Below are positions 1 through 64,000 of a DNA stretch of 64,000 nucleotides, in pieces. The DNA comes from a phage. The stretch lies in NCBI GenBank assembly GCA_014435945.1, contig GCA_014435945.1_4088.1; one strand, given 5' to 3'. The position numbers and the translations under genes are program-made. Under the pieces are notes generated by a model, which searched no databases, was not told the origin of the DNA, and saw only the letters and a program-made list of their open reading frames with translations. Each line of letters opens with the position of its first letter. Positions within the stretch are counted from its first letter, which is position 1.

Positions 1-11
1 AGCACTTTGAG

Positions 12-221
12 GTGCAATGCTTAAATGAAGGAATGAATCGTTTAGTACAAATTTACATGAAATCATTTATAGGTGTTGACACCGCACGTCTACCAGTATA
101 TAATTACTTCATTGAAAGCGAAGAAGGTGAATCACTTCGTGATTATGGTGAAAGATTTAATAATAAAGTTTTCACTGCAATCGCAAACGAGATTCATTAC
201 TATAAACCGTATGTAATTTAA
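12..221 (+). CDS. hypothetical protein (GTG start; frame is open to the window edge, so possibly 5'-truncated)
   Basis: ORF track; no in-frame stop between position 3 and 12. Confidence 0.35.
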   Translation: MQCLNEGMNRLVQIYMKSFIGVDTARLPVYNYFIESEEGESLRDYGERFNNKVFTAIANEIHYYKPYVI

Positions 222-235
222 TTAGAGGATATATC

Positions 236-418
236 ATGCAAATCATCATTCTTATCGTAGGTATCATTCTTGGTGTATATGGTCACTCCTGGATGAACGA
301 GAAGTTTCCTAATACCCGTCCTGAGTATTGCAGTACTAATGTATTCCAGAATAGTGATAAACCAAAGGATAGTATTGGTAAGAAACTGGACAAAGTACTT
401 GACGTAATCAACGAATAA
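236..418 (+). CDS. hypothetical small protein with N-terminal hydrophobic segment
   Basis: ORF track; GAGG-like SD upstream; co-oriented compact gene run. Confidence 0.45.
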   Translation: MQIIILIVGIILGVYGHSWMNEKFPNTRPEYCSTNVFQNSDKPKDSIGKKLDKVLDVINE

Positions 419-427
419 GGGTAAAGT

Positions 428-628
428 ATGTTTAAATCAAATTCGAATGTTGGTAAGAAGGTTCAATTACTTGAGGATGTATCCACCTTGAGTGGAATTT
501 TCCCAAGAGGTCACATCATGACTATTATTGCCGAAACATCCCGTGGGTGGGATTTAGAAGATGCTGACGGTAATCGCATCCTTGAGGCTGGATTCTATGG
601 TCATCGTGAATATAAAATCATTGATTAA
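428..628 (+). CDS. hypothetical protein
   Basis: ORF track; SD-like AAGGG upstream. Confidence 0.45.
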   Translation: MFKSNSNVGKKVQLLEDVSTLSGIFPRGHIMTIIAETSRGWDLEDADGNRILEAGFYGHREYKIID

Positions 629-637
629 GGATGTAAC

Positions 638-721
638 ATGACTTTAGAGATTATCTTTGGTATTGTTAGCTTAGTCATCTGTGTGGGTTGGTTTGGGTAT
701 CTGATGATTTTTGGTGATTAA
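638..721 (+). CDS. putative 27-aa hydrophobic peptide (MTLEIIFGIVSLVICVGWFGYLMIFGD)
   Basis: Read manually; AAGGA upstream; below ORF-track cutoff. Confidence 0.25.
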   Translation: MTLEIIFGIVSLVICVGWFGYLMIFGD

Positions 722-724
722 TAC

Positions 725-755
725 TTGACATAAGATATCAGTACTGTATAATGTT
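725..755 (+). promoter_or_regulatory. sigma70-like promoter TTGACA-N17-TATAAT (spacer contains AGTACTG)
   Basis: ttgacataagatatcagtactgtataat seen directly. Confidence 0.55.
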
Positions 756-845
756 TATATCAAAGGGAATGCAGTGAAAGGAAAGACAGCATAATCGTAC
801 TCGTCACTGCGTTCCCGCCCTTTTAAATTAAATGAGGAATTAACT

Positions 846-1154
846 ATGTTTCAAACTAACACTCAAGGTTTTGTAATCATCGATTTGAACCAAAACAGCG
901 GTTATTGGATGAAACCTACTGACGCATGTATGCAGTTTGATTTTTTAGGTTACAGGATTAGTGTAAGTACTGGTGCTTCTGTACTGAGAGGTGGTTGTAT
1001 CGTTGAACATCTGGTAACTGATCCAGAAGGTCGTGAGTATGAAATCGCAGGTTCAGTACAAGATGCCATTATGTTTGTATGTCAGCGTGAAATGAATGGT
1101 TCGAATTCAAATGCACTGACTCATGCTCTTTCTCAAGAAGTGGAGGTTCGTTAA
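846..1154 (+). CDS. hypothetical protein
   Basis: ORF track; promoter and structured leader upstream. Confidence 0.5.
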   Translation: MFQTNTQGFVIIDLNQNSGYWMKPTDACMQFDFLGYRISVSTGASVLRGGCIVEHLVTDPEGREYEIAGSVQDAIMFVCQREMNGSNSNALTHALSQEVEVR

Positions 1155-1399
1155 TGAAATATATCGTAGCAGTACTCGTAGCATTTTTACTCACTGCATG
1201 TGATGCTTCAACCAAAGAACGCACAAGTGATTTTATTCTCCCGACTGAATTAAAAGAAGCCGGATGTAAGATTTATCGTATGCAAAAGGACGGTGCTGAC
1301 GTAACCTTGTATACAGTTTATTGTCCTAATGCAAATACAAGTACTGGATACACTAGCGGTAAAACACGAATCAACACTTCCGTAATTCATGGAGAATAA
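1154..1399 (+). CDS. putative lipoprotein (signal peptide with LTAC lipobox)
   Basis: N-terminus MKYIVAVLVAFLLTAC; start overlaps upstream stop. Confidence 0.5.
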   Translation: MKYIVAVLVAFLLTACDASTKERTSDFILPTELKEAGCKIYRMQKDGADVTLYTVYCPNANTSTGYTSGKTRINTSVIHGE

Positions 1400-1401
1400 C
1401 A

Positions 1402-1770
1402 ATGAGCCTTGATACAACACGTGTAGCAGGTGATTTAACTCGTCTGAATAATGAAGAATTTCTTGCTGAAATAAAGTACAAGCTTGAAAAACTGGCACGA
1501 AGTGCTGAAGTAATTGAAGTTGAAGGTCACTTACCAATGGACCAATTCCATACGTTCAACGAAGATATGGTTTATTATCCAAATGAAATTTGGATTGAGT
1601 GGGAGTCATGGACTAACAATGTTCTCCGAATCGAAGGGTATTGTGTGAATTATGAATCTGAACCTGGTGATGTTACAAAAACTCTCTCAATTTGGTGTAC
1701 AAAAACACATGAACTAGTTGAGGTGAATTTGAATTATATGAAGGGCTTCCGTTGGGGTGATGTTCAATGA
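1402..1770 (+). CDS. hypothetical protein
   Basis: ORF track. Confidence 0.5.
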   Translation: MSLDTTRVAGDLTRLNNEEFLAEIKYKLEKLARSAEVIEVEGHLPMDQFHTFNEDMVYYPNEIWIEWESWTNNVLRIEGYCVNYESEPGDVTKTLSIWCTKTHELVEVNLNYMKGFRWGDVQ

Positions 1771-2042
1771 TTAAAAAACTATTGACTGTGGTCTTTGTAT
1801 TCTGTACAATGTTTCTTACAGCATGTAATGATGACGGCAGGTTTAGTGCAAAAGACTTAGTTCGTCAGGATTGTACATTCACAGGTAAGTCTTTTATTAA
1901 CGAGTATGAAATATGTACACAATCAGGTCGTATCTGTGGTGGTTGGGAAAAACGTCAGGAGCGATTGTATGTATATGAATGCCCTGGACATCTCAACAAA
2001 GTACTAAGCACACACAAACTTGTTTATGATAAGGTTGAATAA
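1767..2042 (+). CDS. putative lipoprotein (LTAC lipobox)
   Basis: N-terminus MIKKLLTVVFVFCTMFLTAC; overlapping start/stop. Confidence 0.5.
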   Translation: MIKKLLTVVFVFCTMFLTACNDDGRFSAKDLVRQDCTFTGKSFINEYEICTQSGRICGGWEKRQERLYVYECPGHLNKVLSTHKLVYDKVE

Positions 2043-2257
2043 TGACTACCAATGAAATGATGCAGGTTATTTGGGATAAAGGTTGTGATATTAAAATCAC
2101 TAGTACTGATGTTCGTGTATTCAAAACTGAATACATGGAGTACTTGGACCTTGATACTTATAATAATATTGTATCAATTGAACACAAAGGTGCAGTACTG
2201 GAAACAATTGACGTAGTACTGAAGAAAGCTACCGACCTATTAGGAGTGGCAGTGTGA
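2042..2257 (+). CDS. hypothetical protein
   Basis: ORF track; overlapping start/stop coupling. Confidence 0.45.
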   Translation: MTTNEMMQVIWDKGCDIKITSTDVRVFKTEYMEYLDLDTYNNIVSIEHKGAVLETIDVVLKKATDLLGVAV

Positions 2258-2400
2258 ATAACAAAGAGTGGGAAGATTACCGCAAGAAGTGCAGGGAGTT
2301 TGATAAAGAACTTACTGGTGCAGTGAATGCGGTAATGTGGGTATCTTCAATTATTGCAGTACTTGGTTTGGGTTCTATTATTATTAATAAATTTTTATAG
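2254..2400 (+). CDS. putative 48-aa protein with C-terminal TM helix (GTG start)
   Basis: Read manually; fills gap between neighbours; GTG overlaps upstream stop. Confidence 0.3.
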   Translation: MNNKEWEDYRKKCREFDKELTGAVNAVMWVSSIIAVLGLGSIIINKFL

Positions 2401-2408
2401 GAATTCCC

Positions 2409-2609
2409 ATGCTTACTTTATATCTCGCAGTAGTTCTCACCAATGGTGAGATCACTCGTACTATTGGTGAAGGTGTATATAAAACACCTGACCAGTGCTA
2501 CTCTGCTACTCATTGGCCTCGCGATAGTGGGGATGAAACTCGCACTGAATTCAAATGCATGAAAGTAAAAGGTGATTTTGTTAACCTTAAGGTTATCGAG
2601 GCGAAATAA
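2409..2609 (+). CDS. hypothetical protein
   Basis: ORF track. Confidence 0.45.
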   Translation: MLTLYLAVVLTNGEITRTIGEGVYKTPDQCYSATHWPRDSGDETRTEFKCMKVKGDFVNLKVIEAK

Positions 2610-3124
2610 TGGATATTAATGAGTTGTTGATCTTATTGTTTAATCGTGGAAATGATGTAAGACGTTCTGAATATCAAGACAAAATTCACATTGAAACTGA
2701 TAAATGTTATGGTAAAACAACTCATGAGATTTTGAAGCCAAATGGCAAACGATATGCCGATGTATGTTTTCATGAACGAAGTGATGGTAGTGAAATAATC
2801 AGTACTGAAATTGTGTTTTATGATAGATCCTCGGCAGGTTCGTATGAAATAGAACTTATATATTGTCCTGGTTCAGAAACACACAATAAACGTCAGATAT
2901 TATATGATGTTTATTCACCACCAGGTGTAGCTGAATATTTTGTTATTGATTACAGTACTGAAGAAAGTGTGTTTCAACAGAGCTTGATTCATAACTTCCA
3001 GTTGAATGACCCAAATGTACCAAAGTTGTTCAAACTACTCGATACTATCGATGTTGATTTTGAATTTGTTATGTGCATTAGAACTTCCTTGATCGATGAA
3101 TTTATGGAACTACTTAATATATGA
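2609..3124 (+). CDS. hypothetical protein
   Basis: ORF track. Confidence 0.5.
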   Translation: MDINELLILLFNRGNDVRRSEYQDKIHIETDKCYGKTTHEILKPNGKRYADVCFHERSDGSEIISTEIVFYDRSSAGSYEIELIYCPGSETHNKRQILYDVYSPPGVAEYFVIDYSTEESVFQQSLIHNFQLNDPNVPKLFKLLDTIDVDFEFVMCIRTSLIDEFMELLNI

Positions 3125-3342
3125 ATCGTTACTACATTGTTTATGAGCATGTGTCTGAGTTTAATAATGTACGTGGCTATAAGAAAGAAGTACAGAAGAT
3201 TGATGTATTTGTTCGTGCATTAAGTCCAACACATGCACTATTTAAATTGTTTGATGAAGTAACTAAGTACAACACACCAAAAACACAACGCTATGTTGAA
3301 ACAGTACATAGTGTAATACTCACAGAATATGATGGAGAATGA
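3121..3342 (+). CDS. hypothetical protein
   Basis: ORF track. Confidence 0.45.
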   Translation: MNRYYIVYEHVSEFNNVRGYKKEVQKIDVFVRALSPTHALFKLFDEVTKYNTPKTQRYVETVHSVILTEYDGE

Positions 3343-3345
3343 CAA

Positions 3346-3564
3346 ATGAATTTATATCTAGTTGAAGGGTCAGTACAAGTATCCAAGCAAGACGGAGACG
3401 GGTATCGTTTTTCACATGTGGAAAATTTTAAGTACGTAGTAAAGGCCGATGGTCAGTACGACGCAGAAATTCAGGTTGAAGAATCATTCCGTAAGAAGAA
3501 TGATATTGGTAAATTCGAATACCAGAACTTACAATTCACTGTATGGCCTAGCATTAATGACTAA
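3346..3564 (+). CDS. hypothetical protein
   Basis: ORF track. Confidence 0.45.
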   Translation: MNLYLVEGSVQVSKQDGDGYRFSHVENFKYVVKADGQYDAEIQVEESFRKKNDIGKFEYQNLQFTVWPSIND

Positions 3565-3565
3565 A

Positions 3566-3769
3566 ATGTGGTGGTGTCATGGTGTCTACAATGTCTATGA
3601 ATATGGTAGATTCAAAATGAGCAGCACCTATGCCAGACGTGTTAATGCGAAAAACCAAGTTGATGCTGCTTGTGAGATTGTAGAGTGGTATGCAGAGTTC
3701 AATGCAATTGATTTTATGTACGAAATAGTTACAATAAATGTTGTACAAATTGACACGTCTTTGATATAA
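3566..3769 (+). CDS. hypothetical protein (internal ATG of track ORF 3449..3769 chosen to avoid overlap)
   Basis: ATG directly after upstream stop. Confidence 0.35.
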   Translation: MWWCHGVYNVYEYGRFKMSSTYARRVNAKNQVDAACEIVEWYAEFNAIDFMYEIVTINVVQIDTSLI

Positions 3770-3803
3770 TAACTGTATCAAAACAACCGCAACTGAGGAT
3801 ACT

Positions 3804-4466
3804 ATGTTAGTTAATCTTAATTTCATCACTTCTCCTGATTGGGCATTGCGTGGTGTTTCTTTGAACTTTAAAGAAACTAATTTCGACTACATTGGTGATT
3901 GTACTTTAGTTAATGCTACATTTGATCCTCATCATCCTTTTTGGGCTGAGATTCATGATCCTAATGTAAACAATAGTACATCTGTTATGACTATTGTACA
4001 GACGAAACATACAGGTATCCTCTCAGGTTACAGACCTGAACATGCCATCGAGCACTTCACTGATTATGATGTAGTAGATGCATATCCAATGATCCATGAA
4101 GATGGAAGTTTATACACGTCAGAAGACTTCCGTGCTATCTTTAATAGTACTGATAACATTCTACCAAGTGGTCGTCCACGCCCTGAGTCTTATCTTATGC
4201 ACCCGTCTTATGGTGTAGCAGATACGCTTGAACAGATTTTGACGAAGTACAAGAACCTTATTGAAGGTCCAGAAGAAATTGTCTTGTGCTATCATCCAGT
4301 ACTGAAGTCTGACCAACCAGAGAGTGGTGGGTGGCGTTGGCATAAGAATGGTGAGTACATCGGTACTAAGCGTAGTAAAGAACGCTTTGAGTACTTGTAT
4401 GATGAGCCAGATGTTGAGGTTGTTTTATGTTATAATTTTCTTAAGGTGAAAAAGAAATGTATCTAG
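3804..4466 (+). CDS. hypothetical protein (220 aa)
   Basis: ORF track; SD GAGGA upstream. Confidence 0.55.
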   Translation: MLVNLNFITSPDWALRGVSLNFKETNFDYIGDCTLVNATFDPHHPFWAEIHDPNVNNSTSVMTIVQTKHTGILSGYRPEHAIEHFTDYDVVDAYPMIHEDGSLYTSEDFRAIFNSTDNILPSGRPRPESYLMHPSYGVADTLEQILTKYKNLIEGPEEIVLCYHPVLKSDQPESGGWRWHKNGEYIGTKRSKERFEYLYDEPDVEVVLCYNFLKVKKKCI

Positions 4467-4699
4467 TATTGAGTTTTGTAGTCGCATTATTGTTTATGTT
4501 CTACCCTACACTAGTAGCAGTAGCCACTAAACGAAAGCTGGTGGATATCACTACGGTATTCTTGCTAAACGTGGCACTCGTTCTAGTGTCTATTATCATT
4601 CCCGTGAACTTTACGGTTATTGACATGGCATCTGTATTACTATTCGTCTTCAGTTATCTTATGCTTATTGAAGAAAAACCTGTTGACAAACGTTTGTAG
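4457..4699 (+). CDS. small membrane protein (2 predicted TM)
   Basis: Hydrophobic composition. Confidence 0.45.
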   Translation: MYLVLSFVVALLFMFYPTLVAVATKRKLVDITTVFLLNVALVLVSIIIPVNFTVIDMASVLLFVFSYLMLIEEKPVDKRL

Positions 4700-4712
4700 T
4701 ACTGTATAATGG
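4682..4712 (+). promoter_or_regulatory. sigma70-like promoter TTGACA-N16-TATAAT (AGTACTG before -10)
   Basis: ttgacaaacgtttgtagtactgtataat. Confidence 0.5.
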
Positions 4713-4757
4713 TTCTTGTAGTCTGAAACTTAACACTTAAACTTGAGGATATAAAAC

Positions 4758-5084
4758 ATGTTATCAGTTCTAATTTCAATTCCTGCTCTAATTCTGTTAT
4801 GGGTTATGGTTTTCGAATTCTTCATTAAAGACGAAACCGAGCGTGATGAGTTTCGTGAGTTGTTTATGTTAGACTCACCCATTGCACGAATCTTCTTCGT
4901 TGTAGTACTTATTTCAGTACTGTCATGGTTAGTAAGTTTTGTATTACCAATTGGACCATTTGTTTCAATTATGAATTTAGTTGAGAACATTGTTGGTATT
5001 GTATGGTTTACTAATGCATTGTTTGCTGGTAAAGTTTCCATTTGGTTTGATATCTTGAAAGATAAACTAACTAGTAAGAAGTAA
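4758..5084 (+). CDS. small membrane protein (about 3 TM)
   Basis: Hydrophobic composition; SD GAGGA. Confidence 0.5.
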   Translation: MLSVLISIPALILLWVMVFEFFIKDETERDEFRELFMLDSPIARIFFVVVLISVLSWLVSFVLPIGPFVSIMNLVENIVGIVWFTNALFAGKVSIWFDILKDKLTSKK

Positions 5085-5162
5085 CGTTCAAAAAGTCTCT
5101 AATAGTATTAAATACTTCTGTACAAATAATATGTGCAGAAGTATTGCTCGTTAGAGGTTATA

Positions 5163-5528
5163 ATGAAAAAATATATAAGAATGATAATGGTGTTTGTAGT
5201 ATTCATGCTTTATTCAAGGTTCAGTACAGCCGTACCTGCTTACCTTGATTGTATGGGAAACGATGGAACATGGCATGTACTTTCTAATGACCCACAAAAT
5301 GGAAACAATATTGTCGTAGATGATGAGGTTTACCGTTTCAGGGCCGAGAGTTTGATTGGGAATAAAAAGGTATCGACATATAAATCAGATGCTGGTATAA
5401 TAGCAAATGTAATATTGATAGTGGACCCCAAGACAAAGGATGGGGATATTTACATAGTCATTTATCAAGATTCGTCGAATAAACGCGATCAGGACATTGA
5501 TAAATTGAATATTCATTGTGAACTGTAA
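5163..5528 (+). CDS. secreted protein (signal peptide); start moved to internal ATG with SD
   Basis: N-terminus MKKYIRMIMVFVVFMLYS; GAGG upstream. Confidence 0.5.
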   Translation: MKKYIRMIMVFVVFMLYSRFSTAVPAYLDCMGNDGTWHVLSNDPQNGNNIVVDDEVYRFRAESLIGNKKVSTYKSDAGIIANVILIVDPKTKDGDIYIVIYQDSSNKRDQDIDKLNIHCEL

Positions 5529-5538
5529 GGTATAACAA

Positions 5539-5922
5539 ATGATAAACGATGTAATGCTTTATGTATTAATTACTCCGATTCTTATTAACTCAGTAATAAC
5601 TATTTCAATGGCATTATTTGGTATAGTAGCAATTGTTTATGCTGTTAGTACTGGAAAGTATACTTTAATTAGTAAGGTTGATTCATGGTTCGCATCTGAT
5701 AGTGTACCATATTCAGCTAGTATGATTACGATTGGTATTCTAATCGTTGCATTTACACTGCACTGTATTGGTTTTATTAATACAAGTATTTTTTCAGTTT
5801 TTATTGGTCTATCATTATATCCATCACTTTGGTACTTGATTTATGTAACCGATGTTTGGTATAATAACTACAAGCAGTACAAAGTGAAGAAATCCATTTT
5901 ATCCAAAGGAAACAAATCATGA
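5539..5922 (+). CDS. multi-pass membrane protein
   Basis: Hydrophobic composition. Confidence 0.5.
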   Translation: MINDVMLYVLITPILINSVITISMALFGIVAIVYAVSTGKYTLISKVDSWFASDSVPYSASMITIGILIVAFTLHCIGFINTSIFSVFIGLSLYPSLWYLIYVTDVWYNNYKQYKVKKSILSKGNKS

Positions 5923-6269
5923 AAGTAATTTTGTTTTTTGTTTGTATGATTATATGTGGTATGTCTTATGCAGAACCATTACCTGGACTAGTCTGTACTG
6001 AAGGTGATATTAAACACATTTACCAAGGTGATAGCGATGACCATACTATCGTTTATATCGACGGTGAAGTGTATAATTTTGTTAAAGAACATACCGTAGG
6101 TGACATTAGTTTTACGCAGTACTCGAACGATACTGATCCCAATATGCTTGCATTTCTTCAAGTTGATGTATATGAAGATAGTAATGGCGAACAGTATGTT
6201 AAACTTGTGATGATGCGTAAGGCAGCAAAACAGGCAACATTCGGTGGCTTGTGTAAATATGAGGACTAA
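5919..6269 (+). CDS. secreted protein (signal peptide)
   Basis: N-terminus MKVILFFVCMIICGMSYA. Confidence 0.5.
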   Translation: MKVILFFVCMIICGMSYAEPLPGLVCTEGDIKHIYQGDSDDHTIVYIDGEVYNFVKEHTVGDISFTQYSNDTDPNMLAFLQVDVYEDSNGEQYVKLVMMRKAAKQATFGGLCKYED

Positions 6270-6273
6270 ACAT

Positions 6274-6465
6274 ATGTTGATTTATCAATGTGATAACATT
6301 CGTGTTATGCAGCATCCCTACTTACAAATCTTTGATGTGCAGCAGTATATGGAAGGTGATGACCCAAGAACCTATGGTCGTAAGTATGATTACTTCACTG
6401 TAAAGCAGTGTCGTAACATCAAAGAAGTACGACAATTAGTTCAAGAACTTCAAAATAAAGGTTGA
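6274..6465 (+). CDS. hypothetical protein (internal ATG with GAGG SD)
   Basis: Avoids 26-nt overlap of track start 6244. Confidence 0.4.
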   Translation: MLIYQCDNIRVMQHPYLQIFDVQQYMEGDDPRTYGRKYDYFTVKQCRNIKEVRQLVQELQNKG

Positions 6466-6500
6466 CTTCGGTCAGCCTTTTTTGTTATAATTATTTCATC
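6458..6500 (+). promoter_or_regulatory. PeSL-like cassette: terminator hairpin (UUCG loop) with embedded TTGACT -35, T-run, TATAAT -10
   Basis: ggttgacttcggtcagccttttttgttataat; resembles RB49-type promoter-early stem-loops. Confidence 0.7.
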
Positions 6501-6520
6501 AAATACTGGGGATTTTAATT

Positions 6521-6961
6521 ATGTACGTATATCGTTTTGAACTTAAATTCAGTTATATTGAACCTAACTTAGATCCAGCAAAAACAGTAGGTCCGTTCGC
6601 ACGGTACTCTTCACGATACAGTACTAAAAATGGATTTGACCGTTTGTGCATGACCACGCCTTCGCAATTCCAACCAGAACCAACTGAAGATGGAATCTAT
6701 TCAATCAAACGTGGCTGGGCATTTGGCTGTCAGAGTTTGAATGATTTGTTTAAGTTCTTTACTATGGACTTGGGTAAATTACATCGTGCAGGGTTTGCTG
6801 TATCAGTATATGAAGTTCCTGATAATCATGTTGACATTGGTCGTAGTCAGGTTCAGTACTATTGTGGTAGTGCCAATCTGGTTCGTATCATGTCAGTGAG
6901 AGAAGCAAAGGATGAGTACCGCCAAAGTAAAAGAGTAATACATGAGGCTGTATATGGATAA
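6521..6961 (+). CDS. hypothetical protein
   Basis: ORF track; downstream of PeSL-like promoter. Confidence 0.5.
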   Translation: MYVYRFELKFSYIEPNLDPAKTVGPFARYSSRYSTKNGFDRLCMTTPSQFQPEPTEDGIYSIKRGWAFGCQSLNDLFKFFTMDLGKLHRAGFAVSVYEVPDNHVDIGRSQVQYYCGSANLVRIMSVREAKDEYRQSKRVIHEAVYG

Positions 6962-7298
6962 GACTCAAATAGAATTAAAAAAATTTGTATCGTTTTATCT
7001 ACCCAATGACCCACGTTGTACACAATATGATGTTGCATATTACAATGCATTGACTACACAGTTAATGAAGAAATTCAAACAGTGTTTGACTGTATTCAAT
7101 GATGATGGTAGACGTAGATATAGAATCATTCCAATGAATGATGAAAACGATAACTACTTTGACTTTGATGTTGTTTTTCGAGCATACAATGATGATAGAA
7201 TAAAATTAAATTATGAGCAAATAATGCTTGACCTGAGTGTTATCTGTGTTATAATTACTCACATAGCCGAACTTGATGGTTTAAAAGAATGGTATTAA
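6954..7298 (+). CDS. hypothetical protein
   Basis: Internal ATG with GAGG SD. Confidence 0.45.
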   Translation: MDKTQIELKKFVSFYLPNDPRCTQYDVAYYNALTTQLMKKFKQCLTVFNDDGRRRYRIIPMNDENDNYFDFDVVFRAYNDDRIKLNYEQIMLDLSVICVIITHIAELDGLKEWY

Positions 7299-7312
7299 CT
7301 TAGAGGATAATC

Positions 7313-7579
7313 ATGAAGCTTAAATTACAATACAATGGTTTTACTTTGCGTAACGACACTGAGTTTGTCAATCGTTCACCAGGTGCTGAGTTGTTTTTGC
7401 GAGAGATGAACATTCCTTTTGTCATCACTACTGTTGGTGACCGTGAAGTGCTACAATACGCAGAGCATCCTGAGATTGATGTTCCGTGGTATTCTGAGCA
7501 TATGTACATGGATATGGCCCGTCGCTACGACTGTAAGTTCGTAGTTGAAGGTGATAAAATTACAGTCCAATTCAAATAA
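7313..7579 (+). CDS. hypothetical protein
   Basis: ORF track; SD GAGGA. Confidence 0.5.
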   Translation: MKLKLQYNGFTLRNDTEFVNRSPGAELFLREMNIPFVITTVGDREVLQYAEHPEIDVPWYSEHMYMDMARRYDCKFVVEGDKITVQFK

Positions 7580-7590
7580 GGTAACTTAAA

Positions 7591-7884
7591 ATGATCAGTA
7601 CTTCAGTAAATGCAAGCATCGTGGCAGACGTAGAAATGGTTAAAGAATGTACAGACGAAACCCTTCGCAACATGTACATCAATGATTTGATTTCAGAGTA
7701 CGGAAGTCGTGGTGTTCATGAGTTTGTTCGCCTAAGCGGTGAATTGATGAAGAATCGCATTCGTATGAAGCTTAATGTGCATCCAAAAGCATGGGCGTTT
7801 ACAATGAAGTACGCTGAAGATATTGTTGAGTTGCGTCGCAATGATGTGTATAATCGTTTACACAATGGTACATTAAAGGACTAA
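7591..7884 (+). CDS. hypothetical protein
   Basis: ORF track. Confidence 0.5.
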   Translation: MISTSVNASIVADVEMVKECTDETLRNMYINDLISEYGSRGVHEFVRLSGELMKNRIRMKLNVHPKAWAFTMKYAEDIVELRRNDVYNRLHNGTLKD

Positions 7885-7890
7885 ATTATA

Positions 7891-7921
7891 GGAATCCGTA
7901 AAAGGATTCCTGTTCTTGTTT
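7891..7921 (+). terminator. intrinsic terminator (GGAATCC-N6-GGATTCC plus T-rich tail)
   Basis: Inverted repeat and T-run seen directly. Confidence 0.55.
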
Positions 7922-7934
7922 ATAAGGTAATAAA

Positions 7935-8159
7935 ATGAAATATCTAGTACTAGTACTGCTATTCTTGAGTACTGTTGTATGTGCTAAACCAAAGTATCAT
8001 GTAGTGTGTATCAACGAGATGGAAGGATATACTGAAACATATAAGAACCATATTGTTGAAGTTGCAGCCCAAGGTTCCTATGGGACCATCATCTTCCTTA
8101 AGAACAATGTGATTGTTCAGTACAAAAAAGATTCAAATTGTAAAGTGACTAAAAATTGA
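7935..8159 (+). CDS. small secreted protein (signal peptide)
   Basis: N-terminus MKYLVLVLLFLSTVVCA. Confidence 0.5.
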   Translation: MKYLVLVLLFLSTVVCAKPKYHVVCINEMEGYTETYKNHIVEVAAQGSYGTIIFLKNNVIVQYKKDSNCKVTKN

Positions 8160-8229
8160 TCTAGATCAATTTTTCAGATATTCTCTGTAAATAATAGCAG
8201 TACAGAACATTATTTTACGGAGGTGTAAT

Positions 8230-8466
8230 ATGGAAACTATAATCATCATATGTGCGTTGTTTGCATTTTTGGTAATGTGGTCACCAACATTCATTGCATA
8301 TAAAATGAAAAATAAAAATGCAGAAGCAATTATGTACGTAAACTTATGTTGCATACTAACTTATGGAATACTTTTATTCTTTACTGAATTTACATTAATC
8401 CCAGTAGTAGTTTGTTCATCAATGTTTATTTGGTTGTTTCTGCTTTATGAATCTATTAAAAAATAA
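8230..8466 (+). CDS. small membrane protein
   Basis: Hydrophobic composition; SD GGAGG. Confidence 0.45.
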   Translation: METIIIICALFAFLVMWSPTFIAYKMKNKNAEAIMYVNLCCILTYGILLFFTEFTLIPVVVCSSMFIWLFLLYESIKK

Positions 8467-8520
8467 AAGATATAGGGTTGGTAATATGCCATCCCTTTTA
8501 CTTTATGTGGGGTTTAATTA

Positions 8521-9093
8521 ATGAATAGAAAAGGTAAGTTCAAAGTATCAAAGAAGAACAAAAGTTCTAGATTTAGACCTATAACTTTAACTTTTAAGGC
8601 TAAAGAAGAATTAACTGCACTTAGTAAAAAGATAATTTCATCTAAGATTAAAGTATCATACGTAAATTCGTTAAAATTTCAGAAGGTTAAACCACAAGAC
8701 AAACTCATTTCACTTATATTTGAACGTAATGATTTTGAGATATTAGTAGATGATTATAGAGCCTATAATGCTGGATTCATCCATGTCACTTGTAATACCG
8801 AACTAACTGAGTTGGAACATTTGACATGTATCATAAGTGTAGATAACGGTGTGGTGAAGTACAAATTTTTACATTTTACCAATATCAATAATGGAATGGG
8901 TGTACAATCCAGAACTATAGTACCTACATGTGATGTGACTAATTTAGCAAAGCTCAATGAAGAAGAATATTTTCAAGAAAGCATTGTAACTGAGCATTTA
9001 GATGCTATAATAGCAACTTACAAAGAATGCATATGGGTTTTGAATGCGATAAAGCCCAAATTGTGTTTAATGAATGTCGTTCGTGATTTATAA
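8521..9093 (+). CDS. hypothetical protein (190 aa)
   Basis: ORF track. Confidence 0.5.
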   Translation: MNRKGKFKVSKKNKSSRFRPITLTFKAKEELTALSKKIISSKIKVSYVNSLKFQKVKPQDKLISLIFERNDFEILVDDYRAYNAGFIHVTCNTELTELEHLTCIISVDNGVVKYKFLHFTNINNGMGVQSRTIVPTCDVTNLAKLNEEEYFQESIVTEHLDAIIATYKECIWVLNAIKPKLCLMNVVRDL

Positions 9094-9106
9094 CTGGAGA
9101 TGTAGT

Positions 9107-9550
9107 ATGGGTTGGATTAACGTTAATAGCATTGAGCTAAATGAGCAAGACATATTTGCCTTTGTTAATTTGGTAGAGAACATTGCTATTAAAGGTCGTC
9201 TGTTTAGTTCATCGGACGGTAAAAAATGGATCTCTCTTATGAACGACAATGGCGAGATTTATGACGTTATGCAACTACCTCATTGGGCTTATAAGAATAC
9301 ATCTGATGATGTGATGGCTGCTGTTATGCGTGAGTTTGAGAAGCTGCCAGGTGGTGATATTAAGAACATCGTATTCAATGCAGAACGCATGAACTACACA
9401 CCAGAGCAGCTTCAACAGTTGGCAATTGCTGCCTATCAAGCTGCCATTAAGAAACCTGAATGTGTGATATTAAAGTACACACCGGACTTGAAGTTAACAC
9501 TAGAAGATATGGATTCCTTTATCTTCAGTTCAGAACTTAAACAGTACTGA
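9107..9550 (+). CDS. hypothetical protein
   Basis: Internal ATG after GGAG SD. Confidence 0.5.
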   Translation: MGWINVNSIELNEQDIFAFVNLVENIAIKGRLFSSSDGKKWISLMNDNGEIYDVMQLPHWAYKNTSDDVMAAVMREFEKLPGGDIKNIVFNAERMNYTPEQLQQLAIAAYQAAIKKPECVILKYTPDLKLTLEDMDSFIFSSELKQY

Positions 9551-9661
9551 TTTGACTTTGGGACAACCATTTCTTACGTGATATAATCTTAAGTGTCTGT
9601 AGAAATAAACAGCACATGAAGTATAAATATTAAAGTAATTTATCTCTTTAAGGAGTATGAA

Positions 9662-10045
9662 ATGGTTGATAAATGGAATAAGAAAGATCCATCGCATGAT
9701 GTGGATATTTCTGGAATTGATAATGCACATAAGCATAAGTATCTTGATTCACTAGGTCTACTAAAGCCTGACCAAAGTCTTGCACATGATCGTCCTTCAC
9801 GTGAAAAAGCTTTCAGTCTAGAATCACTAGGCCATGAATTGAATCGTGTATTTGAAGATCATCCAATTTATGTACGTGATATCATTGAGAAACTTAAAGT
9901 GACTCCTAAAGAGCACTTCAAGGCAACAGTACACGCAGCATTCCGTGCACTACATGAAGCACTAAAGAAAACTCATAACCTTCGCAAGATTCATGATGAC
10001 ATCGTGAACTCTATTGAAGGCGAAAAACATAAGTTTAAAAAATAA
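9662..10045 (+). CDS. hypothetical protein; shares an SLGLL motif with 10893..12404
   Basis: ORF track; SD AAGGAG. Confidence 0.5.
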   Translation: MVDKWNKKDPSHDVDISGIDNAHKHKYLDSLGLLKPDQSLAHDRPSREKAFSLESLGHELNRVFEDHPIYVRDIIEKLKVTPKEHFKATVHAAFRALHEALKKTHNLRKIHDDIVNSIEGEKHKFKK

Positions 10046-10051
10046 TTAAAA

Positions 10052-10085
10052 GGGGTTGACTTCAGTCAGCCCTTTGTCGTATAAT
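10052..10085 (+). promoter_or_regulatory. PeSL-like terminator-promoter cassette
   Basis: ggggttgacttcagtcagccctttgtcgtataat. Confidence 0.65.
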
Positions 10086-10132
10086 ATTTTCATCAAGTGA
10101 TACAAAATACAAACAACGTGAGGTATTAAATT

Positions 10133-10246
10133 ATGCAAGGTACTAAATTCATCATCGCTGCCCTAATCGCTGCTGTTGTAGTGGGTACAGTATGTTATTC
10201 AATTGACACCTATATCAATACACCTAGTGTTGAACAAACCAAATAA
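10133..10246 (+). CDS. putative 37-aa membrane peptide
   Basis: Read manually; SD GAGG; hydrophobic. Confidence 0.3.
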   Translation: MQGTKFIIAALIAAVVVGTVCYSIDTYINTPSVEQTK

Positions 10247-10254
10247 GGGATATC

Positions 10255-10518
10255 ATGGCTGAAACATTATCACTATATGCGTTAGTACTGTTATTTGTCG
10301 GATTTCTTCCTGCACTCATTACAGCCATTCGTGTTGTTAAACATGAAGCTGCATTGATTGTATGTAGTATTGGGTCGAACATTCTATTGTATTTCTTTTT
10401 GACAAATACTATTGTACTGTTTGCTTTCTTTATCATGATTCTGTGGGTACTTGTAATTCTCGGATTCTTCATTTGGTCATTGGTTGATCCTAAGAAAAAA
10501 ACAGGAGAAGTGAAATGA
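10255..10518 (+). CDS. small membrane protein
   Basis: Hydrophobic composition. Confidence 0.45.
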   Translation: MAETLSLYALVLLFVGFLPALITAIRVVKHEAALIVCSIGSNILLYFFLTNTIVLFAFFIMILWVLVILGFFIWSLVDPKKKTGEVK

Positions 10519-10811
10519 AATTAATTATAGCAATGATGATGTGTTTGGCTTTCCCTGTACTGGCTACTCCTAATCTGGACTGCACACTGTTGCGTTCAGA
10601 TGGTGACACACTTGAAATCAACACATATGAACTCTTTGGTCCAAGTGTAGTGGAGAATGAAACCACCTACAATTTCAAAGCTATTGACTTTGAAGGTAAT
10701 GTTCCAGTACTAACTACAATGACTATTGACAAAACTACTTTACTCGGACGAATCACCACACAACGCGGAGAAAGTAAAACATTCACAGCGAAAGCTGACT
10801 GTAACTACTAA
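10515..10811 (+). CDS. small secreted protein (signal peptide)
   Basis: N-terminus MKLIIAMMMCLAFPVLA. Confidence 0.5.
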   Translation: MKLIIAMMMCLAFPVLATPNLDCTLLRSDGDTLEINTYELFGPSVVENETTYNFKAIDFEGNVPVLTTMTIDKTTLLGRITTQRGESKTFTAKADCNY

Positions 10812-10830
10812 TGGTATAGTACAGTGAAAA

Positions 10831-10866
10831 TAGGGTTGACTTCGGTCAACCTTTTCTTTATACTAT
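10831..10866 (+). promoter_or_regulatory. PeSL-like terminator-promoter cassette
   Basis: gggttgacttcggtcaaccttttctttatact. Confidence 0.6.
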
Positions 10867-10892
10867 AAATATAGTCATAGAGAATAAACAAT

Positions 10893-12404
10893 ATGAAATC
10901 TATGGAGAGAAATCAAATGCCAGGTCAATTTACTGATAAAAATGGCGGGAACATGGCAGGTCACTCTGATAAATGGAGTGAACGCAATCGTCGTCAAAAT
11001 AGCTACCAAGCAGGACAGGGGTCACGTGGATCACGTAATCAAGGGACAGGTTTAGCTGGTAAGGCAAACGCAGAAGCAGGTGAAGTTAAGAGTACTGAGA
11101 ACATGACTGAGCTAGAAAAGCTACGTTATGTTAACTCATTAGGTCTTCTTAACGCAACACAGAAACAACGCCTTGCTGATATGGAACGTGCTGAGAAAGA
11201 ACAAGCAGTTCCTAAAGAAGAACCAAAACCAGAAGCTCCTAAAGCAGCTAACCCTGTTAAAGAGTTATCTGATAACTTAGGTAAGATCTTTGCTAACAAA
11301 CCACAGTTGATTCAGGGTATTGTCAAAGCACTACAGGCAGTTCCTAAAGAAGAACTCAAAGGTAAAGCACAAGCTGTACTTGATGCAATGAAAGGTAATA
11401 AGAGCACTGAACCCACTGAAGTATTCAGTACTATCATGCGTGCACTTGAAGGTACACACAAAGAAGATTCGAAAGAACCTGAACAGGGTGAAGCAAGTCT
11501 TGATGGTATTCTTAAAACTTTTGATAGTATTGGTAAAGCAGACCGTGCTAATGCCCAGCAAATCAAGAATGTACTGGCTAAACTTGAAAACCGTTTAGAA
11601 GGTAAAGACGATAAGGTTAAGCTCGTATCAGATGCAGTTAACAGTGCACTTAAATCTTATGTACAAGGTGAGAAAAGTCGCTTCGTAACAGCTATGGATG
11701 CTGCATTCAACACTATGAAAAAGTATGAAGCAGAACATGGTGAGAAGGTAACACCAGATGGTTATCTAAAGCGTGCAGATGAAGAAGGTGCAGTTGAACA
11801 GAAAGATGTAGAACCTGAACAAGAAGATCTACCTGATACCGTTGATATGGATGGATATATTCATCGTCCTGAGATGGAAGAGTTTGGGTCAGATAAAGAA
11901 GGTTTTGAACATGCAATGGCAGTATATAAAGCATTAGTTAAAAATCCAGATTATGCTAACCGTTTTGTTGACGAGTTTGATAGTGCATGGAATAACTACA
12001 AAGACAAAGGTTATGACTTCCCTGCTGAAGCTGCATTCTTTGAACTTGGTAAACTATTAGCTAAACATGGAATTGACGTTGGTTCATCTGATTCCGAAGG
12101 TATGGAAGAAGAACATCTTGAAATGACCGATAAATCAATTCATGAACTTCAAAAGCTAATGATGTGGATATCCGAGATTGGTAAAAAAGCAGGTGCTGAT
12201 AGTAAAAGTATCAACAAAAACATTAGTTGGATTAAAGATAATGTTGGTAACAATGCTCGTAAACTACAAAAGGCGTGGGCTGATTTAGTAAATGGTGCAG
12301 ATGATGTTGACATTGAATCACCAGAAGCATATGAGTATGCACTAACTACACTTGATAACTCATTCAAAGAGTACGACCGTGGTGTTGGAAAAGATAAAAA
12401 ATAA
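10893..12404 (+). CDS. large charged, low-complexity protein (503 aa; start could be ATG 10917)
   Basis: ORF track; K/E-rich. Confidence 0.55.
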   Translation: MKSMERNQMPGQFTDKNGGNMAGHSDKWSERNRRQNSYQAGQGSRGSRNQGTGLAGKANAEAGEVKSTENMTELEKLRYVNSLGLLNATQKQRLADMERAEKEQAVPKEEPKPEAPKAANPVKELSDNLGKIFANKPQLIQGIVKALQAVPKEELKGKAQAVLDAMKGNKSTEPTEVFSTIMRALEGTHKEDSKEPEQGEASLDGILKTFDSIGKADRANAQQIKNVLAKLENRLEGKDDKVKLVSDAVNSALKSYVQGEKSRFVTAMDAAFNTMKKYEAEHGEKVTPDGYLKRADEEGAVEQKDVEPEQEDLPDTVDMDGYIHRPEMEEFGSDKEGFEHAMAVYKALVKNPDYANRFVDEFDSAWNNYKDKGYDFPAEAAFFELGKLLAKHGIDVGSSDSEGMEEEHLEMTDKSIHELQKLMMWISEIGKKAGADSKSINKNISWIKDNVGNNARKLQKAWADLVNGADDVDIESPEAYEYALTTLDNSFKEYDRGVGKDKK

Positions 12405-12410
12405 ACATTT

Positions 12411-12447
12411 AAAAGGTTGACTTCGGTCAACCTTTTTTTGTAAATAT
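12411..12447 (+). promoter_or_regulatory. PeSL-like terminator-promoter cassette (weaker -10)
   Basis: aggttgacttcggtcaacctttttttgtaaat. Confidence 0.5.
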
Positions 12448-12475
12448 TGTAGAGGGTTTTATAAGAGGTAATGCA

Positions 12476-12727
12476 ATGTTTAAATATGTTTTATTTTCAC
12501 TTGTATTGTTTGCTGATATAGTTTATAGTACTGAATACCAGTGCTCCATTGCTAGACAGGAGTTTAGAAACGGTGAGTTCTATACCAAGTCTTACACTAG
12601 AGGATTGGTACATGACAATAATAAAACTATAGGGTTCAATGCATTTGATAACAAAGATCGATATACGTCTGGAATACTATCTGAACGTAAGTCGGATATA
12701 CTAGGTATCGAGCGTGAATTCCGGTGA
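12476..12727 (+). CDS. secreted protein fragment (signal peptide); possibly one gene with 12714..13055
   Basis: N-terminus MFKYVLFSLVLFADIVYS. Confidence 0.4.
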   Translation: MFKYVLFSLVLFADIVYSTEYQCSIARQEFRNGEFYTKSYTRGLVHDNNKTIGFNAFDNKDRYTSGILSERKSDILGIEREFR

Positions 12728-13055
12728 CACGGTTGCAATGTGTAATGATATTGAGAGTACTAAGAAAGTATATACTAATGGTGAAACTACCTTTAGATTC
12801 CACAATCTTACTACTAATGAAAGTTTATACTTCTACAACTGTAAAGAGTTCATTAAACCTGTGGATAACTCATGTGATATGCCGGAGCCAAAAGCTGCTG
12901 TATGTGAGGAACCACAATCCAAAGCTGACAAATCGGATAAAAAAGAAAACAAAAAGAAAGCTAAAGATGATAAAGATAAAAAGTCCCCTAAGCCAAATCC
13001 ATTTGAAAAGCCAAAGAATGAAAAGCCAAAACCAGACATGACATGTAAAATATAA
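12714..13055 (+). CDS. hypothetical protein with Lys-rich tail; overlaps 12476..12727 in another frame
   Basis: ORF track; overlap suggests frameshift or split gene. Confidence 0.35.
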   Translation: MNSGDTVAMCNDIESTKKVYTNGETTFRFHNLTTNESLYFYNCKEFIKPVDNSCDMPEPKAAVCEEPQSKADKSDKKENKKKAKDDKDKKSPKPNPFEKPKNEKPKPDMTCKI

Positions 13056-13060
13056 AAGAA

Positions 13061-13096
13061 AAGGGTTGACTTCGGTCGGCCCTTTTTGCTATAATC
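13061..13096 (+). promoter_or_regulatory. PeSL-like terminator-promoter cassette
   Basis: gggttgacttcggtcggccctttttgctataat. Confidence 0.7.
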
Positions 13097-13121
13097 ATTT
13101 CATCAACTACTGGAGGCAAAC

Positions 13122-13535
13122 ATGTTAAAAGTTATTTTCCGTTCTATCAGTTCATTACTTCTTATGATTAGTTCAGTTTGTTATGCAAATGAAGTATCTG
13201 ATTTATTTGAGAAGAATTACCCAACTGCACAAGAGATGGGTGTTTTAAAATGCAAGCTAACTTCGTACAACATCATCGGCAGTAAACTTGTACTGGAACA
13301 TGAACGTAGTACACCAATCCCTCTAGTAGAAGAAGGCAGTACCTTTAGCTTCAAGTACGGGGTGAACGTAACATCTGGTGTAATGAACAATGTTGATGCA
13401 GAGACTGGTTCAACATGGAGTACTAGCGGTAAAGATGTGTTTCATCGTATGCGTGAAAATGGTAAACTGAAGTACGTATATGAAAGTTCATTCATGAAAC
13501 GTGTATTCATTATAAAAAATTGTGTACCAGCATAA
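13122..13535 (+). CDS. secreted protein (signal peptide)
   Basis: N-terminus MLKVIFRSISSLLLMISSVCYA. Confidence 0.5.
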   Translation: MLKVIFRSISSLLLMISSVCYANEVSDLFEKNYPTAQEMGVLKCKLTSYNIIGSKLVLEHERSTPIPLVEEGSTFSFKYGVNVTSGVMNNVDAETGSTWSTSGKDVFHRMRENGKLKYVYESSFMKRVFIIKNCVPA

Positions 13536-13546
13536 GGAACAACATC

Positions 13547-13822
13547 ATGCGTTCATTTGAAAACTTAATCGGTAAACTTCGCTTACAAGAAATTGAAGCT
13601 GATGTGAAGGAATTATCTGAAACTAAGAGTTACATTCATTTAGATGAACTGTTTATTAAGTACGGTGAGATTGGTTTTAAGTCATTATTTGTTTTTGTCA
13701 TGAAGGTGCATAGTTTAAAGTACTTTGATTTGAGTTCAAAAGACGGACAACCAAATCTGTATTACATGTATTATCTTAAGAACATAGACGAAGCTAATAC
13801 ATTATTCTTAGAATATATGTAG
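13547..13822 (+). CDS. hypothetical protein
   Basis: Internal ATG with AAGGA SD. Confidence 0.45.
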   Translation: MRSFENLIGKLRLQEIEADVKELSETKSYIHLDELFIKYGEIGFKSLFVFVMKVHSLKYFDLSSKDGQPNLYYMYYLKNIDEANTLFLEYM

Positions 13823-13831
13823 GGGGTAAAA

Positions 13832-14170
13832 ATGGAACATCATTTTGAATTAATTAATAAGGTATCATTTTATATAGTATCGTTAGTTTGGGTGTATTAC
13901 ATGTTTGGTTACATTATTGCATTCTTCCGATACACGACCTTGTATCAACGCATATACTACGATGCACCAATTTCATTTTTGATGTTCTGTGCATGTACGT
14001 GGGGGATAATTGAAGCACTGGTATGTGGATATAGTACGGACGAATTAAATCTCGTATCGGTGTTGACATTACTAACAATTGCTACTATGATAGCTACAGT
14101 TCCAATATTTTTGCTCTTTAAACTGCTTCATCGCATCGATGAGTGGCGTAATAAAATCCCTGAAAAGTAA
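13832..14170 (+). CDS. small multi-pass membrane protein, paralog family M
   Basis: 3-4 hydrophobic segments; basic C-terminus RNKIPEK. Confidence 0.5.
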   Translation: MEHHFELINKVSFYIVSLVWVYYMFGYIIAFFRYTTLYQRIYYDAPISFLMFCACTWGIIEALVCGYSTDELNLVSVLTLLTIATMIATVPIFLLFKLLHRIDEWRNKIPEK

Positions 14171-14179
14171 GGATTGATA

Positions 14180-14521
14180 ATGATTTTTTACACTAATGCG
14201 TTTGCTTATGCCGTTGCATCAATCTACATTGTGTACTTCTTATTTGGTGGAGTACTGTACTTCTTTAAGTACAAAACATTGTTTAACCGAATGTATCCAA
14301 ATCATCCAATTGTAGTAGTACTTTTGATTATTTCTGTTGCTCACATCATTGTAGAAACAATAATGGGTATTAGTGCAGTACATTACAGTCTAGGTACTAT
14401 TGTGATTATTACTATGATCATCGCATACATTTTAGTAATGGGTTCTGGTTTATTTGGGAATGTAGCAATGAAATTGTATAATCGAATTAAAACCTTACGT
14501 GATAATCTACCGGAGCGTTGA
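14180..14521 (+). CDS. small multi-pass membrane protein, family M
   Basis: C-terminus LRDNLPER; shared FKYKTLFNRMYP-type motif. Confidence 0.5.
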   Translation: MIFYTNAFAYAVASIYIVYFLFGGVLYFFKYKTLFNRMYPNHPIVVVLLIISVAHIIVETIMGISAVHYSLGTIVIITMIIAYILVMGSGLFGNVAMKLYNRIKTLRDNLPER

Positions 14522-14522
14522 G

Positions 14523-14867
14523 ATGTATAATTTAAATTTAATATCATATATCATAACAACACTGTTTACTTTCTATGCCTTTGTTGGTATACTCCTACTG
14601 TACTTTAAATTTTATAAACTCTTTGACCGTTTTTATCCGTCATTAGAACATGAATTCTTATTGGTGATGTACATCTGTCTAACGTTTATGTCTACATTTT
14701 TCACTGCATCTGATGGTATCATTGGTATTAAAGCTGAAGAACCAAATGGGAGTACGCTTGTTGCCTTTATTCTGGTAGGATTTTTCAGTACTTATATTAC
14801 CTTTATTTCAGGATGTACCGTGATTGATTATCTTGTGAAATTACGAGATAAAATGCCAAATCGATAG
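14523..14867 (+). CDS. small multi-pass membrane protein, family M
   Basis: C-terminus LRDKMPNR; ATG after upstream stop. Confidence 0.5.
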   Translation: MYNLNLISYIITTLFTFYAFVGILLLYFKFYKLFDRFYPSLEHEFLLVMYICLTFMSTFFTASDGIIGIKAEEPNGSTLVAFILVGFFSTYITFISGCTVIDYLVKLRDKMPNR

Positions 14868-14876
14868 GGGATTGCT

Positions 14877-15134
14877 ATGTTTGCATTGCGTAATAAAAAT
14901 ACAAAAGAGATTCTATGTATCTCAACAGTATGGGATTGTGCAGGAAGTGAAATGATTCTCGAAGAAGGTTCAGGTGATTGTGTTTATGTTGTTCAGGATC
15001 GTCGCGAACTGGAATCATTACTTGACGAATTTAATGCTGGTGGAAATCCTAAAAGTACTCAATTCCCTGAGATCAGGAATCCAGCACCACCAGGCTCTTA
15101 TGAAATTCTACAACTGTGGGAGATGGATAAGTAA
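14877..15134 (+). CDS. hypothetical protein
   Basis: ORF track. Confidence 0.45.
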   Translation: MFALRNKNTKEILCISTVWDCAGSEMILEEGSGDCVYVVQDRRELESLLDEFNAGGNPKSTQFPEIRNPAPPGSYEILQLWEMDK

Positions 15135-15514
15135 TGCGTCAAATGCACAAAGTAACCGAGCTAAACAAGCGTCTGATTAAACAATCAATGTTTGAGGATA
15201 AAGAGTCTTACTATAACTTCAAACGTGCTGTAGAGGCTGCTATCCACATTCAGAAGCTTAAAGAACGTGGTTGTATTATTCTCGAAAATGGTTCTGACGT
15301 TGTGACGAATGACTTCAGTGTAGCGTTTGATGTTTCACCTGATGGTTCGCTATCAATGCCACGCTTAGGGACTGGTAACATGACTGTGTGGGTAGGTTTC
15401 ACTATGGGAAATGTACCAGGTACTGTGTATGTAGATGATGCTGAGTTGAAAGAAAGCTTCAAAAACTTATCGTATCTTGAACCACAACACGCACATGAAA
15501 TGAATTTATTTTGA
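15134..15514 (+). CDS. hypothetical protein
   Basis: ORF track; overlapping start/stop. Confidence 0.5.
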   Translation: MRQMHKVTELNKRLIKQSMFEDKESYYNFKRAVEAAIHIQKLKERGCIILENGSDVVTNDFSVAFDVSPDGSLSMPRLGTGNMTVWVGFTMGNVPGTVYVDDAELKESFKNLSYLEPQHAHEMNLF

Positions 15515-15524
15515 GTTGACAAAC

Positions 15525-15575
15525 TCATTCAGTACTGTATAATGTTTATCAAGGGGATGAACTTCTCATCCCCAC
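15525..15575 (+). promoter_or_regulatory. sigma70-like promoter (TTGACA..AGTACTG-TATAAT) followed by leader hairpin GGGGATGA/TCATCCCC
   Basis: Seen directly. Confidence 0.55.
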
Positions 15576-15590
15576 AATCGAGGAATTGTC

Positions 15591-16145
15591 ATGATTACTT
15601 TTAAGAAAACTGCTAACCACATCCATGAGATCTACATTAACGGTCACAAAGCTGGCCTTCTTCGTTTACTCGCCCATCATCCGAATATTACCGTATCTGA
15701 TAATGAACCTAAAGATTGGCGTGTATTTTTCTTTGGAAAGTACAGTGATTTTCAAGTATCAAACCTGAAGAACATTCGTTCAGTATGCACGTTAACTGAA
15801 ATTAAAGAAAAGTTAACCAAAGCATTGAAAACTAATCCAGATAGTGTTCTTCCACCTGATAACTTTGTAGAGAAAGGATATGCCTTAGCTCATTTCAAAG
15901 ATGGTACTATTCAATCTATCAGTACTGAATATGAATATCAATGGACTGAGTACTTCACTTATGGATCGCGTAATACATTGATGGCTTCACGTAGTAAATT
16001 GGAAGAAGTACTGACTCGTATGAATGAACGCGAGCGTCAATTATATGACAAACCAGAAATGTGGAGTTCAACTTACATTGACCGTATTGACTATGTTATT
16101 ATGACTCCAATCTTTGACACTGCTTACTATGATTCTTTGAAATAA
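15591..16145 (+). CDS. hypothetical protein (184 aa)
   Basis: ORF track; promoter and SD GAGG upstream. Confidence 0.55.
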   Translation: MITFKKTANHIHEIYINGHKAGLLRLLAHHPNITVSDNEPKDWRVFFFGKYSDFQVSNLKNIRSVCTLTEIKEKLTKALKTNPDSVLPPDNFVEKGYALAHFKDGTIQSISTEYEYQWTEYFTYGSRNTLMASRSKLEEVLTRMNERERQLYDKPEMWSSTYIDRIDYVIMTPIFDTAYYDSLK

Positions 16146-16156
16146 GGATAACTTAT

Positions 16157-16333
16157 ATGAAACTACGTACTCGTAATCGACTGATGGATGCACTGTACCA
16201 TGAACAGCTTTCACTGAATGAAGTGAAGCGACAGTTAATGTACACATATCTGTTACCCGCTCGCATTGCAAAACAACGTGCTAAAGAATTGCTGAAAGAA
16301 GCAATCGAGTACTGGGAATCTGATTCGTACTAA
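16157..16333 (+). CDS. putative 58-aa basic helical protein (MKLRTRNRLMDALYHEQ...)
   Basis: Read manually; SD AAGGA; below ORF-track cutoff. Confidence 0.35.
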   Translation: MKLRTRNRLMDALYHEQLSLNEVKRQLMYTYLLPARIAKQRAKELLKEAIEYWESDSY

Positions 16334-16361
16334 TTGTCACGTTAATTAAATGAGGCGATAA

Positions 16362-16613
16362 ATGAAAATTTTATTAGTTCTAATACTACTAATTGTTTTA
16401 CCATTTACGTTAGTATCCCCTGAACTTGCATGGAATGTGTTTGTGTACTTACTATGTACTATTGTAGTAAATGGTATCTTGTTCTTAGTTCTATTCATAA
16501 ATGGAATAGGACACGGTGGAGGATGGACCAGTACTGCTGATATTGTACATAAAACCACTATGTCTTTATTTGTAGTGTGGAATTTATTCTGGACTTGGTT
16601 TGTGTTCTTCTAA
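16362..16613 (+). CDS. small membrane protein
   Basis: Hydrophobic composition. Confidence 0.45.
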   Translation: MKILLVLILLIVLPFTLVSPELAWNVFVYLLCTIVVNGILFLVLFINGIGHGGGWTSTADIVHKTTMSLFVVWNLFWTWFVFF

Positions 16614-16622
16614 TTAAAAAAT

Positions 16623-16994
16623 ATGAATATAGATTTGAAAGGTGCAACACGAACTGTCATACTCATTGGGGAATATGCTATCAAGATTCCAACCTTTAAA
16701 AGTTGGAAGCTATTCTTAACAGGGATGATAGCTAACCTCAATGAACGTTCGTGGATGCAGTACTCCAAGCGTAGTGATACTGGTATCTGTCCTACTTTGT
16801 GGTCATCATGTACTGGACTAGTAACTGTACAGAAACGTTGTAAGCCAGTACAACATAGGGGTTTATTTTGGGTGGAGTTGTGTGCTTTAGCATTGAATTC
16901 AGAGTTAAGTACTGACTTCTTCTATTCAGATGCGAAGCCAGAAAACTTTGGGTATCTGTGTGGTAAGTTGGTTAAACTTGATTATGGAGATTAA
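16623..16994 (+). CDS. hypothetical protein
   Basis: ORF track. Confidence 0.45.
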   Translation: MNIDLKGATRTVILIGEYAIKIPTFKSWKLFLTGMIANLNERSWMQYSKRSDTGICPTLWSSCTGLVTVQKRCKPVQHRGLFWVELCALALNSELSTDFFYSDAKPENFGYLCGKLVKLDYGD

Positions 16995-16995
16995 T

Positions 16996-17265
16996 ATGTA
17001 CGCATTGTATAATAAAGAAAAGAAACGATTTGCTAAGGTTGAAATTTCGATTGATACATTTGACATGTTGGAGTACTGTATTGTAACGGATTTATATGCT
17101 AACTTGTATTACGTTCTTGATGACGTATCAGTACTGCAACGATTGCTTGAGAATTCCAAAAGCCAATGCCAGGGCATCTATGATGGTTCATCTTATGAAA
17201 CACCTGAGTGTTCCTACGGCTATCTGGACGGGTATGAGATTGTGAAGTTGGGGATTGTTGAATAA
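16996..17265 (+). CDS. hypothetical protein
   Basis: Internal ATG with GGAGA SD. Confidence 0.45.
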   Translation: MYALYNKEKKRFAKVEISIDTFDMLEYCIVTDLYANLYYVLDDVSVLQRLLENSKSQCQGIYDGSSYETPECSYGYLDGYEIVKLGIVE

Positions 17266-17356
17266 ATGGATTAAACAATGAAGAAGTGTATCATTCTTTG
17301 TTCTAATCACCATCGCATGGTACATTCTGGTAGACTATGTTTGATTGAAAGAAAAA

Positions 17357-17393
17357 AAGGGTTGACTTCAGTCGGCCCTTTTTGCTATAATCA
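17357..17393 (+). promoter_or_regulatory. PeSL-like terminator-promoter cassette
   Basis: gggttgacttcagtcggccctttttgctataat. Confidence 0.7.
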
Positions 17394-17419
17394 TTTCATC
17401 GAAACGAGAGGATGAATAC

Positions 17420-17935
17420 ATGACACGCATTAACTTAGTACACGTTAAAGAACTTGCTGACCAACATCTGATGGCTGAATATCGTGAACTCCCACGTGTG
17501 TTTGGTGCTGTACAAAAACATGTTCAAGCACGTAAGCGAGTCCGTGATTTCAAAATTAACAGTACTTACCTGTTAGGTTCAGGTCATGTAACATTCTTCT
17601 ACAACAAGTTATTGTACTTACAGAAGCGTCATATTGATATTGTTAACGAATGTTTGCGTCGTGGTATGAAGATTCAAAACACTGAAGTAAACGACATTAG
17701 CGGATTCCCTGCTGAGTTTTGTAATGACTACGTACCATCGGAGTCAGAGATTAAAATGTCTCGTGAGCGTTTGATTGAGAAGCTACAGATGAAGCCTACG
17801 TGGTATAAATTTACTGACGTTGAACGCCCACAGTATGTTAAAGATATGCAGGACGTAAGTAGTAATATAGAATCTAGTACTGATATGTTCGACGAAATTG
17901 AAGAACAAATCAAAGATGAAATGAATAATTATTAA
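17420..17935 (+). CDS. denV: endonuclease V / pyrimidine-dimer DNA glycosylase (DenV family), with about 35-aa acidic C-terminal extension
   Basis: Near-identical to T4 DenV over the N-terminal 60 aa ([42 protein letters not shown]), with weaker similarity through ..PTWYK; catalytic Thr2 and Glu23 conserved. Confidence 0.9.
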
Positions 17936-17940
17936 AGGAA

Positions 17941-17976
17941 AGGGTTGACTTCGGTCAGCCCTTTTTGCTATAATTA
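17941..17976 (+). promoter_or_regulatory. PeSL-like terminator-promoter cassette
   Basis: agggttgacttcggtcagccctttttgctataat. Confidence 0.7.
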
Positions 17977-18000
17977 TTTTATCGAAACGAGAGGTAATAC

Positions 18001-18213
18001 ATGAAACTATCTTTTATACGTTTAGCAGAATTCTTCGGTACTGATATTATTACTTTACAACAAATTGCAGACAATACTTCATTAAGTACACAAGAAGTAC
18101 TTGACTTAGATGTAATTCAGTGCGATAATACTTCCATTGATTTCAAAGAAGGTCTTGTCGAAAAAGATAAGATTCAAGCTAAGATTAATGGTGCTGGACG
18201 GGTTCAGTACTGA
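18001..18213 (+). CDS. hypothetical protein
   Basis: ORF track; downstream of PeSL-like promoter. Confidence 0.45.
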   Translation: MKLSFIRLAEFFGTDIITLQQIADNTSLSTQEVLDLDVIQCDNTSIDFKEGLVEKDKIQAKINGAGRVQY

Positions 18214-18229
18214 AAAGGAGTATTGAGTA

Positions 18230-19378
18230 ATGTTTGAAAAGTACTATTTAAATGAAGATGGTGAGAAAGTTTATATTATTGAAGAATTATGTACTAAATT
18301 TGAGTACATGAAAATAGAAAATGTTCCTGTAAAAAATAAAAAAACTATCGTTAGAATTGATGAAATTAAACTAAAAGCCATTGAAAAAGAAGATACTATT
18401 TTTGGCTTACAGATATCAAACAGTAATCAATTTTTTGGACTAGAAAAGAATAAAGTTCTGTTTAGATGTGGAACATGCAGCACTTTATGTACAAGTTCAC
18501 TGAAAAGTTATCTTATCTCTGGTGGATGTCAGATATGTGGTAAGAAGAAAAGAAAAGAGTACCAAAACACTATCAAAATATCTGAATCTGATGCATTAAA
18601 AGAAATACAAAAAGAGTGTAAACGCGAATCTATTACATTTATCAAATTTGAAGGTGAATTTACTACAAAATTCAAATCTAAATTTTGGTACAAATGTAAA
18701 AACAACCATACTCGTTTATGTGAGAACATTTATGATTTTCTTAATGGTCATAATTGTGTTGAATGTCGTGATTACAGCTCGGCAAAAAAGATTCGTTTGA
18801 ATATTCTAGTAGTCAAATATGAAATAGATAAAAGAAACGCAGTTTGTAATAATACCTTTATTGGATTTGTGGGAGGTGTTTATGAAACATCAAAAACAAA
18901 ATTACATTTACAGTGTAATGATTGTAATAACCCATTTTATCCATCATATCATAACTATATATCATCTGAGTCTTCATGTCCTACCTGTTCATCAGGTGAG
19001 AGTAAGAATTTAGTTGATATTGATGGTATGTTAGAAGATGATACCATAAAAGAGAAACGCTTCATTGATTGTAAGTTCAAAAAGCCATTACCTTTTGATC
19101 GATTTATTGAAAGTAAACGAATCCTTCTGGAATATGATGGAGTACAACATTTTCAATCAATCAAATTATGGGGCGGCAAAAGTGCTTTTGAACAAAGAAA
19201 GATAAAAGACGCAATAAAAACTGAGTACGCCATCAACAACGGTTACAACTTCATTAGGATTGCATACTATGAAGACCACGTTGCAGTACTGAAATCTTTT
19301 CTAAAACTTATCGAAGATAATCCAGAAAAGCAAATCGTACAGATTTATGGTGAAGTACAAATCTTAGACAAGAAATAA
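18230..19378 (+). CDS. Cys-rich multi-Zn-ribbon protein with C-terminal Vsr/DUF559-like (PD-(D/E)xK) endonuclease motif; candidate homing-type endonuclease
   Basis: Several CxxC pairs; C-terminal EYDGxQH..D..K..A...GY.FIRI pattern. Confidence 0.5.
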   Translation: MFEKYYLNEDGEKVYIIEELCTKFEYMKIENVPVKNKKTIVRIDEIKLKAIEKEDTIFGLQISNSNQFFGLEKNKVLFRCGTCSTLCTSSLKSYLISGGCQICGKKKRKEYQNTIKISESDALKEIQKECKRESITFIKFEGEFTTKFKSKFWYKCKNNHTRLCENIYDFLNGHNCVECRDYSSAKKIRLNILVVKYEIDKRNAVCNNTFIGFVGGVYETSKTKLHLQCNDCNNPFYPSYHNYISSESSCPTCSSGESKNLVDIDGMLEDDTIKEKRFIDCKFKKPLPFDRFIESKRILLEYDGVQHFQSIKLWGGKSAFEQRKIKDAIKTEYAINNGYNFIRIAYYEDHVAVLKSFLKLIEDNPEKQIVQIYGEVQILDKK

Positions 19379-19387
19379 CAATACAAA

Positions 19388-19423
19388 AGGGTTGACTTCG
19401 GTCAGCCCTTTTTGCTATAATTA
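19388..19423 (+). promoter_or_regulatory. PeSL-like terminator-promoter cassette
   Basis: gggttgacttcggtcagccctttttgctataat. Confidence 0.7.
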
Positions 19424-19449
19424 TTTCATCAACTGATGAGGATAACGAA

Positions 19450-20220
19450 ATGACCAGAGAAGCACGTAGCATTCAAATCCAGAAAAACTTCAACTCCATG
19501 ATGGTTGCTCTTGAGTGTTTGCTCGATGATAGCAGTACTGTAAAAAGTATGGTTGTCAGTGGTGCACCTGGTGTTGGTAAGACTTACACCCTGTCACAAC
19601 GCCTCCAGAAAGCTCATGACGCAGCAGAATGGAACGTAGCTACTATCAGTGGTAAGATGACTACTCTTGCTCTGTATGAAGTTCTGTACAAGAATCGTCA
19701 CAGCACTAACGTATTAGTACTGGATGATATGGACAGCATCTTTGATTCAGAAGACGGTATGAACCTGCTCAAAGCAGTACTGGACAGCGGTAAACGTACT
19801 GTGTCTTACATGACTAGCTCTAAGTACTTAACTACCAACGGTATCCCTAACAGCTTTGATTTTAACGGTCGTATCGTATTCATTACTAACAAAGATTTAG
19901 CACTGAATGCTAAAGCTAAAACCAAAATGTCTGCTCACTATGCTGCTCTTATGTCTCGCTCTGTGTATGTTGACTTACAGATCCAGACTAAAAGCGATAT
20001 CATGATTCACATTGAAAACGTAATGAACAAGACCAACATCCTGTCAACTAAAGGTGTTAATAGTAATGGTAGCAAAGCAATCCTGAATTGGATGCTGAAA
20101 CATGAAGATGCACTTCGTGCCCCTTCACTGCGTATGCCTCTGTTGATTTCAGCAGTATACAACAACAACCCGTATGATTGGGAAGAGCAGTGCGAAAATT
20201 TGTTCCTTGAGAAAATTTAA
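19450..20220 (+). CDS. P-loop NTPase (Walker A GAPGVGKT, Walker B VLVLDD)
   Basis: Motifs read directly; codon usage looks less AT-biased than neighbours. Confidence 0.65.
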   Translation: MTREARSIQIQKNFNSMMVALECLLDDSSTVKSMVVSGAPGVGKTYTLSQRLQKAHDAAEWNVATISGKMTTLALYEVLYKNRHSTNVLVLDDMDSIFDSEDGMNLLKAVLDSGKRTVSYMTSSKYLTTNGIPNSFDFNGRIVFITNKDLALNAKAKTKMSAHYAALMSRSVYVDLQIQTKSDIMIHIENVMNKTNILSTKGVNSNGSKAILNWMLKHEDALRAPSLRMPLLISAVYNNNPYDWEEQCENLFLEKI

Positions 20221-20287
20221 TTACATGTATTGACAGTACTACCATAGTGTAGTACTATAACTTAATATTCACCACCGGAGATACGAT

Positions 20288-20626
20288 ATGCTTGAGTTTT
20301 TTAATTCAGATACAATGCTTAGTATTACTTTGATTTATCTGTTTGGTTTTTTCTTTTATCATGCACTAGTTGTAGTACTATGGTATTTTAAAAAGAAAAT
20401 CGTTTTCAAACTGTATCCTGATGGAAACATTTCACTACTTCTTTTCACTATTATCCAAGGTATGTTTGCAATTGTTGGTCTTATCGCACACTTAATTTAT
20501 TGTGCTAATCCACAGTTGAACTCAATATCACAATATATTGTATTCCTTGGATTACTAATTTGGGTGCTGATATACTTGTTTAATCTCATCATCAATGGTA
20601 GAGCAAAAATTCGTGGGGACTTCTAA
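20288..20626 (+). CDS. small multi-pass membrane protein, family M
   Basis: Hydrophobic composition; tandem paralog run. Confidence 0.5.
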   Translation: MLEFFNSDTMLSITLIYLFGFFFYHALVVVLWYFKKKIVFKLYPDGNISLLLFTIIQGMFAIVGLIAHLIYCANPQLNSISQYIVFLGLLIWVLIYLFNLIINGRAKIRGDF

Positions 20627-20973
20627 TGTTTGAATCTTATCTTGAGTTTTTAAAGAGTAGTTCTGTTGCACATTCAATTGCAGGGATTATTCTAACAGGT
20701 TATGTAACATTTTGGGTAGTTATGTTTCTAGGATGGTATTTTAAACGACAATTCTATAAGCGTAATGGTGAAGATTTTATGAATTCTTTCATTAATCAAT
20801 CGTTGTTTGCATCAACATTGATAGCATCTATTGTAGCAACACTCACTGGAAAGGTACTGCCAGCATTCTCCGCAGTTTACGGTACATTGGGTATGATATG
20901 TGTAGTTTTTTACTTGATCATTAAACTTTGTTGTGTTATGATTGACCTTCGAAACAAGATACCGGAGGAATGA
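20626..20973 (+). CDS. small multi-pass membrane protein, family M
   Basis: C-terminus LRNKIPEE; overlapping start/stop. Confidence 0.5.
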   Translation: MFESYLEFLKSSSVAHSIAGIILTGYVTFWVVMFLGWYFKRQFYKRNGEDFMNSFINQSLFASTLIASIVATLTGKVLPAFSAVYGTLGMICVVFYLIIKLCCVMIDLRNKIPEE

Positions 20974-21308
20974 TGGAATATTTTTTACACTTACTGCCGT
21001 GGTATATGAAAGTTAGTACTATGTACTATATTCTTAGTGCTGGATTCTACTTTCTGATGTGGTTCTTCAAACGACCAATTTCAGTATTCATCTCTGATAA
21101 CATGCTGCAATTAAAATTACACGCATGGTTTGGTATGGCGATGATTATGCCAATTATTCACTACTCAATGATTAGTAGAGGGTTCCGTTCCAATGGTGAA
21201 CCAATTGTATTAGTATTCTATTGGGGTTCAACTATTGCATATGTAAGTTTGTTGTTGTTCCCAGTCGTTCATAAATTACGTGCTAAAGTTCCTGATGCGA
21301 GGTACTAA
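20970..21308 (+). CDS. small multi-pass membrane protein, family M
   Basis: C-terminus LRAKVPDARY. Confidence 0.5.
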   Translation: MMEYFLHLLPWYMKVSTMYYILSAGFYFLMWFFKRPISVFISDNMLQLKLHAWFGMAMIMPIIHYSMISRGFRSNGEPIVLVFYWGSTIAYVSLLLFPVVHKLRAKVPDARY

Positions 21309-21622
21309 TGGATATCGTAACATTGATTTACACGCTTTATTCATTCTATTTTATTATGTGTTGGGTTGGATTTTTATTTGTATTGAAGATGTTTGATTAT
21401 GTTGAAAAACAGATAAAAGAATTTTGTATTCCTTTTATTGGGTCAACCATAATTAGTATTACTTGTTTGTATTATTTGGTATGTGATCCACCTGTTAATA
21501 CAGCAATGATTGACTTCATGTTATTACCAACAACTGTTATTTTTTTATGTAGTCTGATGCCACCGATTAGTCGTGGGCTAACCGAATTTAGACGCAATCA
21601 AAAGCGTAAACGAGGGATGTGA
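21308..21622 (+). CDS. small multi-pass membrane protein, family M
   Basis: Hydrophobic; basic C-terminus. Confidence 0.5.
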   Translation: MDIVTLIYTLYSFYFIMCWVGFLFVLKMFDYVEKQIKEFCIPFIGSTIISITCLYYLVCDPPVNTAMIDFMLLPTTVIFLCSLMPPISRGLTEFRRNQKRKRGM

Positions 21623-21990
21623 TGGAAATTACACTTATTATATTAACTGCTATGTTGTTTATTAGTACAATTGTTATTATTGGCAAGTTCTTCTGTGTAT
21701 CCTTCTTGGAAACCGTATACGATGAAATTGCTGATGATTATGAATTACATGCGGGATTTTTTACTACGTATTGGATTAGTTTATTACTACTTATCACTGT
21801 ATGGATTTTACATATATTCAAATGGGGTATGGTAGATGGTGATCCAGTACTGGCAATTATCTGTGTAGTGTTTGGTCTACTCGGTGGTGCTGTCCATAAT
21901 CTGATGGTAATTTGGCAAACCGTACAATATGTATTAGTTCCACATTTTCAGAGAATGCACCAAAGCATCAAATACCGCAAACGAGGATAA
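21619..21990 (+). CDS. small multi-pass membrane protein, family M
   Basis: Hydrophobic; basic C-terminus. Confidence 0.5.
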   Translation: MMEITLIILTAMLFISTIVIIGKFFCVSFLETVYDEIADDYELHAGFFTTYWISLLLLITVWILHIFKWGMVDGDPVLAIICVVFGLLGGAVHNLMVIWQTVQYVLVPHFQRMHQSIKYRKRG

Positions 21991-21991
21991 C

Positions 21992-22354
21992 ATGAATAAT
22001 ATTGAATTATCTTTTATTGGTCAATTAATGGTAATGGCGTATACATTTATCTTCTCACTGAATGCATTCGTGTGCATTGGGAAGTACTTCCATAAGCGAC
22101 CATTATCAAATATATATGATGTAATACAAAGGAGATATAGCCCAGCATATACTGTGTTGAGTACAGCATTCAATTTTGGTTTTATTCTAATGCTGGTTGC
22201 ATTATTAACATCGAGTTTAAATTTTATAACATTTGGTATTATGGTATGTTCACTAACACTGAGTGTGGTTATTCTCTGTGCATCCGTTGAGTTGATGGCG
22301 TGGATGTATTATAAGATTTCCGAAATCCATGACCGTTTAGGTAAGAGGAACTAA
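21992..22354 (+). CDS. small multi-pass membrane protein, family M
   Basis: Hydrophobic; basic C-terminus. Confidence 0.5.
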   Translation: MNNIELSFIGQLMVMAYTFIFSLNAFVCIGKYFHKRPLSNIYDVIQRRYSPAYTVLSTAFNFGFILMLVALLTSSLNFITFGIMVCSLTLSVVILCASVELMAWMYYKISEIHDRLGKRN

Positions 22355-22355
22355 A

Positions 22356-22727
22356 ATGAGTTATCGTGAAATATTTTCGATCATTACTATTATTGTTTTT
22401 AGTTTAGGTTCTTTGGTGTGGTTATTGTATTACTTCTGTGTAACCCCAGTATATAATATGCTAAATTCAGTACGCTCTGATGTTGGTATTGTTTCTTTTA
22501 TTATCTTCATGGCATATTATATGCTAAGTATCACAGGTTTGGTTTTGGTTGTTATCTTTGACCTTGGACCGAATCAAGATGGTATGGAGGTGTGGGAATT
22601 GATAACGATGTTTGCATGTATGATACCTGCATTTGGTGTATGTGCTGGTGTATTTTATGGGTTATGTAAAGGTGTGAACTACTTAAAAAATATCCACAAT
22701 ACTATTCGTAAAAAACGTATGTTATAA
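22356..22727 (+). CDS. small multi-pass membrane protein, family M
   Basis: Hydrophobic; basic C-terminus. Confidence 0.5.
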   Translation: MSYREIFSIITIIVFSLGSLVWLLYYFCVTPVYNMLNSVRSDVGIVSFIIFMAYYMLSITGLVLVVIFDLGPNQDGMEVWELITMFACMIPAFGVCAGVFYGLCKGVNYLKNIHNTIRKKRML

Positions 22728-22732
22728 TAAAA

Positions 22733-22757
22733 ATCCAGTACTATTATAGTACTGGAT
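22733..22757. terminator. bidirectional terminator hairpin (ATCCAGTACTA-tta-TAGTACTGGAT) between convergent genes
   Basis: Perfect 11-bp inverted repeat with A/T runs on both sides. Confidence 0.6.
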
Positions 22758-22762
22758 TAATT

Positions 22763-23887
22763 TTAATTATCTAAGCCACCAATTACACTGAACTGTGTGG
22801 TAACGTCTGAACTATTATCTATGTAAGTTCTTCTACCAACATAATATAGTTGTCCTTTTGCTTGTATAAAAGTTACTGTCCCTGTATTGAATGTTATAAT
22901 ATCATTGTATGTAATGTCAGGTGGTAGTGCTGCTGATAACGCAGTAACTTTACTTAATGCAGCACTAGTACTACCATTTATACCAGCAGCAATACTACCA
23001 GTACCATAGAACTTATTATCTTTACCAATGAATACGTTGGCTGATGCTTGTGTAGCTGATGTTATTGCCTTACCAATTTGGAATGCGGTTCCTATGGTGT
23101 ATGGTGTGCTCCTGGCTGCGTCTATGCTTTGTGTATATCCATCCCCTAGCTGACCATTAACTTTGTCACCACATGAGTATAGAGTACCATTGAGGCTGTA
23201 TATGATCCCACGGTTAGAGAAGCTAACAGCTTCTGCATTAGTCCATACTGGTGCGGTGTATGAGTTTACACGACTAGCGGTAGTTCCTAGACCTAGTATA
23301 CCATATGTGTTATCACCACATCCAAACCATTGCCCAGAACTGTTTTGATAGAACACTGAACGTTCTGTTGATTCCATGCGTACAGCATCCACAGCACCAC
23401 TTTTAACGAACGAAGTGGATGAGGATGTAGTACCAGTACCCAATGCACCATAAGTGTTTGTACCAATCGCATAGATTGATCCTAGTGGTGTCATAACACG
23501 TATGCAGTTATATCCCAATTGAACTTTACATTCAAATAGGTTGTCCCATATTTCAGGAACAGCAGAAAATAAATTTGTAATTTCGAACCATGATGTTGTC
23601 GAACCAGTTAATCCTATACTGCTTTTGTTTCCTAAAATGAAAACAGTTTTGTCCTTCTTAATTATCCATGATGATAGGAAACCTATCTCACAGCTATGAA
23701 CATTTGATTCTATTTGGGTAATATAATACTTAACTGTGTTATCACCCATGAATGCCGCAGCACCGGATGCAAAAAGGTTTCCAGTTTGTTTATTTAAAAT
23801 GTAGTTATTGTTTCCATATACTCTAACATCATAAGAACTTTCTTGTTTTTCGTTCCCATAATCAAATAACAATACGAAAGGTAACAT
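22763..23887 (-). CDS. RCC1-like repeat protein, array member 17 (divergent leader MLPFVLLFDYGN)
   Basis: Repeated G-x-N-x-x-GQLG-x-G-like motifs; paralog of array. Confidence 0.7.
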   Translation of the reverse strand: MLPFVLLFDYGNEKQESSYDVRVYGNNNYILNKQTGNLFASGAAAFMGDNTVKYYITQIESNVHSCEIGFLSSWIIKKDKTVFILGNKSSIGLTGSTTSWFEITNLFSAVPEIWDNLFECKVQLGYNCIRVMTPLGSIYAIGTNTYGALGTGTTSSSTSFVKSGAVDAVRMESTERSVFYQNSSGQWFGCGDNTYGILGLGTTASRVNSYTAPVWTNAEAVSFSNRGIIYSLNGTLYSCGDKVNGQLGDGYTQSIDAARSTPYTIGTAFQIGKAITSATQASANVFIGKDNKFYGTGSIAAGINGSTSAALSKVTALSAALPPDITYNDIITFNTGTVTFIQAKGQLYYVGRRTYIDNSSDVTTQFSVIGGLDN

Positions 23888-23964
23888 GATAAAATCTCCT
23901 TGTGTTATACTTTATTTAATCATTTTATAATGTACAATTTTACAGCGATTTAATTGAGGTACTC

Positions 23965-24615
23965 ATGAATAAAAGAAGTAAGTTCTATCAAGAATATTTC
24001 ACTAAACAGAAACGATTCACAAAAAAATACTTTACATCATCCCACCGACCAGTTGCAAGTTACAAACGTCCTAATACTAACTATCTTACTGGTGGCAAGT
24101 TTAGTGCAAAGTTCGAATTACTTATGCGTGAAAAGAATATCAAGATGCATTACGCAGAGACGAGAAAAAACTCATCAATTATTTGCTCTGATTTTCTTGA
24201 GTACGGTTGCTTAACTTATAAATTCAACGATGTATATTTGTATATTGATGTTGATTGTAACAGTACTCGTATGTTTGAGATTTCAATTCACCCAAATCAC
24301 AACCGTTATATAAACATTAACTTGGTTGATAAAGTACTGATTGGTATATCTAGTACTGATGGTGGTGGATTTGAATTTATTGCTTCAAAATATGATGAAG
24401 ATTTCGTACTTTACCCAGTACTTGATGATGTGAAAGATATTCTCAATTCATTAAAAGGAAGTCAATACAAATTATCTGAAGAACAGCTATTCCAGTACTC
24501 ACTTATTCATGATGATATCGAGATATACTTAGAGTGTGCGAGAATCTTGGAGTATCTTTATAATGAACTAACAACAACTGGTAAAGTGACTGCATTCACA
24601 TTATATAATATGTAA
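23965..24615 (+). CDS. hypothetical basic protein (216 aa), opposite strand, embedded inside the RCC1-like array
   Basis: ORF track; SD GAGG; TATAAT upstream. Confidence 0.5.
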   Translation: MNKRSKFYQEYFTKQKRFTKKYFTSSHRPVASYKRPNTNYLTGGKFSAKFELLMREKNIKMHYAETRKNSSIICSDFLEYGCLTYKFNDVYLYIDVDCNSTRMFEISIHPNHNRYININLVDKVLIGISSTDGGGFEFIASKYDEDFVLYPVLDDVKDILNSLKGSQYKLSEEQLFQYSLIHDDIEIYLECARILEYLYNELTTTGKVTAFTLYNM

Positions 24616-24622
24616 AAGAAAA

Positions 24623-24641
24623 GCCAGTACATAGTACTGGC
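24623..24641. terminator. bidirectional terminator hairpin GCCAGTAC-ata-GTACTGGC
   Basis: Inverted repeat between convergent genes. Confidence 0.55.
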
Positions 24642-24647
24642 ATTATA

Positions 24648-25784
24648 TTAAACTGGTGGAGAATTATATGGCTCAAATTTATAAGTTGTCGTAGCAGTAC
24701 CAGCAATGGCGTTGTTAGCTAGTATGTACATAGTCCTGTAGTCGATTACCACCACAGTAATACTACCACCAAAAGCATAGTCTGTTATGTTATTAGTGTT
24801 GAATGGTAAATTAGATGAACTGGTCCATGTATTAGCTGTTGTGCTATTTGTACCATTGGAATAGCCGACACTAGATGCACCAGTTGTCCATAAGTTTCCA
24901 TCATTGAACAACGATACATGGTTAGCTGTATATGATTTATTAGGTATAGAACTATCAATTGGTGTATTCCAAACTTTAGTAACCCATGTTGTAACTGCTG
25001 TATTATTAGTAACGCCATTACCTAATGAACCATTTATTGGTATACCTCTTATATAAGAAGTGTTAGTACTAGGGTCAACATATCCAAATGTATATGTATC
25101 AAATGCAAATTGAAAACAATCAGAACTCGGTAATGTGTACAGTAATGTATATGAAGACGTGTTTATTGATGAATTTGTACCGTTCACGCCTTGGTATAAA
25201 ATACCACTAGCCAATATTTGATTATTATTTTTTGTTATAGTGTTCATTGACGGATATGTTTTCACATCACGCACATCATTAGTCACATATGTTTGTGTTG
25301 ATAATGCAACATTACTACCATTACCTATAACTCCTGTATTTGCACCACTCCCATAAAGTGAACCATCATTCAAAAGAACCATTGTGACATTACCATTTCC
25401 CGTAATTGTTTTAATATTACTAACATCCACCGCAGCAAATACAGTTGATGTTAAATCAGTGAAACGTGTATAATGTGATGTTGTGCCATTGATTGGTGTC
25501 GCAAAACCAGAATACAAAATTCTATTTTCTTTGGTAATAAGGAATGTGCCAGTAACACCATTTGAATGGATATCAACAATATTATCGCCCATTAATACCC
25601 AATCACTTACGAATGTTGTTGTGCCAGTACCTAACCCATATGTAGTGTTGTAACCACGTCCATATACTCTACCATCACTGAGTAATGTTACCACACATTG
25701 ACCACCACCACCAAGTATAACTTTTTGTATAGTACTCTTTACTTTTATATTCCCGTACTTAACCATTCTTGCAAAAGGTAACAT
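24648..25784 (-). CDS. RCC1-like repeat protein, array member 16 (leader MLPFARMVKYGN)
   Basis: Conserved N-terminus; GQLG-type repeats; own promoter/SD cassette. Confidence 0.75.
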   Translation of the reverse strand: MLPFARMVKYGNIKVKSTIQKVILGGGGQCVVTLLSDGRVYGRGYNTTYGLGTGTTTFVSDWVLMGDNIVDIHSNGVTGTFLITKENRILYSGFATPINGTTSHYTRFTDLTSTVFAAVDVSNIKTITGNGNVTMVLLNDGSLYGSGANTGVIGNGSNVALSTQTYVTNDVRDVKTYPSMNTITKNNNQILASGILYQGVNGTNSSINTSSYTLLYTLPSSDCFQFAFDTYTFGYVDPSTNTSYIRGIPINGSLGNGVTNNTAVTTWVTKVWNTPIDSSIPNKSYTANHVSLFNDGNLWTTGASSVGYSNGTNSTTANTWTSSSNLPFNTNNITDYAFGGSITVVVIDYRTMYILANNAIAGTATTTYKFEPYNSPPV

Positions 25785-25856
25785 AATTCCCTCCTTTATT
25801 CATTATACTATATTTAATCAAAAAAGAAAAGCCAGTACTCAAGTACTGGCATTATT
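25785..25856 (-). promoter_or_regulatory. array intergenic cassette: hairpin terminator (25831-25850), T-run, TATAAT, AAGGAGG SD
   Basis: Near-identical sequence recurs between array genes. Confidence 0.65.
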
Positions 25857-27017
25857 TTAAATTGGTGAATCTTCAACAAATATAGTACTAGCAGTACCAC
25901 CAGATACTAGGTTAGTACCACTTGAATATATTTTGTTTCCATCTGTCATATATGTTTTACCATAGCAACTTTGGATTTTAACATCATTGAAATTTAAATC
26001 AGGAGTAATAGACTTAGTGTAAGTTAATACGTTAGTAGTTGAACCTGTACTTAATTGTCCATAGTATGAAGTCGCTGAGTTATTACCAGCAACGTATACA
26101 CCTGTGTCAGTAATAACAAAGTTAGAGTAATATCCGTACCCATATCCTATATCTAATATATTTCCTTGTGGTTGATTTGCCACAACAGTTGTCAATATGT
26201 TGGTTGATGCTGCTGTATTAGTAGCAGTCTGTCCATATGATTGGTCACCACCAGTATACACAGTAACAACAGACGTACTTTTGTTTCTAGCAATACCTTG
26301 AACCATACCATTAACAGTACTTATAAATGCTATAGTACTAACAGTTGCTGGTAATCCATCTGATAATGCGAATACATTATAAAAACTCACGGTTGAAGTA
26401 CTGTTAGTATCACCTTTAACTTCACCTGTGTAATATAATCTACCACTTTCGGCAATAAATGAACACATGTTTATACCTGCAATAATCCTTTTCGGAACCG
26501 CACCACTTGGTATAATTGATTTTACTAATGTAGTAAAACTGTTAGAATAAGAAGCATTGCCAAGCTGTCCTCCTGTGTTATAACCACCACTCCAAATAGT
26601 TCCATTACTCATAAGTATTGAAATGAAGTTATTTCCTAATGATATTTCAGTAATTGTTCCTTGAGAATTAACTTGATTAATAAGAGTTTGCATAGAAGTC
26701 CATGCATTAACAGATGATGTACCCATACACACATTGTATTGTCGCCCTGTGTATTGATATGTACCATCTGATTTGTGAATCATTGTAGCATACTGACCAC
26801 ACCATACATCAATGACATCCGATGCAGTTACTGTCCATGATGTTCTGGTTGTATTGTCTCCTAAACCCAACTGACCACTTGAATTGGCACCACGGGTATA
26901 TAATTTACCATTATTACCCAATACCATAACCCAGTTATACCCTGCAACTAATTTTTTAATGGCAGCAGGGGATGGTGCAATGTTTCCGTAATCAAACATT
27001 CTAACAAAAGGTAACAT
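25857..27017 (-). CDS. RCC1-like repeat protein, array member 15 (MLPFVRMFDYGN)
   Basis: As above; 12-nt gap to upstream gene. Confidence 0.75.
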   Translation of the reverse strand: MLPFVRMFDYGNIAPSPAAIKKLVAGYNWVMVLGNNGKLYTRGANSSGQLGLGDNTTRTSWTVTASDVIDVWCGQYATMIHKSDGTYQYTGRQYNVCMGTSSVNAWTSMQTLINQVNSQGTITEISLGNNFISILMSNGTIWSGGYNTGGQLGNASYSNSFTTLVKSIIPSGAVPKRIIAGINMCSFIAESGRLYYTGEVKGDTNSTSTVSFYNVFALSDGLPATVSTIAFISTVNGMVQGIARNKSTSVVTVYTGGDQSYGQTATNTAASTNILTTVVANQPQGNILDIGYGYGYYSNFVITDTGVYVAGNNSATSYYGQLSTGSTTNVLTYTKSITPDLNFNDVKIQSCYGKTYMTDGNKIYSSGTNLVSGGTASTIFVEDSPI

Positions 27018-27029
27018 AATTATTCTCTC

Positions 27030-28148
27030 CTATATTACTATTTTTTCTTCAGTATATATTAATGCTTTATCTGAGGTAGTGTATCCAGGTAAAGGATACA
27101 ATCTACCTGCAACATAACATATGTCATTTTCTATATAATATGATGAATATGTACTGTCAAAGAATATAGGCTCTATTGAAGTTGGTGCATTGATCATCTT
27201 AGTAAATGCTGGAACCGGTCCAGGTGCAAAACTTGCATTTGTACTGGTAAACCCATAATTATCGGAAACTGCTGACGCATAATAATCGGTTCCATTCTGG
27301 ATTATTATTCTTGCTGCAACCGAACTACTATTATGAACGATTTTAGGAAATGCAAATGTAGCTGCATTATATGTGAATGGTAACGAACAAGAAACTAAAG
27401 TTGCAGTTGCACCAGACACTGATGTTCCATATGTATTGTTGACGTTTCCTCTGGCAAATACACCACTAGCTGTATTAAGCACTACAACAGCAACTGTTGC
27501 TGAATAACCCAAAACCCCTGTTGCAATTTGGGTAAACCCAGTGGAACTAGGTATTTGACTAGCGTTTGGGTTTCCAGAACCATAAAGAACCCCAGAATTA
27601 GTTAATGCCCATACGTTTGCATACATTAATTTGAATGACTTGACATCACTGACTATTGTATTTTTAACAAAAGATGTACTACTACTTGGTGTGCTCATTC
27701 CAAATATATATTGCGTATTCGTACCAATGAACCACAATTCTCCTAAATTTGTTAGCACACCTATACAGTTACGTAACACATTAACTTGAACATCAATTAT
27801 TGTACCAGTTATTGCATTAAAAATCGAACTACAATTAACAAATATATTACTTGTTGGATAACCAAATGCAGTAGTTACACCGCTACACATATACTGACCG
27901 TCTTTGAGTTTTAAAAATGTCCACGTAGGTGAATTGTAAAAGTCATCAACATTTTCATATATCAAAGTCCACTTATCAGCAGATGTAGTAACATCACCAA
28001 ACTGACCATTTGTATTTGGTCCAGTAGCATATAATTTCCCACTTGTTGTTAGTAATAAAACTCCATTACTACCATCCGTGACCAATTTGCGTATTTTCGT
28101 AACTTCTCTTACATTCCCGAACTTAACCATTCTTGCAAAAGGTAACAT
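27030..28148 (-). CDS. RCC1-like repeat protein, array member 14 (MLPFARMVKFGN)
   Basis: As above; 9-nt gap, SD only. Confidence 0.75.
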   Translation of the reverse strand: MLPFARMVKFGNVREVTKIRKLVTDGSNGVLLLTTSGKLYATGPNTNGQFGDVTTSADKWTLIYENVDDFYNSPTWTFLKLKDGQYMCSGVTTAFGYPTSNIFVNCSSIFNAITGTIIDVQVNVLRNCIGVLTNLGELWFIGTNTQYIFGMSTPSSSTSFVKNTIVSDVKSFKLMYANVWALTNSGVLYGSGNPNASQIPSSTGFTQIATGVLGYSATVAVVVLNTASGVFARGNVNNTYGTSVSGATATLVSCSLPFTYNAATFAFPKIVHNSSSVAARIIIQNGTDYYASAVSDNYGFTSTNASFAPGPVPAFTKMINAPTSIEPIFFDSTYSSYYIENDICYVAGRLYPLPGYTTSDKALIYTEEKIVI

Positions 28149-28157
28149 ATTTCCCTC

Positions 28158-29315
28158 CTAATTTATATTCAATTTGATTTCTGTGTAGTTCATCAGTTTT
28201 GGATTATTACCTGGAAAATAAGTTAAAGAATCATCATTAAAAGGCCCACTACCAAATACTTTCCCATCAGAGTTTATAAGAGTTGTATAATTACTTGCAC
28301 TAACAACTGTCTCAATATTACCATCCACTGAACTGAAATCCTGTAATGTAAAGTTTGAACCAGCACCTGGCACAGTTGGGTTGGTGAATCCCATTCTGTT
28401 AGTACTACTGCTATTTGCACCAACACCATAATGAACGACTGAATTGGAAATCCACACACTGACGGTCGCTGTCTGTTCATCTGTTAGAATCTTAAATGTA
28501 CTTACATCATAAGAAAACGGCAATGTAATCTTGCTATTAATTGCACGCTGTTCTGCACTGAATGAATAACCATATCTGTTCGACGATAAACCACGGAAAT
28601 ATAAACCATCACTTTTTGTGTATAACAATTCACCATTTAAACCATTACCGTAGATATTAAGTATAGCAGTATCACCAAGGTTCGTAAATGTAGTCACATC
28701 AGTATTACCACTAATAAACTGATAATTACCACAGAACCACGCTGTATTATCATTCTTAAGAGCCACTATAGTCTCATAAGAACAACTTACAAAATTCCTG
28801 CAATTGGTGTTTATCTTCGTAAATGTTCCTAAACTATTACTTTTGCCTAACCCCAATTGACCACGGTTTCCATATCCAATACCATATAAATCACCATCAG
28901 TGTTTAATGCATATACTGTGTACGAAGCATTATTCCTTCTGGTAAAATCAATCTTCTTGATAGTTCCTAATGCAGAGAACGTAGAACTAACATCAATATA
29001 ATTCAATCCTGAACTACCACCCAGTACTGTAGAGTCGCCAGCAGCAAGATAACGTCCATCAGACATTATTAATAATGTACATCTGGGATGACATATCATA
29101 TCCGATACACCCTGCATTACCATCTGCGGAACTCCCCCACTAATCTCACTAGAACTACCACTACCAAATCTCCAGTTGGTGTTTTGACCATATGCATACA
29201 CGTCACCTGTATTCGTCAATATCATCTGACTAGTACCGAAAGAGTTTATCTTCTTAATCCCAGCAGGTACTGGTGCAATATTCCCGTACTTAACCATTCT
29301 TGCAAAAGGTAACAT
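28158..29315 (-). CDS. RCC1-like repeat protein, array member 13 (MLPFARMVKYGN)
   Basis: As above. Confidence 0.75.
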   Translation of the reverse strand: MLPFARMVKYGNIAPVPAGIKKINSFGTSQMILTNTGDVYAYGQNTNWRFGSGSSSEISGGVPQMVMQGVSDMICHPRCTLLIMSDGRYLAAGDSTVLGGSSGLNYIDVSSTFSALGTIKKIDFTRRNNASYTVYALNTDGDLYGIGYGNRGQLGLGKSNSLGTFTKINTNCRNFVSCSYETIVALKNDNTAWFCGNYQFISGNTDVTTFTNLGDTAILNIYGNGLNGELLYTKSDGLYFRGLSSNRYGYSFSAEQRAINSKITLPFSYDVSTFKILTDEQTATVSVWISNSVVHYGVGANSSSTNRMGFTNPTVPGAGSNFTLQDFSSVDGNIETVVSASNYTTLINSDGKVFGSGPFNDDSLTYFPGNNPKLMNYTEIKLNIN

Positions 29316-29324
29316 ATTTCCCTC

Positions 29325-30500
29325 CTATTCTGGTAAAATCATTTTCTTCATTTTAACTTGTTGTGTACCTGGACTCTGTTCCTGAAACATAGAGCCGTTC
29401 CCACACCAGTACACCTCATTAGTCCCCACTAACGCGTATAACACACCAGAACCACCTTGAACTGAAAATGCATTAACATCTGGTGCAACATCCATATCCT
29501 CATATTGTACCTGGTGGTAATAAGATCTTTCTGATGCAGTAGTAACAGGCCAACCAAGAGGAACACCACTACCACATGTATAAAGTTTACCATTCTGTGT
29601 CATTGCCATTATAAAATAATTCAAACTGTGATTGTTCATCGACCCAGCATCTGGTATAATACCACTAATTGCGGGAGTGGCACTAAATGGACTCATGATA
29701 CTAGTAGTGTCGCCATAACCAATACCTAAAGTATAATCAGTGTTTATACCAGCAGTATATACTCTAATATTACCATTATTAGATGTAAGTACTAAAGTCG
29801 TTAATGTAGTACATGAAATACCAATAACTGTTCCCGATATATCAGTACTTACCGTAAATGTCGAAAGTTTAGAAGAACCTGACCCTAAGTTGTAACTTGC
29901 GTTATTCCCACATCTGTAGTATTGATTATTTTTAACATAATGGAAAGCATCCCCAGCCGTTGTTCCCGCAATTATAGTAACTCCAGTAGCAATCTGAATT
30001 GGCGTTGTTTTTCTACCAGTAACACCCAATGCACCTCCTGTATTACGCCCAATCCCATATAAGTCCCCATTACTTAACAAAATCAATAACGCACCATTTG
30101 ATGCAGTAGTTTCAGTAGCAGCTATATCTACTACTGTAGTAAGTGCTGGTATTGTAGACAATAAAGATGTGATATTAGTCCATCCAGGAACTGGTGATGC
30201 AGATACACCGACATAACCCATTTGACCAGCTAAGTAAAATGCTCCGTCAGTCGTAAGTATAATTGTTGCTGCAAAGAAGCACCAAACATTAGAAACTTTA
30301 TATGGACACTGTACCCACCCATTTTGCACATACGCAGTGCTATTATTTCCTAGCATATAGTTTGCACCATTTCCACGTAGATATAAGTTACCACTATCAA
30401 ATAACATACCCATATGTGATGGAGATGTACTTATCTTCATAACACCTGAAGGTGCTGGAACTCTGTTTCCGTACTTAACCATTCTTGCAAAAGGTAACAT
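29325..30500 (-). CDS. RCC1-like repeat protein, array member 12 (MLPFARMVKYGN)
   Basis: As above; first gene of an apparent 4-gene operon. Confidence 0.75.
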   Translation of the reverse strand: MLPFARMVKYGNRVPAPSGVMKISTSPSHMGMLFDSGNLYLRGNGANYMLGNNSTAYVQNGWVQCPYKVSNVWCFFAATIILTTDGAFYLAGQMGYVGVSASPVPGWTNITSLLSTIPALTTVVDIAATETTASNGALLILLSNGDLYGIGRNTGGALGVTGRKTTPIQIATGVTIIAGTTAGDAFHYVKNNQYYRCGNNASYNLGSGSSKLSTFTVSTDISGTVIGISCTTLTTLVLTSNNGNIRVYTAGINTDYTLGIGYGDTTSIMSPFSATPAISGIIPDAGSMNNHSLNYFIMAMTQNGKLYTCGSGVPLGWPVTTASERSYYHQVQYEDMDVAPDVNAFSVQGGSGVLYALVGTNEVYWCGNGSMFQEQSPGTQQVKMKKMILPE

Positions 30501-30571
30501 ATTTCCCTCCTTTATTCATTATACTATATTTAATACAAATAAGAAAGCCAGTATCAAGTACTGGCCTATAT
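30501..30571 (-). promoter_or_regulatory. array intergenic cassette (hairpin 30546-30564, TATAAT, AAGGAGG)
   Basis: Seen directly. Confidence 0.65.
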
Positions 30572-31741
30572 TTAAACTGGTGAATCTAATATAAATTCTA
30601 AACTACTAATGCCACCATATGTGACATCTGTTCCCGTGCTATATACAAAATTACCATCAGTTATATAAGTTCGGTGATAACTACCTGCCATCTGTGACTT
30701 ACTATAATCAAACCCATCAGGTACGATTGCTTTGGTATATACTAATGCATTAGTAGATGTACCAATACCTAACATACCAGCTTGTGTAGATTTATTGTAA
30801 CCGCAACAATATATACCATCTGTTGTAGCAATAACTTGGTTATAATATGAAGTATTGTTAGCAATGCTTACTACATCACCAGGTGGCATTAGTGATGCTG
30901 TTTGTACCTCAAATGCTCTATAATCGTTGAGAGAACCATCGTTCCCATCTGCTTGTGCACCAAATATTCTTGAACCACCATTTGCGATGATAGTTTTACC
31001 AGTGGGATCAGTGCCTATTGCCATTGCCATTGAAGTACCATTATTCACATAGTATTTTATATTAATTGTATTACTTAAGCTGGTAGGAGCACCATAATAT
31101 ATATTATATAACTTACTTCCTGAACTTGTAACTGCATTGACTCTTCCTGTATAAAATAGCCATCCTTGGTTTGTAACATAACCGTGCATTAAATTACTTG
31201 CAAACAATTTAACAGGTAATTGATTTGCTGCGGTCGGGACAGTACTTTTGACGAATCTACCAGAAACATAGTTAGTTGTTGTCCCATCACCCAACTGACC
31301 ATCCGACCCTACTCCAGTACTCCATATTGTTTGGTCTGATAGTAACACACTTGTAGTCTGATAACTAACGGCTATATCTAATATTGGTAATGTTAATGTA
31401 TTGAATATAGGCATAGCAGATGTCCATATTGATACTCCTGCCCCTTTCATACCAACAGTTGTTGAACTTCCACTGTACCATATTTCATTATTGCTTTTCT
31501 TAACAACTATCGACGTGGTTCCCATCCAAAAATCTTCAACACCAGAAGTACTAAAAGTCCATGTAGTAACAGTATTTTCGTGACCTAAACCCAAAAGACC
31601 ATATGCATTATCACCACGCACATATAAATCACCACTGTTTGTTAAAACAGCAACATTATAGTTGTTAGCAAGTATTTTTTTAATATTTGGTTTAGTAGGT
31701 GCAATATTCCCGTAATCAAACATTCTAACAAAAGGTAACAT
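30572..31741 (-). CDS. RCC1-like repeat protein, array member 11 (MLPFVRMFDYGN); track start 31777 is translated promoter
   Basis: Start set at conserved MLPF codon after AAGGAGG. Confidence 0.75.
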   Translation of the reverse strand: MLPFVRMFDYGNIAPTKPNIKKILANNYNVAVLTNSGDLYVRGDNAYGLLGLGHENTVTTWTFSTSGVEDFWMGTTSIVVKKSNNEIWYSGSSTTVGMKGAGVSIWTSAMPIFNTLTLPILDIAVSYQTTSVLLSDQTIWSTGVGSDGQLGDGTTTNYVSGRFVKSTVPTAANQLPVKLFASNLMHGYVTNQGWLFYTGRVNAVTSSGSKLYNIYYGAPTSLSNTINIKYYVNNGTSMAMAIGTDPTGKTIIANGGSRIFGAQADGNDGSLNDYRAFEVQTASLMPPGDVVSIANNTSYYNQVIATTDGIYCCGYNKSTQAGMLGIGTSTNALVYTKAIVPDGFDYSKSQMAGSYHRTYITDGNFVYSTGTDVTYGGISSLEFILDSPV

Positions 31742-31811
31742 ATTTCCTCCTTTATTCATTATACTATATTTAATCAAAAAGAAAAGCCAGTATCAAGTAC
31801 TGGCATTATTG
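31742..31811 (-). promoter_or_regulatory. array intergenic cassette (hairpin 31786-31804)
   Basis: Seen directly. Confidence 0.65.
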
Positions 31812-33002
31812 TTATAGTTGTCTTGGAGTATCAAGTACATATCTATTTGTACTAGGACCACCATCATCATAAGTTCCGGTTGAATATATATTTTTCATAT
31901 CAGCAGTTAGGAAAGTACGTAACGACCCTCGATATATTTTTATTTTATCATACATAGAATATGTTATTTCTGACGGCAATGGACATGCAGTAAATTTACC
32001 AATGGTAACATTAGAACCAACACCCAATGAACCAGCATAACTACTCGCATTTAAACCTGTTGCATATACACCAGAACTCGTAACTAGTATACTAGATTGT
32101 GCTGGGTATCCAGTATGAATTGAATACAAAGTACCGGGTGGTAAGGTTGTACTATTATTTCCTAATACTGCTCGTGCTGTACTAGACGTAGTGTTATTAC
32201 CCCATGCCCCATTATTGGCGTTCCCACCCACTAGGAACTGACGTGCTCCTGTACTTGGATTCTCCACTAAAGCACTGACTGCACCAATTGTACATACAAC
32301 ATATTGTAATGTTTTTGTATATGTTGTACTTGGCTGATATAAAGTATATTGATTGTATGGAGTCCATGTATCAGTAGTACTTATACCTGATGTACTACCA
32401 CCAATATATAAATTATTTTGTGTATCATAAAACATTACACAGCTATTTGTTGACTGTATTCGTGCAATATCAACATTAGGCGTGACAGCTTTTACAAATG
32501 ATCCATCTGTTATTTGTTGAGTACTACCAGTACCATCAGCGAATTGTCTAGCCCCACTCCAACCAGTACTCCATATTGTATTATTATCCATTAAGAAAGT
32601 AAACCAAGTAGTACCTGCATACATCTGTTTAATTGAAGTACCTGAACTTTGTGTGTACAAATTTTCAATATATTGGTTATAACTTAAAAATGATGTAGTA
32701 CTAGTTTCTAAACCAATATGACCACCATATCCACAATAAAAATAATTTAAGTCCTTATCTTGAACTAACAAAGTTCCTTGTGTCATCCAGCAATCTTTGA
32801 CATTTTCTCTAATTAATGTCCACGACCTTACTGCATTATTATTTCCGCGACCGAACTTCCCATAACTATTATTTCCTCGTGCGTATAGTTGACCGTCAGT
32901 ATAAAGTACAACCACATCAGTATCAGTTGGTATTATTTTCTTAATTAGAAGAGGTTCAGGTGTGATATTCCCATAATCAAACAATCTAACAAAAGGTAAC
33001 AT
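31812..33002 (-). CDS. RCC1-like repeat protein, array member 10 (MLPFVRLFDYGN)
   Basis: As above. Confidence 0.75.
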   Translation of the reverse strand: MLPFVRLFDYGNITPEPLLIKKIIPTDTDVVVLYTDGQLYARGNNSYGKFGRGNNNAVRSWTLIRENVKDCWMTQGTLLVQDKDLNYFYCGYGGHIGLETSTTSFLSYNQYIENLYTQSSGTSIKQMYAGTTWFTFLMDNNTIWSTGWSGARQFADGTGSTQQITDGSFVKAVTPNVDIARIQSTNSCVMFYDTQNNLYIGGSTSGISTTDTWTPYNQYTLYQPSTTYTKTLQYVVCTIGAVSALVENPSTGARQFLVGGNANNGAWGNNTTSSTARAVLGNNSTTLPPGTLYSIHTGYPAQSSILVTSSGVYATGLNASSYAGSLGVGSNVTIGKFTACPLPSEITYSMYDKIKIYRGSLRTFLTADMKNIYSTGTYDDGGPSTNRYVLDTPRQL

Positions 33003-33073
33003 ATTTTCCTCCTTTATTCATTATACTATATTTAACCAAAAAGAAAAGCCAGTGCTCAAGTACTGGAGTAATG
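33003..33073 (-). promoter_or_regulatory. array intergenic cassette (hairpin 33049-33066)
   Basis: Seen directly. Confidence 0.65.
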
Positions 33074-34216
33074 TCAATAAGTATCCCAAGGTAATGGTGT
33101 CTTCCTAAATCCATACCTGGTTGTGCTCGCACCATCACCAGCAATGTATCTACCTATACCACATTGGTATAACTCTGTACTACTACATATAGCACCACCT
33201 ATAGTACCACTACTCCACTGAATTATATTAGAATATGTTATTGGTAAATCACTACATTTAGTATATATCCCAACGGTAGCACCACCACTAATACCACCAA
33301 ACATACTTCGGTTAGCACCAGTGTAATATATACCATCTGGACTCATAAATGCAGAGGTGTAAGTTGTACTGCAATCCACTGGACTTCTTATTGTATTAAG
33401 ATCGCCTGGGTATGTCCTGACACCAAAGGTGTATACATTACCATCAGTTGTAATACCATTACCTAACTGTCCACTGTTTTGTCCACCACATGTAAGCAAC
33501 AATGCAGAACCAGAAACAATTGCAGTAGCATTATACGAAGTACCCATTGCAATAGAAGCACCAGACAATAGTTTTGGAGTAACAATAGCTGTTGTATTAC
33601 CCTGGCCTAATTCACCATTGATATTTCGTCCCCATGCGTATATAGAAGTCGTATCCAATCGACATAGTACTGAACCATAACTAAACGTATATCGCATGTC
33701 ATTTACAGCAGAAGGCAAATTAACCTTAGTTGCAACACTAATAACACCACCAGTAACACCACTGTTTGCGTACATGTTACGACCATATGCATATAAAGAA
33801 CCATCTGAAGTTTTAATATGCATCATACCATCTGTACAATATAATGCATCTATACTCTCCACCGCAACCGGACCCATACTGGTAGTTATATCGGTCCACC
33901 CAAGCGTGGTAGTACTAGAAATTAAGTTATTTCCGGCGTATAGTATTCTATTATTATTAGTAACTACAACTGTATATCTGGCAGTAACACCAATTAATCG
34001 AACATCAGTATATATCTTAGACCACGCACCTAATGAATTGGTGTTTGCATCCAAAAAGCCCAACTGCCCATCTGTATTGTATCCAATACCCCATACATCA
34101 CCTGCACTGTCCAATAACACTTCATGTGAAAATCCAATCTTAAAATCTTTTATTGTAGGAACTACCGGAACTGGTGCAATATTCCCGTACTTAACCATTC
34201 TTGCAAAAGGTAACAT
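33074..34216 (-). CDS. RCC1-like repeat protein, array member 9 (MLPFARMVKYGN)
   Basis: As above. Confidence 0.75.
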   Translation of the reverse strand: MLPFARMVKYGNIAPVPVVPTIKDFKIGFSHEVLLDSAGDVWGIGYNTDGQLGFLDANTNSLGAWSKIYTDVRLIGVTARYTVVVTNNNRILYAGNNLISSTTTLGWTDITTSMGPVAVESIDALYCTDGMMHIKTSDGSLYAYGRNMYANSGVTGGVISVATKVNLPSAVNDMRYTFSYGSVLCRLDTTSIYAWGRNINGELGQGNTTAIVTPKLLSGASIAMGTSYNATAIVSGSALLLTCGGQNSGQLGNGITTDGNVYTFGVRTYPGDLNTIRSPVDCSTTYTSAFMSPDGIYYTGANRSMFGGISGGATVGIYTKCSDLPITYSNIIQWSSGTIGGAICSSTELYQCGIGRYIAGDGASTTRYGFRKTPLPWDTY

Positions 34217-34281
34217 AATTCCCTCCTTTATTCATTATACTATATTTAATACAAATAAGAATGCCAGTATCAAGTACTGGC
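34217..34281 (-). promoter_or_regulatory. array intergenic cassette; hairpin 34263-34281 overlaps last codons of upstream gene
   Basis: Seen directly. Confidence 0.6.
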
Positions 34282-35466
34282 ATTAATTGTTGGGAGTGGG
34301 AATTCTTTCATGACAGATGAACTACTTGCTGAAATATTATCAGGAGATTTCCCCGCGTAGTATAATTTATTATTAATGTACATATACAACGTTGCATCGT
34401 TCCCTGCTACAAGGGATTCACTTTTCTTAAAGTTAACACCAGCAGGTAAAATTGCTTCAACAAATGATCCTGAATCGCGTGTGGTATTATTTGCTAACTG
34501 ACCATTGTTATTATAACCAGTACTATAAATTTTACCTGAACTATAATATACAAGACCACGTGTACTAGTGTTTTCTATTCGAATGAATTCACTATCATCT
34601 GGGACTGTAGTTGATAGTACTGCGTTTAACCTATAAGCAGTTGATACATTATTATTGCCCAGTTGTCCATAACCTTGAAAACCTAGTGCATACATAGGAC
34701 ATGATTCTGGTGATGTTGGTGTTCCTTTTGTTATAATACCAATATAATTCGCACTACAAAAAATATCTACTGCTTCTACAACAGGTGTACCCTTATATTG
34801 AACCCAAGGGAATACATACGATTGTTGTCTGCCATCTGCCAAAGTACCAGAAGATGTTGTTCCTGTACGCCACATTGTATCATCAAGTTTAATAATCCAG
34901 TTAGCTGATGTAATTGATGAACAGAATTTTTTAACATTATCTACTACAAATGTAAATCTATTATAATATGATGCCGTGTTTATACCAAACTTAGCACCAG
35001 TATTATCACCTAACACATATAAACTATTATCAGTTCCTAAAATCACAGCATAATTATAACCTACGTATATCTCTTTAATTCTTGAAATTCCAAATTGTGT
35101 AAAATAGCTTGTACATTCAGTGAATGTTGTTACATTATTGGTGGTATTATTACCCAGCCAAGTATCCAAACCACTATAAAAGAATCTATCATCATTAGTG
35201 CGTATTAGACAAAAAGCGTTCATAGTACTGCACCAAAAATCTTTAACATTGCTATATATTTTTGTCCATTCAGTTACTTGATTAGTATGACCTAAACCAA
35301 AAATTCCACCATTCTGAAGACCCATAGCCCATACTGAACCATTTACATCAAGTAGCATTGTACATGTATATGAATAACCACCCGATGGGGTGACTAATTT
35401 AGTAAAATTTGGTACATATGGAATGACTACATTCCCGTACTTAACCATTCTTGCAAAAGGTAACAT
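34270..35466 (-). CDS. RCC1-like repeat protein, array member 8 (MLPFARMVKYGN)
   Basis: As above. Confidence 0.75.
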   Translation of the reverse strand: MLPFARMVKYGNVVIPYVPNFTKLVTPSGGYSYTCTMLLDVNGSVWAMGLQNGGIFGLGHTNQVTEWTKIYSNVKDFWCSTMNAFCLIRTNDDRFFYSGLDTWLGNNTTNNVTTFTECTSYFTQFGISRIKEIYVGYNYAVILGTDNSLYVLGDNTGAKFGINTASYYNRFTFVVDNVKKFCSSITSANWIIKLDDTMWRTGTTSSGTLADGRQQSYVFPWVQYKGTPVVEAVDIFCSANYIGIITKGTPTSPESCPMYALGFQGYGQLGNNNVSTAYRLNAVLSTTVPDDSEFIRIENTSTRGLVYYSSGKIYSTGYNNNGQLANNTTRDSGSFVEAILPAGVNFKKSESLVAGNDATLYMYINNKLYYAGKSPDNISASSSSVMKEFPLPTINAST

Positions 35467-35537
35467 ATTTCCCTCCTTTATTCATTATACTATATTTAAT
35501 TCAAAAAGAAAAGCCAGTATCAAGTACTGGCATTATG
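35467..35537 (-). promoter_or_regulatory. array intergenic cassette (hairpin 35513-35531)
   Basis: Seen directly. Confidence 0.65.
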
Positions 35538-36647
35538 TTATTTTGGTAAATCAATTTTAGTAAAGACTGCAACATCCTCGCTTGCCCCTGGGATGGCGTA
35601 ATAAGAACCAGTACTATATACATCTCCGTCTTTTGTTAATATTGATGTCAAACCATCACTAAAAAGAACATCCCTAATTGCACTAACTTCAACGGGTAAT
35701 TGTAAATTTGTAGCACTATATATAGCACCAGTTTGAGAATTGTTTAATCCCAAACCACGGTTCGCCCCAACACCCTTCTGATATGTACTAGTAATTACCA
35801 TTTGTGTCGCAGTATTTAAGGCAGGTGAATTCGTCATAAACAACGGAGAACTATTCGGCAAAGTACTTACAGGAACTGCACGGAATGTAGTTGTATCTGA
35901 ACTAAGAAAGTTTGGCGTTTGACCACATACGAAATATGATGTACCATTATAGTAATTAAATGCATTACCACCTATAGCTGCATCTATTACTCCAGTACTA
36001 CGTAATCCCCACGTGTTAATTTGTGTTCGGTTCCCCGTGCCATGCTGACCCCTGTCATTCCACCCAGAACTATATAACTTATTATCTAATGTAATATACA
36101 TACTGTCATTTGCATTCGTCATTACTTTACGCACATTAGTAGCACATTGAGTTAATGTGTAAATTGATGATGAACCAATACCTAAAGCACCACGATATCC
36201 ATTAGCCCCTGCACCATAGAGTACTGAACTAGTGCTAAGTACAAATATTAAACCATACGAACATACTATATCAGCAATTTCATTTACCGATAGTACACTC
36301 GTAAACCACGCAGTCCTATCAACTAATACAGTACTGTAAGAAGTCCCAGTAGAAGACGAAAACCAATAAGTCTCACCAGCAGTCCATATAGTATTGTCAC
36401 TCTTAATAACAACAACTGTACGATCACCAGCAAAAAAATTAGTAACTCCTGTACTCACTAATCTCCATGAAGATACAGTGTTGGTATTACCATTACCAGA
36501 TTCACCACCTTGATTTCTTCCTATGTAATATAAATCATGTGAATCAGTCAATAAGAATTGACCCTGTGTGGAAGCACCAACTTTAATTATATTTTTAGGA
36601 CCAGGTGCAACATTCCCATACTCCAACATCCTTACAAAAGGTAACAT
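35538..36647 (-). CDS. RCC1-like repeat protein, array member 7 (MLPFVRMLEYGN)
   Basis: As above. Confidence 0.75.
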   Translation of the reverse strand: MLPFVRMLEYGNVAPGPKNIIKVGASTQGQFLLTDSHDLYYIGRNQGGESGNGNTNTVSSWRLVSTGVTNFFAGDRTVVVIKSDNTIWTAGETYWFSSSTGTSYSTVLVDRTAWFTSVLSVNEIADIVCSYGLIFVLSTSSVLYGAGANGYRGALGIGSSSIYTLTQCATNVRKVMTNANDSMYITLDNKLYSSGWNDRGQHGTGNRTQINTWGLRSTGVIDAAIGGNAFNYYNGTSYFVCGQTPNFLSSDTTTFRAVPVSTLPNSSPLFMTNSPALNTATQMVITSTYQKGVGANRGLGLNNSQTGAIYSATNLQLPVEVSAIRDVLFSDGLTSILTKDGDVYSTGSYYAIPGASEDVAVFTKIDLPK

Positions 36648-36657
36648 ATTTCTCTCC

Positions 36658-37788
36658 TTAATTTAATAATGCCCCTGGCAAATCCACTTTGACGAATTGT
36701 GCATATGCTGAGGAATTTTGATCAAAGTTTGGTCCCAATCCATAAAATGAGCTAATGCCGTCTTCATTTGTGTATATGATATAAACGTTCTTTACATCAT
36801 TTCCGCATATAAATCGAATGTCTTTCGTTTGTGTTCCCGCTGGAACATTACGAAGGTTCACAACGCCATTACTTGCATTGTTATCAGCCGCCGCAATTGG
36901 TAATTGATTTTGACCATATTGACCACGCATATTTTTTGCATCTAAACCAAACACAGTATCTGATACCGCACCAACTTTCAAAAATGAACCAAAACTATTA
37001 TTGAATGACTTTGGAAATGTACCACTATAAACACTTCTCCCATCTGATAATACCGCTGAACTGAATTTCCCGCTATTCGATATGGCAAATTCATTGTAAG
37101 GAAGTGTACCCATTTTGGTATATACAGAATATGAATTAGTGGAAGTATTATCAATAATCTTATTACCATTATATCCAATACCATACTGGTATCCGTCTGC
37201 ATCTTGAACTATACACAAAGGACCACTTGGGGTTTGTGTCAACGAAACAACACGTTCAACTTGTATATCACCAAATGTATTTCTTCGCCATGTTCTATCT
37301 ATTATAGTACTAGTATTACCCAAAGATAATGCCACACTATATAATAGATTGTTTTCAGTAAAAATGGCAACATAATATGCGTGGTTAATAACTTGCTTCA
37401 TCCCAGCATCAATAACTTCCTGTGGAATATGATCAGTAACATCCAACCAATCAAGGTTAGATGATGCAATATCTGGAGTACTGAATTTGTCAAATCTAGT
37501 TGAGCCACAAACTAGCACTCTATCATCATTTGTCAAAGCCACTGTGCTAGTCTGCATATTAGAACTGAATGATTTAACATTACTAATGTTAGACTTGTAC
37601 CAACCCTTATCAGCAGCACCCACCGTGAATCCGGTTCCCATTGATCCACTTGTACTTGTACCATAAGCCCACATCTCACCACTATATGTTAGTGCCATAC
37701 AGTGGCTTCCATTTGCTTGGAAATCCTTTATACCAGTGGGAGCAACCACTGTATTCCCATAATCAAACATTCTAACAAAAGGTAACAT
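36658..37788 (-). CDS. RCC1-like repeat protein, array member 6 (MLPFVRMFDYGN); start at conserved MLPF codon
   Basis: Track start 37803 adds MEILV. Confidence 0.7.
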   Translation of the reverse strand: MLPFVRMFDYGNTVVAPTGIKDFQANGSHCMALTYSGEMWAYGTSTSGSMGTGFTVGAADKGWYKSNISNVKSFSSNMQTSTVALTNDDRVLVCGSTRFDKFSTPDIASSNLDWLDVTDHIPQEVIDAGMKQVINHAYYVAIFTENNLLYSVALSLGNTSTIIDRTWRRNTFGDIQVERVVSLTQTPSGPLCIVQDADGYQYGIGYNGNKIIDNTSTNSYSVYTKMGTLPYNEFAISNSGKFSSAVLSDGRSVYSGTFPKSFNNSFGSFLKVGAVSDTVFGLDAKNMRGQYGQNQLPIAAADNNASNGVVNLRNVPAGTQTKDIRFICGNDVKNVYIIYTNEDGISSFYGLGPNFDQNSSAYAQFVKVDLPGALLN

Positions 37789-37803
37789 AACTAAAATCTC
37801 CAT

Positions 37804-37863
37804 ATAATAATTATAATGTATTTACAAAAAAATACCAGTACGTATTTCAGTACTGGTATAATG
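37804..37863 (-). promoter_or_regulatory. array intergenic cassette variant (hairpin ACCAGTAC..GTACTGGT, TATAAT, GGAG)
   Basis: Seen directly. Confidence 0.55.
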
Positions 37864-39045
37864 TTATGGTAAAATAATAGCTTGTAACGAACTCATACCC
37901 AATGTTGGGACACTCGCCTGTGGTGCTGGTGAATTCAATTTTGGTGATGAAACCGCATATGACATTCCTGAACCCAAATCTGGATCAAAAACTACAGCAC
38001 AATAATTCCCACTATATATAAGTCCATTCTTGTATCCTTGTGCACTTTGAATGCATTTCGTGAACGTACCAATATCTGTAGTGGCATTTATTAAGTTCCT
38101 CCCACGATAACCGCAGGTGTATATGAAATTATCATCGCCTATGTACATACTAGAATCCCCAGAAGAACTACATAGATACGACATATAAGCACGCATGTTT
38201 TTAGGAGCAACTGACAATGTACCTGCATAGAATTTATTATTCGAACCCGTAATATCACCATCACCCAATGCACCAAAACTTCCCCAGCCAGTACCGTAAT
38301 ATCTCTTATCACTCAAAAATATAATACAGTTGTTATTACACATCTTGATTTGATATATCAATGAAGGATCAACCCCAGGGAATGATTCAGTGAATGTTAG
38401 AACAGCCGGATCAGTACTAGCATTACATTGATGATATGTATTAGTACCAGCGGACAAGATTGTTCCATTAGCTAACAGAATTCTCGCAGTACCAGTACCA
38501 GCAGTACAAGCAACTGCACTTCCTGCACTTCCGGTGTATATTTGTCTGAAAGTAAAGAAACCAACAGTTTTACTTCCCTGCCCACTCCAACCAGTATTAT
38601 CAACTCCACACGCCCATACTGAACCATCTTGCATGATCATCATTACACCAAAGCGTTCTATTGAAATATAAACAATCTTCGTTGTATCAACTGCACTAAA
38701 TCTAGAAGTTATATCAGTCCATACCTTAACACTTACCGCCGTCGCACTGGAAGTAGGATCTTCACCAGCTATCATTATCCTCCCATTGTTAGTAAGATAC
38801 ATTGTCTGACTATAACCAGTACTACAAAACTTAACACTATTAGTCTCTGGAACTTTTAACCACTCGTTGTAACGTGTTACGTTAGTGTTATTACCTAACT
38901 GATAATAGTTATTCATCCCAGATACATATAACACACCATCCTTTATTAAACTATAAGTCGCACTATAGTCACTACAGGTATAACGTGTACCCACAGGTCG
39001 CTCAACGACGTTCCCATAATCAAACATTCTAACAAAAGGTAACAT
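37864..39045 (-). CDS. RCC1-like repeat protein, array member 5 (MLPFVRMFDYGN)
   Basis: As above. Confidence 0.75.
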   Translation of the reverse strand: MLPFVRMFDYGNVVERPVGTRYTCSDYSATYSLIKDGVLYVSGMNNYYQLGNNTNVTRYNEWLKVPETNSVKFCSTGYSQTMYLTNNGRIMIAGEDPTSSATAVSVKVWTDITSRFSAVDTTKIVYISIERFGVMMIMQDGSVWACGVDNTGWSGQGSKTVGFFTFRQIYTGSAGSAVACTAGTGTARILLANGTILSAGTNTYHQCNASTDPAVLTFTESFPGVDPSLIYQIKMCNNNCIIFLSDKRYYGTGWGSFGALGDGDITGSNNKFYAGTLSVAPKNMRAYMSYLCSSSGDSSMYIGDDNFIYTCGYRGRNLINATTDIGTFTKCIQSAQGYKNGLIYSGNYCAVVFDPDLGSGMSYAVSSPKLNSPAPQASVPTLGMSSLQAIILP

Positions 39046-39118
39046 AATAAAATCTCCGTAATTAAATTATATAGTATTTACAAAAAATACCAGTACATAT
39101 TTCAGTACTGACCTATTA
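39046..39118 (-). promoter_or_regulatory. array intergenic cassette variant
   Basis: Seen directly. Confidence 0.55.
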
Positions 39119-40240
39119 TTAAAAGGGCAACGGTAACTCAGTAAAAGTACTTACGTCCGGTAAACCATACATTGAATTAGCATCACCACAGTAATACCAC
39201 TTCGTAGAATCATGTACCACCGATAAACGCTGTGCACATAACACTTCCTGTATGTCATTAAACACCATCGGGACTAACTCATATGTATCCGCAAATGAAG
39301 ATACACCACCACTCGCATGAAAAGTATTCGTCCCAGCATAAAATAACTGATTAGTGTTCTTACCCACAGCAAATGTCATCAATATCCCATCATTCGCCCA
39401 TAAAGAAGAAAACTTATCAACACTACCAGAAAGCTCTGTGTAAGTACTCGTAATGGCACTCGCAGCCGCCGCATTACCCATCTGTTTATTCAAGTTCTGT
39501 CCAGCAATAAAATATCTCGTGCGTGCACTAGAATCAGTATATAATAACCCAGTGTTCGTAGTCATCATTCCAATGTCCTTAATCGTCATACCAGTCTGTG
39601 AATAACTTAGATACGAAGTTAAATTAACATTATTACCCAACGAACCGTTATCACTCATACCACAACGATGTAATATACCACTTGTATCAACGTAGATTGT
39701 ACTAACTAAACTCGTATACAACTCTTGTACATTATTCGCAATAAACACAGCAGTCGCCTTATTACTAACCCCACCAAATGATAGGTTATTATCAAATCCC
39801 TTAGCGTATAATTGATTATTAGTAGTCAATAATCCAATCGTGAAATAAGACATTTTCATATCCCTTACTGTACTCAAATCTACTGCCCCAAATTGGTGCG
39901 TAACATCTGTCCATGTGAAAATCTGTGCACTACCAACACCACCCGTTTCAAACCATTTGTCACCACAGTACAATATGCGATTACCCTTAGTAAAGATAAC
40001 TGTTACCAATCCACTACCACACGCAAACTTTACATCACTTCTAACCTTCGTCCAATTAAGTACATAGGTAGTGGTGTTATTACCTATACCTAACTTGCCA
40101 TAACGGTTATAACCACGCACCCACAAATCACCACTCTTAGTAATTAATAGTAATGCGTCTCCTGTACTTATTATTCGAAATCCCGAACTAGGATCAGGTG
40201 TAATATTTCCATAATCAAACAATCTAACAAAAGGTAACAT
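39119..40240 (-). CDS. RCC1-like repeat protein, array member 4 (MLPFVRLFDYGN)
   Basis: As above. Confidence 0.75.
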   Translation of the reverse strand: MLPFVRLFDYGNITPDPSSGFRIISTGDALLLITKSGDLWVRGYNRYGKLGIGNNTTTYVLNWTKVRSDVKFACGSGLVTVIFTKGNRILYCGDKWFETGGVGSAQIFTWTDVTHQFGAVDLSTVRDMKMSYFTIGLLTTNNQLYAKGFDNNLSFGGVSNKATAVFIANNVQELYTSLVSTIYVDTSGILHRCGMSDNGSLGNNVNLTSYLSYSQTGMTIKDIGMMTTNTGLLYTDSSARTRYFIAGQNLNKQMGNAAAASAITSTYTELSGSVDKFSSLWANDGILMTFAVGKNTNQLFYAGTNTFHASGGVSSFADTYELVPMVFNDIQEVLCAQRLSVVHDSTKWYYCGDANSMYGLPDVSTFTELPLPF

Positions 40241-40249
40241 GATTTTCTC

Positions 40250-41443
40250 CTATGATTGCCATAACTGCGTTGGCATTAATGTTAATGTTTTAATTACGGA
40301 AGTACCATCCGGTAAGTTACCACCTGAACCGTTAAAGCCCCCACATGCATATAATTTATAATCTTTAGTTATAATTATTGTTCTGGACCAGTCTTTGGAT
40401 GCCATAAGAACATTGTCATATCCACCCTGTATCGCACTTAAAGAAAACGCCCCCCACGAAGTAATTACTGTTGTATTTCCCGTCCCTTCTTGACCATATG
40501 TATTGATGCCTGCACTCCTGACATATGATGGGTATTGAGCCATAGGTGCACCAATTGTTGAGTTACCCATATTACTAGGACACAGGAAACCATCACTAAT
40601 ATTCACTATAACCTGTGAATTCTGAACTGTAGTTAATTGGTTTGTAGTTGAAGTAGTACCATTCCCAGCTTGTCCAGAATTGTTTCTACCACTCCAGTAC
40701 ACCCTACCGGCAGTGAACCACCAGGTAACATCATAAGTAGCACTTATATAATCGACGTTGGATCGTATTAATTTATTAGTAAAAACGTATGAGCTAGTCC
40801 CACCACCACTTTCACCAAAGTTATCCTTACCACAAAACCATGCTTCTTTATTTGTTTTGAGATAGTGCGTACCCTGTAATGAACACGCCAATTGAGAAAC
40901 TTCACCCATACCAGTAACAACTGTTAGTACTGGAATGGAATTTTGGTTACCTGTTCCACATTCGGCATTTGCATTTTTACCACAAACAACTACTCTTCCA
41001 TCGTGTAGTAATATTCTAGTACTTTCACCTATATGTACACTCTTGATTAAATTAGCGTGTACATTTATTTTGTTAAATGCGGCAGTAACATCAGTCCATG
41101 TTCTAAAATAACCATTAACTGGAGTTGCATCTCCATAATCGGGGAATGCTACAGTATTCCCTGTGAAATATATTCTATTATCCAAGTCAATCATCAATGA
41201 GCCATGAACGCCTAACCAAAAGGCTGCACAGTGCGTTGCCAGTACTGTAAAAGTAGAAACTGTCGATTGATTCCCTAGACCTAATTGGCTCAAGTTATTA
41301 CCACCATAACCGTATAGTGTATTCGTGGGCTTATGTAGATACATAGCATTAGTATAATGTTGCTGTAAAACATCAGTGAACTCAACTGGATCAGGAATAG
41401 GCAGTTTATTCCCGTATTTAACCATTCTTGCAAAAGGTAACAT
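40250..41443 (-). CDS. RCC1-like repeat protein, array member 3 (MLPFARMVKYGN)
   Basis: As above. Confidence 0.75.
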   Translation of the reverse strand: MLPFARMVKYGNKLPIPDPVEFTDVLQQHYTNAMYLHKPTNTLYGYGGNNLSQLGLGNQSTVSTFTVLATHCAAFWLGVHGSLMIDLDNRIYFTGNTVAFPDYGDATPVNGYFRTWTDVTAAFNKINVHANLIKSVHIGESTRILLHDGRVVVCGKNANAECGTGNQNSIPVLTVVTGMGEVSQLACSLQGTHYLKTNKEAWFCGKDNFGESGGGTSSYVFTNKLIRSNVDYISATYDVTWWFTAGRVYWSGRNNSGQAGNGTTSTTNQLTTVQNSQVIVNISDGFLCPSNMGNSTIGAPMAQYPSYVRSAGINTYGQEGTGNTTVITSWGAFSLSAIQGGYDNVLMASKDWSRTIIITKDYKLYACGGFNGSGGNLPDGTSVIKTLTLMPTQLWQS

Positions 41444-41513
41444 ATTTCCCTCCTTTATTCATTATACTATATTTAATCAAAAATAAATGCCAGTACACAG
41501 TACTGGCATAATA
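41444..41513 (-). promoter_or_regulatory. array intergenic cassette (hairpin 41489-41507)
   Basis: Seen directly. Confidence 0.65.
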
Positions 41514-42692
41514 TTATCGGTTAAATTTAAAATCTGTTATGTGTGTCCATGTATGATTTAATGGTGTACTCATTGGTGTAAAGCCAGCAGGGTCTGACAA
41601 AGCTGTACCACGTGCGTACATAAATTGATTGCCAGTACAATCCATTATAGCATAAGAACGTTTTGCTGTGCCACATTTGAACCCAACTGCACTACTTGGG
41701 GTCGGTAATACTTCAAATGTAGGTGCATTTGAACTACCACCCCCATCTTTTGTTCCAGCTATGTACAGAACTCCATTAGTATCAATGATTAAGTTAGTCC
41801 AATATACTTGTTCTCGTCCAGCAAAAAAATATGTTAAATCACCTGGTACAAATGGTAACGTTCCTTTATATATTGTGGTATTAACATCCACTGGTGCACC
41901 AGCTACACCCCATGAACTCATATAGTTTCTCCCACTTGCGTAGAATGTAGTTCCTTTACCGTAAAGTATTAATGTTGCTAGACTTGTTCGCATTGCATTA
42001 TATTCAAACTCAGGATCATCAGTAGCGTCCTTAAAAATCTGTGTCCATGTTGTTATATTGCCAGTAGTTGTAACACCCATTTGATAATAATAATTATCAC
42101 CAGTAGCATAGAATTCTTTAGGGCCAGTTTGTACAATTGCATTCCTATTAGTTAACCAAAAATCTAATGTATTAGTCTTGATCTTGGTTGGTGTGTAATT
42201 CGCCACGGTATTTCCTTTTCCGAAATAACCATTAGCGTTATTTCCATGACCCCATAAATCACCATTAGTTGTGCGTAGGAATAATGTACCAATATTGAAT
42301 CCAACTTTTTCTATAGTACTTATGTCAATACCAACAGTCGTGTACTTCGTTGTAAAATCTTGAAAAGTACTCCAATAATTAGATGAACCATTAAACATGG
42401 TTTGTTTACCAGTGTACTTCACTTTATTATCTTTAGTGATAAGTAATGTCCCCCACACTGACGCGAACATCAACTTAACATTTTCCATAACAAAGTATGG
42501 CTTACCGTATGCTGACGCGGTAGAGTTCAAACCTAATAGTTGTCCATTATTACTACAACCCCATACTTCGCCGTTATCCAAAAGCATCAACATAGTAGGT
42601 TTGCCAGATGATACATCCAAAAAGAAATCTTTTGGTGTTGGTACACCAGGTGTAATATTTCCATAATCAAACATTCTAACAAAAGGTAACAT
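41514..42692 (-). CDS. RCC1-like repeat protein, array member 2 (MLPFVRMFDYGN)
   Basis: As above. Confidence 0.75.
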   Translation of the reverse strand: MLPFVRMFDYGNITPGVPTPKDFFLDVSSGKPTMLMLLDNGEVWGCSNNGQLLGLNSTASAYGKPYFVMENVKLMFASVWGTLLITKDNKVKYTGKQTMFNGSSNYWSTFQDFTTKYTTVGIDISTIEKVGFNIGTLFLRTTNGDLWGHGNNANGYFGKGNTVANYTPTKIKTNTLDFWLTNRNAIVQTGPKEFYATGDNYYYQMGVTTTGNITTWTQIFKDATDDPEFEYNAMRTSLATLILYGKGTTFYASGRNYMSSWGVAGAPVDVNTTIYKGTLPFVPGDLTYFFAGREQVYWTNLIIDTNGVLYIAGTKDGGGSSNAPTFEVLPTPSSAVGFKCGTAKRSYAIMDCTGNQFMYARGTALSDPAGFTPMSTPLNHTWTHITDFKFNR

Positions 42693-42764
42693 ATTTCCCT
42701 CCTTTATTCATTATACTATATTTAATCAAAAATAAAAGCCAGTACTCTGTACTGGCATATTAAT
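42693..42764 (-). promoter_or_regulatory. array intergenic cassette (hairpin 42738-42756)
   Basis: Seen directly. Confidence 0.65.
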
Positions 42765-43913
42765 TCATTGTATAAATGACATATCTACTTCTGTATAATT
42801 AAGAACGTTCTGTCCAGAAATACCACCCATTACTACTATTGCAATGCCACAATAATATAATTTTCCAGTATCCGTAAGTATAAGTGAACCAGATGGACTG
42901 CGTACCAAATTACACGAAGTATTAAACGAAGTATATGAAGGAGTATAGGAGTACTGATTATTATTATTACCAACACCTAATTGCCCAAACCCATTCGATC
43001 CAGAAGCATATAGAACTTCATCTGCTTTGACAATATGTGATGCCATGTTACCAACACAAGTATATAGAGTATAAACTCCTGAACTCAATAATGTCGGAGT
43101 TTTATATTGTATATCTGTAGATGTAGAAGTACCACCTGTACCAAATTCGTTCCCATATTGTGCACCGAACTGTTTACCACAAGCGTACAAATTATTATCC
43201 GATTTGATAAAAAATGTACTCTGATAACTTACATTAAAATCTATAACATCCGAAGAAATCATCGTCACCCCAGTAATAGAAGTTTGATTACCCGTGCCCA
43301 ACTGGTAGTAATAGTTAAAACCACAACCCCATAAAGTATTATCTTCTCGCAAATAAATGTTACCAACTGCCTTTTTAACCGAAGTTATAGTATCTACTCT
43401 TTTGAATGTGTTAAAAGAATTAATGTTTGTGCCATCACCAAATGATGATATGTTCGATATATTGTTAGCTCCACAACAATACAATGTACCATCGTTTGTT
43501 ATCAAATTCACCTTCATATCATAAAAACTACTCATGTATTTTATATCAGAAACATTAATACCACTTGATGTTATCCACGTAGTACAGTCCGTCCACAAAG
43601 TTTTTCTATCAGTTACACCAGTGAATGCCTTCGTGTTACCAGTGATAAAAACTTTTCCAGTACCTTTCTCTTCATACAATTGACAATCACTACTGTTATC
43701 TTCCAATAGAACTCGTTTAACATTCTCCGCACAAAGAATAAATTTACTCGATGCTACACCTGTACCAGTACCCCAATTCGTCGCAGAAGATGCATACAAC
43801 TTATCAGTATAAGTATCATGAAGATACATAGAATCACTGGAATATATTTTAAAACGCCCTTCTTTCTCAGGTATAATATTCCCATAATCAAACATTCTAA
43901 CAAAAGGTAACAT
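42765..43913 (-). CDS. RCC1-like repeat protein, array member 1 (MLPFVRMFDYGN); track start 43931 is translated SD region
   Basis: Start at conserved MLPF codon. Confidence 0.75.
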   Translation of the reverse strand: MLPFVRMFDYGNIIPEKEGRFKIYSSDSMYLHDTYTDKLYASSATNWGTGTGVASSKFILCAENVKRVLLEDNSSDCQLYEEKGTGKVFITGNTKAFTGVTDRKTLWTDCTTWITSSGINVSDIKYMSSFYDMKVNLITNDGTLYCCGANNISNISSFGDGTNINSFNTFKRVDTITSVKKAVGNIYLREDNTLWGCGFNYYYQLGTGNQTSITGVTMISSDVIDFNVSYQSTFFIKSDNNLYACGKQFGAQYGNEFGTGGTSTSTDIQYKTPTLLSSGVYTLYTCVGNMASHIVKADEVLYASGSNGFGQLGVGNNNNQYSYTPSYTSFNTSCNLVRSPSGSLILTDTGKLYYCGIAIVVMGGISGQNVLNYTEVDMSFIQ

Positions 43914-44015
43914 ATTTCCTCCTTTATTCATTATATCATATTTACCCCATAAACAAAACCCTTGACATCCTTTCAGTACTGGTGTACTATAGAAGGAATA
44001 TAAGGAGAACTGTAC
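43914..44015. promoter_or_regulatory. divergent promoter region: -10/SD cassette for the minus array and TTGACA-N17-TACTAT plus AAGGAG for the + strand mini-gene array
   Basis: cccttgacatcctttcagtactggtgtactat on + strand; TATAATGAATAAAGGAGG on - strand. Confidence 0.55.
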
Positions 44016-44243
44016 ATGACAACTACACTTAAGTACTACCTCAATACTCTAAATGAACTAGAGTACGCGAAGTTTCTCGCGGATAGTTCGTGGCTAATTG
44101 AGCTAAAAACACATAACAGTACTGGATGTAACCTTATGCTGAACAATGCACTTGATACCCTTGTAGTGAGTATTTTACACAGCAACATCTGCGGGGATAG
44201 CAATAAACAATTATCAAAAATCTTAGTACTGGTAGCTCTATGA
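44016..44243 (+). CDS. mini-protein family S member
   Basis: ORF track; SD AAGGAG. Confidence 0.5.
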   Translation: MTTTLKYYLNTLNELEYAKFLADSSWLIELKTHNSTGCNLMLNNALDTLVVSILHSNICGDSNKQLSKILVLVAL

Positions 44244-44452
44244 ACACTATGAACATTGAACAGTACTACATTGATGCACTACCAACAAAAGGTCTACGAG
44301 AAAGCCTACTGTATACACAAAATAATTATATAAACCTCAAACATTGTCCTAAACTCTTGAACTCGTACAGGAATAATAAAATAAGAAATGCTGTACAAGG
44401 GGTAGAAAGTATGCAATACTATTACATCCTAACCCTTTTAATCGAACACTAA
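44240..44452 (+). CDS. mini-protein family S member (N-terminal ..QYYIDALP, Tyr/Leu-rich C-terminus)
   Basis: ORF track; tandem paralogs. Confidence 0.5.
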   Translation: MNTMNIEQYYIDALPTKGLRESLLYTQNNYINLKHCPKLLNSYRNNKIRNAVQGVESMQYYYILTLLIEH

Positions 44453-44453
44453 T

Positions 44454-44639
44454 ATGTATAAAGAATTCTACTGTAGTAAGCTGCACAAACAATACAGAGA
44501 TTCATTTCCCAATGAACCTATGGATATGAATAGTCCCTTTTATAAATTTGACTTCAGACTGGAGACACGTTATGCAATAGAACATCAATTTCCTGAAACT
44601 AAGTACTTATCTATCATGAACCTCATCTTTAAGTTCTAA
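44454..44639 (+). CDS. mini-protein family S member
   Basis: ORF track. Confidence 0.45.
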   Translation: MYKEFYCSKLHKQYRDSFPNEPMDMNSPFYKFDFRLETRYAIEHQFPETKYLSIMNLIFKF

Positions 44640-44650
44640 AAGAGTACTAT

Positions 44651-44863
44651 ATGAAAACTATGAACATACACCAGTACTACTTAGATATTCTCCCTAAAGA
44701 TGTACAGTTCATCCTTAAACAAGAATACAGTACTTTAAAAAACCTTAAAAGAACCGCACCGAATGTATTAATCCTGCACCAAGAAAATGTAGTTGATAAT
44801 ATTCTACAAGGTGTACCAGGGACCGAGTACTTTAACATAATAAGGCTAATTACATTACCATGA
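44651..44863 (+). CDS. mini-protein family S member
   Basis: ORF track. Confidence 0.5.
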   Translation: MKTMNIHQYYLDILPKDVQFILKQEYSTLKNLKRTAPNVLILHQENVVDNILQGVPGTEYFNIIRLITLP

Positions 44864-45045
44864 ATCATATATTATACTATTACCAAAATCTATCCGACAG
44901 GGACAAGTACACCCACAACTCCAATGTATGGTACTACAAACGCGGTAGTATAAGAGACAAACAACATTACTTCTGTATTGCTATAAAAGAAGCACTAACA
45001 ACTAAGTACACGTACAGAGCAGTACTGAAACTTATTGATATGTAA
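44860..45045 (+). CDS. mini-protein family S member
   Basis: ORF track. Confidence 0.5.
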   Translation: MNHILYYYQNLSDRDKYTHNSNVWYYKRGSIRDKQHYFCIAIKEALTTKYTYRAVLKLIDM

Positions 45046-45055
45046 AGAGAATACT

Positions 45056-45238
45056 ATGAGCATTGAATTGTACTTAAGTAAATTACAGCCTGGCGATAGA
45101 TTCATCTACAATAAGTTCGAATTCAACTACAAGAACGGGAGCAACAAATATCGTCGAGGATACCTATATACAAGCACAAGAGATGCACAAAACGAAAAGT
45201 ACACATACAGAGAAGTACTTAAACTAATCTCTATTTGA
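45056..45238 (+). CDS. mini-protein family S member (C-terminus YTYREVLKLISI)
   Basis: ATG after upstream stop. Confidence 0.5.
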   Translation: MSIELYLSKLQPGDRFIYNKFEFNYKNGSNKYRRGYLYTSTRDAQNEKYTYREVLKLISI

Positions 45239-45246
45239 GGTAATAT

Positions 45247-45432
45247 ATGAACACATTTGAGTACTATACAAATAAACTATCTATGCCTGAAAGATCTCAT
45301 CTCTATGTGTGGAGAAATGCGTATAAAAGCGGCAATAAACTTATACAAAGAAATTCCCTTACAGTGTGTACAAATTTAATTAAAGCAGAGTACCGCACAT
45401 ATATTGAAGTACTCAAACTGATAGCAATATAA
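45247..45432 (+). CDS. mini-protein family S member
   Basis: ORF track. Confidence 0.5.
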   Translation: MNTFEYYTNKLSMPERSHLYVWRNAYKSGNKLIQRNSLTVCTNLIKAEYRTYIEVLKLIAI

Positions 45433-45440
45433 GGTACTCT

Positions 45441-45620
45441 ATGCAAGAATTCTATATCTATAACCTCCAGCACAAAGATAGATACAACTATAATAAATTC
45501 CAAAGGTACTACACAGTCGGGAACAAAAGAGATAAAAAACGTTATCTACTCTCGTGTACAGTAGAAGCACAAAACGAAAAGTACAGGTACAGAGAAGTAC
45601 TTAAACTAATCTCAATCTAA
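45441..45620 (+). CDS. mini-protein family S member (59 aa, missed by 60-aa cutoff)
   Basis: Read manually; MQEFYIYNL...YRYREVLKLISI. Confidence 0.5.
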   Translation: MQEFYIYNLQHKDRYNYNKFQRYYTVGNKRDKKRYLLSCTVEAQNEKYRYREVLKLISI

Positions 45621-45627
45621 GGTAGAC

Positions 45628-45816
45628 ATGAACACTTTTGAGTACTACTTCAATAAACTAAACCACATAGAACAAAGTATGCACAACTCATTTATTCAGC
45701 ACCATCAATCATCTGCATCTGGAATTAAAAATATATCGATTGAGATTATAACTACCCGTGTACTGTCATCTGAACGTTATATGTATATTGATGTACTGAA
45801 ACTCATCTCTATGTAA
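45628..45816 (+). CDS. mini-protein family S member
   Basis: ORF track. Confidence 0.5.
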   Translation: MNTFEYYFNKLNHIEQSMHNSFIQHHQSSASGIKNISIEIITTRVLSSERYMYIDVLKLISM

Positions 45817-45824
45817 GGAATAAT

Positions 45825-46004
45825 ATGCAAGAATACTATATAGAACACATAAACATTAAAGACCGTTTCATGTACGACACCTTCGTGAAGTACTACAACC
45901 TGGCAACTAACAGTACTAAAAATATTAATCTCAATAGCTGCATTCATCACGCACTAACAAAAGATAATCCCTTCAGGGAAATCCTCGCTCTCGCATCTGT
46001 ATAA
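45825..46004 (+). CDS. mini-protein family S member (59 aa, missed by cutoff)
   Basis: Read manually; MQEYYIEHI... Confidence 0.45.
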   Translation: MQEYYIEHINIKDRFMYDTFVKYYNLATNSTKNINLNSCIHHALTKDNPFREILALASV

Positions 46005-46014
46005 AGGAAACCAA

Positions 46015-46674
46015 ATGAAACTTAATGCACACAGCAAACAATACCTTAAGCACTTTAAGTACCTCAACAGTATTCAAGCAGAATCTTTTACATCTGCATA
46101 TACGTATCACCCAAATGTACTAAAGAAACGAAATAAAAAGAAAAAATCCAGAAATGTTCTCGTATCTAAGAACCTCAAATCGTACTTGAAGAAAAATAAT
46201 ATAGCTCTTGCTTTTATTAATATCTATAATACTGATTTAAAAGTATTGAGTACTAATACCAGCACAAAAGCACTAAAGAATGCATCTATCTATATACACA
46301 TGGATAATATCCCGTGTACTATAATTCTATCTTTCGGGAATGTATACTTCTTCGGGAATTGTAATAGCACCCATGATATCAGTACTGCACAATTCCAAAT
46401 CGGAGATATGTACTGCATGGGTTCAGAAAAAATACACGATAACATGCACTTCTTCCAAAAGCAACGTACTAACGAAACTGATACAGTACTGCAATTCCTC
46501 AAAGAACTACAAAACAAAGAATTAACACCAGAAGAAGAATTCATGTACAGTACTGTAATCGATAATCCAGAACTCTATAAAAACGCGTACAAACTAACAA
46601 AACATGTACAGGAACTTATCAGTACTGATAAGAAATTTCATAACCTCATTACGTATATTACAAACTATGTATAA
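46015..46674 (+). CDS. hypothetical protein (219 aa) interrupting the mini-gene array
   Basis: ORF track. Confidence 0.5.
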   Translation: MKLNAHSKQYLKHFKYLNSIQAESFTSAYTYHPNVLKKRNKKKKSRNVLVSKNLKSYLKKNNIALAFINIYNTDLKVLSTNTSTKALKNASIYIHMDNIPCTIILSFGNVYFFGNCNSTHDISTAQFQIGDMYCMGSEKIHDNMHFFQKQRTNETDTVLQFLKELQNKELTPEEEFMYSTVIDNPELYKNAYKLTKHVQELISTDKKFHNLITYITNYV

Positions 46675-46849
46675 AGAATACTACAAAGATAAAATCCCAA
46701 TGCATCTACAACACCATATACCAAACGTTGCATTGGGTATCAAAGATCACACAAAGATAATGTTCCAACAATGTACTAAGTACACGCTCATATACGATGA
46801 TAATCCATATATGCTGTACTACGTAGTAATGCTAACATTCAGGTACTAA
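46667..46849 (+). CDS. mini-protein family S member (MYKEYYKDKIP...)
   Basis: ATG overlapping upstream stop. Confidence 0.5.
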   Translation: MYKEYYKDKIPMHLQHHIPNVALGIKDHTKIMFQQCTKYTLIYDDNPYMLYYVVMLTFRY

Positions 46850-46850
46850 T

Positions 46851-47030
46851 ATGCACAAATATAAAGAATTCTACCTCTCGTACCTTAATTCCGATATAGT
46901 AACATCCAATACATTCAGTACTAAAATTATCTATAATGAAGTAATGAAAGAATGTATTAAAGGTGCTATTAACCCTAAAGATACGTATGACTTGTACTAT
47001 GCAGTACTAACCCTTGTTTTCACGAAATAA
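46851..47030 (+). CDS. mini-protein family S member (59 aa, missed by cutoff)
   Basis: Read manually; MHKYKEFYLSYL... Confidence 0.5.
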   Translation: MHKYKEFYLSYLNSDIVTSNTFSTKIIYNEVMKECIKGAINPKDTYDLYYAVLTLVFTK

Positions 47031-47038
47031 CACATAAT

Positions 47039-47230
47039 ATGAATAACCACAAAGAATACTACATAGAGAAACTCCCAATGTATCTACAACACCTTGTACC
47101 AACAGAACCATTGCGTATAGAAAAAGACTACGAAAAAGACTATTTCATTAAGTGCACTAAATCCTCGATAGATATTGAGGACTATAATAGAGTACTGTAT
47201 CACATCCTTTTACTAATATATAAGTACTAA
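47039..47230 (+). CDS. mini-protein family S member (MNNHKEYYIEKLP...)
   Basis: ORF track. Confidence 0.55.
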   Translation: MNNHKEYYIEKLPMYLQHLVPTEPLRIEKDYEKDYFIKCTKSSIDIEDYNRVLYHILLLIYKY

Positions 47231-47240
47231 AGAGAACAAT

Positions 47241-47429
47241 ATGAATAACCACAAAGAATACTACACACAATTTCTCCCCAGCATTTTTGAACACTACGCC
47301 AGATATAAAGTCCCCCTGGATAACGATTTGGCAGTACTGGGATTCAATAATTGCATAGAACGCAGTATAGAAAATAGTAGTAGCTATGACCAATTATATA
47401 ACACTATCCTACTTATATTCAGGTACTAA
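47241..47429 (+). CDS. mini-protein family S member
   Basis: ORF track. Confidence 0.55.
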   Translation: MNNHKEYYTQFLPSIFEHYARYKVPLDNDLAVLGFNNCIERSIENSSSYDQLYNTILLIFRY

Positions 47430-47430
47430 T

Positions 47431-47619
47431 ATGCATAAAGAATACTACACAAAATATTTCCCAATGTACCTCAGTACTAATCTATTAGATAAACCTCGCG
47501 GTATCAATGCACAAAACGATAAAGTGTACTTTACTATGTGCACTAAAGCATGTATACTAGATTTTGATAGCTATCATCGAGTACTATACCACACTCTGTA
47601 CCTCGCGTTCGTGTACTAA
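47431..47619 (+). CDS. mini-protein family S member (MHKEYYTKYFP...)
   Basis: ATG immediately after upstream stop. Confidence 0.55.
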   Translation: MHKEYYTKYFPMYLSTNLLDKPRGINAQNDKVYFTMCTKACILDFDSYHRVLYHTLYLAFVY

Positions 47620-47629
47620 AGAGGCCAAT

Positions 47630-47836
47630 ATGAACGAACAGAAAGAATTTTACACCAAATACCTCAGCAACGAAGAACAATTGTTTCTAAGGAGTGTATC
47701 ACCTTTAAGTTTAGATACACCACACGCCAGACATTGCTTTAATAATTGTATACGTAGTACTCTAGAAGCTTTAGAAAACAATAACAAAAAGATTCAGTAC
47801 TCAGGTGTAATAGGACTAATATTCTTCTATGAATAA
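47630..47836 (+). CDS. mini-protein family S member (MNEQKEFYTKYL...)
   Basis: Internal ATG of track ORF. Confidence 0.55.
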   Translation: MNEQKEFYTKYLSNEEQLFLRSVSPLSLDTPHARHCFNNCIRSTLEALENNNKKIQYSGVIGLIFFYE

Positions 47837-48008
47837 CTATAAAGAATTCTACATAAGCCATCTGGATATAAACTCCCAAATGCTTATACCACTAAAACCA
47901 ATAGATTTCAAGGATAAGAAAAATACCCAACAATTTATTGACCATACTGACTGTGCGGTGAACCAAAATTATATGTACTACATTCTCGCCCTAATATACA
48001 GGTACTAA
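47829..48008 (+). CDS. mini-protein family S member (59 aa, missed by cutoff)
   Basis: Read manually; MNNYKEFYISHL... Confidence 0.5.
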   Translation: MNNYKEFYISHLDINSQMLIPLKPIDFKDKKNTQQFIDHTDCAVNQNYMYYILALIYRY

Positions 48009-48009
48009 T

Positions 48010-48195
48010 ATGCATAGAGAATACTACACACAATTTGTTAAAGGGAACTACAAACACGCCGTCCCCGTAAACCCCTTAAATTCTAATGACCCAAGTACTA
48101 TATTCTTGTTCCATGACGCAATACGTACAGTACTCAATACTAAAGATGAACAGGTGCAGTACGTATTCTTACTTTTACTTATATACAGACACTAA
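48010..48195 (+). CDS. mini-protein family S member
   Basis: ORF track. Confidence 0.55.
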   Translation: MHREYYTQFVKGNYKHAVPVNPLNSNDPSTIFLFHDAIRTVLNTKDEQVQYVFLLLLIYRH

Positions 48196-48200
48196 CTAAT

Positions 48201-48410
48201 ATGAATAATGAACATAAAGAATTCTATTCCAAACACCTCAGCCAATCAGAACAAATGTTTCTAAGGACTACACCACCTTTAAGTACTAATACATATTTCG
48301 GCAGAGTATGCTACAATAATTGTATTCAAATGACTTTAAACGCAAACGCCAATGGTAACAGTACTAACCTGTACTCAGGCATCATAGGTATACTATTTCT
48401 ATATGAATAA
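48201..48410 (+). CDS. mini-protein family S member
   Basis: ORF track. Confidence 0.55.
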   Translation: MNNEHKEFYSKHLSQSEQMFLRTTPPLSTNTYFGRVCYNNCIQMTLNANANGNSTNLYSGIIGILFLYE

Positions 48411-48585
48411 AGAACATAAAGACTTCTATATAAGAAAACTAACATTCGTCCCCGTAAGAATATACAAAGAATGCGACCCAAGATTATACCTATGGCACTT
48501 CAATGAGTGCATAAAAGATTCTATATACCCTAAGAACTATAAAGAACAATTGATCTCAGTACTAACACTAGTACTATCATATTAA
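48403..48585 (+). CDS. mini-protein family S member
   Basis: ORF track; ATGA overlap. Confidence 0.55.
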   Translation: MNKEHKDFYIRKLTFVPVRIYKECDPRLYLWHFNECIKDSIYPKNYKEQLISVLTLVLSY

Positions 48586-48598
48586 TAGAGATAATACT

Positions 48599-48781
48599 AT
48601 GTATAAAGACTTCTATATAAGTAAACTAAAAGAAAACGAACAAGCATGGGTTAACAATTTAATCCCCTTGGCAATGACTCAATACGAATTTAATATGTGT
48701 ACAAAGATTGTTTTAACTACTAATGATATCTCTAATACGTACTACTTCCTAGTAAGAGTACTATATGGTACTTTGAAATAA
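48599..48781 (+). CDS. mini-protein family S member
   Basis: ORF track. Confidence 0.5.
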   Translation: MYKDFYISKLKENEQAWVNNLIPLAMTQYEFNMCTKIVLTTNDISNTYYFLVRVLYGTLK

Positions 48782-48792
48782 TAAGGTATACT

Positions 48793-48999
48793 ATGCAGAA
48801 CATAAAAAATTATAAAGAGTACTATATAAGTAAACTACCACCGACTGACCAAGCATGGATTAGATCTATAATAGTACTTGCATTTAATAGATATGCATTT
48901 AACAGATGTACCGAGATTGCTATAGACCCTTATAATATTAAAGAGAATGTACAGCATAATCAGTACTACTATATGTTAATGCTTATATATAGGAAGTAA
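48793..48999 (+). CDS. mini-protein family S member
   Basis: ORF track. Confidence 0.55.
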   Translation: MQNIKNYKEYYISKLPPTDQAWIRSIIVLAFNRYAFNRCTEIAIDPYNIKENVQHNQYYYMLMLIYRK

Positions 49000-49124
49000 T
49001 TCAACATATAGACAGGGGAAGCTCCGCAGGGAAAGCATTGGACAGGCTTTAACATATGTTATATATGTTAAAATTCAGCCTGGACAAATGCGATCACTAG
49101 GATTCTCCCCAGGCTAAACCCCGT

Positions 49125-49410
49125 AATCATATGTAGTCATAAGTAATCATATATAAACATTTAAGTAATCATTTATAATCACAGTAGTGATCAGTAGTGA
49201 GTACTAGAGTGTAATAGAGTGTAATAGAGTACAGGAATGTGCACGTTTAATCAAGAACGTAGCAGTACTGCCCCAAAAGTATTCAGTACTGAAGGTGTCG
49301 ATATGCCACTAAGTAGGCAGAGGAAGTCTGCCGTACTTTGTAGTTTCCAAGCTCCTTTTCCATTTTGCAAATTACATCAAATGTAATCAAAAGTAATCAC
49401 GCAATGATTA
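49125..49410. repeat. cluster of short direct repeats (GTAATCA about 6 times; AGTGTAATAGAGT twice)
   Basis: Read directly in ORF-free region. Confidence 0.5.
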
Positions 49411-49448
49411 GTACTGAATTATTACTTTCACCTTAATTACAATTACCC

Positions 49449-49468
49449 TTTTACCCTTCGGGGTAAAA
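49449..49468 (+). other. perfect hairpin TTTTACCC-TTCG-GGGTAAAA (UUCG tetraloop) with no T-run
   Basis: 8-bp inverted repeat. Confidence 0.5.
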
Positions 49469-49686
49469 TTCCATTACCCCTTGAGGCTCCAGCAAAAAGT
49501 TGGTTAGTACTCCATCCTAAATCTCGATCCTAAAAATTTTGGAGTACCTATGAAATAAAAGTTGGATCTTCGAAAGTTGAAATTTACGTTGGGACGTTTA
49601 TGATTTGTGGGATATAATGATGTTTGTAGTCGGGTAGTTCTCAAGAATATCAGTACTGAATGGTGAAAGAAAGTTATTGACATTAT

Positions 49687-49716
49687 GATTCAGTACTGTA
49701 TAATGTTCTACATAGA
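49687..49716 (+). promoter_or_regulatory. orphan sigma70-like promoter (TTGACA-N17-TATAAT) with no ORF for over 1 kb
   Basis: ttgacattatgattcagtactgtataat. Confidence 0.45.
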
Positions 49717-50029
49717 GAGATGAGTTGCTGCGAACAATTCATTTACTCTACCTCCTGTCGTGAGACAGTACAGAAAAGATAGTTCCTCCTATTGGTGGTG
49801 CATCTTTTTGAACCTCATATGAAAATCGTAATAACAGTACTGATATTAACAGAATGGTATTAGTACTGATTTTAATCTAAAGCATTATGCCACCAGCTTG
49901 TGCTGGTGGATTCCCTCTAACAGTATTCAGTACTACATGATGGTCTTCATCCTCCTAGGGTAACATAGTGAGGGCTATGATGGCAGTACTGAATACTCCT
50001 TTCACAAGATAGATCTATGGTATAGTACT

Positions 50030-50225
50030 GACGGATTTTGGGCGTAGTTACCCTGGGTGGATTTTGGACGTAGATATGTCTAGCCCTCCAGAAGTCTGGA
50101 AGTAAAGATGGCTATCCATCTAGACGGCTAAACGGCTAGATTTCTAGATGGCTGTATGGCTAGACGTTTGGACGGCTAAACGGCTAGATGGTTACACGTC
50201 TGGATGTATAGACGGCTAAATCAAA
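50030..50225. repeat. iteron-like direct repeats: GACGGCTAAACGGCTAGAT twice (50123-50141, 50171-50189), partial copy at 50211, and GGATTTTGG(G/A)CGTAG twice
   Basis: Read directly. Confidence 0.6.
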
Positions 50226-50916
50226 ATTTTTATTTTGTTTTTTCCAATAGTTCCCCTACCGCGTGGGGATAGTTTCCCCGCAGTATCTGGAGTTAGATTT
50301 TTCTGAATCTGGAATCATTATCCCCGTTTTAGCCTGGTATGTCAACCGCCTGGATGAATATTTTTAAAAAATAATCTAGTACTGAATTTTGGGCGTAACT
50401 ATGCACCCGGTGGGCTTGAGTCTTTCTCGACTTGATGGAACTATTATACAGTACTGGAAAAATAAAGCAATACCCTGGAAGCAAAAAAGTTTTAATTAAT
50501 TTGCTTGCTATCCTGGGCCGGACTATGGTACTATATTTCAGTACTGAGAAAGTGCGTTTACCTGCTAGGGTGCGGGAGTGTATCCTTTTTAAATTTACTG
50601 AATTTTGGGCGTAATTCCGCACCCCCAGGGGTATCCGCTTTCTCGCGTCTATGTAGTAATTATACGCTTTTTCGGTGCTGAGTCAATAGCTAAAAACAAA
50701 ATAATTGAAAATAATTTAACGCGTTTAAACGGCCCGTAAAGCCCTGGTTAGCTGGTGGCGGTGCAAATGTATAGCTTAGGTGTATTAATGCGTTAGAATG
50801 CGATTGAGGACGTTTTACGGGGTATAGTACTGATTCAGTACTGAAAGATTGTTCTCCCTGGATTGTTCCAGTACTCCTATATAGAAAGAAAACTATTTTA
50901 AAAGTATTTGTAGAAA

Positions 50917-50950
50917 GTACTTGCAAAGTATTGGGAAAGGTGTAGAATGT
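50917..50950 (+). promoter_or_regulatory. sigma70-like promoter (TTGCAA-N16-TAGAAT) followed by leader hairpin
   Basis: Seen directly. Confidence 0.5.
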
Positions 50951-51005
50951 TTTACATCGAGACGGGGGATACGCTCCCGACTCACTTTTAAAAGAGATTA
51001 AAACG

Positions 51006-51368
51006 ATGGCGACTCAAATCAATACTATCATGCTTAACCTGGTTTCTTTCCGTGAAGAGATGAAAGATCTTCCCGCTGAGACTGTACGGATTCACATTGC
51101 AGCTTATCGGGAATTGATTGCAATGCTGCCGCTTAAGCGTGAACAGTACGCCGCTACTGCAATGCTGGACGCAATGATACATAAGATGATCCAGACTGAT
51201 TTAACGATGGCTTATCAGTACATGGGCGAAATGTTTGCAGTGTATAGCAAGCCAGTACCAGGAATGGAAAGTACAGAAGTATTACACGGCTTAAACTTAA
51301 AACAAGATGCATGGGATAATATGCCTCGTTTCCTGGTATGGGCTGATAGTGGAAAGATTTACGAATAA
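51006..51368 (+). CDS. hypothetical protein
   Basis: ORF track; promoter and hairpin upstream. Confidence 0.5.
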   Translation: MATQINTIMLNLVSFREEMKDLPAETVRIHIAAYRELIAMLPLKREQYAATAMLDAMIHKMIQTDLTMAYQYMGEMFAVYSKPVPGMESTEVLHGLNLKQDAWDNMPRFLVWADSGKIYE

Positions 51369-51375
51369 GTTTTTA

Positions 51376-51440
51376 AAAGTACTTGCAAAGTAAGTTTAAA
51401 GGCGTATAATACTTTACATCAGGTGGGGAATAGTTCCCCA
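51376..51440 (+). promoter_or_regulatory. right-region promoter unit: AGTACTTGCAA(-35)-N16-TATAAT then leader hairpin GTGGGGAA-tag-TTCCCCAC
   Basis: Same unit recurs before most genes from 51 to 64 kb. Confidence 0.6.
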
Positions 51441-51461
51441 CTATATAAGAGGATTAAAAAA

Positions 51462-51701
51462 ATGGCTAAATCAAAAATGTTCTTAGGTCACAAAAACAAA
51501 ACTCAATGGAATGTAAGCCTTTGGATTAATAACGACGAATCATTATACCGGTTGGCCCAGGACTTTATTGCCGCTAACACTAATCGTAATGATGCGGCCC
51601 GTCATATGATGCTATTTTTAGAACAGACTGGACAAGATAAAACGCCGGACGGCTTTAAGTATAGCACTACTGCGATCCGTGCGGCGATGGTTGGAATGTA
51701 A
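51462..51701 (+). CDS. hypothetical protein; paralog of 53854..54093
   Basis: Shared GHKNKTQWNVSLWINN..ESLYRLAQ...TPDGFKYSTTAIRAAMVGM. Confidence 0.55.
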   Translation: MAKSKMFLGHKNKTQWNVSLWINNDESLYRLAQDFIAANTNRNDAARHMMLFLEQTGQDKTPDGFKYSTTAIRAAMVGM

Positions 51702-51784
51702 TAGAATATATTAAAAGTACTATTGCACGGTGATAGTACTTTATAATAGTGTTTTATTCATACACCAACGATAAGGGTAACAGC

Positions 51785-52051
51785 ATGAATATTATATATT
51801 TTGCGACGCGTGAACAAGCTCGGATCGCCGCACGCCAGGACGGGGCGACGTTTAAAGATATGGGCGTACAATCGGAACGTGGTAAACGTTGGGCCATTGT
51901 AAAGCGTAGTACCGCCAGATCATTACAGTACTGGTTAGCGGCCTTAAAAAGACCCGATAGTGTATCGCGACGAGTGGTAGAAATAAAGCTCGACCGAAAG
52001 GGCAACCGCGTGACCGTGTACCGTACTAAAAAGATTGCAGTACTTGAATAA
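51785..52051 (+). CDS. hypothetical basic protein
   Basis: Internal ATG with AAGGG SD. Confidence 0.45.
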   Translation: MNIIYFATREQARIAARQDGATFKDMGVQSERGKRWAIVKRSTARSLQYWLAALKRPDSVSRRVVEIKLDRKGNRVTVYRTKKIAVLE

Positions 52052-52138
52052 AAAGTACTTGCAAACTAAGTTTAAAAGCGTATAATGTTTTACATCGAGA
52101 GCGGGAATAGTTCCCGCCTATAACCTGGAGTAATAAAA

Positions 52139-52369
52139 ATGACTAATATGTATATGACTGAAGTTAAAACCGTAAAAGATACTACCACTAATAAAACTAC
52201 TTACTTACAGCGGATCTGTGGTGTATGGCAACGTATCAGAAAATCAAAGTACTTTAAATTAACATCATATGCAAACCGTTCGGATTCATTCAGTACTGAA
52301 ATAAAAGGTAATAAAGTACACCAATACGGCACTTATTATTATTATAGCCTGGACGCGATTGCAGTATAA
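52139..52369 (+). CDS. hypothetical protein
   Basis: ORF track; promoter unit at about 52061. Confidence 0.45.
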   Translation: MTNMYMTEVKTVKDTTTNKTTYLQRICGVWQRIRKSKYFKLTSYANRSDSFSTEIKGNKVHQYGTYYYYSLDAIAV

Positions 52370-52639
52370 GCAGTTTACAAATCTTTACAATTGCCAGTAT
52401 TGACTTATTTTGTCAGTACTGGCATAATGTATTCATTGGCAGATAAGCCGTAGCCCATAGGGTGCGGAAGTGTATCTATAGAAAAAGTAGTTTAGTACAG
52501 TTACAATTGTGCACCCGGTGGGTTAGCTGTTGTCATGGGGTATATTATACCAGTACTGGATAGTGCTGTCAATACTTTTTTTACTATTCAGTACTGAAAA
52601 ACTATTTGATAAAAAGTACTTGCAAACTATGTTTAAAGG

Positions 52640-52735
52640 CGTATAATGTTTTACATCAGGACGGGGAACGAAATAAGTAACTTCCCGTTAAGTAGCCCAG
52701 GAGTAAGGCACACGAAAAACTCCCCTGATAAAATA
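52640..52735 (+). ncRNA. candidate structured RNA element between tandem promoters (copy 1)
   Basis: About 90-nt segment nearly identical to 63797-63885; compensatory change in ACGGGG/CCCCGT stem. Confidence 0.35.
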
Positions 52736-52797
52736 GTTTGACAATTGTTTTTAAAAGCGTATAATACTTACATAAACTACTGAATGAGGGTTACAAA

Positions 52798-53409
52798 ATG
52801 AAAACTATCACTACTACTACTTATGTTATGGATTTTTCTGAATTGAACGCAGAACAAAAAACGTCAGCTATCGAACTAGTTCGGGAACGTGAAAAAAACT
52901 CAAACGACGATTATTTTTCTGAAAGTGAAATTGAACACTATAAAGAAACAGTATTGCCGGAATATGGCATTAATGACGCTGAAATACAATTCAGTGGTTT
53001 TTGGTCCCAGGGTGACGGTGCATCAATCAGTACTGACCACGTTGACGCAGTGAAGTTTTTACGCAAGGTAAGAGCATTAACTAAGTATCGCTCAATCCGT
53101 CACCTGCTGAATGAAGATGATTTGGCGATGAGTGTAAAGCGTTCGCACTCCCACTACTCGCATGAGAATACTGTAAGCGGGTACATTGAATCGGCTTACA
53201 CTGATTTAACCGCAAAACAAGAAACGTTAGTTAATGAGCTTGAGGAACTACTCACTGACACTATTCGTGAATTATCCCGCAAGTTGTACCGTGATTTAGA
53301 GAATGCATATGAGGATCAATTCACTACTGAAAACATTACGGCACTGATTGAGGGTAACGAATATCAATTCAATGTTATTGATGGCGTAGTAGAATCAATC
53401 GAATATTAA
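52798..53409 (+). CDS. hypothetical acidic protein (203 aa)
   Basis: ORF track; SD GAGGG. Confidence 0.5.
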   Translation: MKTITTTTYVMDFSELNAEQKTSAIELVREREKNSNDDYFSESEIEHYKETVLPEYGINDAEIQFSGFWSQGDGASISTDHVDAVKFLRKVRALTKYRSIRHLLNEDDLAMSVKRSHSHYSHENTVSGYIESAYTDLTAKQETLVNELEELLTDTIRELSRKLYRDLENAYEDQFTTENITALIEGNEYQFNVIDGVVESIEY

Positions 53410-53502
53410 TTTAAAAAGTACTTGCAAACTAAGTTTAAAGGCGTATAATACTTTATATCGAGGCGGGGAGTGGTTCCCCGCTCATACTAAAAGGGTAACA
53501 AA

Positions 53503-53769
53503 ATGAAAACTTTAAATATCACAACTGCACATCAATTGGTTCGGGATGCGATGGATCATGTGCAAGATTTCTTCCCTGATGTAAGTGTAGTGACTTATGA
53601 AAAAGGTACTTGGACTTATTCAACAATTAACGGTTATGAGCCTGATTTTGATGATCTGGAAGAAATGGAATTTAATTTTGATCTGCTGAATGATGCCGCC
53701 CGTGAAGTGGGAAACGATGTTCAATACATTGATGGAGTAGTCGCACCTGATGCCGTAAAAGGATTATAA
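53503..53769 (+). CDS. hypothetical acidic protein
   Basis: ORF track; promoter unit upstream. Confidence 0.5.
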   Translation: MKTLNITTAHQLVRDAMDHVQDFFPDVSVVTYEKGTWTYSTINGYEPDFDDLEEMEFNFDLLNDAAREVGNDVQYIDGVVAPDAVKGL

Positions 53770-53853
53770 AAGTACTTGCAAACTAAGTTTAAAGGCGTAT
53801 AATACTTTATATCGAGGCGGGGAGTGGTTCCCCGCTCAAACGAGGATTAAAAA

Positions 53854-54093
53854 ATGGCTAGTACTAAAACTTACAACGGGCACAAAAACAAAACTCATTG
53901 GAATGTTTCCTTATGGATTAATAACGGTGAGTCATTGTATCGGCTTGCTCAAAGTTGCATCGCACAAAGTAGAACTAAAGATATTGCTGCGGAATGTATG
54001 TACCGCAGATTAAAAGCCAACGGTACTACTACAACGCCGGACGGATTCAAGTATAGCACTACGGCGATCCGTGCTGCAATGGTTGGAATGTAA
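53854..54093 (+). CDS. hypothetical protein; paralog of 51462..51701
   Basis: Shared motifs; identical promoter unit. Confidence 0.55.
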   Translation: MASTKTYNGHKNKTHWNVSLWINNGESLYRLAQSCIAQSRTKDIAAECMYRRLKANGTTTTPDGFKYSTTAIRAAMVGM

Positions 54094-54151
54094 TATTCAG
54101 TACTGTAACAATGGCGGGGAATGGTTCCCGCCTTTATTGAGGGTTTATCTA

Positions 54152-54412
54152 ATGAGTAAAGTAATTAACTATACAGTACTAAGCAAGTCATTATCTATTA
54201 GCCAGTGCACCGATGGTTATTGGTTTTATGATGAAACGCGTGGAATGAATTTAGCTATGCGTGCAAAAACTGCTGAGGCGGCGTATCTTGAGGCACTGGA
54301 ATACTACCAGGAACGTTTAACGGAAGTAGAAGAAGATTATAAAAGCCTCAAAGCGAAAGTAGATCATTTCGTCGGTCAATTCATCGAGGAAGACGCCGAC
54401 AAACAATATTGA
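54152..54412 (+). CDS. hypothetical protein
   Basis: Internal ATG with GAGGG SD. Confidence 0.45.
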   Translation: MSKVINYTVLSKSLSISQCTDGYWFYDETRGMNLAMRAKTAEAAYLEALEYYQERLTEVEEDYKSLKAKVDHFVGQFIEEDADKQY

Positions 54413-54498
54413 AAAAGTACTTGCAATTAGTTTTCAGTACTGTATAATGGTTTACATCAAAGGGAGAAATGGTTCTCCCTGGTAATGAGGAAAATAAA

Positions 54499-54720
54499 AT
54501 GGCTAATATCACTACTCTTTCCCAACTGGAAGCACTGGTTAAATCTATGCGGGAACATGCCGACAAAATCGGCGTACAAGATCCAGCCGTTTGCTTCTGC
54601 GACGAATTGAATGATGATACCCTGGTAATAGCAGAAGTCCAGGACGTTTCTAACTATTCCTCGCGTTACACTGGCGGCGTAGCAAATAAAGGTGACTTCT
54701 GTTTATACCTTACAAAATAA
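54499..54720 (+). CDS. hypothetical protein
   Basis: ATG after SD GAGGA. Confidence 0.5.
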   Translation: MANITTLSQLEALVKSMREHADKIGVQDPAVCFCDELNDDTLVIAEVQDVSNYSSRYTGGVANKGDFCLYLTK

Positions 54721-54963
54721 CAACGCGGGGAGATAATAACTCCCCGTTACTTTTTCAGTACTGAATCATTTAATAGACGGATCTCGGCACCCGGTGGGTT
54801 AGTGACTGTTTCGTCTTGATGTAGTAATTATGCCAGTACTGGATGCACTTGTCAACAATTATTTTCCAAATACTTTTTATTAAAATACTTGCTATTAGTT
54901 TTTAAACGCGTATAATGTTTTGCATAGGGGGAGCGGTTCCCCTGGTAACTAAGGAATAAGAAA

Positions 54964-55200
54964 ATGGTCGAACAAATCAAATCAACGTCTTCGAATGTAA
55001 CGGGAACGGTAGCACACTTTACTAGTGATGAATCGCGGGGCGTTCCCTATTGTGCTGTACATGTAAACACTGAGGGTAACTACTGGTTTACGGTTTACGG
55101 ATCATATTCATTTGGACGGCCAGGGCATCAAAAAATTCTGGATAAAGTACAACCAACGGGTAAAAATATCACTGCCGAAATGTTTTATAAAAAATCATAA
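54964..55200 (+). CDS. hypothetical protein
   Basis: ORF track. Confidence 0.5.
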   Translation: MVEQIKSTSSNVTGTVAHFTSDESRGVPYCAVHVNTEGNYWFTVYGSYSFGRPGHQKILDKVQPTGKNITAEMFYKKS

Positions 55201-55284
55201 AGTACTTGCAATTAGTTTTTAGTACTGTATAATATTTTACATCGCAAGGGGAAACGGTTTCCCCTGGTAACTAAGGATAATCAA

Positions 55285-55584
55285 ATGAAAGTAGCAATCA
55301 TCGCCCTGGCTTTATCTGTTTCCTCTTTCGCTGTTAATGCGTCGTTAGATGTACCTGGTGATAAATTCATTCAGTGCACCGTAGCAATGACAGATGAAAG
55401 TACTGGCGAGATTGTATTAAAGGATTTAGAGATCCAGCCGGAAGCATTTAAAAACGGCCCGTTCCATGAAGAAGACGAAAACGGTAGCACAACAATTTAT
55501 TATGATGCCAGTACTAAACGTGGTTCTGTCACTGTAATGGATACGGAGAAAGTAACTCACACCGGAGTAATTAACTGTTTATAA
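55285..55584 (+). CDS. secreted protein (signal peptide)
   Basis: N-terminus MKVAIIALALSVSSFAVNA. Confidence 0.55.
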   Translation: MKVAIIALALSVSSFAVNASLDVPGDKFIQCTVAMTDESTGEIVLKDLEIQPEAFKNGPFHEEDENGSTTIYYDASTKRGSVTVMDTEKVTHTGVINCL

Positions 55585-55666
55585 TAGTTTGACTATGTAT
55601 TACAGTACTGTATAATAGATACATAAGGGGCGAATAGTTTGCCCCTGGCATAAAGGGGAAAACATT

Positions 55667-55897
55667 ATGACAGCACGAATTGTTTTACTTAACGCTGGAA
55701 GTACTACACAACTCCTTAACGCCGTGCATTATGATATTGAAACGAGCGTTAATCTTATCAGTACTGTAGTACTATTGGACACTGGAAAGGTCGCCAATGA
55801 TAAAGCGATTGCAGGTATACTAACTGATCTCAAGCCTGGTAGCAGTACGCCAATAACGTTAAATGGCAAAGTGTTTAATATTTTACTTACTGATTAA
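55667..55897 (+). CDS. hypothetical protein
   Basis: ORF track. Confidence 0.45.
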   Translation: MTARIVLLNAGSTTQLLNAVHYDIETSVNLISTVVLLDTGKVANDKAIAGILTDLKPGSSTPITLNGKVFNILLTD

Positions 55898-55903
55898 GTA
55901 CAT

Positions 55904-55926
55904 AGCCCACCTGGTGGGCTTTTTTG
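55904..55926 (+). terminator. intrinsic terminator AGCCCAC-ctg-GTGGGCT plus T5
   Basis: Inverted repeat and T-run. Confidence 0.65.
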
Positions 55927-55994
55927 TTTTTGTAGTATCGTAGTACTGAGATACTTTAAAAATAGTTTTAAAAAAGTAGTTGACATTACCACAA

Positions 55995-56085
55995 AAAGGC
56001 GTAGAATGTATTACATCAAGACGGGGAGCACTAAGTAGACCGCCAGTAAGTCGAACGAAAAACTGGACACGTCGAGAAAACTTTG
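55995..56085 (+). ncRNA. candidate structured RNA element, divergent copy
   Basis: Shares acgggga...aagtag.cc..cagtaag..acgaaaaact with 52640 and 63797. Confidence 0.25.
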
Positions 56086-56130
56086 ATACACTAATAAACG
56101 TAAACTAAACTTTAATTGAGGATTTATAAA

Positions 56131-56613
56131 ATGGCTAATGTAAAATCATTCATCAAAGCACTGGTAGCAAATGAAACTAACGTCGCGGCAGAGATCCTGG
56201 CTGAACTGGATAACGATACCATGAAAGCGGTACGCAATAATTTTAACATCGCGTACAGTACTGCGAAAGAACTACAAGCAAATAAAGCGGCAGAAATTGA
56301 AGCGGCAAAGGCGGCCCGTGAAGCAGAACTACAAGCAACAATCGAAAGTATTCAGGCGGCAGTAGTTGGATTGGATCTGGAAGTAGTTACAGAGATGGCA
56401 CAAAAAGCCCTGGCGGTTAAGTATGGGGAAGACAAGCCAGAAGTAAAAGCCAAAAAATGGATTCAGGAACGCGTAGCGGTAGTACTGGACAACGGGGAAG
56501 AATATCTGATTCCGGTGCGTGGTAACTGCATTGCGGTAGTACTGGATGCGATTAACTCCAGTGGTATGACTCGCGAGGAATGGATCGAAGCTCATCGCAA
56601 AGTTGAAGCATAA
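56131..56613 (+). CDS. hypothetical Ala/Glu-rich protein
   Basis: ATG after SD GAGGA; track start 56116 is TTG. Confidence 0.5.
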   Translation: MANVKSFIKALVANETNVAAEILAELDNDTMKAVRNNFNIAYSTAKELQANKAAEIEAAKAAREAELQATIESIQAAVVGLDLEVVTEMAQKALAVKYGEDKPEVKAKKWIQERVAVVLDNGEEYLIPVRGNCIAVVLDAINSSGMTREEWIEAHRKVEA

Positions 56614-56634
56614 CAATTAAAGTACTGAATCACT

Positions 56635-56662
56635 AGCCCACCTTAAACGGTGGGCTTTTTTG
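56635..56662 (+). terminator. intrinsic terminator AGCCCACC..GGTGGGCT plus T6
   Basis: Inverted repeat and T-run. Confidence 0.65.
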
Positions 56663-56898
56663 TGTTTATCGTTTACCAGCTCCACATCACCGCCTAGAAA
56701 CGATTCTAACGCATTAAACTGATTATCTGATGCATTGCCCTAGCTGGTGGCGTTAAGGTCGTTGTAATGCGATTGAGAGCGTTTAAAGTATTTTGCAAAA
56801 AGTAATAAAAAGTACTTGCACGATTAAGAGATTAGCGTATAATGTTTTACATCGAGAGGGGGAAACGGTTCTCCTTCCAAATCAAAGGAATAAAAACA

Positions 56899-57126
56899 AT
56901 GGCTATTATCATTACTCGCGTATCTGGTACTACTGGCAACGAACAAGTAGTTGCAGTCATTACCAACAAGGAAGGTGCGGAATTGCAAAATGCAATGAAT
57001 ACCTGGGCCGTTAATGAGTTCGGTCAGTGGGCAAGTGTAGCATACATTGAAACCTATCAAGTGCCGTCGATTAGTTTAACTGATTTGGGCGTTGAGCGTA
57101 TCCTTTGCCTGGATGAATTAAATTAA
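56899..57126 (+). CDS. hypothetical protein
   Basis: ATG after SD AAGGAA. Confidence 0.5.
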   Translation: MAIIITRVSGTTGNEQVVAVITNKEGAELQNAMNTWAVNEFGQWASVAYIETYQVPSISLTDLGVERILCLDELN

Positions 57127-57212
57127 AAAAAGTACTTGCAAAGTAAATCGAATAAAGTATAATACATTACATCAAGGGGAGAAATGGTTCTCCCCACTAC
57201 AAGGAAACTAAA

Positions 57213-57356
57213 ATGAAAACTTGTCAATGTGGTCAGAAATCTATTACGGGTTTAAAGCGGGGCGTTGCTCTTTGCCAGTACCATTATAATTTACAAGTAT
57301 GGGGTAAAGAATGGGCCGACCAGGTGGAAGCAGCAAAGAAAGCAAAAAGTAAGTAA
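57213..57356 (+). CDS. putative 47-aa Cys-containing basic protein (MKTCQCGQKS...KAKSK)
   Basis: Read manually; promoter, hairpin and SD upstream. Confidence 0.4.
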   Translation: MKTCQCGQKSITGLKRGVALCQYHYNLQVWGKEWADQVEAAKKAKSK

Positions 57357-57435
57357 AAATATTATCACAGTACTATTGACATAGTTTGATAGTACTGGCA
57401 TAATAGATTTTATCAAGACAACTGAGGAAAATAAA

Positions 57436-57648
57436 ATGGCTATCATCACTAAAATCAAAGTTAACAAATCACTGGTTAAGCTGGAAGAAGTGAAAGAAGG
57501 TTATAAAGTATCTTGGTGCGGCATGTATCGGATATTCACTGATATTGATGACGCAATCAATTATTACAGCGACACGGTTAAAAACTTTGTTCGTGCTGAT
57601 GTGGTTATGGCAGTGGCAACGCACAAAGCAGCGAAAGAAAGTAAGTAA
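57436..57648 (+). CDS. hypothetical protein
   Basis: ORF track; same 3' end and downstream promoter as 57213..57356. Confidence 0.5.
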   Translation: MAIITKIKVNKSLVKLEEVKEGYKVSWCGMYRIFTDIDDAINYYSDTVKNFVRADVVMAVATHKAAKESK

Positions 57649-57737
57649 AAATATTATCACAGTACTATTGACATAGTTTGATAGTACTGGCATAATAGAT
57701 TTTATCAAGACAACATATTAATTTAAGGAATACAAAA

Positions 57738-58061
57738 ATGGCTAAAACTATCATTAACACCGTTTCCCTGGCTGCAATCCGTGCAATCAATGTTGACGGT
57801 AAACGTTGGACTGATTCATATGGCAATACTTATCATTCTTGTCATGTAAGCGTTGAACTGGATAACGGTTTGAATGATCTGGCGGTTGAATCATTTACTT
57901 ATGGCTATGAAGATGCATATCAACAAACGGCGTTATCTCTCTTAAAGGAATCAGTAGACGGGCTTAATACTGATGAAACCTCCCTTACTCGTGTGTGCAA
58001 TGATCTTAATATCCCGTTGCATTGTACTGTACAGAATGTTAAACGCAAAAAAGATCTTTAA
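57738..58061 (+). CDS. hypothetical protein
   Basis: ORF track. Confidence 0.5.
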   Translation: MAKTIINTVSLAAIRAINVDGKRWTDSYGNTYHSCHVSVELDNGLNDLAVESFTYGYEDAYQQTALSLLKESVDGLNTDETSLTRVCNDLNIPLHCTVQNVKRKKDL

Positions 58062-58141
58062 TTAGCTTTACTTTATGCAGATACTTTGATATAGTGTCTG
58101 CATAGGGGAAAGAAATTAAATTAACTTAAGAGGATCGTATA

Positions 58142-58411
58142 ATGAAAAATATCAGTACTTTAATCGATGCAGGTACTCATGTTCGTCGGTCTATGGTTGC
58201 AACCAGTACTACAAAACAAGTAGCGAGCGGTTATCTTGTATTTGTGCACGATGGTAAACTCCTGGAACGTTCAATCAATTTTGATGTTAAAAACAATTGC
58301 CGTTTTATTATCTTTAAGCGTGAGCAATATAAAATTGATTTACCAGCAAAGCCCATTAGTGGGGCGTACAACGTGCAATCATTGTTTGAACGTCAACCAT
58401 ACACCTATTAA
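58142..58411 (+). CDS. hypothetical protein
   Basis: ORF track; SD GAGGA. Confidence 0.5.
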   Translation: MKNISTLIDAGTHVRRSMVATSTTKQVASGYLVFVHDGKLLERSINFDVKNNCRFIIFKREQYKIDLPAKPISGAYNVQSLFERQPYTY

Positions 58412-58462
58412 TCAAAACATCGTTAGCGGTCGATTCAGGCCGCTTATATTGGGGATTATACC

Positions 58463-58735
58463 ATGAACGTTAATCAAGTACTGAATGAGATCGAAAGCAT
58501 CATTAAACCGATGAAGCGTACTGATGCTATGTTAACACCGGAAGAATGCCGCCTTTATGAGCGTTACAGCGTCGAACAAGTCCAGGCAATGGCTATGGCT
58601 ACCCCAGCCGTTAAACCGCCTGAGAATGCGTTACAGGACGTTACAGGGGATTATATCATCAATCCAGTACTAGGGAAGATGGCTGCAATCACCGAAGATC
58701 AACAAGACTACTTAAGCCAGTACTTAAAAGGTTAA
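58463..58735 (+). CDS. hypothetical protein
   Basis: ORF track. Confidence 0.5.
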   Translation: MNVNQVLNEIESIIKPMKRTDAMLTPEECRLYERYSVEQVQAMAMATPAVKPPENALQDVTGDYIINPVLGKMAAITEDQQDYLSQYLKG

Positions 58736-58740
58736 TTAAT

Positions 58741-58950
58741 ATGCTTACTGTACAGGATAAGATCGACATCTTAAAGGTTAATATGTATGTGATTGATGCC
58801 GTACCTGGTAAAGTATTTGCATACGATGACACTACTGTAAGCGATTTCTACTATAGCCAGGCCGTGGGGGATCTTTCTGTACAGTCGGTTATTGAAAACG
58901 TAGTTAATGCAGCGTATGAGCATTTACTTTCAAATAGTACTTGCAATTAG
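58741..58950 (+). CDS. hypothetical protein
   Basis: ORF track. Confidence 0.45.
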   Translation: MLTVQDKIDILKVNMYVIDAVPGKVFAYDDTTVSDFYYSQAVGDLSVQSVIENVVNAAYEHLLSNSTCN

Positions 58951-59019
58951 TTTTTAAACGCGTATAATGTTTTACATGAAGGGGAGAAATGATTCTCCCC
59001 ACTAATTAAGGAATATGAA

Positions 59020-59166
59020 ATGAAAGCATCAAAAAAGAGTACTAACAAGAAAGCACGTTCAACCTTAGATGGGGTATTCCCTTTACGTTTTGTTGATGAA
59101 GTAGTTTCCTACCCGCCGGGCCTTACTCCTGAGATGGTAGAAAGTTTGCGTAAATCTAAAAAATAG
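59020..59166 (+). CDS. putative 48-aa basic protein (MKASKKSTNKKARS...)
   Basis: Read manually; promoter, hairpin and SD AAGGAA upstream. Confidence 0.4.
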   Translation: MKASKKSTNKKARSTLDGVFPLRFVDEVVSYPPGLTPEMVESLRKSKK

Positions 59167-59248
59167 TACTTGCAATTAGTTTTTAGTACTGTATAATAGT
59201 TTACATGAAGGGGAAAACGTTCCCCTTACACCTAACGAGGAAAGTATA

Positions 59249-59500
59249 ATGGAAACAATTTTAATCAAAGACACTGCTACTACTGTAACTTATGATAATG
59301 ATTGCATTATCCCAGGGACTGAGTACGGCGAACGTGTACCCGTTCAAGTAGAGATTGATACCACATACATCGACAAGGCTGACCAGTGTATCACTATTGT
59401 AATTGGTGAATATCGTTTTCTACCAGAAGAGATCCAAAAATGGCAGAATATGATTGACCGTGCGAAATTAGTCGCACAAAGTTTAAAATACAAAGTTTAA
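59249..59500 (+). CDS. hypothetical protein
   Basis: ORF track. Confidence 0.5.
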   Translation: METILIKDTATTVTYDNDCIIPGTEYGERVPVQVEIDTTYIDKADQCITIVIGEYRFLPEEIQKWQNMIDRAKLVAQSLKYKV

Positions 59501-59586
59501 AATAATACTTGCAATTAGTTTTTAAACGCGTATAATGTTTTACATGAAGGGGAGAAATGATTCTCCCCAATAACAGGAGAAACAAA

Positions 59587-59739
59587 ATGAAACAATACAA
59601 CGCTCGGTTTGATGTTACTATCGGTAACGGCAAAGGTCAATTCTCTTTCAGTACTCGCAAAAGTTATACAGAAAACTTCCTGCGTAATTGTGCACTGACC
59701 GCCGCACAAATTAAACATTACTTTCAGGCTAAAAAATGA
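59587..59739 (+). CDS. putative 50-aa protein
   Basis: ATG after SD AGGAGA. Confidence 0.4.
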   Translation: MKQYNARFDVTIGNGKGQFSFSTRKSYTENFLRNCALTAAQIKHYFQAKK

Positions 59740-59825
59740 AATCATTAGCTTATTACAGTTCGGCCCTGGTCGGTGCATTGATCGCGGCATTGTTAGTAAC
59801 CTATCTATTCTTTATGGTGATTTAA
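59736..59825 (+). CDS. putative 29-aa single-TM peptide (MKSLAYYSSALVGALIAALLVTYLFFMVI)
   Basis: Read manually; ATGA overlap with upstream stop. Confidence 0.3.
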   Translation: MKSLAYYSSALVGALIAALLVTYLFFMVI

Positions 59826-59969
59826 ATGAATCCAACAGGCTTAAATTATAAAAGTTGTTCGGCGTTTACGAAAGCAAATAAAGCGAATGCACGTAAAGCG
59901 AAAGTACAGGAATACATCAAGCAAGGCATGACGCGAAAGGCGGCGATTCTAAAAGCTAAAAATAAATGA
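59826..59969 (+). CDS. putative 47-aa basic protein
   Basis: Read manually; directly follows previous stop. Confidence 0.35.
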   Translation: MNPTGLNYKSCSAFTKANKANARKAKVQEYIKQGMTRKAAILKAKNK

Positions 59970-59974
59970 AAAAA

Positions 59975-60010
59975 GTGGTTGACTCCGGTCAGCCATTTTG
60001 CTATTATATA
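59975..60010 (+). promoter_or_regulatory. PeSL-like terminator-promoter cassette
   Basis: gtggttgactccggtcagccattttgctattat. Confidence 0.6.
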
Positions 60011-60179
60011 TTCATTGAGAGATAGCTCACTAGCCCACAGGGTGCATAAGTGTATCTATTATATAAGTATTGAGTACTGAAAACTATTTTTAAAAAGTAC
60101 TTGCAAACTATCTCAATAAGCGTATAATGTTTTACATCGCAAGGGGAAATGGTTTCCCCTGGTAATAAGGAAACGAATC

Positions 60180-60521
60180 ATGACTATCTCAATTGCTCAA
60201 TCTAACTTTGAAAATGAAATCATCGCCCAGGCACTGCGTTTAAATGATGGTCGGGCCGAAATTAATTACGGTTTCAATTCAGGCGGTTGTGAAAAATATC
60301 AGTACTTTGTAACGGCTGATGGCGGTGTCCTGGGGATCAATACAGTTATTGTAAACATTCAGAAAATTAATTTCAATGATCCAGAAGATAGCCAGTTTTA
60401 CATCACGGGCGTGAACGTGAACTATGAGGATGATTATCTAACTGATGATCACACTGGCGAGAAGTTAGAAAGTGCATACGGTGAAGATGATTATCAGTCC
60501 GGTCCAGAAGATTTCGAATAA
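60180..60521 (+). CDS. hypothetical acidic protein
   Basis: ORF track. Confidence 0.5.
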   Translation: MTISIAQSNFENEIIAQALRLNDGRAEINYGFNSGGCEKYQYFVTADGGVLGINTVIVNIQKINFNDPEDSQFYITGVNVNYEDDYLTDDHTGEKLESAYGEDDYQSGPEDFE

Positions 60522-60616
60522 TATAAAAAATAGTTTGACAATAGATTATAGTACTGTATAATAGTTTACATCAAGGGGAGAGATGATTCTCCCCACTAAC
60601 AGAGAGAGAAAACAAA

Positions 60617-60799
60617 ATGGCTGAATTAATCGCTCGGAATACAATTGAAGGCATTGAAGATGTAACGTTGTCCTATGATTCAGATAAAAAAGTTTATGTT
60701 GTTCGTTATGGTTTGATTGGTGTTAACGTTGATTATATTGATGAAGCCTTTGAAAAATACTTTGAATTTATTAATATGGCTTATAATGATTATCGTTAA
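60617..60799 (+). CDS. hypothetical protein
   Basis: ORF track. Confidence 0.5.
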   Translation: MAELIARNTIEGIEDVTLSYDSDKKVYVVRYGLIGVNVDYIDEAFEKYFEFINMAYNDYR

Positions 60800-60889
60800 A
60801 AAATAGTTTGACAATAGTTTTAAGTACTGTATAATAGTTTTCATCAAGGGGAGAAAAACTTCTCCCCACTAACAGAGAGAGAAAGCAAA

Positions 60890-61102
60890 ATGGCTAATAT
60901 CTGCACTGTACTGAAAAATGCAAAACAAGTTTTATTTTCTGATCACGATCATTTAAACAAGGATATTACGGGCGTTCGGAATATCAAAGATGTAAAAAGT
61001 GTTATGGGTATCTATTGCAATATGAAACGTGTTGGTACGTTCGGCGACAAAGTACTATACCAGGCAGGGGATTATAACTTTACATTAACCATTATCAATT
61101 AA
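60890..61102 (+). CDS. hypothetical protein
   Basis: ORF track. Confidence 0.5.
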   Translation: MANICTVLKNAKQVLFSDHDHLNKDITGVRNIKDVKSVMGIYCNMKRVGTFGDKVLYQAGDYNFTLTIIN

Positions 61103-61192
61103 AATATATTACCAGTACTATTGACAACGTTTGATAGTACTGTATAATAAGTTTTATAAACAGTAGTTAACTTAACCTAAGAGAGAAACAAA

Positions 61193-61336
61193 ATGATCGC
61201 ACTGGATTCATTCATCGACGCAGTACTGGCAAAAACTGGCGAGGATCTGACCGCAGAACAATACGCGATGATCGAGCAATGTCAGCAAAACGGTAAATCG
61301 GTGAAAGATACTGTTAAGATTATCCGCAAGATGTAA
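61193..61336 (+). CDS. putative 47-aa protein (MIALDSFIDAVLAK...)
   Basis: Read manually; promoter at 61120-61150; SD GAGAGA; terminator follows. Confidence 0.4.
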   Translation: MIALDSFIDAVLAKTGEDLTAEQYAMIEQCQQNGKSVKDTVKIIRKM

Positions 61337-61342
61337 GATTAT

Positions 61343-61370
61343 AGCCCACTGGTTAACGCTGGTGGGCTTT
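61343..61370 (+). terminator. probable terminator hairpin AGCCCAC..GTGGGCT with short T tail
   Basis: Inverted repeat. Confidence 0.45.
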
Positions 61371-61441
61371 AATCATTTACCCTATACAATGCCAGTACTA
61401 AACCGTTTATCTCGTTAGAATGCGTTACAGGACGTTTAACA

Positions 61442-61639
61442 ATGATTAGCATGAAATCAGTACAAAAACAAATAGAAACATTATCAAAAATTAAACGTAA
61501 ACAATACTCCTTAGAATATACAATCAATGGTAACTATCATCTAATGAAAGAAAATAATTTTATAGTCATTGATGAATCATTGCAAATTATTAGTATAGTA
61601 CTGAAAGCATTAATCAATGACAGAAAAAAATTAAAATAA
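61442..61639 (+). CDS. hypothetical protein
   Basis: ORF track. Confidence 0.4.
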   Translation: MISMKSVQKQIETLSKIKRKQYSLEYTINGNYHLMKENNFIVIDESLQIISIVLKALINDRKKLK

Positions 61640-61968
61640 TCTATTGACAATATCCTCCAGTACTGGCATAATACTTACATCAAGACGAGAACGTCACTAA
61701 CCCATAGGGTGCACAAATGTAACTATATAATATCGATCAATAAATGATCAAAAAAGTACTGGATCAATTTAGCATAAGGAGTATAATTCTGATCAATTCT
61801 TGATCAAAGGCAATAAACGCAGTTGAATTTATATAGACAATACAAAGGCGTTACTATCCGTGGTAATGCTGGTGGATATGTAGTATCATATGGTTTGAAT
61901 AAGATAAACACTAGTAGTATTATTGTAGCATTACAGTACTATAGTATTTTTATAATGAGGTTAAAATA

Positions 61969-62226
61969 ATGGCTGTAGGATTTGCGAAGGACGGGGCCGA
62001 ACAAGACGAGATTAACGCAGTGATTCAGGCCGCTGTAAACCACGCTAGAAAGCAAATTAACGCACAAAGAGAATCACTGGTACATTGCCTCGACTGCGGC
62101 GATAAAATTCCTGAGAATCGACGCCAGGCCGTTATAGGGTGCATGTATTGTATTACTTGCCAGGAGGATCATGATAGTACTTTTAAAAGAGATCCGCGTA
62201 ATTGTTGGCATAGATCTATGAGATAA
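61969..62226 (+). CDS. TraR/DksA-family C4 zinc-finger protein
   Basis: CLDCGDKIPENRRQAVIGCMYCITCQ matches the CxxC-N17-CxxC DksA/TraR signature. Confidence 0.7.
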   Translation: MAVGFAKDGAEQDEINAVIQAAVNHARKQINAQRESLVHCLDCGDKIPENRRQAVIGCMYCITCQEDHDSTFKRDPRNCWHRSMR

Positions 62227-62290
62227 AAAGTAATTGACAGTACTGAAAGATAGTGTATAATGTTTTATATCTTAACTGAGGATAGAAATC

Positions 62291-62647
62291 ATGGGAATAC
62301 AACATATCACGCGTACTACTGACAATGGCGAGATCACTGGTTATCAAGTACAGGGCAAAGTAGCACAATTGCAGTACTGGTTTGTTAAACGTGGAATCAT
62401 TGCACCGGATCTTGATTATGACCGTGTAGCGTTTATTGATTCTCTTTATGTTGATCCTGATAGTCGGGGCAATGGTGAAGGTAACGAATTAATGAATGCC
62501 TTTATCGATGCCGCCGATGATTCAGATTGTATCATCTTAGAATGCGATACGGGAGAAGATAACGCCTTTAATCTTAAAGAATGGTACGAAGGTTTCGGAT
62601 TCGAGGTATTGATAGATAGTGAATATCCTATCATGATTTTATCATAG
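62291..62647 (+). CDS. possible small GNAT-like acetyltransferase
   Basis: Weak motif-A-like segment VDPDSRGNGEGNELMNAF. Confidence 0.35.
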   Translation: MGIQHITRTTDNGEITGYQVQGKVAQLQYWFVKRGIIAPDLDYDRVAFIDSLYVDPDSRGNGEGNELMNAFIDAADDSDCIILECDTGEDNAFNLKEWYEGFGFEVLIDSEYPIMILS

Positions 62648-62725
62648 TACTTGCATTTAGTTTTCAGTACTGTTATAGTACTTGCATCAAGGGGAAACAT
62701 CTTCCCCTACTAAGAGGAAATAAAA

Positions 62726-62914
62726 ATGGAAAACTTATCAAGTATTTTAGTACAAGATGATTTCGGTAATCCTGGAAGTGCTATCATTGTTCGGGGTAAT
62801 AAAGCAACGTTTGTTATTGCTGGTGGACCCGTACAGCGTAGCATTAAAAATAATGCTGTTACCATTAATAATGTACGCTATCGCTTAGATAAAGAATTAA
62901 TTCATAAACTGTAA
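62726..62914 (+). CDS. hypothetical protein
   Basis: ORF track. Confidence 0.5.
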   Translation: MENLSSILVQDDFGNPGSAIIVRGNKATFVIAGGPVQRSIKNNAVTINNVRYRLDKELIHKL

Positions 62915-62999
62915 AAAAGTACTGGACAATAGATTATAGTACTGTATAATAAGTTACATGAAGGGGAGAAATGATTCTCCCCACTAAGAGGAAAGAAAA

Positions 63000-63212
63000 A
63001 TGCAAGGTCAACTAATCGTTCGTAAATGGTCTGATACTAACGCTAAACCGTGGGATGTACAATACATCGCCCCCAATGGTGAATCACGTTATCAGCCAGG
63101 TGTAACGCATAGTACTGAGCAATTCGCCGCCGCTCACCGTGAACGCCTGTTACAATCAATGCAGCAAGGTTTCGGTGAAAAATTCATTCAGGATCATTGG
63201 CTGAAAGATTAA
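63000..63212 (+). CDS. hypothetical protein
   Basis: ORF track. Confidence 0.5.
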   Translation: MQGQLIVRKWSDTNAKPWDVQYIAPNGESRYQPGVTHSTEQFAAAHRERLLQSMQQGFGEKFIQDHWLKD

Positions 63213-63298
63213 AAAGTACTTGCACTGTACTGAATAAAGTGTATAATGTTTTATATCGGAAGGGGAATAGTTCCCCTCCGAACAAAGAGGAAAGTATA

Positions 63299-63472
63299 AT
63301 GGTCCAGGTAGAATTAACAGTACTGAAAGATCTGTTTTATCGGATTGGTACTACTGGCGAATATCCGAAGGGTGATAATGCAAAACTTTACGTATCACTC
63401 GACTTATGGCAACGCGAACAATTAGCAACGGCCTGGCGTAAAGGCAAAGCAGATAGCGAGGTGAAAGCATGA
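63299..63472 (+). CDS. hypothetical 57-aa protein
   Basis: ATG after SD AGAGGAAAG. Confidence 0.45.
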   Translation: MVQVELTVLKDLFYRIGTTGEYPKGDNAKLYVSLDLWQREQLATAWRKGKADSEVKA

Positions 63473-63618
63473 AAGAATTCTTATTTGAAGTAGTGTTTCA
63501 AGGTGTCGGTAGTAACCAACTGATTCGCTCAAGTGGTTATAATGTTAACCAGGCATGGAATAACATTAAACAAATGTACCCGAACGCTATCACATATCGC
63601 AACCCGAAAGAAGTTTAA
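63469..63618 (+). CDS. putative 49-aa protein
   Basis: Read manually; ATGA overlap with upstream stop. Confidence 0.35.
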   Translation: MKEFLFEVVFQGVGSNQLIRSSGYNVNQAWNNIKQMYPNAITYRNPKEV

Positions 63619-63634
63619 AAATAATTGAAAAAGG

Positions 63635-63668
63635 GATTGACTCCGGTCAGTCCCTTTGCTATTATATA
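63635..63668 (+). promoter_or_regulatory. PeSL-like terminator-promoter cassette
   Basis: gggattgactccggtcagtccctttgctattat. Confidence 0.6.
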
Positions 63669-63796
63669 CGCATAGAAACAAATCAGCCCACAGGGTGCAT
63701 AAATGTATCTATTGTTTGCTGGTGGCTAGTACTGAAAACTATTTTTAAAAAGTACTTGCATTGTACTTAGAATAAAGTATAATGTTTTACATCAGG

Positions 63797-63885
63797 ACGG
63801 GGAACGAAACAAGTAACCCCGTTAAGTAGTCCAGGAGTAAGACATACGAAAAACTCCCCTGATAAAATAGTTTGACAATAGAAAG
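63797..63885 (+). ncRNA. candidate structured RNA element between tandem promoters (copy 2)
   Basis: Near-identical to 52640-52735. Confidence 0.35.
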
Positions 63886-63931
63886 TAAAAGAGTATAATA
63901 CTTACATCAACCACTGATAAGGAAACATAAA

Positions 63932-64000
63932 ATGCGGATTCTACTGACAGCTAACGAAATCGAACAAGTACTGACTACTAACCTGGAAGACTGGAAACGT
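63932..64000 (+). CDS. hypothetical protein, 3'-truncated by window end
   Basis: ATG after SD AAGGAAA; open to the edge. Confidence 0.35.
   Translation, partial: MRILLTANEIEQVLTTNLEDWKR

Follow-up and report, generated by a model that had tools for sequence, protein, structure and literature searches.

Putative stop-and-restart transcription cassettes of the PeSL kind in a 121Q-like Asteriusvirus jumbo phage

Can one short repeat end the transcript of one phage gene, start that of the next and provide the homology by which the genes between are exchanged? The question is raised by a 64-kb stretch of phage DNA (hereafter the window), which carries ten copies, of about 50 bases each and on the + strand only, of the sequence AAA-GGGTTGAC-UUCG-GUCAGCCC-TTTTTGC-TATAAT. 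These repeats quite probably represent composite "stop-and-restart" transcription signals and recombination patches in the early regions of a 121Q-like Asteriusvirus jumbo phage.

Ten intergenic repeats on one strand

When up to three mismatches are allowed, the window holds just 10 matches to the pattern GGGTTGACTTCGGTCAGCCC. They are confined to the + strand, at 6459, 10053, 10833, 12414, 13063, 17359, 17942, 19389, 59976 and 63634. Dinucleotide shuffles of the window gave 0 matches to this pattern versus the 10 real ones, and a looser regular expression (TTGAC-N4-6-GTCRR) yielded no extra + strand copies in the window. All of the approximately ten copies listed in an earlier note on this DNA were found, offset by 1-3 nt from its coordinates. 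Every copy (10/10) is intergenic. Upstream stop codons lie 0-15 nt from these cassettes (class A), the A-tract upstream of the stem is conserved among them, and a Shine-Dalgarno (SD) sequence and start codon follow within about 20-55 nt of the -10 box in 8 of the 10. After the copies at 59976 and 63634 come about 100 nt of non-coding sequence and then more promoters, with no directly following ORF.

A hairpin and a promoter in the same bases

The ten copies are predicted to form hairpins of -14 to -19.5 kcal/mol (z-scores between -4.2 and -6.1), built on a core stem of 8 bp that includes one U.G wobble and is lengthened to 11-13 bp by flanking A/U pairs. A U-run of 3-8 nt lies directly 3' of the hairpin in 10/10 copies, giving the anatomy of an intrinsic terminator: a GC-rich hairpin and then a U-run that lie, on the coding strand, behind a stop codon. 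The 5' arm of the stem is at the same time the -35 hexamer TTGACT, and the T-run falls in the 17-18 nt spacer that leads to a -10 box in 9 of the 10 window copies, mostly with a TGn extension. The earlier note had described one form with small variations. Its 8-bp stem, T-run and TTGACT inside the stem held up. The UUCG loop is found in six of the ten copies (UUCA and UCCG occur in two each), and six combine TTGACT with TATAAT across an 18-nt spacer, whereas three (10833, 59976 and 63634) have TATACT or TATTAT at a 17-nt spacer and the copy at 12414 has neither. The 18-bp spacer is one above the optimum.

Cassette 1 (6454..6491), upstream of an ORF at 6521-6961, comprises an A-tract, the hairpin AGGTTGAC-TTCG-GTCAGCCT (-14.1 kcal/mol), T6 and TGn-TATAAT at spacer 18. 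In cassette 5 (13058..13095), which has TGn-TATAAT at spacer 18, the 3' arm GTCGGCCC forms two wobble pairs. Cassettes 9 (59971..60007; TGGTTGAC-TCCG-GTCAGCCA) and 10 (63629..63665; GGATTGAC-TCCG-GTCAGTCC) both have TATTAT at spacer 17, with a compensatory outer pair in the former and a compensatory third pair in the latter. Cassette 9 lies in a terminal-repeat-like hyperplastic region and is followed by non-coding sequence; cassette 10 is separated from the next ORF by non-coding sequence and two further promoters. Cassette 4 (12409..12440), with a hairpin and T7, is probably a terminator-only copy, since it has no acceptable -10 (TTTTTTTGTAAATA) and the -10 is also absent from its orthologues in relatives.

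A scan for the general sigma70 consensus over 5-24 kb showed no overall enrichment (90 found versus 87.6 expected); the argument for promoters rests on this specific repeat family. In addition, the gene for a sigma70-family factor of the Asteriusvirus group's own lies just upstream of the region homologous to the window, which leaves the responsible holoenzyme uncertain. A cassette copy located after the sigma-factor gene has kept its hairpin and has no -10.

Phage identity and distribution of the cassette

The window is 98% identical to the Asteriusvirus jumbo phages WPEC3, CMSTMSU and BF17 and 88% identical to 121Q, the namesake of a group of jumbo phages with genomes of 350-385 kb and Escherichia coli hosts. 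For the segments at 5-21 kb and 48-64 kb, the best listed megablast matches are to records, 347-386 kb long, of Asteriusvirus or unclassified Escherichia phages, with no RB49-like record among the matches listed for these two segments. Likewise, the taxonomy lines of 121Q, BF17 and UE-S1 read Asteriusvirus, outside Straboviridae, and the phage does not belong to the T4-like group. The cassettes had been taken to support an RB49-type assignment, which this identity contradicts. The motif itself is without taxonomic signal, because the same core is found across unrelated phage families.

Homologous cassettes, which the earlier note had proposed to look for in related phages, are present at orthologous positions in all eight related genomes examined. 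In the complete relative TH47 (352 kb), 14/14 copies lie on one strand, within the 58 kb homologous to the window. Existing records annotate cassette copies as "terminator" (UE-S1) or as "-35/-10 signals" (Yersinia phage fHe-Yen9-03). Farther afield, KVP40, Aeromonas 65, Cronobacter CR3 and Brochothrix A9 also carry the same 20-mer, with a T-run and then a -10-like box behind it, and the exact 20-mer has 9 matches in 596 Gb of bacterial genomes versus 46 in viral contigs. Carriers of the unit include Rak2/121Q-like jumbo phages, KVP40-like and Aeromonas Straboviridae, Vequintavirinae and also a Herelleviridae phage whose host is Gram-positive. It is conceivable, although rather doubtful, that the approximately 45-nt unit AAAGGGTTGAC-UUCG-GUCAGCCC-U-run-(TGn)TATAAT is a portable regulatory and recombination linker of unrelated large virulent phages. 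Such a shared linker could have arisen through horizontal spread among co-infecting phages or through very strong convergence on one optimal design. Under convergence, the U.G wobble (GTCAG, not GTCAA) may retain the RNA stem while destroying a mirror-image TTGAC, which would prevent an antisense promoter and an antisense terminator.

Gene modules bounded by cassettes

Two loci point to recombination at the cassettes. In the window, cassette 2 (10048..10085; loop TTCA, TATAAT, spacer 18) and cassette 3 (10828..10864; perfect stem GGGTTGAC/GTCAACCT, TATACT, spacer 17) bracket a module of three small ORFs at 10133..10811 (about 10133-10246, 10255-10518 and 10515-10811, + strand). The module is missing in UE-S1, where one chimeric cassette joins the left flank of the copy at 10053 to the right flank of the copy at 10833; 121Q has only the first small ORF. 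Downstream of cassette 3 lies a 503-aa ORF annotated in relatives as a virion structural protein. At the second locus, 121Q carries a half cassette, broken after TTCGG in the loop, and a full cassette around genes 218/219, where the window has a single copy, cassette 7 (17937..17974), which matches the consensus exactly.

Cassettes 6 (17354..17391) and 7 flank a denV-like pyrimidine-dimer DNA glycosylase gene (17420..17935, + strand; Pfam Pyr_excise PF03013, E=9e-15), with cassette 6 directly upstream, and homology with BF17, CMSTMSU, 121Q and UE-S1 resumes at 17344-17354, at cassette 6. The proposal that denV is a shuffled module is borne out only in its two flanking copies: the gene is at the same place in 7/7 relatives compared over that region, and it is the neighbouring slots that vary. 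One such hypervariable slot (18230-19378), whose right border is cassette 8 (19384..19421; exact consensus), holds different endonuclease-like genes in different relatives. Most ORFs beside cassettes have no Pfam match. In addition, two larger families of promoter cassettes (class B, with a GGGGA...TCCCC hairpin downstream of the -10, and class C), which the earlier note had overlooked, occur at 50-64 kb, where they bound most indels.

Alternative explanations

The repeats might be intrinsic terminators only, with the promoter likeness arising from the AT-richness of the tail and from a TTGAC that happens to lie in the stem, which we consider very unlikely. Such a reading accommodates the complete hairpin and U-run of all ten copies, the UE-S1 annotators' label, and the copies at 12414 and after the sigma-factor gene that retain a hairpin without a -10. 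However, the stem of a pure terminator would be free to covary. Among 31 distinct Asteriusvirus copies, pairing holds in 94% of cells, and double changes are present in 13 cells at three pairs, a level of covariation matched by 0/500 shuffles. The outer pairs covary, yet TTGAC in the 5' arm never changes and the bases paired with it on the 3' side alternate only between A and G, pairing being preserved via wobble. Selection for a -35 box together with an RNA stem would be expected to leave such a pattern. Moreover, 54 of 64 distinct Asteriusvirus copies with flanks have a -10 matching at least 5/6 positions at spacer 17-18, with TGn in 45 of these, and 91/120 instances of GGGTTGAC-N4-GTCAGCCC in IMG/VR have both a T-run and a correctly spaced -10. 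Little probability also attaches to the view that the repeats are promoters in which the palindrome works as DNA and not as an RNA terminator, be it as the operator of a dimeric regulator from phage or host or as a cruciform or recombinase target. An inverted repeat across a -35 box is typical of operators, the speculation of Arbiol et al. was that a recombination protein might target PeSL stems (PMC2839356), and one junction here lies exactly in the loop; yet the U.G wobble present at one stem pair in 28/31 copies pairs in RNA, whereas the corresponding T.G mismatch in DNA breaks the palindrome. It is also the wobble form that goes with a T-run and -10 (91/120, versus 13/63 for the perfect-palindrome stem in viral contigs), and a terminator would agree with the flanking A-run and T-run and with the site directly behind stop codons.

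The association with indels is a separate matter, and might be incidental if homing endonucleases and illegitimate or short-homology recombination act at gene boundaries, where the cassettes sit; this is unlikely, although less so than the two readings above. HNH (WPEC3) and DUF4379-type endonuclease-like genes in the variable slots could cause indels alone, and several breakpoints lie within ORFs or at junctions without a cassette. The coincidence of cassettes with synteny breakpoints, a check that the earlier note had put forward, depends on the comparison made. At class A cassettes, breakpoints are enriched under a uniform null (P=3e-4) but not significantly so when the null is confined to non-coding positions (P=0.35), whereas at the level of junctions breakpoints fall at 4/7 cassette-bearing versus 5/45 other junctions (Fisher P=0.0125; odds ratio ~10), in a test with small numbers and non-independent relatives. 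The two junctions with chimeric or half cassettes argue against an incidental association, as do negative gaps (sequence shared at both ends) that coincide with cassettes. Several indel boundaries fall inside cassettes. The pattern is repeated at the class B/C cassettes of 50-64 kb, where a perfect 72-nt direct repeat lies on both sides of an ORF missing from relatives.

Proposed mechanism and significance

In the favoured reading, that of composite signals and recombination patches, the cassettes would act in early regions dependent on host RNA polymerase. The RNA of the upstream gene would form a hairpin with a GC clamp, GGGUUGAC-UUCG-GUCAGCCC, lengthened by A/U pairs and followed by a U-run, serving as an intrinsic terminator or attenuator and as a stabiliser of the 3' end. 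As DNA, the same bases would form a sigma70-type promoter, with the upstream A-tract as an AT-rich, UP-like region, the 5' stem arm as the -35 TTGACT, the 3' arm and T-run as the 17-18 bp spacer and TGn-TATAAT as an extended -10. Transcription would start about 7 nt past the -10, in a conserved CATC(A/G)A box, and the resulting short leader would carry the Shine-Dalgarno sequence. Each cassette would set off between one and a dozen small early genes as a transcription unit of their own. With the 45-60 bp that the copies have in common, they may also act as homology patches through which modules are deleted, inserted or swapped among related phages, as has been described for the PeSLs of T4-like phages. 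Promoter activity, termination efficiency, early timing and the sigma factor used are all features that we infer from the sequence.

The cassettes are a known kind of element (PeSL, promoter-early stem-loop) in a phage group for which the searched literature does not describe them; the Asteriusvirus genome papers within that literature list hundreds of hypothetical genes and mention neither promoters nor terminators. The cassettes would offer a first view of how the early regions of these jumbo phages are regulated, predicting transcription-unit boundaries, and would extend the "modular shuffling" idea past T4-like phages with junction evidence at the sequence level. A compact, strand-specific terminator/promoter design recurring across phage families may be of interest for research on phage genome evolution and for synthetic expression insulators.

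Comparison with known systems

PeSLs were described in RB49/phi1, including a subclass whose stem-loop overlaps the -35 box (Arbiol et al. 2010, PMC2839356), and the earlier comparison with them is upheld by the architecture (a stem-loop over the -35) and by the two module/chimeric-cassette cases. Both systems are repeated intergenic composites in which a sigma70-like promoter goes together with a stable stem-loop and AT-rich sequence upstream; both are bounded by an upstream stop codon and a downstream SD-ATG, and both are concentrated in hyperplastic, ORFan-rich regions. In both, a two-cassette module in one phage corresponds to a single chimeric cassette in another, with a crossover in the loop. 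However, RB49 and phi1 are T4-like, whereas the present phage is an Asteriusvirus jumbo phage; T4-like genomes mark the range that published PeSL descriptions cover and are not demanded by the mechanism. RB49 stems have the form G(n)-loop-C(n) and lie mostly between the -35 and -10 or over the -10 of TTGACA-N17-TATAAT promoters (PMC2839356), whereas here a stem arm supplies the -35 itself, most spacers are 18 and the -10 is of the extended type; class B, with its hairpin downstream of the -10, is closer to the RB49 type than class A. Reporter assays established that RB49 stem-loops terminate and that PeSL promoters are strong (PMC2839356), and mini-circles have been demonstrated in RB49.

For the Vibrio phages nt-1/KVP40, Comeau et al. 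(2014, PMC4122927) give a consensus PeSL stem A3-4 G3-loop-C3 T3-4, which AAAGGG[TTGAC-N4-GTCAG]CCCTTT fits. KVP40 carries AAAGGGTTGACTGCGGTCAGCCCTTTCGCGTATTAT between ORFs 37 and 38, with 81% identity over 48 nt to the window consensus, and at least six GGGTTGAC-N4-GTCARCCC sites; these sites are candidate PeSLs. The -35 given there is TTGYVH, in contrast to TTGACT here, and those phages belong to the Straboviridae.

Each half of the cassette also resembles host signals: the GC-rich hairpin with a UUCG tetraloop and then a U-run is that of E. coli Rho-independent terminators, and TTGACT, a 17-18 bp spacer and TGnTATAAT are those of sigma70 extended -10 promoters. In contrast to E. coli, both signals share the same ~40 bp here, and the unit is repeated. 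The morons of lambdoid phages are autonomous gene modules with their own promoter and terminator, inserted between genes; these are temperate phages, the morons are expressed from the prophage, and promoter and terminator are separate, at opposite ends, with no shared repeated linker. In the present phage, by contrast, promoter and terminator overlap in a shared repeated linker.

Anatomy and copies of the class A cassette

With up to three mismatches allowed, the 20-mer GGGTTGACTTCGGTCAGCCC matches the window 10 times, always on the + strand (6459, 10053, 10833, 12414, 13063, 17359, 17942, 19389, 59976, and 63634), and never in 100 dinucleotide shuffles of the window; a looser regular expression added no + strand copies in the window. 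These sites, termed class A cassettes and named by start coordinate, lie within 1-3 nt of the ten motif copies listed in an earlier note made from the sequence alone. Their alignment shares a common block of ~60 columns, in which an A-rich run, a hairpin, a T-run, TGC-TATAAT, a conserved (C)ATTTCATC(A/G)A box, a Shine-Dalgarno (SD) sequence, and an ATG follow in this order. All ten copies form the predicted hairpin upon folding (-14.1 to -19.5 kcal/mol, z-scores -4.2 to -6.1), the 5' arm of which carries the -35 hexamer TTGACT. The earlier note had paired this hexamer with TATAAT at 18 nt, and a consensus scan found TTGACT-N18-TATAAT in six copies, with TG preceding the -10 in five of these; three copies use TTGACT-N17-TATACT or TATTAT, and copy 12414 has the hairpin and a T7 run without a -10. 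On these features, the class A cassette is best read as a putative intrinsic terminator overlapped with a sigma70-type early promoter.

Other identities were considered. A MITE-like mobile element was rejected, since all copies are co-oriented with transcription, occur in early regions only, and sit exactly between a stop codon and an SD sequence. A tRNA scan of the window found none, and Rfam gave no match for the whole window at the gathering threshold or for 59.9-64 kb at E<=1; thus, neither the cassettes nor the non-coding stretches that follow 59976 and 63634 represent a described RNA family.

Selection on the stem and the promoter

Covariation was analyzed in 31 distinct core variants drawn from the window, the loci of eight relatives, and the whole genome of phage TH47. 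Across these variants, 94% of cells in the 12-pair helix are paired, and double (compensatory) changes occur at three pairs (13 cells), a level of covariation reached by 0 of 500 shuffles; pairing collapses when partner columns are slid. The five TTGAC positions of the stem are invariant, the only variation at their 3' partners is A versus G, which leaves pairing intact through wobble, and the outer pairs alternate among G-C, A-U, and U-A. An invariant TTGAC within covarying outer pairs fits a sequence that would have to serve as both -35 box and RNA stem. A -10 matching at least five of six positions at a spacer of 17-18 nt is present in 54 of 64 distinct copies with flanks, including a perfect TATAAT in 35 and TGn in 45. 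Copies lacking a good -10 comprise the orthologues of window copy 12414, a copy directly after the phage sigma-factor gene upstream of the window, the half cassette of phage 121Q, and a single degraded TH47 copy, and they resemble the "degraded" promoter-early stem-loops (PeSLs) of Comeau et al. 2014. Class A sites carry independent annotations: "terminator" in phage UE-S1, -35/-10 signals in Yersinia phage fHe-Yen9-03.

Phage identity and genomic placement

Window positions 5-21 kb are 98% identical to Escherichia phages WPEC3, CMSTMSU, BF17, fEgEco12, and Turkey3 (360-386 kb) and 88% identical to 121Q, the Asteriusvirus exemplar. Among the matches listed, the nearest phages are therefore Asteriusvirus jumbo phages, which refutes the previously proposed RB49-type assignment. 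Window positions 48-64 kb align with the same phages only as a mosaic (5-16 pieces, 32-85% coverage among the matches listed), and their fEgEco12 counterpart lies at 4.1-10.1 kb, within a direct terminal repeat of 20,993 bp (PMC13070987). By GC skew, genes run on the + strand at 1-24 kb and at 50-64 kb and on the - strand in the block between, and class A cassettes are restricted to the two + strand blocks. The complete TH47 genome (352,450 bp) contains 14 class A copies on one strand, all within 88.9-147.3 kb, the stretch homologous to the window; the cassette thus marks one-sixth of the genome. This sixth carries many small genes of unknown function and has the terminal repeat at its end. 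The related phage CBB shows a similar pattern: its RpoD-like promoters, tabulated apart from its terminators, cluster in the terminal repeat and in what is presumed to be the early region (PMC5259590).

Two further sequence features were observed. On the - strand, 22763-43931 holds seventeen tandem paralogous ORFs (369-398 aa), which annotations of relatives call RCC1, "regulator of chromosome condensation", or HERC1-like. TH47 has no long (>=1.5 kb) alignment to window positions 27-47 kb and its corresponding interval spans only ~7 kb, so the copy number of this array varies strongly among close relatives. In addition, the palindrome AGTACT (extended, C-AGTACT-G) is ~12-fold over-represented in the window (266 sites vs ~22 expected), the next palindromic hexamer being only 3-fold over. 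It is present in every 4-kb bin, its sites within ORFs fall in all frames and in genes of both strands, and a distant part of the TH47 genome (150-200 kb) has 124 sites vs 13 +/- 4 in shuffles. AGTACT may thus be a signal acting at the DNA level across the whole genome; the searched literature yielded no mention of it.

Class B and C promoter cassettes

Two more families of repeated promoter cassettes, missed by the earlier note, fill 50-64 kb, at one per 200-700 bp between 50921 and 63900. Class B (13 copies, for example at 51383, 52059, 53422, 53776, 54421, 55206, 57136, 58941, 59170, 59509, and 60101) reads AAAAGTAC-TTGCAA-N16-TATAAT-GTTTTACATC; its 5' leader contains a GGGGA...TCCCC hairpin ahead of SD-ATG. 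Class C (725, 4683, 15516, 49677, 52738, 60535, 60808, 61121, 62234, and 63872) reads TTGACA-N16-TATAAT, often with a hairpin similar to that of class B. A phage RNA polymerase sigma-factor gene is located ~2.6 kb upstream of the window start in BF17 (L005:14-982) and Turkey3 (L007:9-974), directly followed by a class A hairpin without a -10; this sigma factor could be the one reading one of the three promoter classes.

The window contains five copies (0 expected) of a 26-nt box, CCCAYAGGGTGCAYAARTGTAWCTAT, at 52454-52479 (+), 52497-52522 (-), 60034-60059, 61701-61726, and 63687-63712 (+). The perfect + strand boxes (60034, 61701, and 63687) begin 22-29 nt downstream of an early-promoter -10, two of these three promoters being class A copies 59976 and 63634. 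No ORF comes directly after these boxes, and they have no Rfam match and no stable fold. Other Rak2-like contigs (L036 and L111) have a similar ...CCCAYAGGGTG after such promoters. The idea of small RNAs was unsupported, as the ~90-nt putative transcripts after 59976, 63634, and the promoter at 61644 fold no more stably than shuffles (z +0.6 to -1.6).

Gene gain and loss at cassettes

Indel ends were taken from chained BLAST alignments of the window with seven relatives. Of 22 distinct ends in 0.7-22.8 kb, five fall inside class A cassettes, and two cases are clean in sequence. Cassettes 10053 and 10833 enclose three small ORFs in the window; UE-S1 has one cassette there, with the upstream flank of the left copy and the downstream flank of the right copy. 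In 121Q, unrelated sequence (genes 218/219) separates AAAGGAAAGGGTTGACTTCGG from a complete cassette downstream; between the same outer flanks, the window has a single cassette (17942), which is complete. The junction of this second case falls in the hairpin loop, also the site that Arbiol et al. gave for an RB49 mini-circle crossover. Class B and C cassettes contain 13 of 18 indel ends relative to phages E9.1, vB_Ec-M-J, and Turkey3, and both ends often share sequence. In the best instance, identical 72-nt class B copies (about 53413-53484 and 53767-53838) surround an 88-aa ORF; Turkey3 and vB_Ec-M-J have a single class B cassette there and lack the ORF.

Breakpoints are enriched at class A cassettes under a uniform null (P=3e-4) but not significantly against non-coding positions only. 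Breakpoints occur at 4/7 cassette-bearing intergenic junctions vs 5/45 others (Fisher P=0.0125, from small numbers and non-independent relatives); this test is slightly conservative, as the crude gene call misplaced the junction at 17359. The slot between 17942 and 19389 holds differing endonuclease-like genes in the window (DUF4379), 121Q, BF17, Turkey3, and WPEC3, and homing endonucleases are an alternative driver of the indels. Given this alternative, the small numbers, and the non-independence of relatives, a role of class A cassettes in recombination is rated as probable. As for denV (17420-17935), earlier regarded as a shuffled module, cassettes do flank it, but the gene is conserved in place.

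Indels were also observed elsewhere. A tandem array of paralogous ORFs of about 112-115 aa each (20288-21308, +) differs by one unit in 121Q and UE-S1, with overlapping alignments at 20288/20416; this indel reflects paralogue recombination away from any cassette. At 746-764, overlapping a class C promoter (TTGACA...TATAAT at 725-752), a 330-bp insertion absent from the window is present in all covering relatives (121Q, UE-S1, BF17, and Turkey3), and 19 bp of sequence is shared at both ends.

Occurrence in other phages and comparison with PeSLs

A 56-nt consensus query matched 164 phage records. In all six distant matches inspected (KVP40, Aeromonas phage 65, Cronobacter CR3, Brochothrix A9, Yersinia fHe-Yen9-03, and Vibrio D480), the core precedes a T-rich stretch and a -10-like hexamer, and the site lies between two co-oriented ORFs. 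Exact 20-mer matches number 46 (in 34 stretches) in IMG/VR but only 9 across 596 Gb of bacterial genomes. When the inner 14 nt were held constant, the GGG/CCC clamp had 43 occurrences, compared with 10 for the seven other paired GC clamps combined and 11 for the 56 unpaired combinations. For GGGTTGAC-N4-GTCARCCC in viral contigs, a T-run and a correctly spaced -10 accompany the wobble form GTCAG in 91/120 distinct cases and the perfect palindrome GTCAA in 13/63, both among the matches listed; loop usage estimated from these IMG/VR matches is biased, and no predominance of UUCG is claimed. We infer that a wobble G for A would keep the RNA stem while turning the mirror-image TTGAC of the other strand into CTGAC, which would weaken an antisense promoter and an antisense hairpin. 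The recurrence across phages may reflect either horizontal spread or convergence. In Aeromonas phage 65 (L012, 202820-203251), an exact core, T-run, and -10-like box lie directly upstream of a "putative UV damage repair endonuclease" gene, paralleling the window's cassette upstream of denV; this parallel is probably coincidence, because the annotated CDS is 981 nt vs 171 aa for the window denV, making the proteins very different in size.

No paper linking PeSLs with Asteriusvirus, 121Q, RaK2, or GAP32 was found in the literature searched, and the searchable literature on this jumbo phage group leaves PeSLs unmentioned, most of it being also silent on promoters and terminators; class A would therefore be a PeSL-type element new to this group. 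Collectively, the anatomy and the association with module indels agree with the PeSL-like reading of the earlier note, and in every respect testable in silico the class A cassette matches the PeSLs described for RB49/phi1 (Arbiol et al. 2010) and nt-1/KVP40 (Comeau et al. 2014). Its core fits the published nt-1/KVP40 PeSL stem consensus, A3-4G3-loop-C3T3-4, whereas classes B and C are closer than class A to the G(n)-loop-C(n) PeSLs of RB49, as compared by published description.

Follow-up and report, generated by a model that had tools for sequence, protein, structure and literature searches.

Ten small genes in the window, by which we mean the whole 64,000-nucleotide stretch of DNA analysed here, from a 121Q/PBECO4-like jumbo coliphage (Asteriusvirus), form, as judged from sequence and profile comparison, a single, anciently diversified and phage-specific family of proteins of ~105-125 aa, divided into sub-family A (m1-m6) and sub-family B (m7-m10). 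All ten open reading frames of the original prediction, three at 13832-14867 (cluster 1) and seven at 20288-22727 (cluster 2), were found where it had placed them, and their products measure 104-123 aa. The support for each gene is given in brackets:

m1: 13832..14170, plus strand; sub-family A, 112 aa, predicted three-pass membrane protein (ORF, phrog_19285, profile links)
m2: 14180..14521, plus strand; sub-family A, 113 aa; alternative TTG start at 14174 (ORF, PHROG match)
m3: 14523..14867, plus strand; sub-family A, 114 aa; alternative GTG start at 14499 (ORF, PHROG match)
m4: 20288..20626, plus strand; sub-family A, 112 aa (ORF, phrog_19454)
m5: 20626..20973, plus strand; sub-family A, 115 aa; hub joining A and B (phrog_19046)
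m6: 20970..21308, plus strand; sub-family A, 111-112 aa; most conserved member (phrog_27396)
m7: 21308..21622, plus strand; sub-family B, 104 aa (phrog_33258, alignment)
m8: 21622..21990, plus strand; sub-family B, 122 aa; alternative GTG start at 21619 (phrog_26405)
m9: 21992..22354, plus strand; sub-family B, 120 aa (alignment, profile links, HMM ranking)
m10: 22356..22727, plus strand; sub-family B, 123 aa (phrog_27618, AlphaFold model)

That these are real genes follows from the purifying selection on all ten (dN/dS 0.07-0.59; 0.18-0.22 for m1, 0.07-0.15 for m2 and 0.29-0.43 for m3) and from the Shine-Dalgarno site that each of them possesses, such as the TAAGGA preceding the ATG of m2 at 14180. 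Orthologues of all ten are present in every relative examined. The genes had been described as translationally coupled through overlapping starts and stops, and their tight packing does fit coupling, but an overlap of 1-4 nt between stop and start occurs only at m4/m5, m5/m6, m6/m7 and m7/m8, gaps of 1-9 nt separating the other neighbours.

The claim that the two clusters encode ten small, paralogous membrane proteins of the multi-pass type is borne out by profile-profile tests with controls. When ortholog-group profiles were compared, all ten were joined by links that score 28.8-60 in HHalign and extend over 38-111 co-linear columns, while 146 null comparisons (reversed profiles and unrelated small membrane proteins of the same genomes) yielded a mean of 12.4 and a maximum of 22.1. 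The m4 profile scores 53.9 against cluster 1; m5 is linked to m6 (60.0), m7 (37.7) and m9 (30.2), m6 to m8 (28.8 over 104 columns), and within sub-family B m8 is linked to m10 (44.1) and m9 (40.5). Enlarged profiles of A (76 sequences) and B (35 sequences) match each other with a probability of 96% (E 4e-9, score 50.4, 102 co-linear columns), against 7-16 for the controls. When an A-only HMM was run on the 240 ORFs of the window, m10, m9, m7 (E 6e-4) and m8 ranked directly below the six A members (m1 E 1e-30, m2 3e-23, m3 1e-23, m4 9e-34), and a comparable score was reached by just one short out-of-frame ORF. The B-only HMM (m7 E 5e-32) retrieved m3, m4, m1, m2 and m5 from the same 240 ORFs and missed m6; no further window ORF scored. 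A Phe is invariant over 35 sequences, close to the C-terminus the alignment has a column of R/H, and the tail of RaK2 ORF310, EFHNKLPD, is an A/B hybrid. It is true that pairwise BLASTP is mostly insignificant, that PHROGs holds the proteins in seven separate families, and that in an exhaustive search the A-type profile did not retrieve the B-type at E<=0.001. Against the scores of the controls, the reciprocal ranking (m6 with the B model excepted) and the shared residues, however, it is extremely improbable that the ten ORFs encode small membrane proteins of separate origin, alike merely in hydrophobic composition: their similarity in profile comparison lies well beyond chance. We are highly confident of this descriptive part of the explanation (family, packing and distribution), as opposed to the hypothesised role.

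As far as the sequence searches reach, the family is previously undescribed and confined to phages. Pfam, NCBIfam, PADLOC and PDB contain no match to it, and fold and PDB sequence searches returned empty or generic matches. A-type relatives number 28 among 1.84 billion cluster representatives, and the family is limited to enterobacterial Rak2-like jumbo phages. PHROG membership is clear for nine of the ten window proteins (E 1e-46 to 1e-61; m3 1e-3), m9 matching phrog_26405 weakly (E 0.02). The seven PHROGs listed above are of unknown function, with a related phrog_16874 termed 'membrane protein'; in PHROGs they stand apart from one another and carry no annotation, whereas the present analysis unites them in one superfamily. 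Most paralogue types and their gene order are kept one-to-one between Asteriusvirus and Alcyoneusvirus (RaK2/KP13-7), m6 being 36-38% identical to RaK2 ORF312 and m10 ~40% to RaK2 ORF315. The fast-diverging m9 retains 60-74% identity inside the genus.

Each product is predicted to span the inner membrane three times, with a periplasmic N-terminus and a cytoplasmic C-terminus. Instead of the four hydrophobic segments that had been allowed for, the AlphaFold models contain three membrane helices (m5: pLDDT 77.5, three long helices; m10: pLDDT 82.6, helices 3-26, 30-37, 42-68 and 79-122). As to charge, loop 2 is acidic and the C-tail strongly basic, the N-tail is either neutral or acidic, and loop 1 is basic in the A-type and acidic in m8; the cytoplasmic side would hold loop 1 together with the C-terminal helix, which is amphipathic and basic. 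The conserved motifs, an aromatic-F-K/R after TM1 and R/H-x-(K/N)-(I/L) after TM3, are likewise predicted to be cytoplasmic. Of the two motifs originally proposed, m1-m4 show the N-proximal one clearly and m5 and m6 show it in part, and the C-terminal L-R-x-K-(I/L/M/V)-P occurs in half of the ten proteins and as a variant in m4, but the tails of m7-m10 differ: m7 ends in E-F-R-R-N-Q-K-R-K-R, and m8-m10 carry (I/M)-H-x-x-(I/L)-(K/R/G)-x-(K/R) ahead of a basic end. In several proteins the codons for the last residues of the tail double as the Shine-Dalgarno site of the following gene.

The transcription signals and the gene upstream of cluster 2 are as follows:

13066..13095, plus strand: sigma-70-type promoter cassette TTGACTTCGGTCGGCCCTTTTTGCTATAAT, at the head of the transcription unit to which cluster 1 belongs
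19392..19421, plus strand: sigma-70-type promoter cassette, heading the unit of the ATPase and cluster 2
19450..20220, plus strand: NrdC.10-like P-loop/AAA ATPase with AAA-type Pfam matches, conserved upstream neighbour of the array
20230..20258, plus strand: weaker promoter-like site TTGACA-17-TACTAT between the ATPase and m4, overlapping an AGTACT hairpin
22732..22758, bidirectional: terminator-like hairpin with a 12-bp stem (AATCCAGTACTA...TAGTACTGGATT), at the end of both cluster 2 and the RCC1-like gene that converges on it

The cassettes at 13066 and 19392 are near-consensus with an extended -10 (11/12 consensus matches in the former) and belong to a set of six 30-nt cassettes in the window that are nearly identical to each other, one of the six preceding denV; promoter-like sites in total are not more numerous than in shuffled sequence. 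Host RNA polymerase would transcribe both runs early from these strong cassettes, a timing read from promoter consensus alone. The late motif TATAAATA has just two sites in the 64 kb, both 29-40 nt in front of ORFs that correspond to WPEC3 genes annotated as virion-structural, and neither site lies near the membrane-protein arrays.

These signals bear on a possible function as holins, antiholins or pinholin-like proteins, which would set the time of lysis or dissipate the membrane potential. In size (~105-120 aa), in the three helices with N-out/C-in orientation and in the charged basic cytoplasmic C-tail, the predicted architecture does match that of class I holins, lambda S105 for example. 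A hydrophobic segment is present at the N-terminus of the 121Q endolysin gp532 (PMC5259590), whose cognate holin was not found among the ORFs inspected. Unlike class I holins, however, the family matches no holin family in Pfam or PHROGs and is present in 8-11 copies in each Asteriusvirus and Alcyoneusvirus genome, which is unexpected for a lysis timer. In 121Q the endolysin and spanin genes are located at 245-255 kb, without a family member nearby, and the arrays at 106-116 kb. The sigma-70 cassettes, the lack of late motifs at the arrays and the ~130 kb between arrays and lysis genes make a function as holins very unlikely.

In comparison with JNE01 the proteins of the flanking genes are 94-100% identical, whereas m1-m10 are 26-53% identical. 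DNA identity breaks near the promoter cassettes: at about 13045 against JNE01, by the cassette 13066..13095, and at 19377-19387 against A4, ph0011 and 121Q, by the cassette 19392..19421; against A4 identity also collapses at 20222, before the weaker promoter-like site. The arrays are internally mosaic (m1 is 75% and m2 97% identical to ph0011), and copy number ranges from 2 to 11 per genome, with lineage-specific duplications of m4 (in 121Q, ph0011 and UE-S1), m5 and m7. A4 has one gene rather than three in cluster 1; RaK2 lacks the m9 type and possesses one extra type. The arrays thus appear to be divergence hot-spots that are swapped as modules at promoter cassettes. In T4-like phages, PeSL-mediated shuffling likewise involves repeated composite early-promoter elements that border variable modules, with identity breakpoints at these cassettes (PMC4122927, PMC2839356). 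The present cassette TTGACTTCGGTCAGCCCTTTTTGCTATAAT, which belongs to Rak2-like jumbo phages instead of Straboviridae, resembles PeSLs in layout and is a putative site of recombination.

Such divergence is difficult to reconcile with general host-takeover factors that modulate housekeeping machines of the inner membrane (divisome, transporters, respiratory complexes, FtsH, Sec/YidC) and play no part in conflict. Predicted early expression and inner-membrane location would suit them, as would the long-term retention of distinct paralogue types, which fits conserved host targets, and in 121Q and its relatives the neighbouring early genes include, just before cluster 1, one for a protein kinase that is annotated as inhibiting host transcription. 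Housekeeping machines hardly vary from one E. coli strain to another, however, so that array alleles of 26-53% identity between flanks of 94-100% are left unexplained, as is the copy-number turnover, and we consider this role unlikely.

The surroundings of the arrays only partly agree with earlier expectation. The clusters do flank denV, at ~2.5 kb from each. The RCC1-like genes, which the family had been thought to lie directly upstream of, are on the opposite strand and convergent, and are therefore adjacent rather than downstream; a functional link is unsupported beyond this adjacency, the RaK2 membrane array having no adjacent RCC1 array. The surrounding early region contains further small secreted or membrane ORFs. 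The NrdC.10-like ATPase is ~38% identical to T-even NrdC.10 and is found in 1310 phage records.

The main rival to an exclusion or anti-defence role is that the paralogues are subunits of one hetero-oligomeric inner-membrane assembly (channel, scaffold or anchor). Three-helix membrane-anchor subunits of the SdhC/FrdD type are among the closest known systems. Coupled translation would give fixed subunit proportions, and the ATPase might be a partner. Stops and starts overlap or abut along the whole array, every copy is under purifying selection, paralogue types and order are mostly kept between Asteriusvirus and RaK2/KP13-7, and the cytoplasmic juxtamembrane motifs common to all members could bind a common partner. 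Moreover, the order of ATPase and then array is conserved across Asteriusvirus, Alcyoneusvirus, Eneladusvirus, Munch, EJP2 and one metagenomic contig, RaK2, KP13-7 and Serratia BF being among the phages that show it. On the other hand, T-even phages and the PA5oct-like phage Ettore carry the ATPase without the array, and the two recombine independently: in A4 the ATPase DNA is 92% identical and the array diverged, whereas in ph0011 the ATPase protein is 59% and the array DNA 83% identical. Exchange of single genes, as of m1 and m2 in ph0011, would disrupt co-adapted subunits, copy number varies through independent duplications and losses (as in RaK2 and A4), and cluster 1 lies ~5 kb away in a separate transcription unit. 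On balance a multi-subunit assembly seems rather doubtful, although the one-to-one retention of paralogues and order and the tight packing fit it at least as well as they fit a role in conflict.

We tentatively favour early inner-membrane exclusion or anti-defence factors, a possibility that falls short of being probable. Array divergence between conserved flanks, breakpoints at cassettes, internal mosaicism and variable copy number together constitute a signature like that of conflict genes. T4 Imm and Sp, HK97 gp15 and P22 SieA are small phage inner-membrane exclusion proteins that are expressed before progeny assembly and, like the present family, are encoded by non-structural accessory genes in variable genome regions. 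They differ from it in having no homology to it (no Pfam match), in possessing one or two helices instead of three and in being single genes rather than a multi-gene array; that the well-known Imm and Sp do not form ten-member arrays counts against exclusion, just as the mostly soluble nature of characterised anti-defence proteins counts against anti-defence. Nor is variation among orthologues concentrated in the periplasm-exposed parts, which a simple model of incoming phages being blocked from outside might lead one to expect.

Superinfection exclusion or inhibition of membrane-embedded defences is nonetheless plausible and would suit the early expression predicted for the genes, the location of their products in the membrane, the turnover in copy number and the cassette-like hyper-divergence, all of these being indirect evidence. 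The products would be accessory conflict factors whose site of action is the inner membrane, where they would most likely block the entry or development of competing phages or neutralise membrane-embedded abortive-infection or defence effectors of the host. Each paralogue may have its own target, set mainly by the more variable TM2-loop2-TM3 hairpin, and the cytoplasmic juxtamembrane motifs may serve a common insertion, anchoring or partner-binding function. The diversity of the family would arise from gene duplication and loss, together with the exchange of whole modules at repeated promoter cassettes.

The ten genes for small membrane proteins that the original prediction had placed in two groups around denV are all found in the ORF list of the window at the positions predicted for them, the second group being directly preceded by an ATPase gene:

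13832-14867 (+), cluster 1, genes m1-m3
19450-20220 (+), NrdC.10-like P-loop ATPase gene (below: the ATPase)
20288-22727 (+), cluster 2, genes m4-m10

A megablast search with the region 13000-23000 retrieved 121Q/PBECO4-like jumbo coliphages of the genus Asteriusvirus, with phage WPEC3 as the best match (97.7% identity over 80% of the query), and in every deposited genome the products of m1-m10 are labelled 'hypothetical protein'. A Shine-Dalgarno sequence lies 6-9 nt ahead of the ATG of each gene; at 14180, 14523 and 21622 the ATG start is the one chosen by the annotators of related genomes, in place of the upstream TTG or GTG of our mechanical ORF list. Pairwise dN/dS (Nei-Gojobori; against 121Q, ph0011, UE-S1 and JNE01) ranges from 0.07 to 0.59 across all ten genes, which indicates that all are maintained under purifying selection.

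The genes are closely packed: four junctions overlap by 1-4 nt (TAATG, ATGA, TGATG), and the rest are 1-9 nt apart. At 20955-20973, 21600-21622, 21970-21990 and 22335-22354 the final codons of one gene contain the Shine-Dalgarno sequence of the next: the last two to three codons of m5, CCG GAG GAA (P-E-E), have this double use, as do AAA CGA GG(G/A) (K-R-G) in m7 and m8 and AAG AGG AAC (K-R-N) in m9. Conservation of the C-terminal motif is therefore partly dual-coded and constrained at the DNA level. The R/H-x-K-(I/L) core of the motif sits upstream of the overlapping Shine-Dalgarno sequence, and the motif is also found free of such an overlap in m1, m3 and m10.

Plain BLASTP between the ten proteins is clearly significant for m1-m2, m2-m3 and m4-m5 only, and in PHROGs the ten are spread over seven families of unknown function with a few weak cross-hits. 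Pairwise BLASTP was superseded by profiles of ortholog groups, compared with HHalign; orthologues were taken from eight Asteriusvirus genomes (of which A4, JNE01 and Turkey5 are strongly diverged in the arrays), and the Klebsiella phages RaK2 and KP13-7 were added later. Our null consisted of column-reversed profiles, which keep the composition and the helix-loop-helix layout, and of five unrelated groups of small membrane proteins from the same genomes (146 comparisons: mean 12.4, SD 2.5, maximum 22.1). A circularly permuted B alignment was discarded as a null, since it is invalid for local alignment: half-length matches survive in it and score 28-51. Cluster 1 scores 53.9 with m4 and 52.7 with m5, m5-m6 60.0, m4-m5 36.6, m8-m9 40.5 and m8-m10 44.1; between sub-families A (m1-m6) and B (m7-m10) the links are m5-m7 (37.7 over 94 columns), m5-m9 (30.2 over 90 columns) and m6-m8 (28.8 over 104 columns). 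All of these exceed the null maximum and thus join the ten proteins in one graph.

Compared as wholes, A (76 sequences) and B (35 sequences) align over 102 co-linear columns with a score of 50.4 (probability 96%, E 4e-9), against 12-16 for reversed profiles and 7-15 for the unrelated membrane groups. As an independent check, HMMs built from A only or B only were run on the complete set of 240 window ORFs with a length of 50 aa or more. At the top of the A-only ranking stand the six A members, followed by m10, m9, m7 and m8 (E 2e-5 to 3e-3); among the other ORFs one short out-of-frame ORF reaches E 0.003, and the remainder have E >=0.16. The B-only HMM ranks its own four members first, then m3, m4, m1, m2 and m5, and misses m6 (E 4). 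Because no further ORF scores with either HMM, the window has exactly ten members. An exhaustive search of 1.84 billion cluster representatives with the A profile retrieved no B-type protein; the connection of A and B is therefore strong from profile to profile and not from profile to sequence, and is drawn from the comparison of profiles, from the reciprocal ranking of window ORFs, from motifs and from synteny. The predicted paralogy has thereby passed the alignment check, with similarity beyond hydrophobic composition (the A-B probability, the links above the null and the co-linear alignment), and we reject the alternative of ten unrelated membrane proteins that resemble each other in composition only. 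By these comparisons the seven unannotated PHROG families merge into one defined superfamily.

The superfamily is characterized by a length of ~105-125 aa with three hydrophobic helices (TM1-TM3), an aromatic-rich motif with an invariant Phe where TM1 reaches the predicted cytoplasmic side, and the sequence (R/H)-x-(K/N/x)-(I/L) in a basic helix that follows TM3; each of these features is present in 10/10 window proteins. The joint alignment of the ten with their database relatives is co-linear; it shows a single invariant Phe and, close to the C-terminus, a column of R or H. In A-type proteins helix 1 ends in (L/I)-(W/L/Y/F)-(Y/F)-F-(K/R)-(K/R/Y/F), frequently followed by x-(I/L/V)-(F/Y)-x-(K/R)-(L/I/M/F)-Y-P, and the tail reads (L/W)-R-x-(K/N)-(I/L/M/V)-P-(E/D/N). 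The corresponding B-type motif is (I/L)-G-K-(F/Y)-F-(C/H), replaced by Y-Y-F-C in m10; the tails of m8-m10 have (I/M)-H-x-x-(I/L)-(K/R/G)-x-(K/R) and a basic end, and that of m7 is E-F-R-R-N-Q-K-R-K-R. The tail of RaK2 ORF310, EFHNKLPD, is a hybrid of A and B tails.

The multi-pass architecture first read from the hydrophobic segments is borne out in prediction: the AlphaFold2 model of m5 has a short N-terminal helix and three long helices (pLDDT 77.5), and that of m10, also with three long helices, places them and a shorter one at 3-26, 30-37, 42-68 and 79-122 (pLDDT 82.6, pTM 0.62). Loop 1 of A-type proteins and the C-terminal tail are basic (for the tail, net charge of the last 22 residues 0 to +6, positive in 9/10), whereas loop 2 is acidic and the N-terminal tail neutral or acidic; under the positive-inside rule this pattern points to an N-out/C-in topology, with the inner membrane as the probable location. 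All conserved motifs would then face the cytoplasm. Identity among orthologues is highest in helix 1 and loop 1 (60-64%) and lowest in the hairpin of helix 2, loop 2 and helix 3 (46-52%).

Profile searches of Pfam, NCBIfam, PADLOC and PDB sequences with m1-m10 gave no credible match; m5 weakly matches the PADLOC model PDC-M39A, a candidate membrane protein (E 0.0024, 15.9 bits), and the other nine proteins match no PADLOC model. Foldseek found nothing in the PDB, and in BFVD solely the orthologue of the query protein itself. A word-indexed search of 5.8 billion proteins yielded only 17 clusters with the A profile and 10 with the B profile, and the exhaustive A-HMM search 28 proteins at E<=0.001, all of them A-type proteins of 89-120 aa apart from one repeat artefact and one match of 56 aa. 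In tblastn searches of 50,697 phage records with m4, m5, m2, an m6-type and an m10-type protein, matches were confined to Asteriusvirus (36 records), Alcyoneusvirus (9) and a weak partial match in Erwinia phage Hallingskeid. HMMs anchored on the upstream ATPase located both types in Salmonella phage Munch, Escherichia phage EJP2 and Serratia phage BF (Eneladusvirus), and a metagenomic contig carries a 58%-identical ATPase followed by three A-type genes; phage T6 and the PA5oct-like phage Ettore have the ATPase and no array. A homologue in phi92, hinted at by the note 'Phi92_gp233' in the ph0011 annotation, was not detected by tblastn with m4 at E<=10, and the note is therefore treated as a naming artefact. 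The literature on 121Q, PBECO4, RaK2, CBB, fEgEco12, Sharanji, UE-S1 and NrdC.10 yielded no description of the family. We regard it as a real phage-only family with a lineage-specific expansion in Rak2-like jumbo phages, previously undescribed.

Most Asteriusvirus genomes have 10-11 members in the region, SD-1_S14 has 9, A4, RaK2 and KP13-7 have 8, EJP2 has 6, BF at least 4 and Munch at least 2; no further member was found in the 217 of 348.5 kb of 121Q that were scanned. The gene order of RaK2 is m5, m5', m4, m6, m7, m8, m10 with one extra type, and this retained order implies that most paralogue types are older than the split of the two genera. Against JNE01, protein identity is 94-100% for the flanking orf184, orf58, mem83, orf123 and denV and only 26-53% for m1-m10. 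In the DNA-identity map, blocks of 92-95% are broken by 68%-identical or unalignable stretches that coincide with the cluster-1 unit and with the unit of the ATPase and cluster 2. Mosaicism extends into the arrays, as m1 is 75% and m2 97% identical to the ph0011 counterpart. In these genome comparisons the arrays are divergence hot-spots with copy-number turnover. A housekeeping role in host takeover would leave this hyper-divergence without an explanation and is considered unlikely.

The breakpoints, at ~13045, 17351, 17939, 19377-19387 and 20222, fall at promoter cassettes. PeSL-mediated modular shuffling has been described in T4-like phages (PMC2839356, PMC4122927), and the arrays resemble it in layout and breakpoint position: a predicted early promoter that contains a stem-loop recurs where exchanged modules border on each other.

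Asteriusvirus genomes that otherwise resemble each other carry one of two allele classes of the ATPase, with ~59% protein identity between the classes. Which class is present is independent of the array that follows, and no co-variation of ATPase and array alleles, sought as a hint of physical interaction, was seen. This bears on the main rival to the function that we favour below, a hetero-oligomeric membrane assembly possibly acting with the ATPase: the tight packing of the genes and the paralogue types and order kept one-to-one across genera speak for such an assembly, but copy number varies, single genes are exchanged mosaically and the ATPase goes its own way, so that we hold this reading to be doubtful.

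Two further differences between genomes were recorded. JNE01 and Turkey5 carry a duplicated m7-type gene and, between cluster-1 paralogues, an ORF for a soluble lysine-rich protein of 117 aa (3473-3826 in the JNE01 locus piece L003, 4179-4532 in the Turkey5 piece L004). The m7 orthologue of 121Q (12985-13300 in locus piece L005) is annotated as two ORFs, genes 228/229, owing to a 1-nt insertion in a T-run; it may be a pseudogene or a homopolymer sequencing error, and because of the latter we set the split aside as a sign of dispensability.

The arrays occupy a conserved genomic position, behind the NrdC.10-like ATPase and, in the case of cluster 1, behind a protein kinase gene. Cluster 2 lies directly 3' of the 256-aa ATPase, which is ~38% identical to T-even NrdC.10, and is closed off by a bidirectional hairpin towards the convergent RCC1-like array. 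Cluster 1 belongs to its own transcription unit, which follows the kinase gene in 121Q and its relatives. Two classes of promoter recur:

6462, 10056, 13066, 17362, 17945, 19392 (+), 30-nt promoter cassette TTGACTTCGGTCAGCCCTTTTTGCTATAAT, six near-identical copies
725, 4683, 15516, 49677, 55589, 60535, 60808, 61121 (+), second promoter class, TTGACA-N9-10-(C/T)AGTACTGTATAAT
52572 (-), second promoter class, TTGACA-N9-10-(C/T)AGTACTGTATAAT

The cassette combines a consensus -35 with an extended -10, and the mini-hairpin GACTTCGGTC lies between them; the copy at 13066 precedes the cluster-1 unit, that at 17362 denV and that at 19392 the ATPase with cluster 2, and a weaker promoter-like site is present at 20230. 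Promoters of the second class carry AGTACT immediately before the -10. The T4-type late motif TATAAATA occurs twice in 64 kb (9622 and 10864, +) against ~7.5 expected per strand, in both cases 29-40 nt upstream of an ORF (9662-10045 and 10893-12404) whose WPEC3 counterpart is annotated as a virion structural protein, a placement that suggests T4-like late transcription in this phage. No TATAAATA lies near either array in the 64-kb window. The sigma-70-type cassettes upstream and the lack of TATAAATA nearby suggest that the arrays are transcribed early by the host polymerase. A literature search found no transcriptome for these phage genera.

Hyper-variability among relatives marks the stretch 17940-19390, which separates denV from the ATPase promoter: the window has a 70-aa ORF and a gene for a 382-aa DUF4379 zinc-finger protein there, 121Q an 'endonuclease' and ph0011 an N6-adenine methyltransferase, and in WPEC3 an HNH endonuclease lies beside denV. 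Other small membrane proteins, or proteins with an apparent signal peptide, are encoded in the neighbourhood:

4457-4699, 4758-5084, 5539-5922, 8230-8466 (+), small membrane or apparent signal-peptide proteins
10255-10518, 12476-12727, 13122-13535, 16362-16613 (+), small membrane or apparent signal-peptide proteins

Among those tested by profile comparison, none is related to the family. The 83-aa protein of 16362-16613 is 96-99% conserved, unlike the arrays.

The palindrome AGTACT has 266 occurrences in the 64 kb, where mono- or dinucleotide composition predicts 22-23; the other palindromic hexamers with equal base composition number 11-32. Its density is raised in coding sequence (3.3 per kb) and higher still between genes (8.4 per kb), and it often lies within CAGTACTG or AAAAGTACTTGCAA; examples are at 725, 4683, 15516, 20235-20256, 22737-22753, 24626-24638, 25834-25847 and 41492-41504. 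A site for a regulatory protein and a signature related to modification or restriction are both possibilities. Terminator-like hairpins with a shared core recur across the region of the minus-strand RCC1-like array, those at 22732-22758 and 24623-24641 directly after RCC1-like genes:

22732-22758, 24623-24641, 25834-25847, 37837-37854, 41492-41504, 42741-42753, terminator-like hairpins, core (G/T)CCAGTAC-N3-7-GTACTGG(C/A)

Exclusion, holin or antiholin activity and anti-defence had been the functions proposed for the family in the original prediction. With class I holins it shares, in prediction, a size of ~100 aa, three transmembrane helices and the N-out/C-in orientation, as well as a hydrophilic, highly charged cytoplasmic tail. 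No holin family of Pfam or NCBIfam is matched, however, and the PHROG matches are all to families of unknown function. Class I holin genes lie in or beside the lysis cassette of endolysin and spanins, in contrast to the arrays of 121Q: its spanin genes gp511/512 and endolysin gene gp532 (2339-3018 and 11192-12118 in locus piece L023) are at 245-255 kb, the arrays at 106-116 kb, and no family member was found in 243-268 kb or 283-303 kb. The gp532 lysozyme has an N-terminal hydrophobic segment and lies ~8 kb from the i-spanin/o-spanin pair; it is consistent with a signal-anchored endolysin, and the ORFs inspected around gp532 and gp511/512 include no obvious holin. A holin or antiholin would account for the common architecture and conflicts with family membership, genomic context and predicted timing, so that we consider it highly improbable. 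T4 Imm and Sp and HK97 gp15 are small early inner-membrane phage proteins to which the family may at most be functionally similar; homology to Imm, Sp or any other described exclusion protein was not found in Pfam, NCBIfam, annotated PHROGs or the PDB. The family resembles class I holins in looks and, as judged from homology, which fails for each of these systems, and for holins also from context, is a member of none of them. A preprint on early-infection vesicles of phiKZ was dismissed as a precedent for membrane paralogues, because its paralogues are injected internal-head proteins.

We tentatively favour an accessory role in conflict at the inner membrane, in which the proteins may exclude competing phages or neutralise membrane-embedded defence effectors. 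What argues for this possibility is that predicted early expression and membrane location coincide with birth-and-death changes in copy number, with cassette-like replacement of alleles among near-identical phages and with confinement to a single phage clade. A more specific proposal, which we regard as distinctly unlikely, is a 'membrane immunity repertoire', a diversifying multi-paralogue system peculiar to Rak2-like jumbo phages. In it, the variable TM2-TM3 hairpin of each three-pass protein would bind a different target in the inner membrane, be it a defence effector or the entry conduit of rival phages, and the common cytoplasmic handle (the F-K and R/H-x-K-I motifs) would recruit a phage partner such as the NrdC.10-like ATPase. 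If true, this would be a modular membrane-embedded system of counter-defence or exclusion of a kind not yet described for phages.

Jumbo phages of the Rak2/121Q group are under development for therapy against E. coli, Klebsiella and Salmonella, and most of their genes are unannotated. With the superfamily defined, diagnostic motifs, a model of the topology, the phylogenetic range and a conserved position in the genome are available for it. For a phage, an expansion to eight to eleven conserved paralogues of one small membrane protein is unusually large, and the arrays are the most divergent loci between otherwise near-identical phages. Taken together, this expansion and divergence mark them as leading candidates for loci that determine host range, competition between phages or evasion of defence, and hence also for differences in therapeutic performance between near-identical isolates.

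Follow-up and report, generated by a model that had tools for sequence, protein, structure and literature searches.

An acidic C-terminal tail on DenV in about half of Asteriusvirus records, and PeSL-type cassettes flanking its gene

T4 endonuclease V (DenV) is the textbook model of electrostatic one-dimensional DNA scanning, and it is used for the detection of CPDs as well as in topical repair preparations. Once Met is removed, Thr2 provides the α-amino nucleophile of the enzyme, while Glu23 is catalytic. From the work of Lloyd and co-workers and the structures of Morikawa and Vassylyev it is known that the C-terminus adjoins the active site and the DNA-binding face, and that dimers are found by salt-sensitive electrostatic scanning. 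Tails are known from other DNA-binding or repair proteins, among them the disordered N-terminal interaction tail of UNG2 and the acidic C-terminal tails of T4 gp32 and T7 gp2.5; acidic tails of this type compete with DNA or recruit partners.

The closest described counterparts of the repeats next to denV are the promoter-early stem-loops (PeSLs) of T4-like phages, known from RB49/phi1, PST/T4 and nt-1/KVP40 (Arbiol 2010, PMC2839356; Comeau 2014, PMC4122927). In the Rak2-like phage CBB, denV (CBB_519) lies in a predicted early region rich in RpoD-like promoters, according to the passages retrieved from PMC5259590.

The DNA analysed here, a phage stretch of 64,000 nt that is called the window below, is about 97% identical at the nucleotide level to Escherichia phage vB_Ec-M-J and 94-98% identical to 121Q, TH47, Ecwhy_1, PBECO4, phAPEC6 and others. 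These relatives are Asteriusvirus (121Q/PBECO4-like, Rak2-like) jumbo coliphages of 350-380 kb, a genus to which the window is assigned as well, and the gene is already annotated as endonuclease V or denV in their records. DenV of 121Q (gp217, YP_009101804, 171 aa; annotated as 'endonuclease V N-glycosylase UV repair enzyme') and those of other Asteriusvirus records are encoded at the same locus and are 96-99% identical to the window protein, tail included, with no substantive difference between the 121Q gene and that of the window. No tRNA genes were found in the window.

The denV ORF is located at 17420-17935 on the + strand, has an ATG start and a TAA stop, and encodes 171 aa. A Shine-Dalgarno sequence (SD; GAGAGG, 17406-17411, + strand) is found 8 nt 5′ of its start. 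The catalytic core, a predicted pyrimidine-dimer DNA glycosylase/AP lyase domain, takes up codons 1-134 (17420-17822, + strand) and was delimited by profile, PDB, alignment and AF2 matches. In profile searches the product matched Pfam PF03013 (Pyr_excise) with 55.2 bits at a cut-off of 23, and phrog_1183 ('endonuclease V N-glycosylase UV repair enzyme') with an E-value of 8.7e-59 (198 bits). T4 endonuclease V (PDB 2END, 138 aa) was matched with an E-value of 7.9e-54 over residues 1-131 of both proteins, gap-free and at about 64% identity. Among 89 aligned DenV homologues, T2, R3, R22, E23, R26, R117 and Y129 are invariant and K121 is nearly so (at least 90%). The window protein starts with MTRINL and has both Thr2 and Glu23; W128 is present as well, a position at which part of the clade has F. 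T4 endonuclease V (2END, 1VAS, PF03013) has the same Thr2 and Glu23, the same Arg/Lys residues for DNA binding and the same W-Y aromatic segment. The AF2 model (pLDDT 92) recovers the all-alpha three-helix fold of the T4 enzyme, and in a Foldseek comparison this predicted structure was aligned to 1ENI and 2END with a target-normalised TM score of 0.93 and an rmsd of 1.4 Å over 133 columns. Judged by sequence and predicted fold, the ORF is a bona fide denV, which would encode a T4-type pyrimidine-dimer DNA glycosylase/AP lyase.

The last residue of the T4 enzyme is number 138, whereas the window protein adds a C-terminal helix typical of its clade, up to about residue 144, and then an acidic tail of 27 aa. 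DenVs of T4-like phages are 135-142 aa long; in the Rak2-like jumbo-phage clade the baseline is 144-147 aa, with an end of the form ...P-x-Y-Y-x-x-M-[IL]. Beyond residue 144 there are 10 acidic residues and 1 basic residue (net -8). While the core alone has a net charge of +6 and a pI of 9.4, the whole protein with its tail has a net charge of -2 and a pI of 6.2; the complete window protein is slightly acidic and the T4 enzyme basic. This charge reversal is common to all three lineages in which the tail was found.

The tail region consists of two parts. Codons 135-156 (17823-17887, + strand) form a variable 3′ segment, recognised by a break in homology and by in-frame indels, which comprises the end of the clade-typical helix (PQYVKDM) and a linker rich in Ser, Thr, Asn and Asp. 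Codons 157-171 and the stop codon (17888-17935, + strand) hold a conserved terminal motif, a predicted acidic amphipathic helix that stands out by its conservation, its hydrophobic moment and its predicted helicity. The length of the linker varies, always in frame, giving proteins of 158, 167, 171, 176 and 179 aa: P0003/P0004 (158 aa) lack it, that of ph0011 (167 aa) has 4 aa fewer, and longer ones occur in P0008 (176 aa) as well as P0010/XbC2 (179 aa). Nucleotide changes in the linker are mostly non-synonymous among relatives. The motif, on the other hand, can be written as the 15-residue consensus [FY]-[DE]-x-[IV]-E-x-Q-I-K-[DE]-E-M-N-x-x, and residues 159-171 are identical in the six long Asteriusvirus alleles compared, with variation at positions 157 and 158 (F157L in vB_Ec-M-J, D158E in ph0011). 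Recognisable versions occur in the other two lineages (DVERQIKEEMNNY and DIEQQIKDEMNLE), the cores of which are only 66-73% identical; 9 of 13 positions are conserved in XbC2/P0010, and the motif is also present in P0008. Its codons differ at synonymous positions (ATC/ATA, GAA/GAG, AAT/AAC). The retention of the motif behind differing linkers and in three clusters of the core tree, together with these synonymous differences, argues that the tail is real and under protein-level selection.

The hydrophobic moment of the motif exceeds that of 98% of shuffles, and that of the whole tail exceeds 99.9% of them. For the window protein, AF2 predicted one continuous helix from residue 138 to 169 (pLDDT 77-86). 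The model of the 179-aa form instead shows the core, a linker at 155-162 with a pLDDT below 50 and a terminal helix at 165-177, the pLDDT of which (52-58) gives no confident sign of docking onto the core. In this model, the helix-linker-helix pattern is that expected of a tethered element that folds on binding.

When the tail was used as a query in tblastn, it matched DenV C-termini only, at one site per genome, in 19 Asteriusvirus records and in Xanthomonas phage XbC2. The tail is thereby present in about half of the roughly 36 Asteriusvirus records, with short or otherwise different ends in the other 17 or so. The motif was also found in two other Rak2-like lineages, in each of which it is mixed with short forms of 144-147 aa, whereas all Klebsiella (Alcyoneusvirus), Erwinia, Cronobacter and Pectobacterium relatives have short or different ends. 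In a neighbour-joining tree of the DenV core, the forms with the motif fall into three separate clusters, each with short forms intermixed. This pattern points to either an ancient origin with repeated loss or an exchange between lineages. The tail occurs in none of the DenVs of T4-like phages (135-142 aa). Among the best 150 of 1,421 matches (representatives of 50%-identity clusters), no alignment goes further than query residue 150 and the motif is missing throughout; at least 165 aa are nevertheless reached by 19 of these 150 (about 13%), with extensions that are heterogeneous and unrelated.

The earlier note on this DNA, made from the letters alone, had described a DenV homologue of 171 aa with a D/E-rich C-terminal extension, and both the homology of the N-terminal part, with all catalytic residues kept, and the acidic extension are confirmed by the searches above. 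It had measured the extension against the 138 aa of the T4 enzyme; an extra tail is indeed present, but relative to the clade baseline of 144-147 aa the real addition is about 27 aa. Its view of the tail as a distinctive extra holds for DenV homologues in general, from which the tail is absent, but not within Asteriusvirus, where it is a common allele; it also recurs in two further lineages. The note had proposed an alignment to see whether such an extension is common to many DenV homologues: the specific tail is not, while unrelated extensions are found at the frequency given above. A C-terminal extension as such is hence not rare in the family, and by sequence comparison the one described here is lineage-specific and conserved. 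As no comment on the tail of Asteriusvirus DenV was found in the records or literature searched, we regard it as a previously undescribed, conserved yet dispensable variant of a classic enzyme whose gene itself was already known.

Several other origins and roles of the tail were considered and rejected. A frameshift or annotation artefact does not fit the same frame and motif in 19 Asteriusvirus records and independent metagenomic contigs. Capture from a separate small ORF or a paralogous segment was not supported, as neither the window nor the complete TH47 genome contains a second copy of the peptide or its DNA. In a scan of the window for acidic C-termini, one other ORF was found (60180-60521), which is unrelated. 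A docking motif shared by several phage proteins was rejected because an HMM of the motif, run against the complete genome of TH47 (961 ORFs with a minimum of 50 aa), matched DenV alone (42 bits, compared to at most 10 bits for any other ORF). The spacing of Q, hydrophobic and aromatic residues in the tail does not fit the PIP-box and beta-clamp patterns with which it was compared, Qxx[ILM]xx[FY][FY] and QL[SD]LF. Finally, tblastn alignments to the T4-like phages VR5 and TU01 spanned the whole query, but the VR5 gene encodes 138 aa and the alignment ran beyond its stop codon.

Long and short alleles of denV differ from one defined point onwards. Homology of the window to the short-allele phages PBECO4, Turkey3, phAPEC6 and SD-2_S15 stops at 17823-17825 (codon 135) and resumes at 17939, in the next cassette. 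DenV of Turkey3 is identical to that of the window up to residue 133 and then ends with DLPDYYTEMIK and a stop codon. At the same site, DenV of SD-2_S15 is fused to the product of the next gene (242 aa), and unrelated tails are attached at the same position in the metagenomic relatives P0012, P0018 and P0024. That the site simply tolerates junk counts against a function of the tail. The boundary of the tail polymorphism is thus codon 135, within the ORF and not at a cassette. The stop of homology at this codon and its resumption at the cassette suggest that alternative ends are swapped as a segment reaching from inside the ORF to the downstream cassette.

The cassettes on both sides of denV are composed alike. 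Cassette 1 (17350-17419, + strand), identified by pattern match, promoter scan and RNA fold, starts with an A-tract (17350-17358), followed by a hairpin (17359-17378, GGGTTGAC-TTCA-GTCGGCCC) and a T-run (17379-17383). Its putative -35 element TTGACT (17362-17367) lies within the 5′ arm and loop of the hairpin; a TG (17383-17384), the -10 element TATAAT (17386-17391) and the SD of denV follow on the same strand. The promoter scan gave 11 of 12 hexamer matches, an 18-nt spacer and the TG, and the predicted RNA fold has -17.3 kcal/mol on the + strand (z -4.0) versus -10.9 on the - strand. In cassette 2 (17936-18000, + strand) the hairpin is at 17942-17961, the T-run at 17962-17966, the -35 at 17945-17950, the -10 at 17969-17974 and the SD at 17989-17994; with a fold of -18.4 kcal/mol (z -5.1), it is predicted to drive the gene starting at 18001. 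Cassette 3, also PeSL-type, is located at 19380-19449 on the + strand, 5′ of the AAA ATPase gene at 19450-20220.

A 33-nt core, GGGTTGACTTCRGTCRGCCCTTTTTGCTATAAT, is shared by six copies in the window, all on the + strand (6459, 10053, 13063, 17359, 17942 and 19389). This pattern was expected 0 times in 100 shuffles, and the copies at 17359 and 17942 match its degenerate form with 0 mismatches. The complete copies are confined to 6.4-19.4 kb of the window and are uniform (0-2 mismatches over 33 nt), and stem-only copies are found at 10833, 12414, 59976 and 63634. In all complete copies the order is an A-tract, a GC-rich stem of 8 bp that is lengthened by A-U pairs and closed by a UUCG or UUCA loop, a U-run, a TG-extended TATAAT, a leader, an SD and a start codon, where the leader between promoter and SD is short and conserved. 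Each copy has its TTGACT -35 within the 5′ arm and loop, separated by 18 nt from the -10, with 11 of 12 hexamer matches. They fold with -17 to -18 kcal/mol as + strand RNA (z -4 to -6) versus -11 on the - strand. A/G variation in the 3′ arm preserves U-A or G·U pairs, which are workable only in + strand RNA, and this fits a terminator. The terminator scan did not list the cassettes, as its rule requires a T-run outside the stem; the hairpins are seen by RNA folding. We conclude that the cassettes are PeSL-type composites, in which a hairpin with a U-run overlaps the -35 of a near-consensus sigma-70 promoter, followed by an SD, and for which both promoter and terminator activity are predicted.

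The same element was found 5′ of denV in RaK2, in XbC2 and in a divergent metagenomic relative. In the complete TH47 genome (352 kb), all six complete copies are on one strand within 16 kb, and exact matches in IMG/VR were restricted to three contigs of 348-366 kb. In the literature searched, no description of terminator-promoter composites in Rak2-like phages was found.

Next to these cassettes the gene content differs between close relatives. Between the upstream gene and the denV cassette lies the remnant of an HNH endonuclease gene, a 45-aa ORF (17278-17415, + strand). In vB_Ec-M-J this freestanding gene is intact and encodes 137 aa (L001, 4379-4792; phrog_2255 HNH, E 9e-32), the window copy has an in-frame 318-bp deletion between AAGTGTAT repeats, and in 121Q and PBECO4 the gene is wholly absent. 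Downstream of denV, a 70-aa gene (phrog_34150; 18001-18213, + strand) is the first of the next cassette-bounded unit and follows a cassette in all Asteriusvirus relatives. It is followed by a 382-aa homing-endonuclease-like gene (18230-19378, + strand; phrog_559 HNH endonuclease, E 4.6e-39; phrog_9084 homing endonuclease; Pfam DUF4379), which is mosaic among relatives, with breakpoints grouped at 18224-18285 and renewed homology to vB_Ec-M-J from 19195 on. In ph0011, the block of cassette, denV and cassette is the sole one shared; the AAA ATPase gene lies directly downstream, and the 2.9 kb upstream, where a Dam-like methyltransferase is encoded, matches neither the window nor TH47.

To locate the exchanges, positions 15-21 kb of the window were compared with ten relatives. 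The three cassettes, which make up 3.4% of this region, contain 26 of 60 homology ends, although the ends are not independent across related genomes and whole-gene indels are bound to end between genes under any mechanism. When the ends were merged into distinct breakpoint clusters, 4 of 22 lay in cassettes (binomial P 0.006), again with ends that are not phylogenetically independent. In a comparison with the whole TH47 genome, 4 of 32 breakpoints were within 40 bp of a hairpin, where 0.9 were expected. The largest clusters (17344-17360, 17939-17964 and 19377-19386, the last with 5 relatives) are all in cassettes. In 121Q, vB_Ec-M-J, TH47 and Ecwhy_1, homology ends in the hairpin of cassette 2 (17955-17964), and the truncated cassette is followed by different genes. 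Three clusters lie outside the cassettes, at 17265-17293 (the HNH insertion site), at 17823-17825 (denV codon 135) and at 18224-18285 (the start of the 382-aa gene).

PeSL-like cassettes at 17357 and 17941 had been named in the earlier note, and the pattern starts within 1-2 nt of these positions; their PeSL-like nature is borne out too, with A-tract, hairpin, sigma-70 promoter, SD and start codon all present. The proposal that denV travels between them as a shufflable module stands only in part. Homology breakpoints do concentrate in the cassettes, but denV is at one locus in every relative examined, and it is the neighbours that are exchanged.

Our favoured explanation, which we consider rather probable as a whole, is an Asteriusvirus denV with an optional acidic helical module, surrounded by terminator-promoter cassettes that act as recombination joints. 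Under this explanation denV would be an early transcription unit of its own, with the hairpin and U-run ending the upstream transcript and the overlapping extended -10 sigma-70 promoter starting the next. The tail would be an accessory module in which the variable low-complexity linker tethers the conserved 15-residue acidic amphipathic helix. This helix may serve as a binding element, either for a partner protein or for the enzyme's own basic DNA-binding face, onto which it would fold back and thereby temper the salt-sensitive non-specific scanning of DNA. The module is probably old in the Rak2-like clade and repeatedly lost or replaced, with swaps that would exchange the segment from about codon 135 to the next cassette. 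The cassettes, in turn, could provide regulatory punctuation and, at the same time, short and portable stretches of homology where adjacent ORFs are gained, lost or exchanged while denV stays put. Within this explanation, about two thirds of the weight is given to a functional tethered helix, with the remainder split among the alternatives discussed below.

The tail might instead be functionless, having arisen as a tolerated side product when the 3′ end of denV recombined, and persisting by descent. The short ends of about half of the Asteriusvirus and all Alcyoneusvirus records speak for this, as do the unrelated extensions and the 242-aa gene fusion at the same point and the heterogeneous extensions in about 13% of the best 150 of 1,421 representatives. 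We nevertheless consider it unlikely, as the same motif of 13-15 residues is kept in three lineages with cores of 66-73% identity, behind a linker that varies in frame and with synonymous substitutions in its codons. The chance is slightly lower still that the tail is a coiled coil which dimerises DenV, or joins it to another helical protein, and so brings two catalytic domains into one complex. Such a structure would be in agreement with the heptad-like stripe of M143, I150, F157, I164 and Y171 (plus Y139, V146 and I160), with the continuous helix predicted by AF2 and with the high hydrophobic moment of the whole tail. The flanking positions, however, are nearly all acidic (net -8), a pattern unfavourable to a parallel homodimer. 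A proline-containing low-complexity linker, predicted to be disordered, interrupts the stripe in the 179-aa and 176-aa forms, and only about 15 residues are conserved. Conservation could also act on the DNA, if the AT-rich 3′ end of denV doubled as the UP element of the downstream promoter. In the window, GAAATGAATAATTAT lies about 40-60 nt 5′ of the downstream transcription start, in XbC2/L015 the -35 TTGACA abuts the stop codon, and RpoD-like promoters of the CBB type are reported with UP-like elements in the passages retrieved from PMC5259590. This constraint seems improbable to us, since conservation extends over about 45 nt, which is longer than an UP element, the substitutions are synonymous, and in L014, where the distance to the next -35 is changed by about 20 nt, the peptide motif is still kept.

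A further alternative concerns the exchanges themselves. The mosaic neighbourhood and the alternative 3′ ends of denV could stem mainly from gene conversion driven by homing endonucleases, with recombination at cassettes in a lesser role. An HNH gene directly upstream (intact in vB_Ec-M-J, a remnant in the window), the mosaic 382-aa homing-endonuclease-like gene 300 nt downstream and other HNH or GIY-YIG-type genes at the downstream position in relatives are all consistent with this. Against its being the main process, the largest breakpoint clusters are in cassettes and several relatives have cassettes truncated inside the hairpin at the junction, so that we regard it as possible but doubtful. 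As a co-contributor to the mosaicism, homing-endonuclease-driven conversion is credible, because three breakpoint clusters lie outside the cassettes. The two processes are not mutually exclusive, in agreement with PMC4122927.

Returning to the tethered helix, an essential role is opposed by the lack of the tail in about half of the close relatives, by a core without compensating changes and by the activity of T4 endonuclease V without a tail. The cores of long and short alleles can moreover show no difference up to residue 133, as in the window and Turkey3, which argues against a co-evolving docking surface. Plausibly, a conserved acidic helix at the C-terminus of DenV folds back on the basic face or binds the basic surface of a partner. 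A more specific version, which we put forward only tentatively, is that the tail acts as a built-in governor: the helix would cover the basic face and give way to damaged DNA or a partner, or would recruit the enzyme to a phage or host complex, and would be kept as a long-lived presence/absence polymorphism with a benefit that varies with host or UV regime.

Since the tail cancels the positive charge of the enzyme and natural tail-less alleles are identical to residue 133, long and short forms are a matched pair. They provide a ready-made test of the ways in which charge and a tethered helix adjust the search for targets or link repair to other machinery. If the governor reading were true, regulation or coupling to a partner would be seen here for the first time in the T4 endonuclease V family. 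Neither the tail nor the cassettes alone alter current understanding. The cassettes lend support to the idea that, in large phage genomes, regulatory punctuation which is strong and uniform also supplies the joints for recombination.

In comparison with known systems, the tail resembles those of glycosylases with disordered interaction tails, such as the C-terminal tail of human NEIL1 (PMC11387677), in that a compact repair domain is combined with a flexible tail bearing a short conserved binding element. There is, however, no sequence relationship to the tails of NEIL1, UNG2, gp32 or gp2.5, and none of these belongs to the PF03013 family. With the RpoD-like early promoters of CBB, which carry an UP-like element, the cassettes share a consensus sigma-70 class concentrated in an early region of small ORFs, while the passages retrieved from that study describe no coupled terminator hairpin or gene-shuffling role (PMC5259590). 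Unlike PeSLs, which belong to Straboviridae, the cassettes are found in a Rak2-like jumbo phage, are very uniform and are few (6 within 16 kb of a 352-kb genome). Their hairpin overlaps the -35 hexamer (17362-17367 in 17359-17378), whereas that of PeSLs is just 5′ of the promoter; since the definition of PeSLs rests on analogous composition rather than on homology within one family, we treat this geometry as a more compact variant and not as a failure to match. Like PeSLs, the cassettes combine AT-rich DNA, a GC stem-loop and a sigma-70-like promoter with an SD and a start codon, and several copies are found in a hyperplastic early region. In both systems, the elements or their immediate surroundings are where indels and replacements between close relatives end, and degraded 'half' copies are found at the junctions. 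The cassettes would extend the PeSL idea from T4-like to unrelated Rak2-like jumbo phages, in a compact form with the -35 inside the predicted terminator hairpin.

A freestanding HNH endonuclease gene is present upstream of denV only as a remnant (17278-17415), as identified by comparison with the intact copy in phage vB_Ec-M-J. The remnant originated from a 318-bp in-frame deletion between AAGTGTAT repeats in the window relative to vB_Ec-M-J. In the intact gene, the final codons and the stop (...AAA AAG GGT TGA) come from the A-tract and the stem of the PeSL-type repeat directly upstream of denV (the denV cassette).

In Escherichia phage ph0011 (locus L011, 1-2940), a 2.9-kb block lying upstream of this cassette harbours a gene for a putative DNA N6-adenine methyltransferase, and no nucleotide matches to this block were found in the window or in the whole genome of the relative TH47. 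The upstream block has been replaced, with the end of the replacement coinciding exactly with the denV cassette. In Salmonella phage SD-2_S15 (locus L012, 3001-3729), the annotated 'endonuclease' of 242 aa is an in-frame fusion of DenV codons 1-136 to the downstream gene, which resembles PBECO4 gp308, and lacks the final residues of the DenV C-terminal segment. This fusion may be a true deletion or an assembly error. Elsewhere in the window, the C-terminus of a 126-aa ORF (15134-15514; ...PQHAHEMNLF) faintly resembles the last residues of DenV tails (DEMNNY, DEMNLE); this likeness, which scores far under significance, is probably due to chance.

Downstream of denV, 18230-19378 encodes a homing-endonuclease-like protein of 382 aa (phrog_559, phrog_9084 and the Pfam DUF4379 treble-clef finger), which varies among relatives in its N-terminal two thirds. 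The genes at this position in relatives are annotated as HNH, 'endonuclease' or 'exonuclease ABC C subunit'. The following gene (19450-20220), encoding an AAA+ ATPase of 256 aa (phrog_1250; weak Pfam AAA/STAND matches below gathering), is kept immediately 3′ of a cassette in all relatives. Its counterpart in vB_Ec-M-J is annotated as 'clamp loader of DNA polymerase', a label that looks over-specific.

The cassette hairpin also occurs as a stem without the promoter half, at 12411-12436, 10833, 59976 and 63634. The first of these (AAAAGGTTGACTTCGGTCAACCTTTT) is an inverted repeat apart from its TTCG loop, is flanked by A- and T-runs and, from its sequence, looks like a bidirectional terminator. 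Consensus sigma-70 promoters, counted with the pattern TTGAC[TA]-N16-19-TATAAT, showed a strong strand bias both in the whole window (18 on the + strand versus 2 on the - strand) and in the TH47 genome (L018-L025; 40 versus 1 between strands). None was found with this pattern at approximately 20-49 kb of the window, a stretch that includes the RCC1-repeat array (22763-43931, - strand). In this array, some 18 paralogues lie in tandem, each encoding 369-401 aa and carrying RCC1 or RCC1-like repeats (Pfam PF00415, PF13540, PF25390). Their copy number appears to differ from that of TH47, given the patchy homology at 27-44 kb. In the fEgEco12 paper, this multigene family is termed 'chromosome condensation regulators'.
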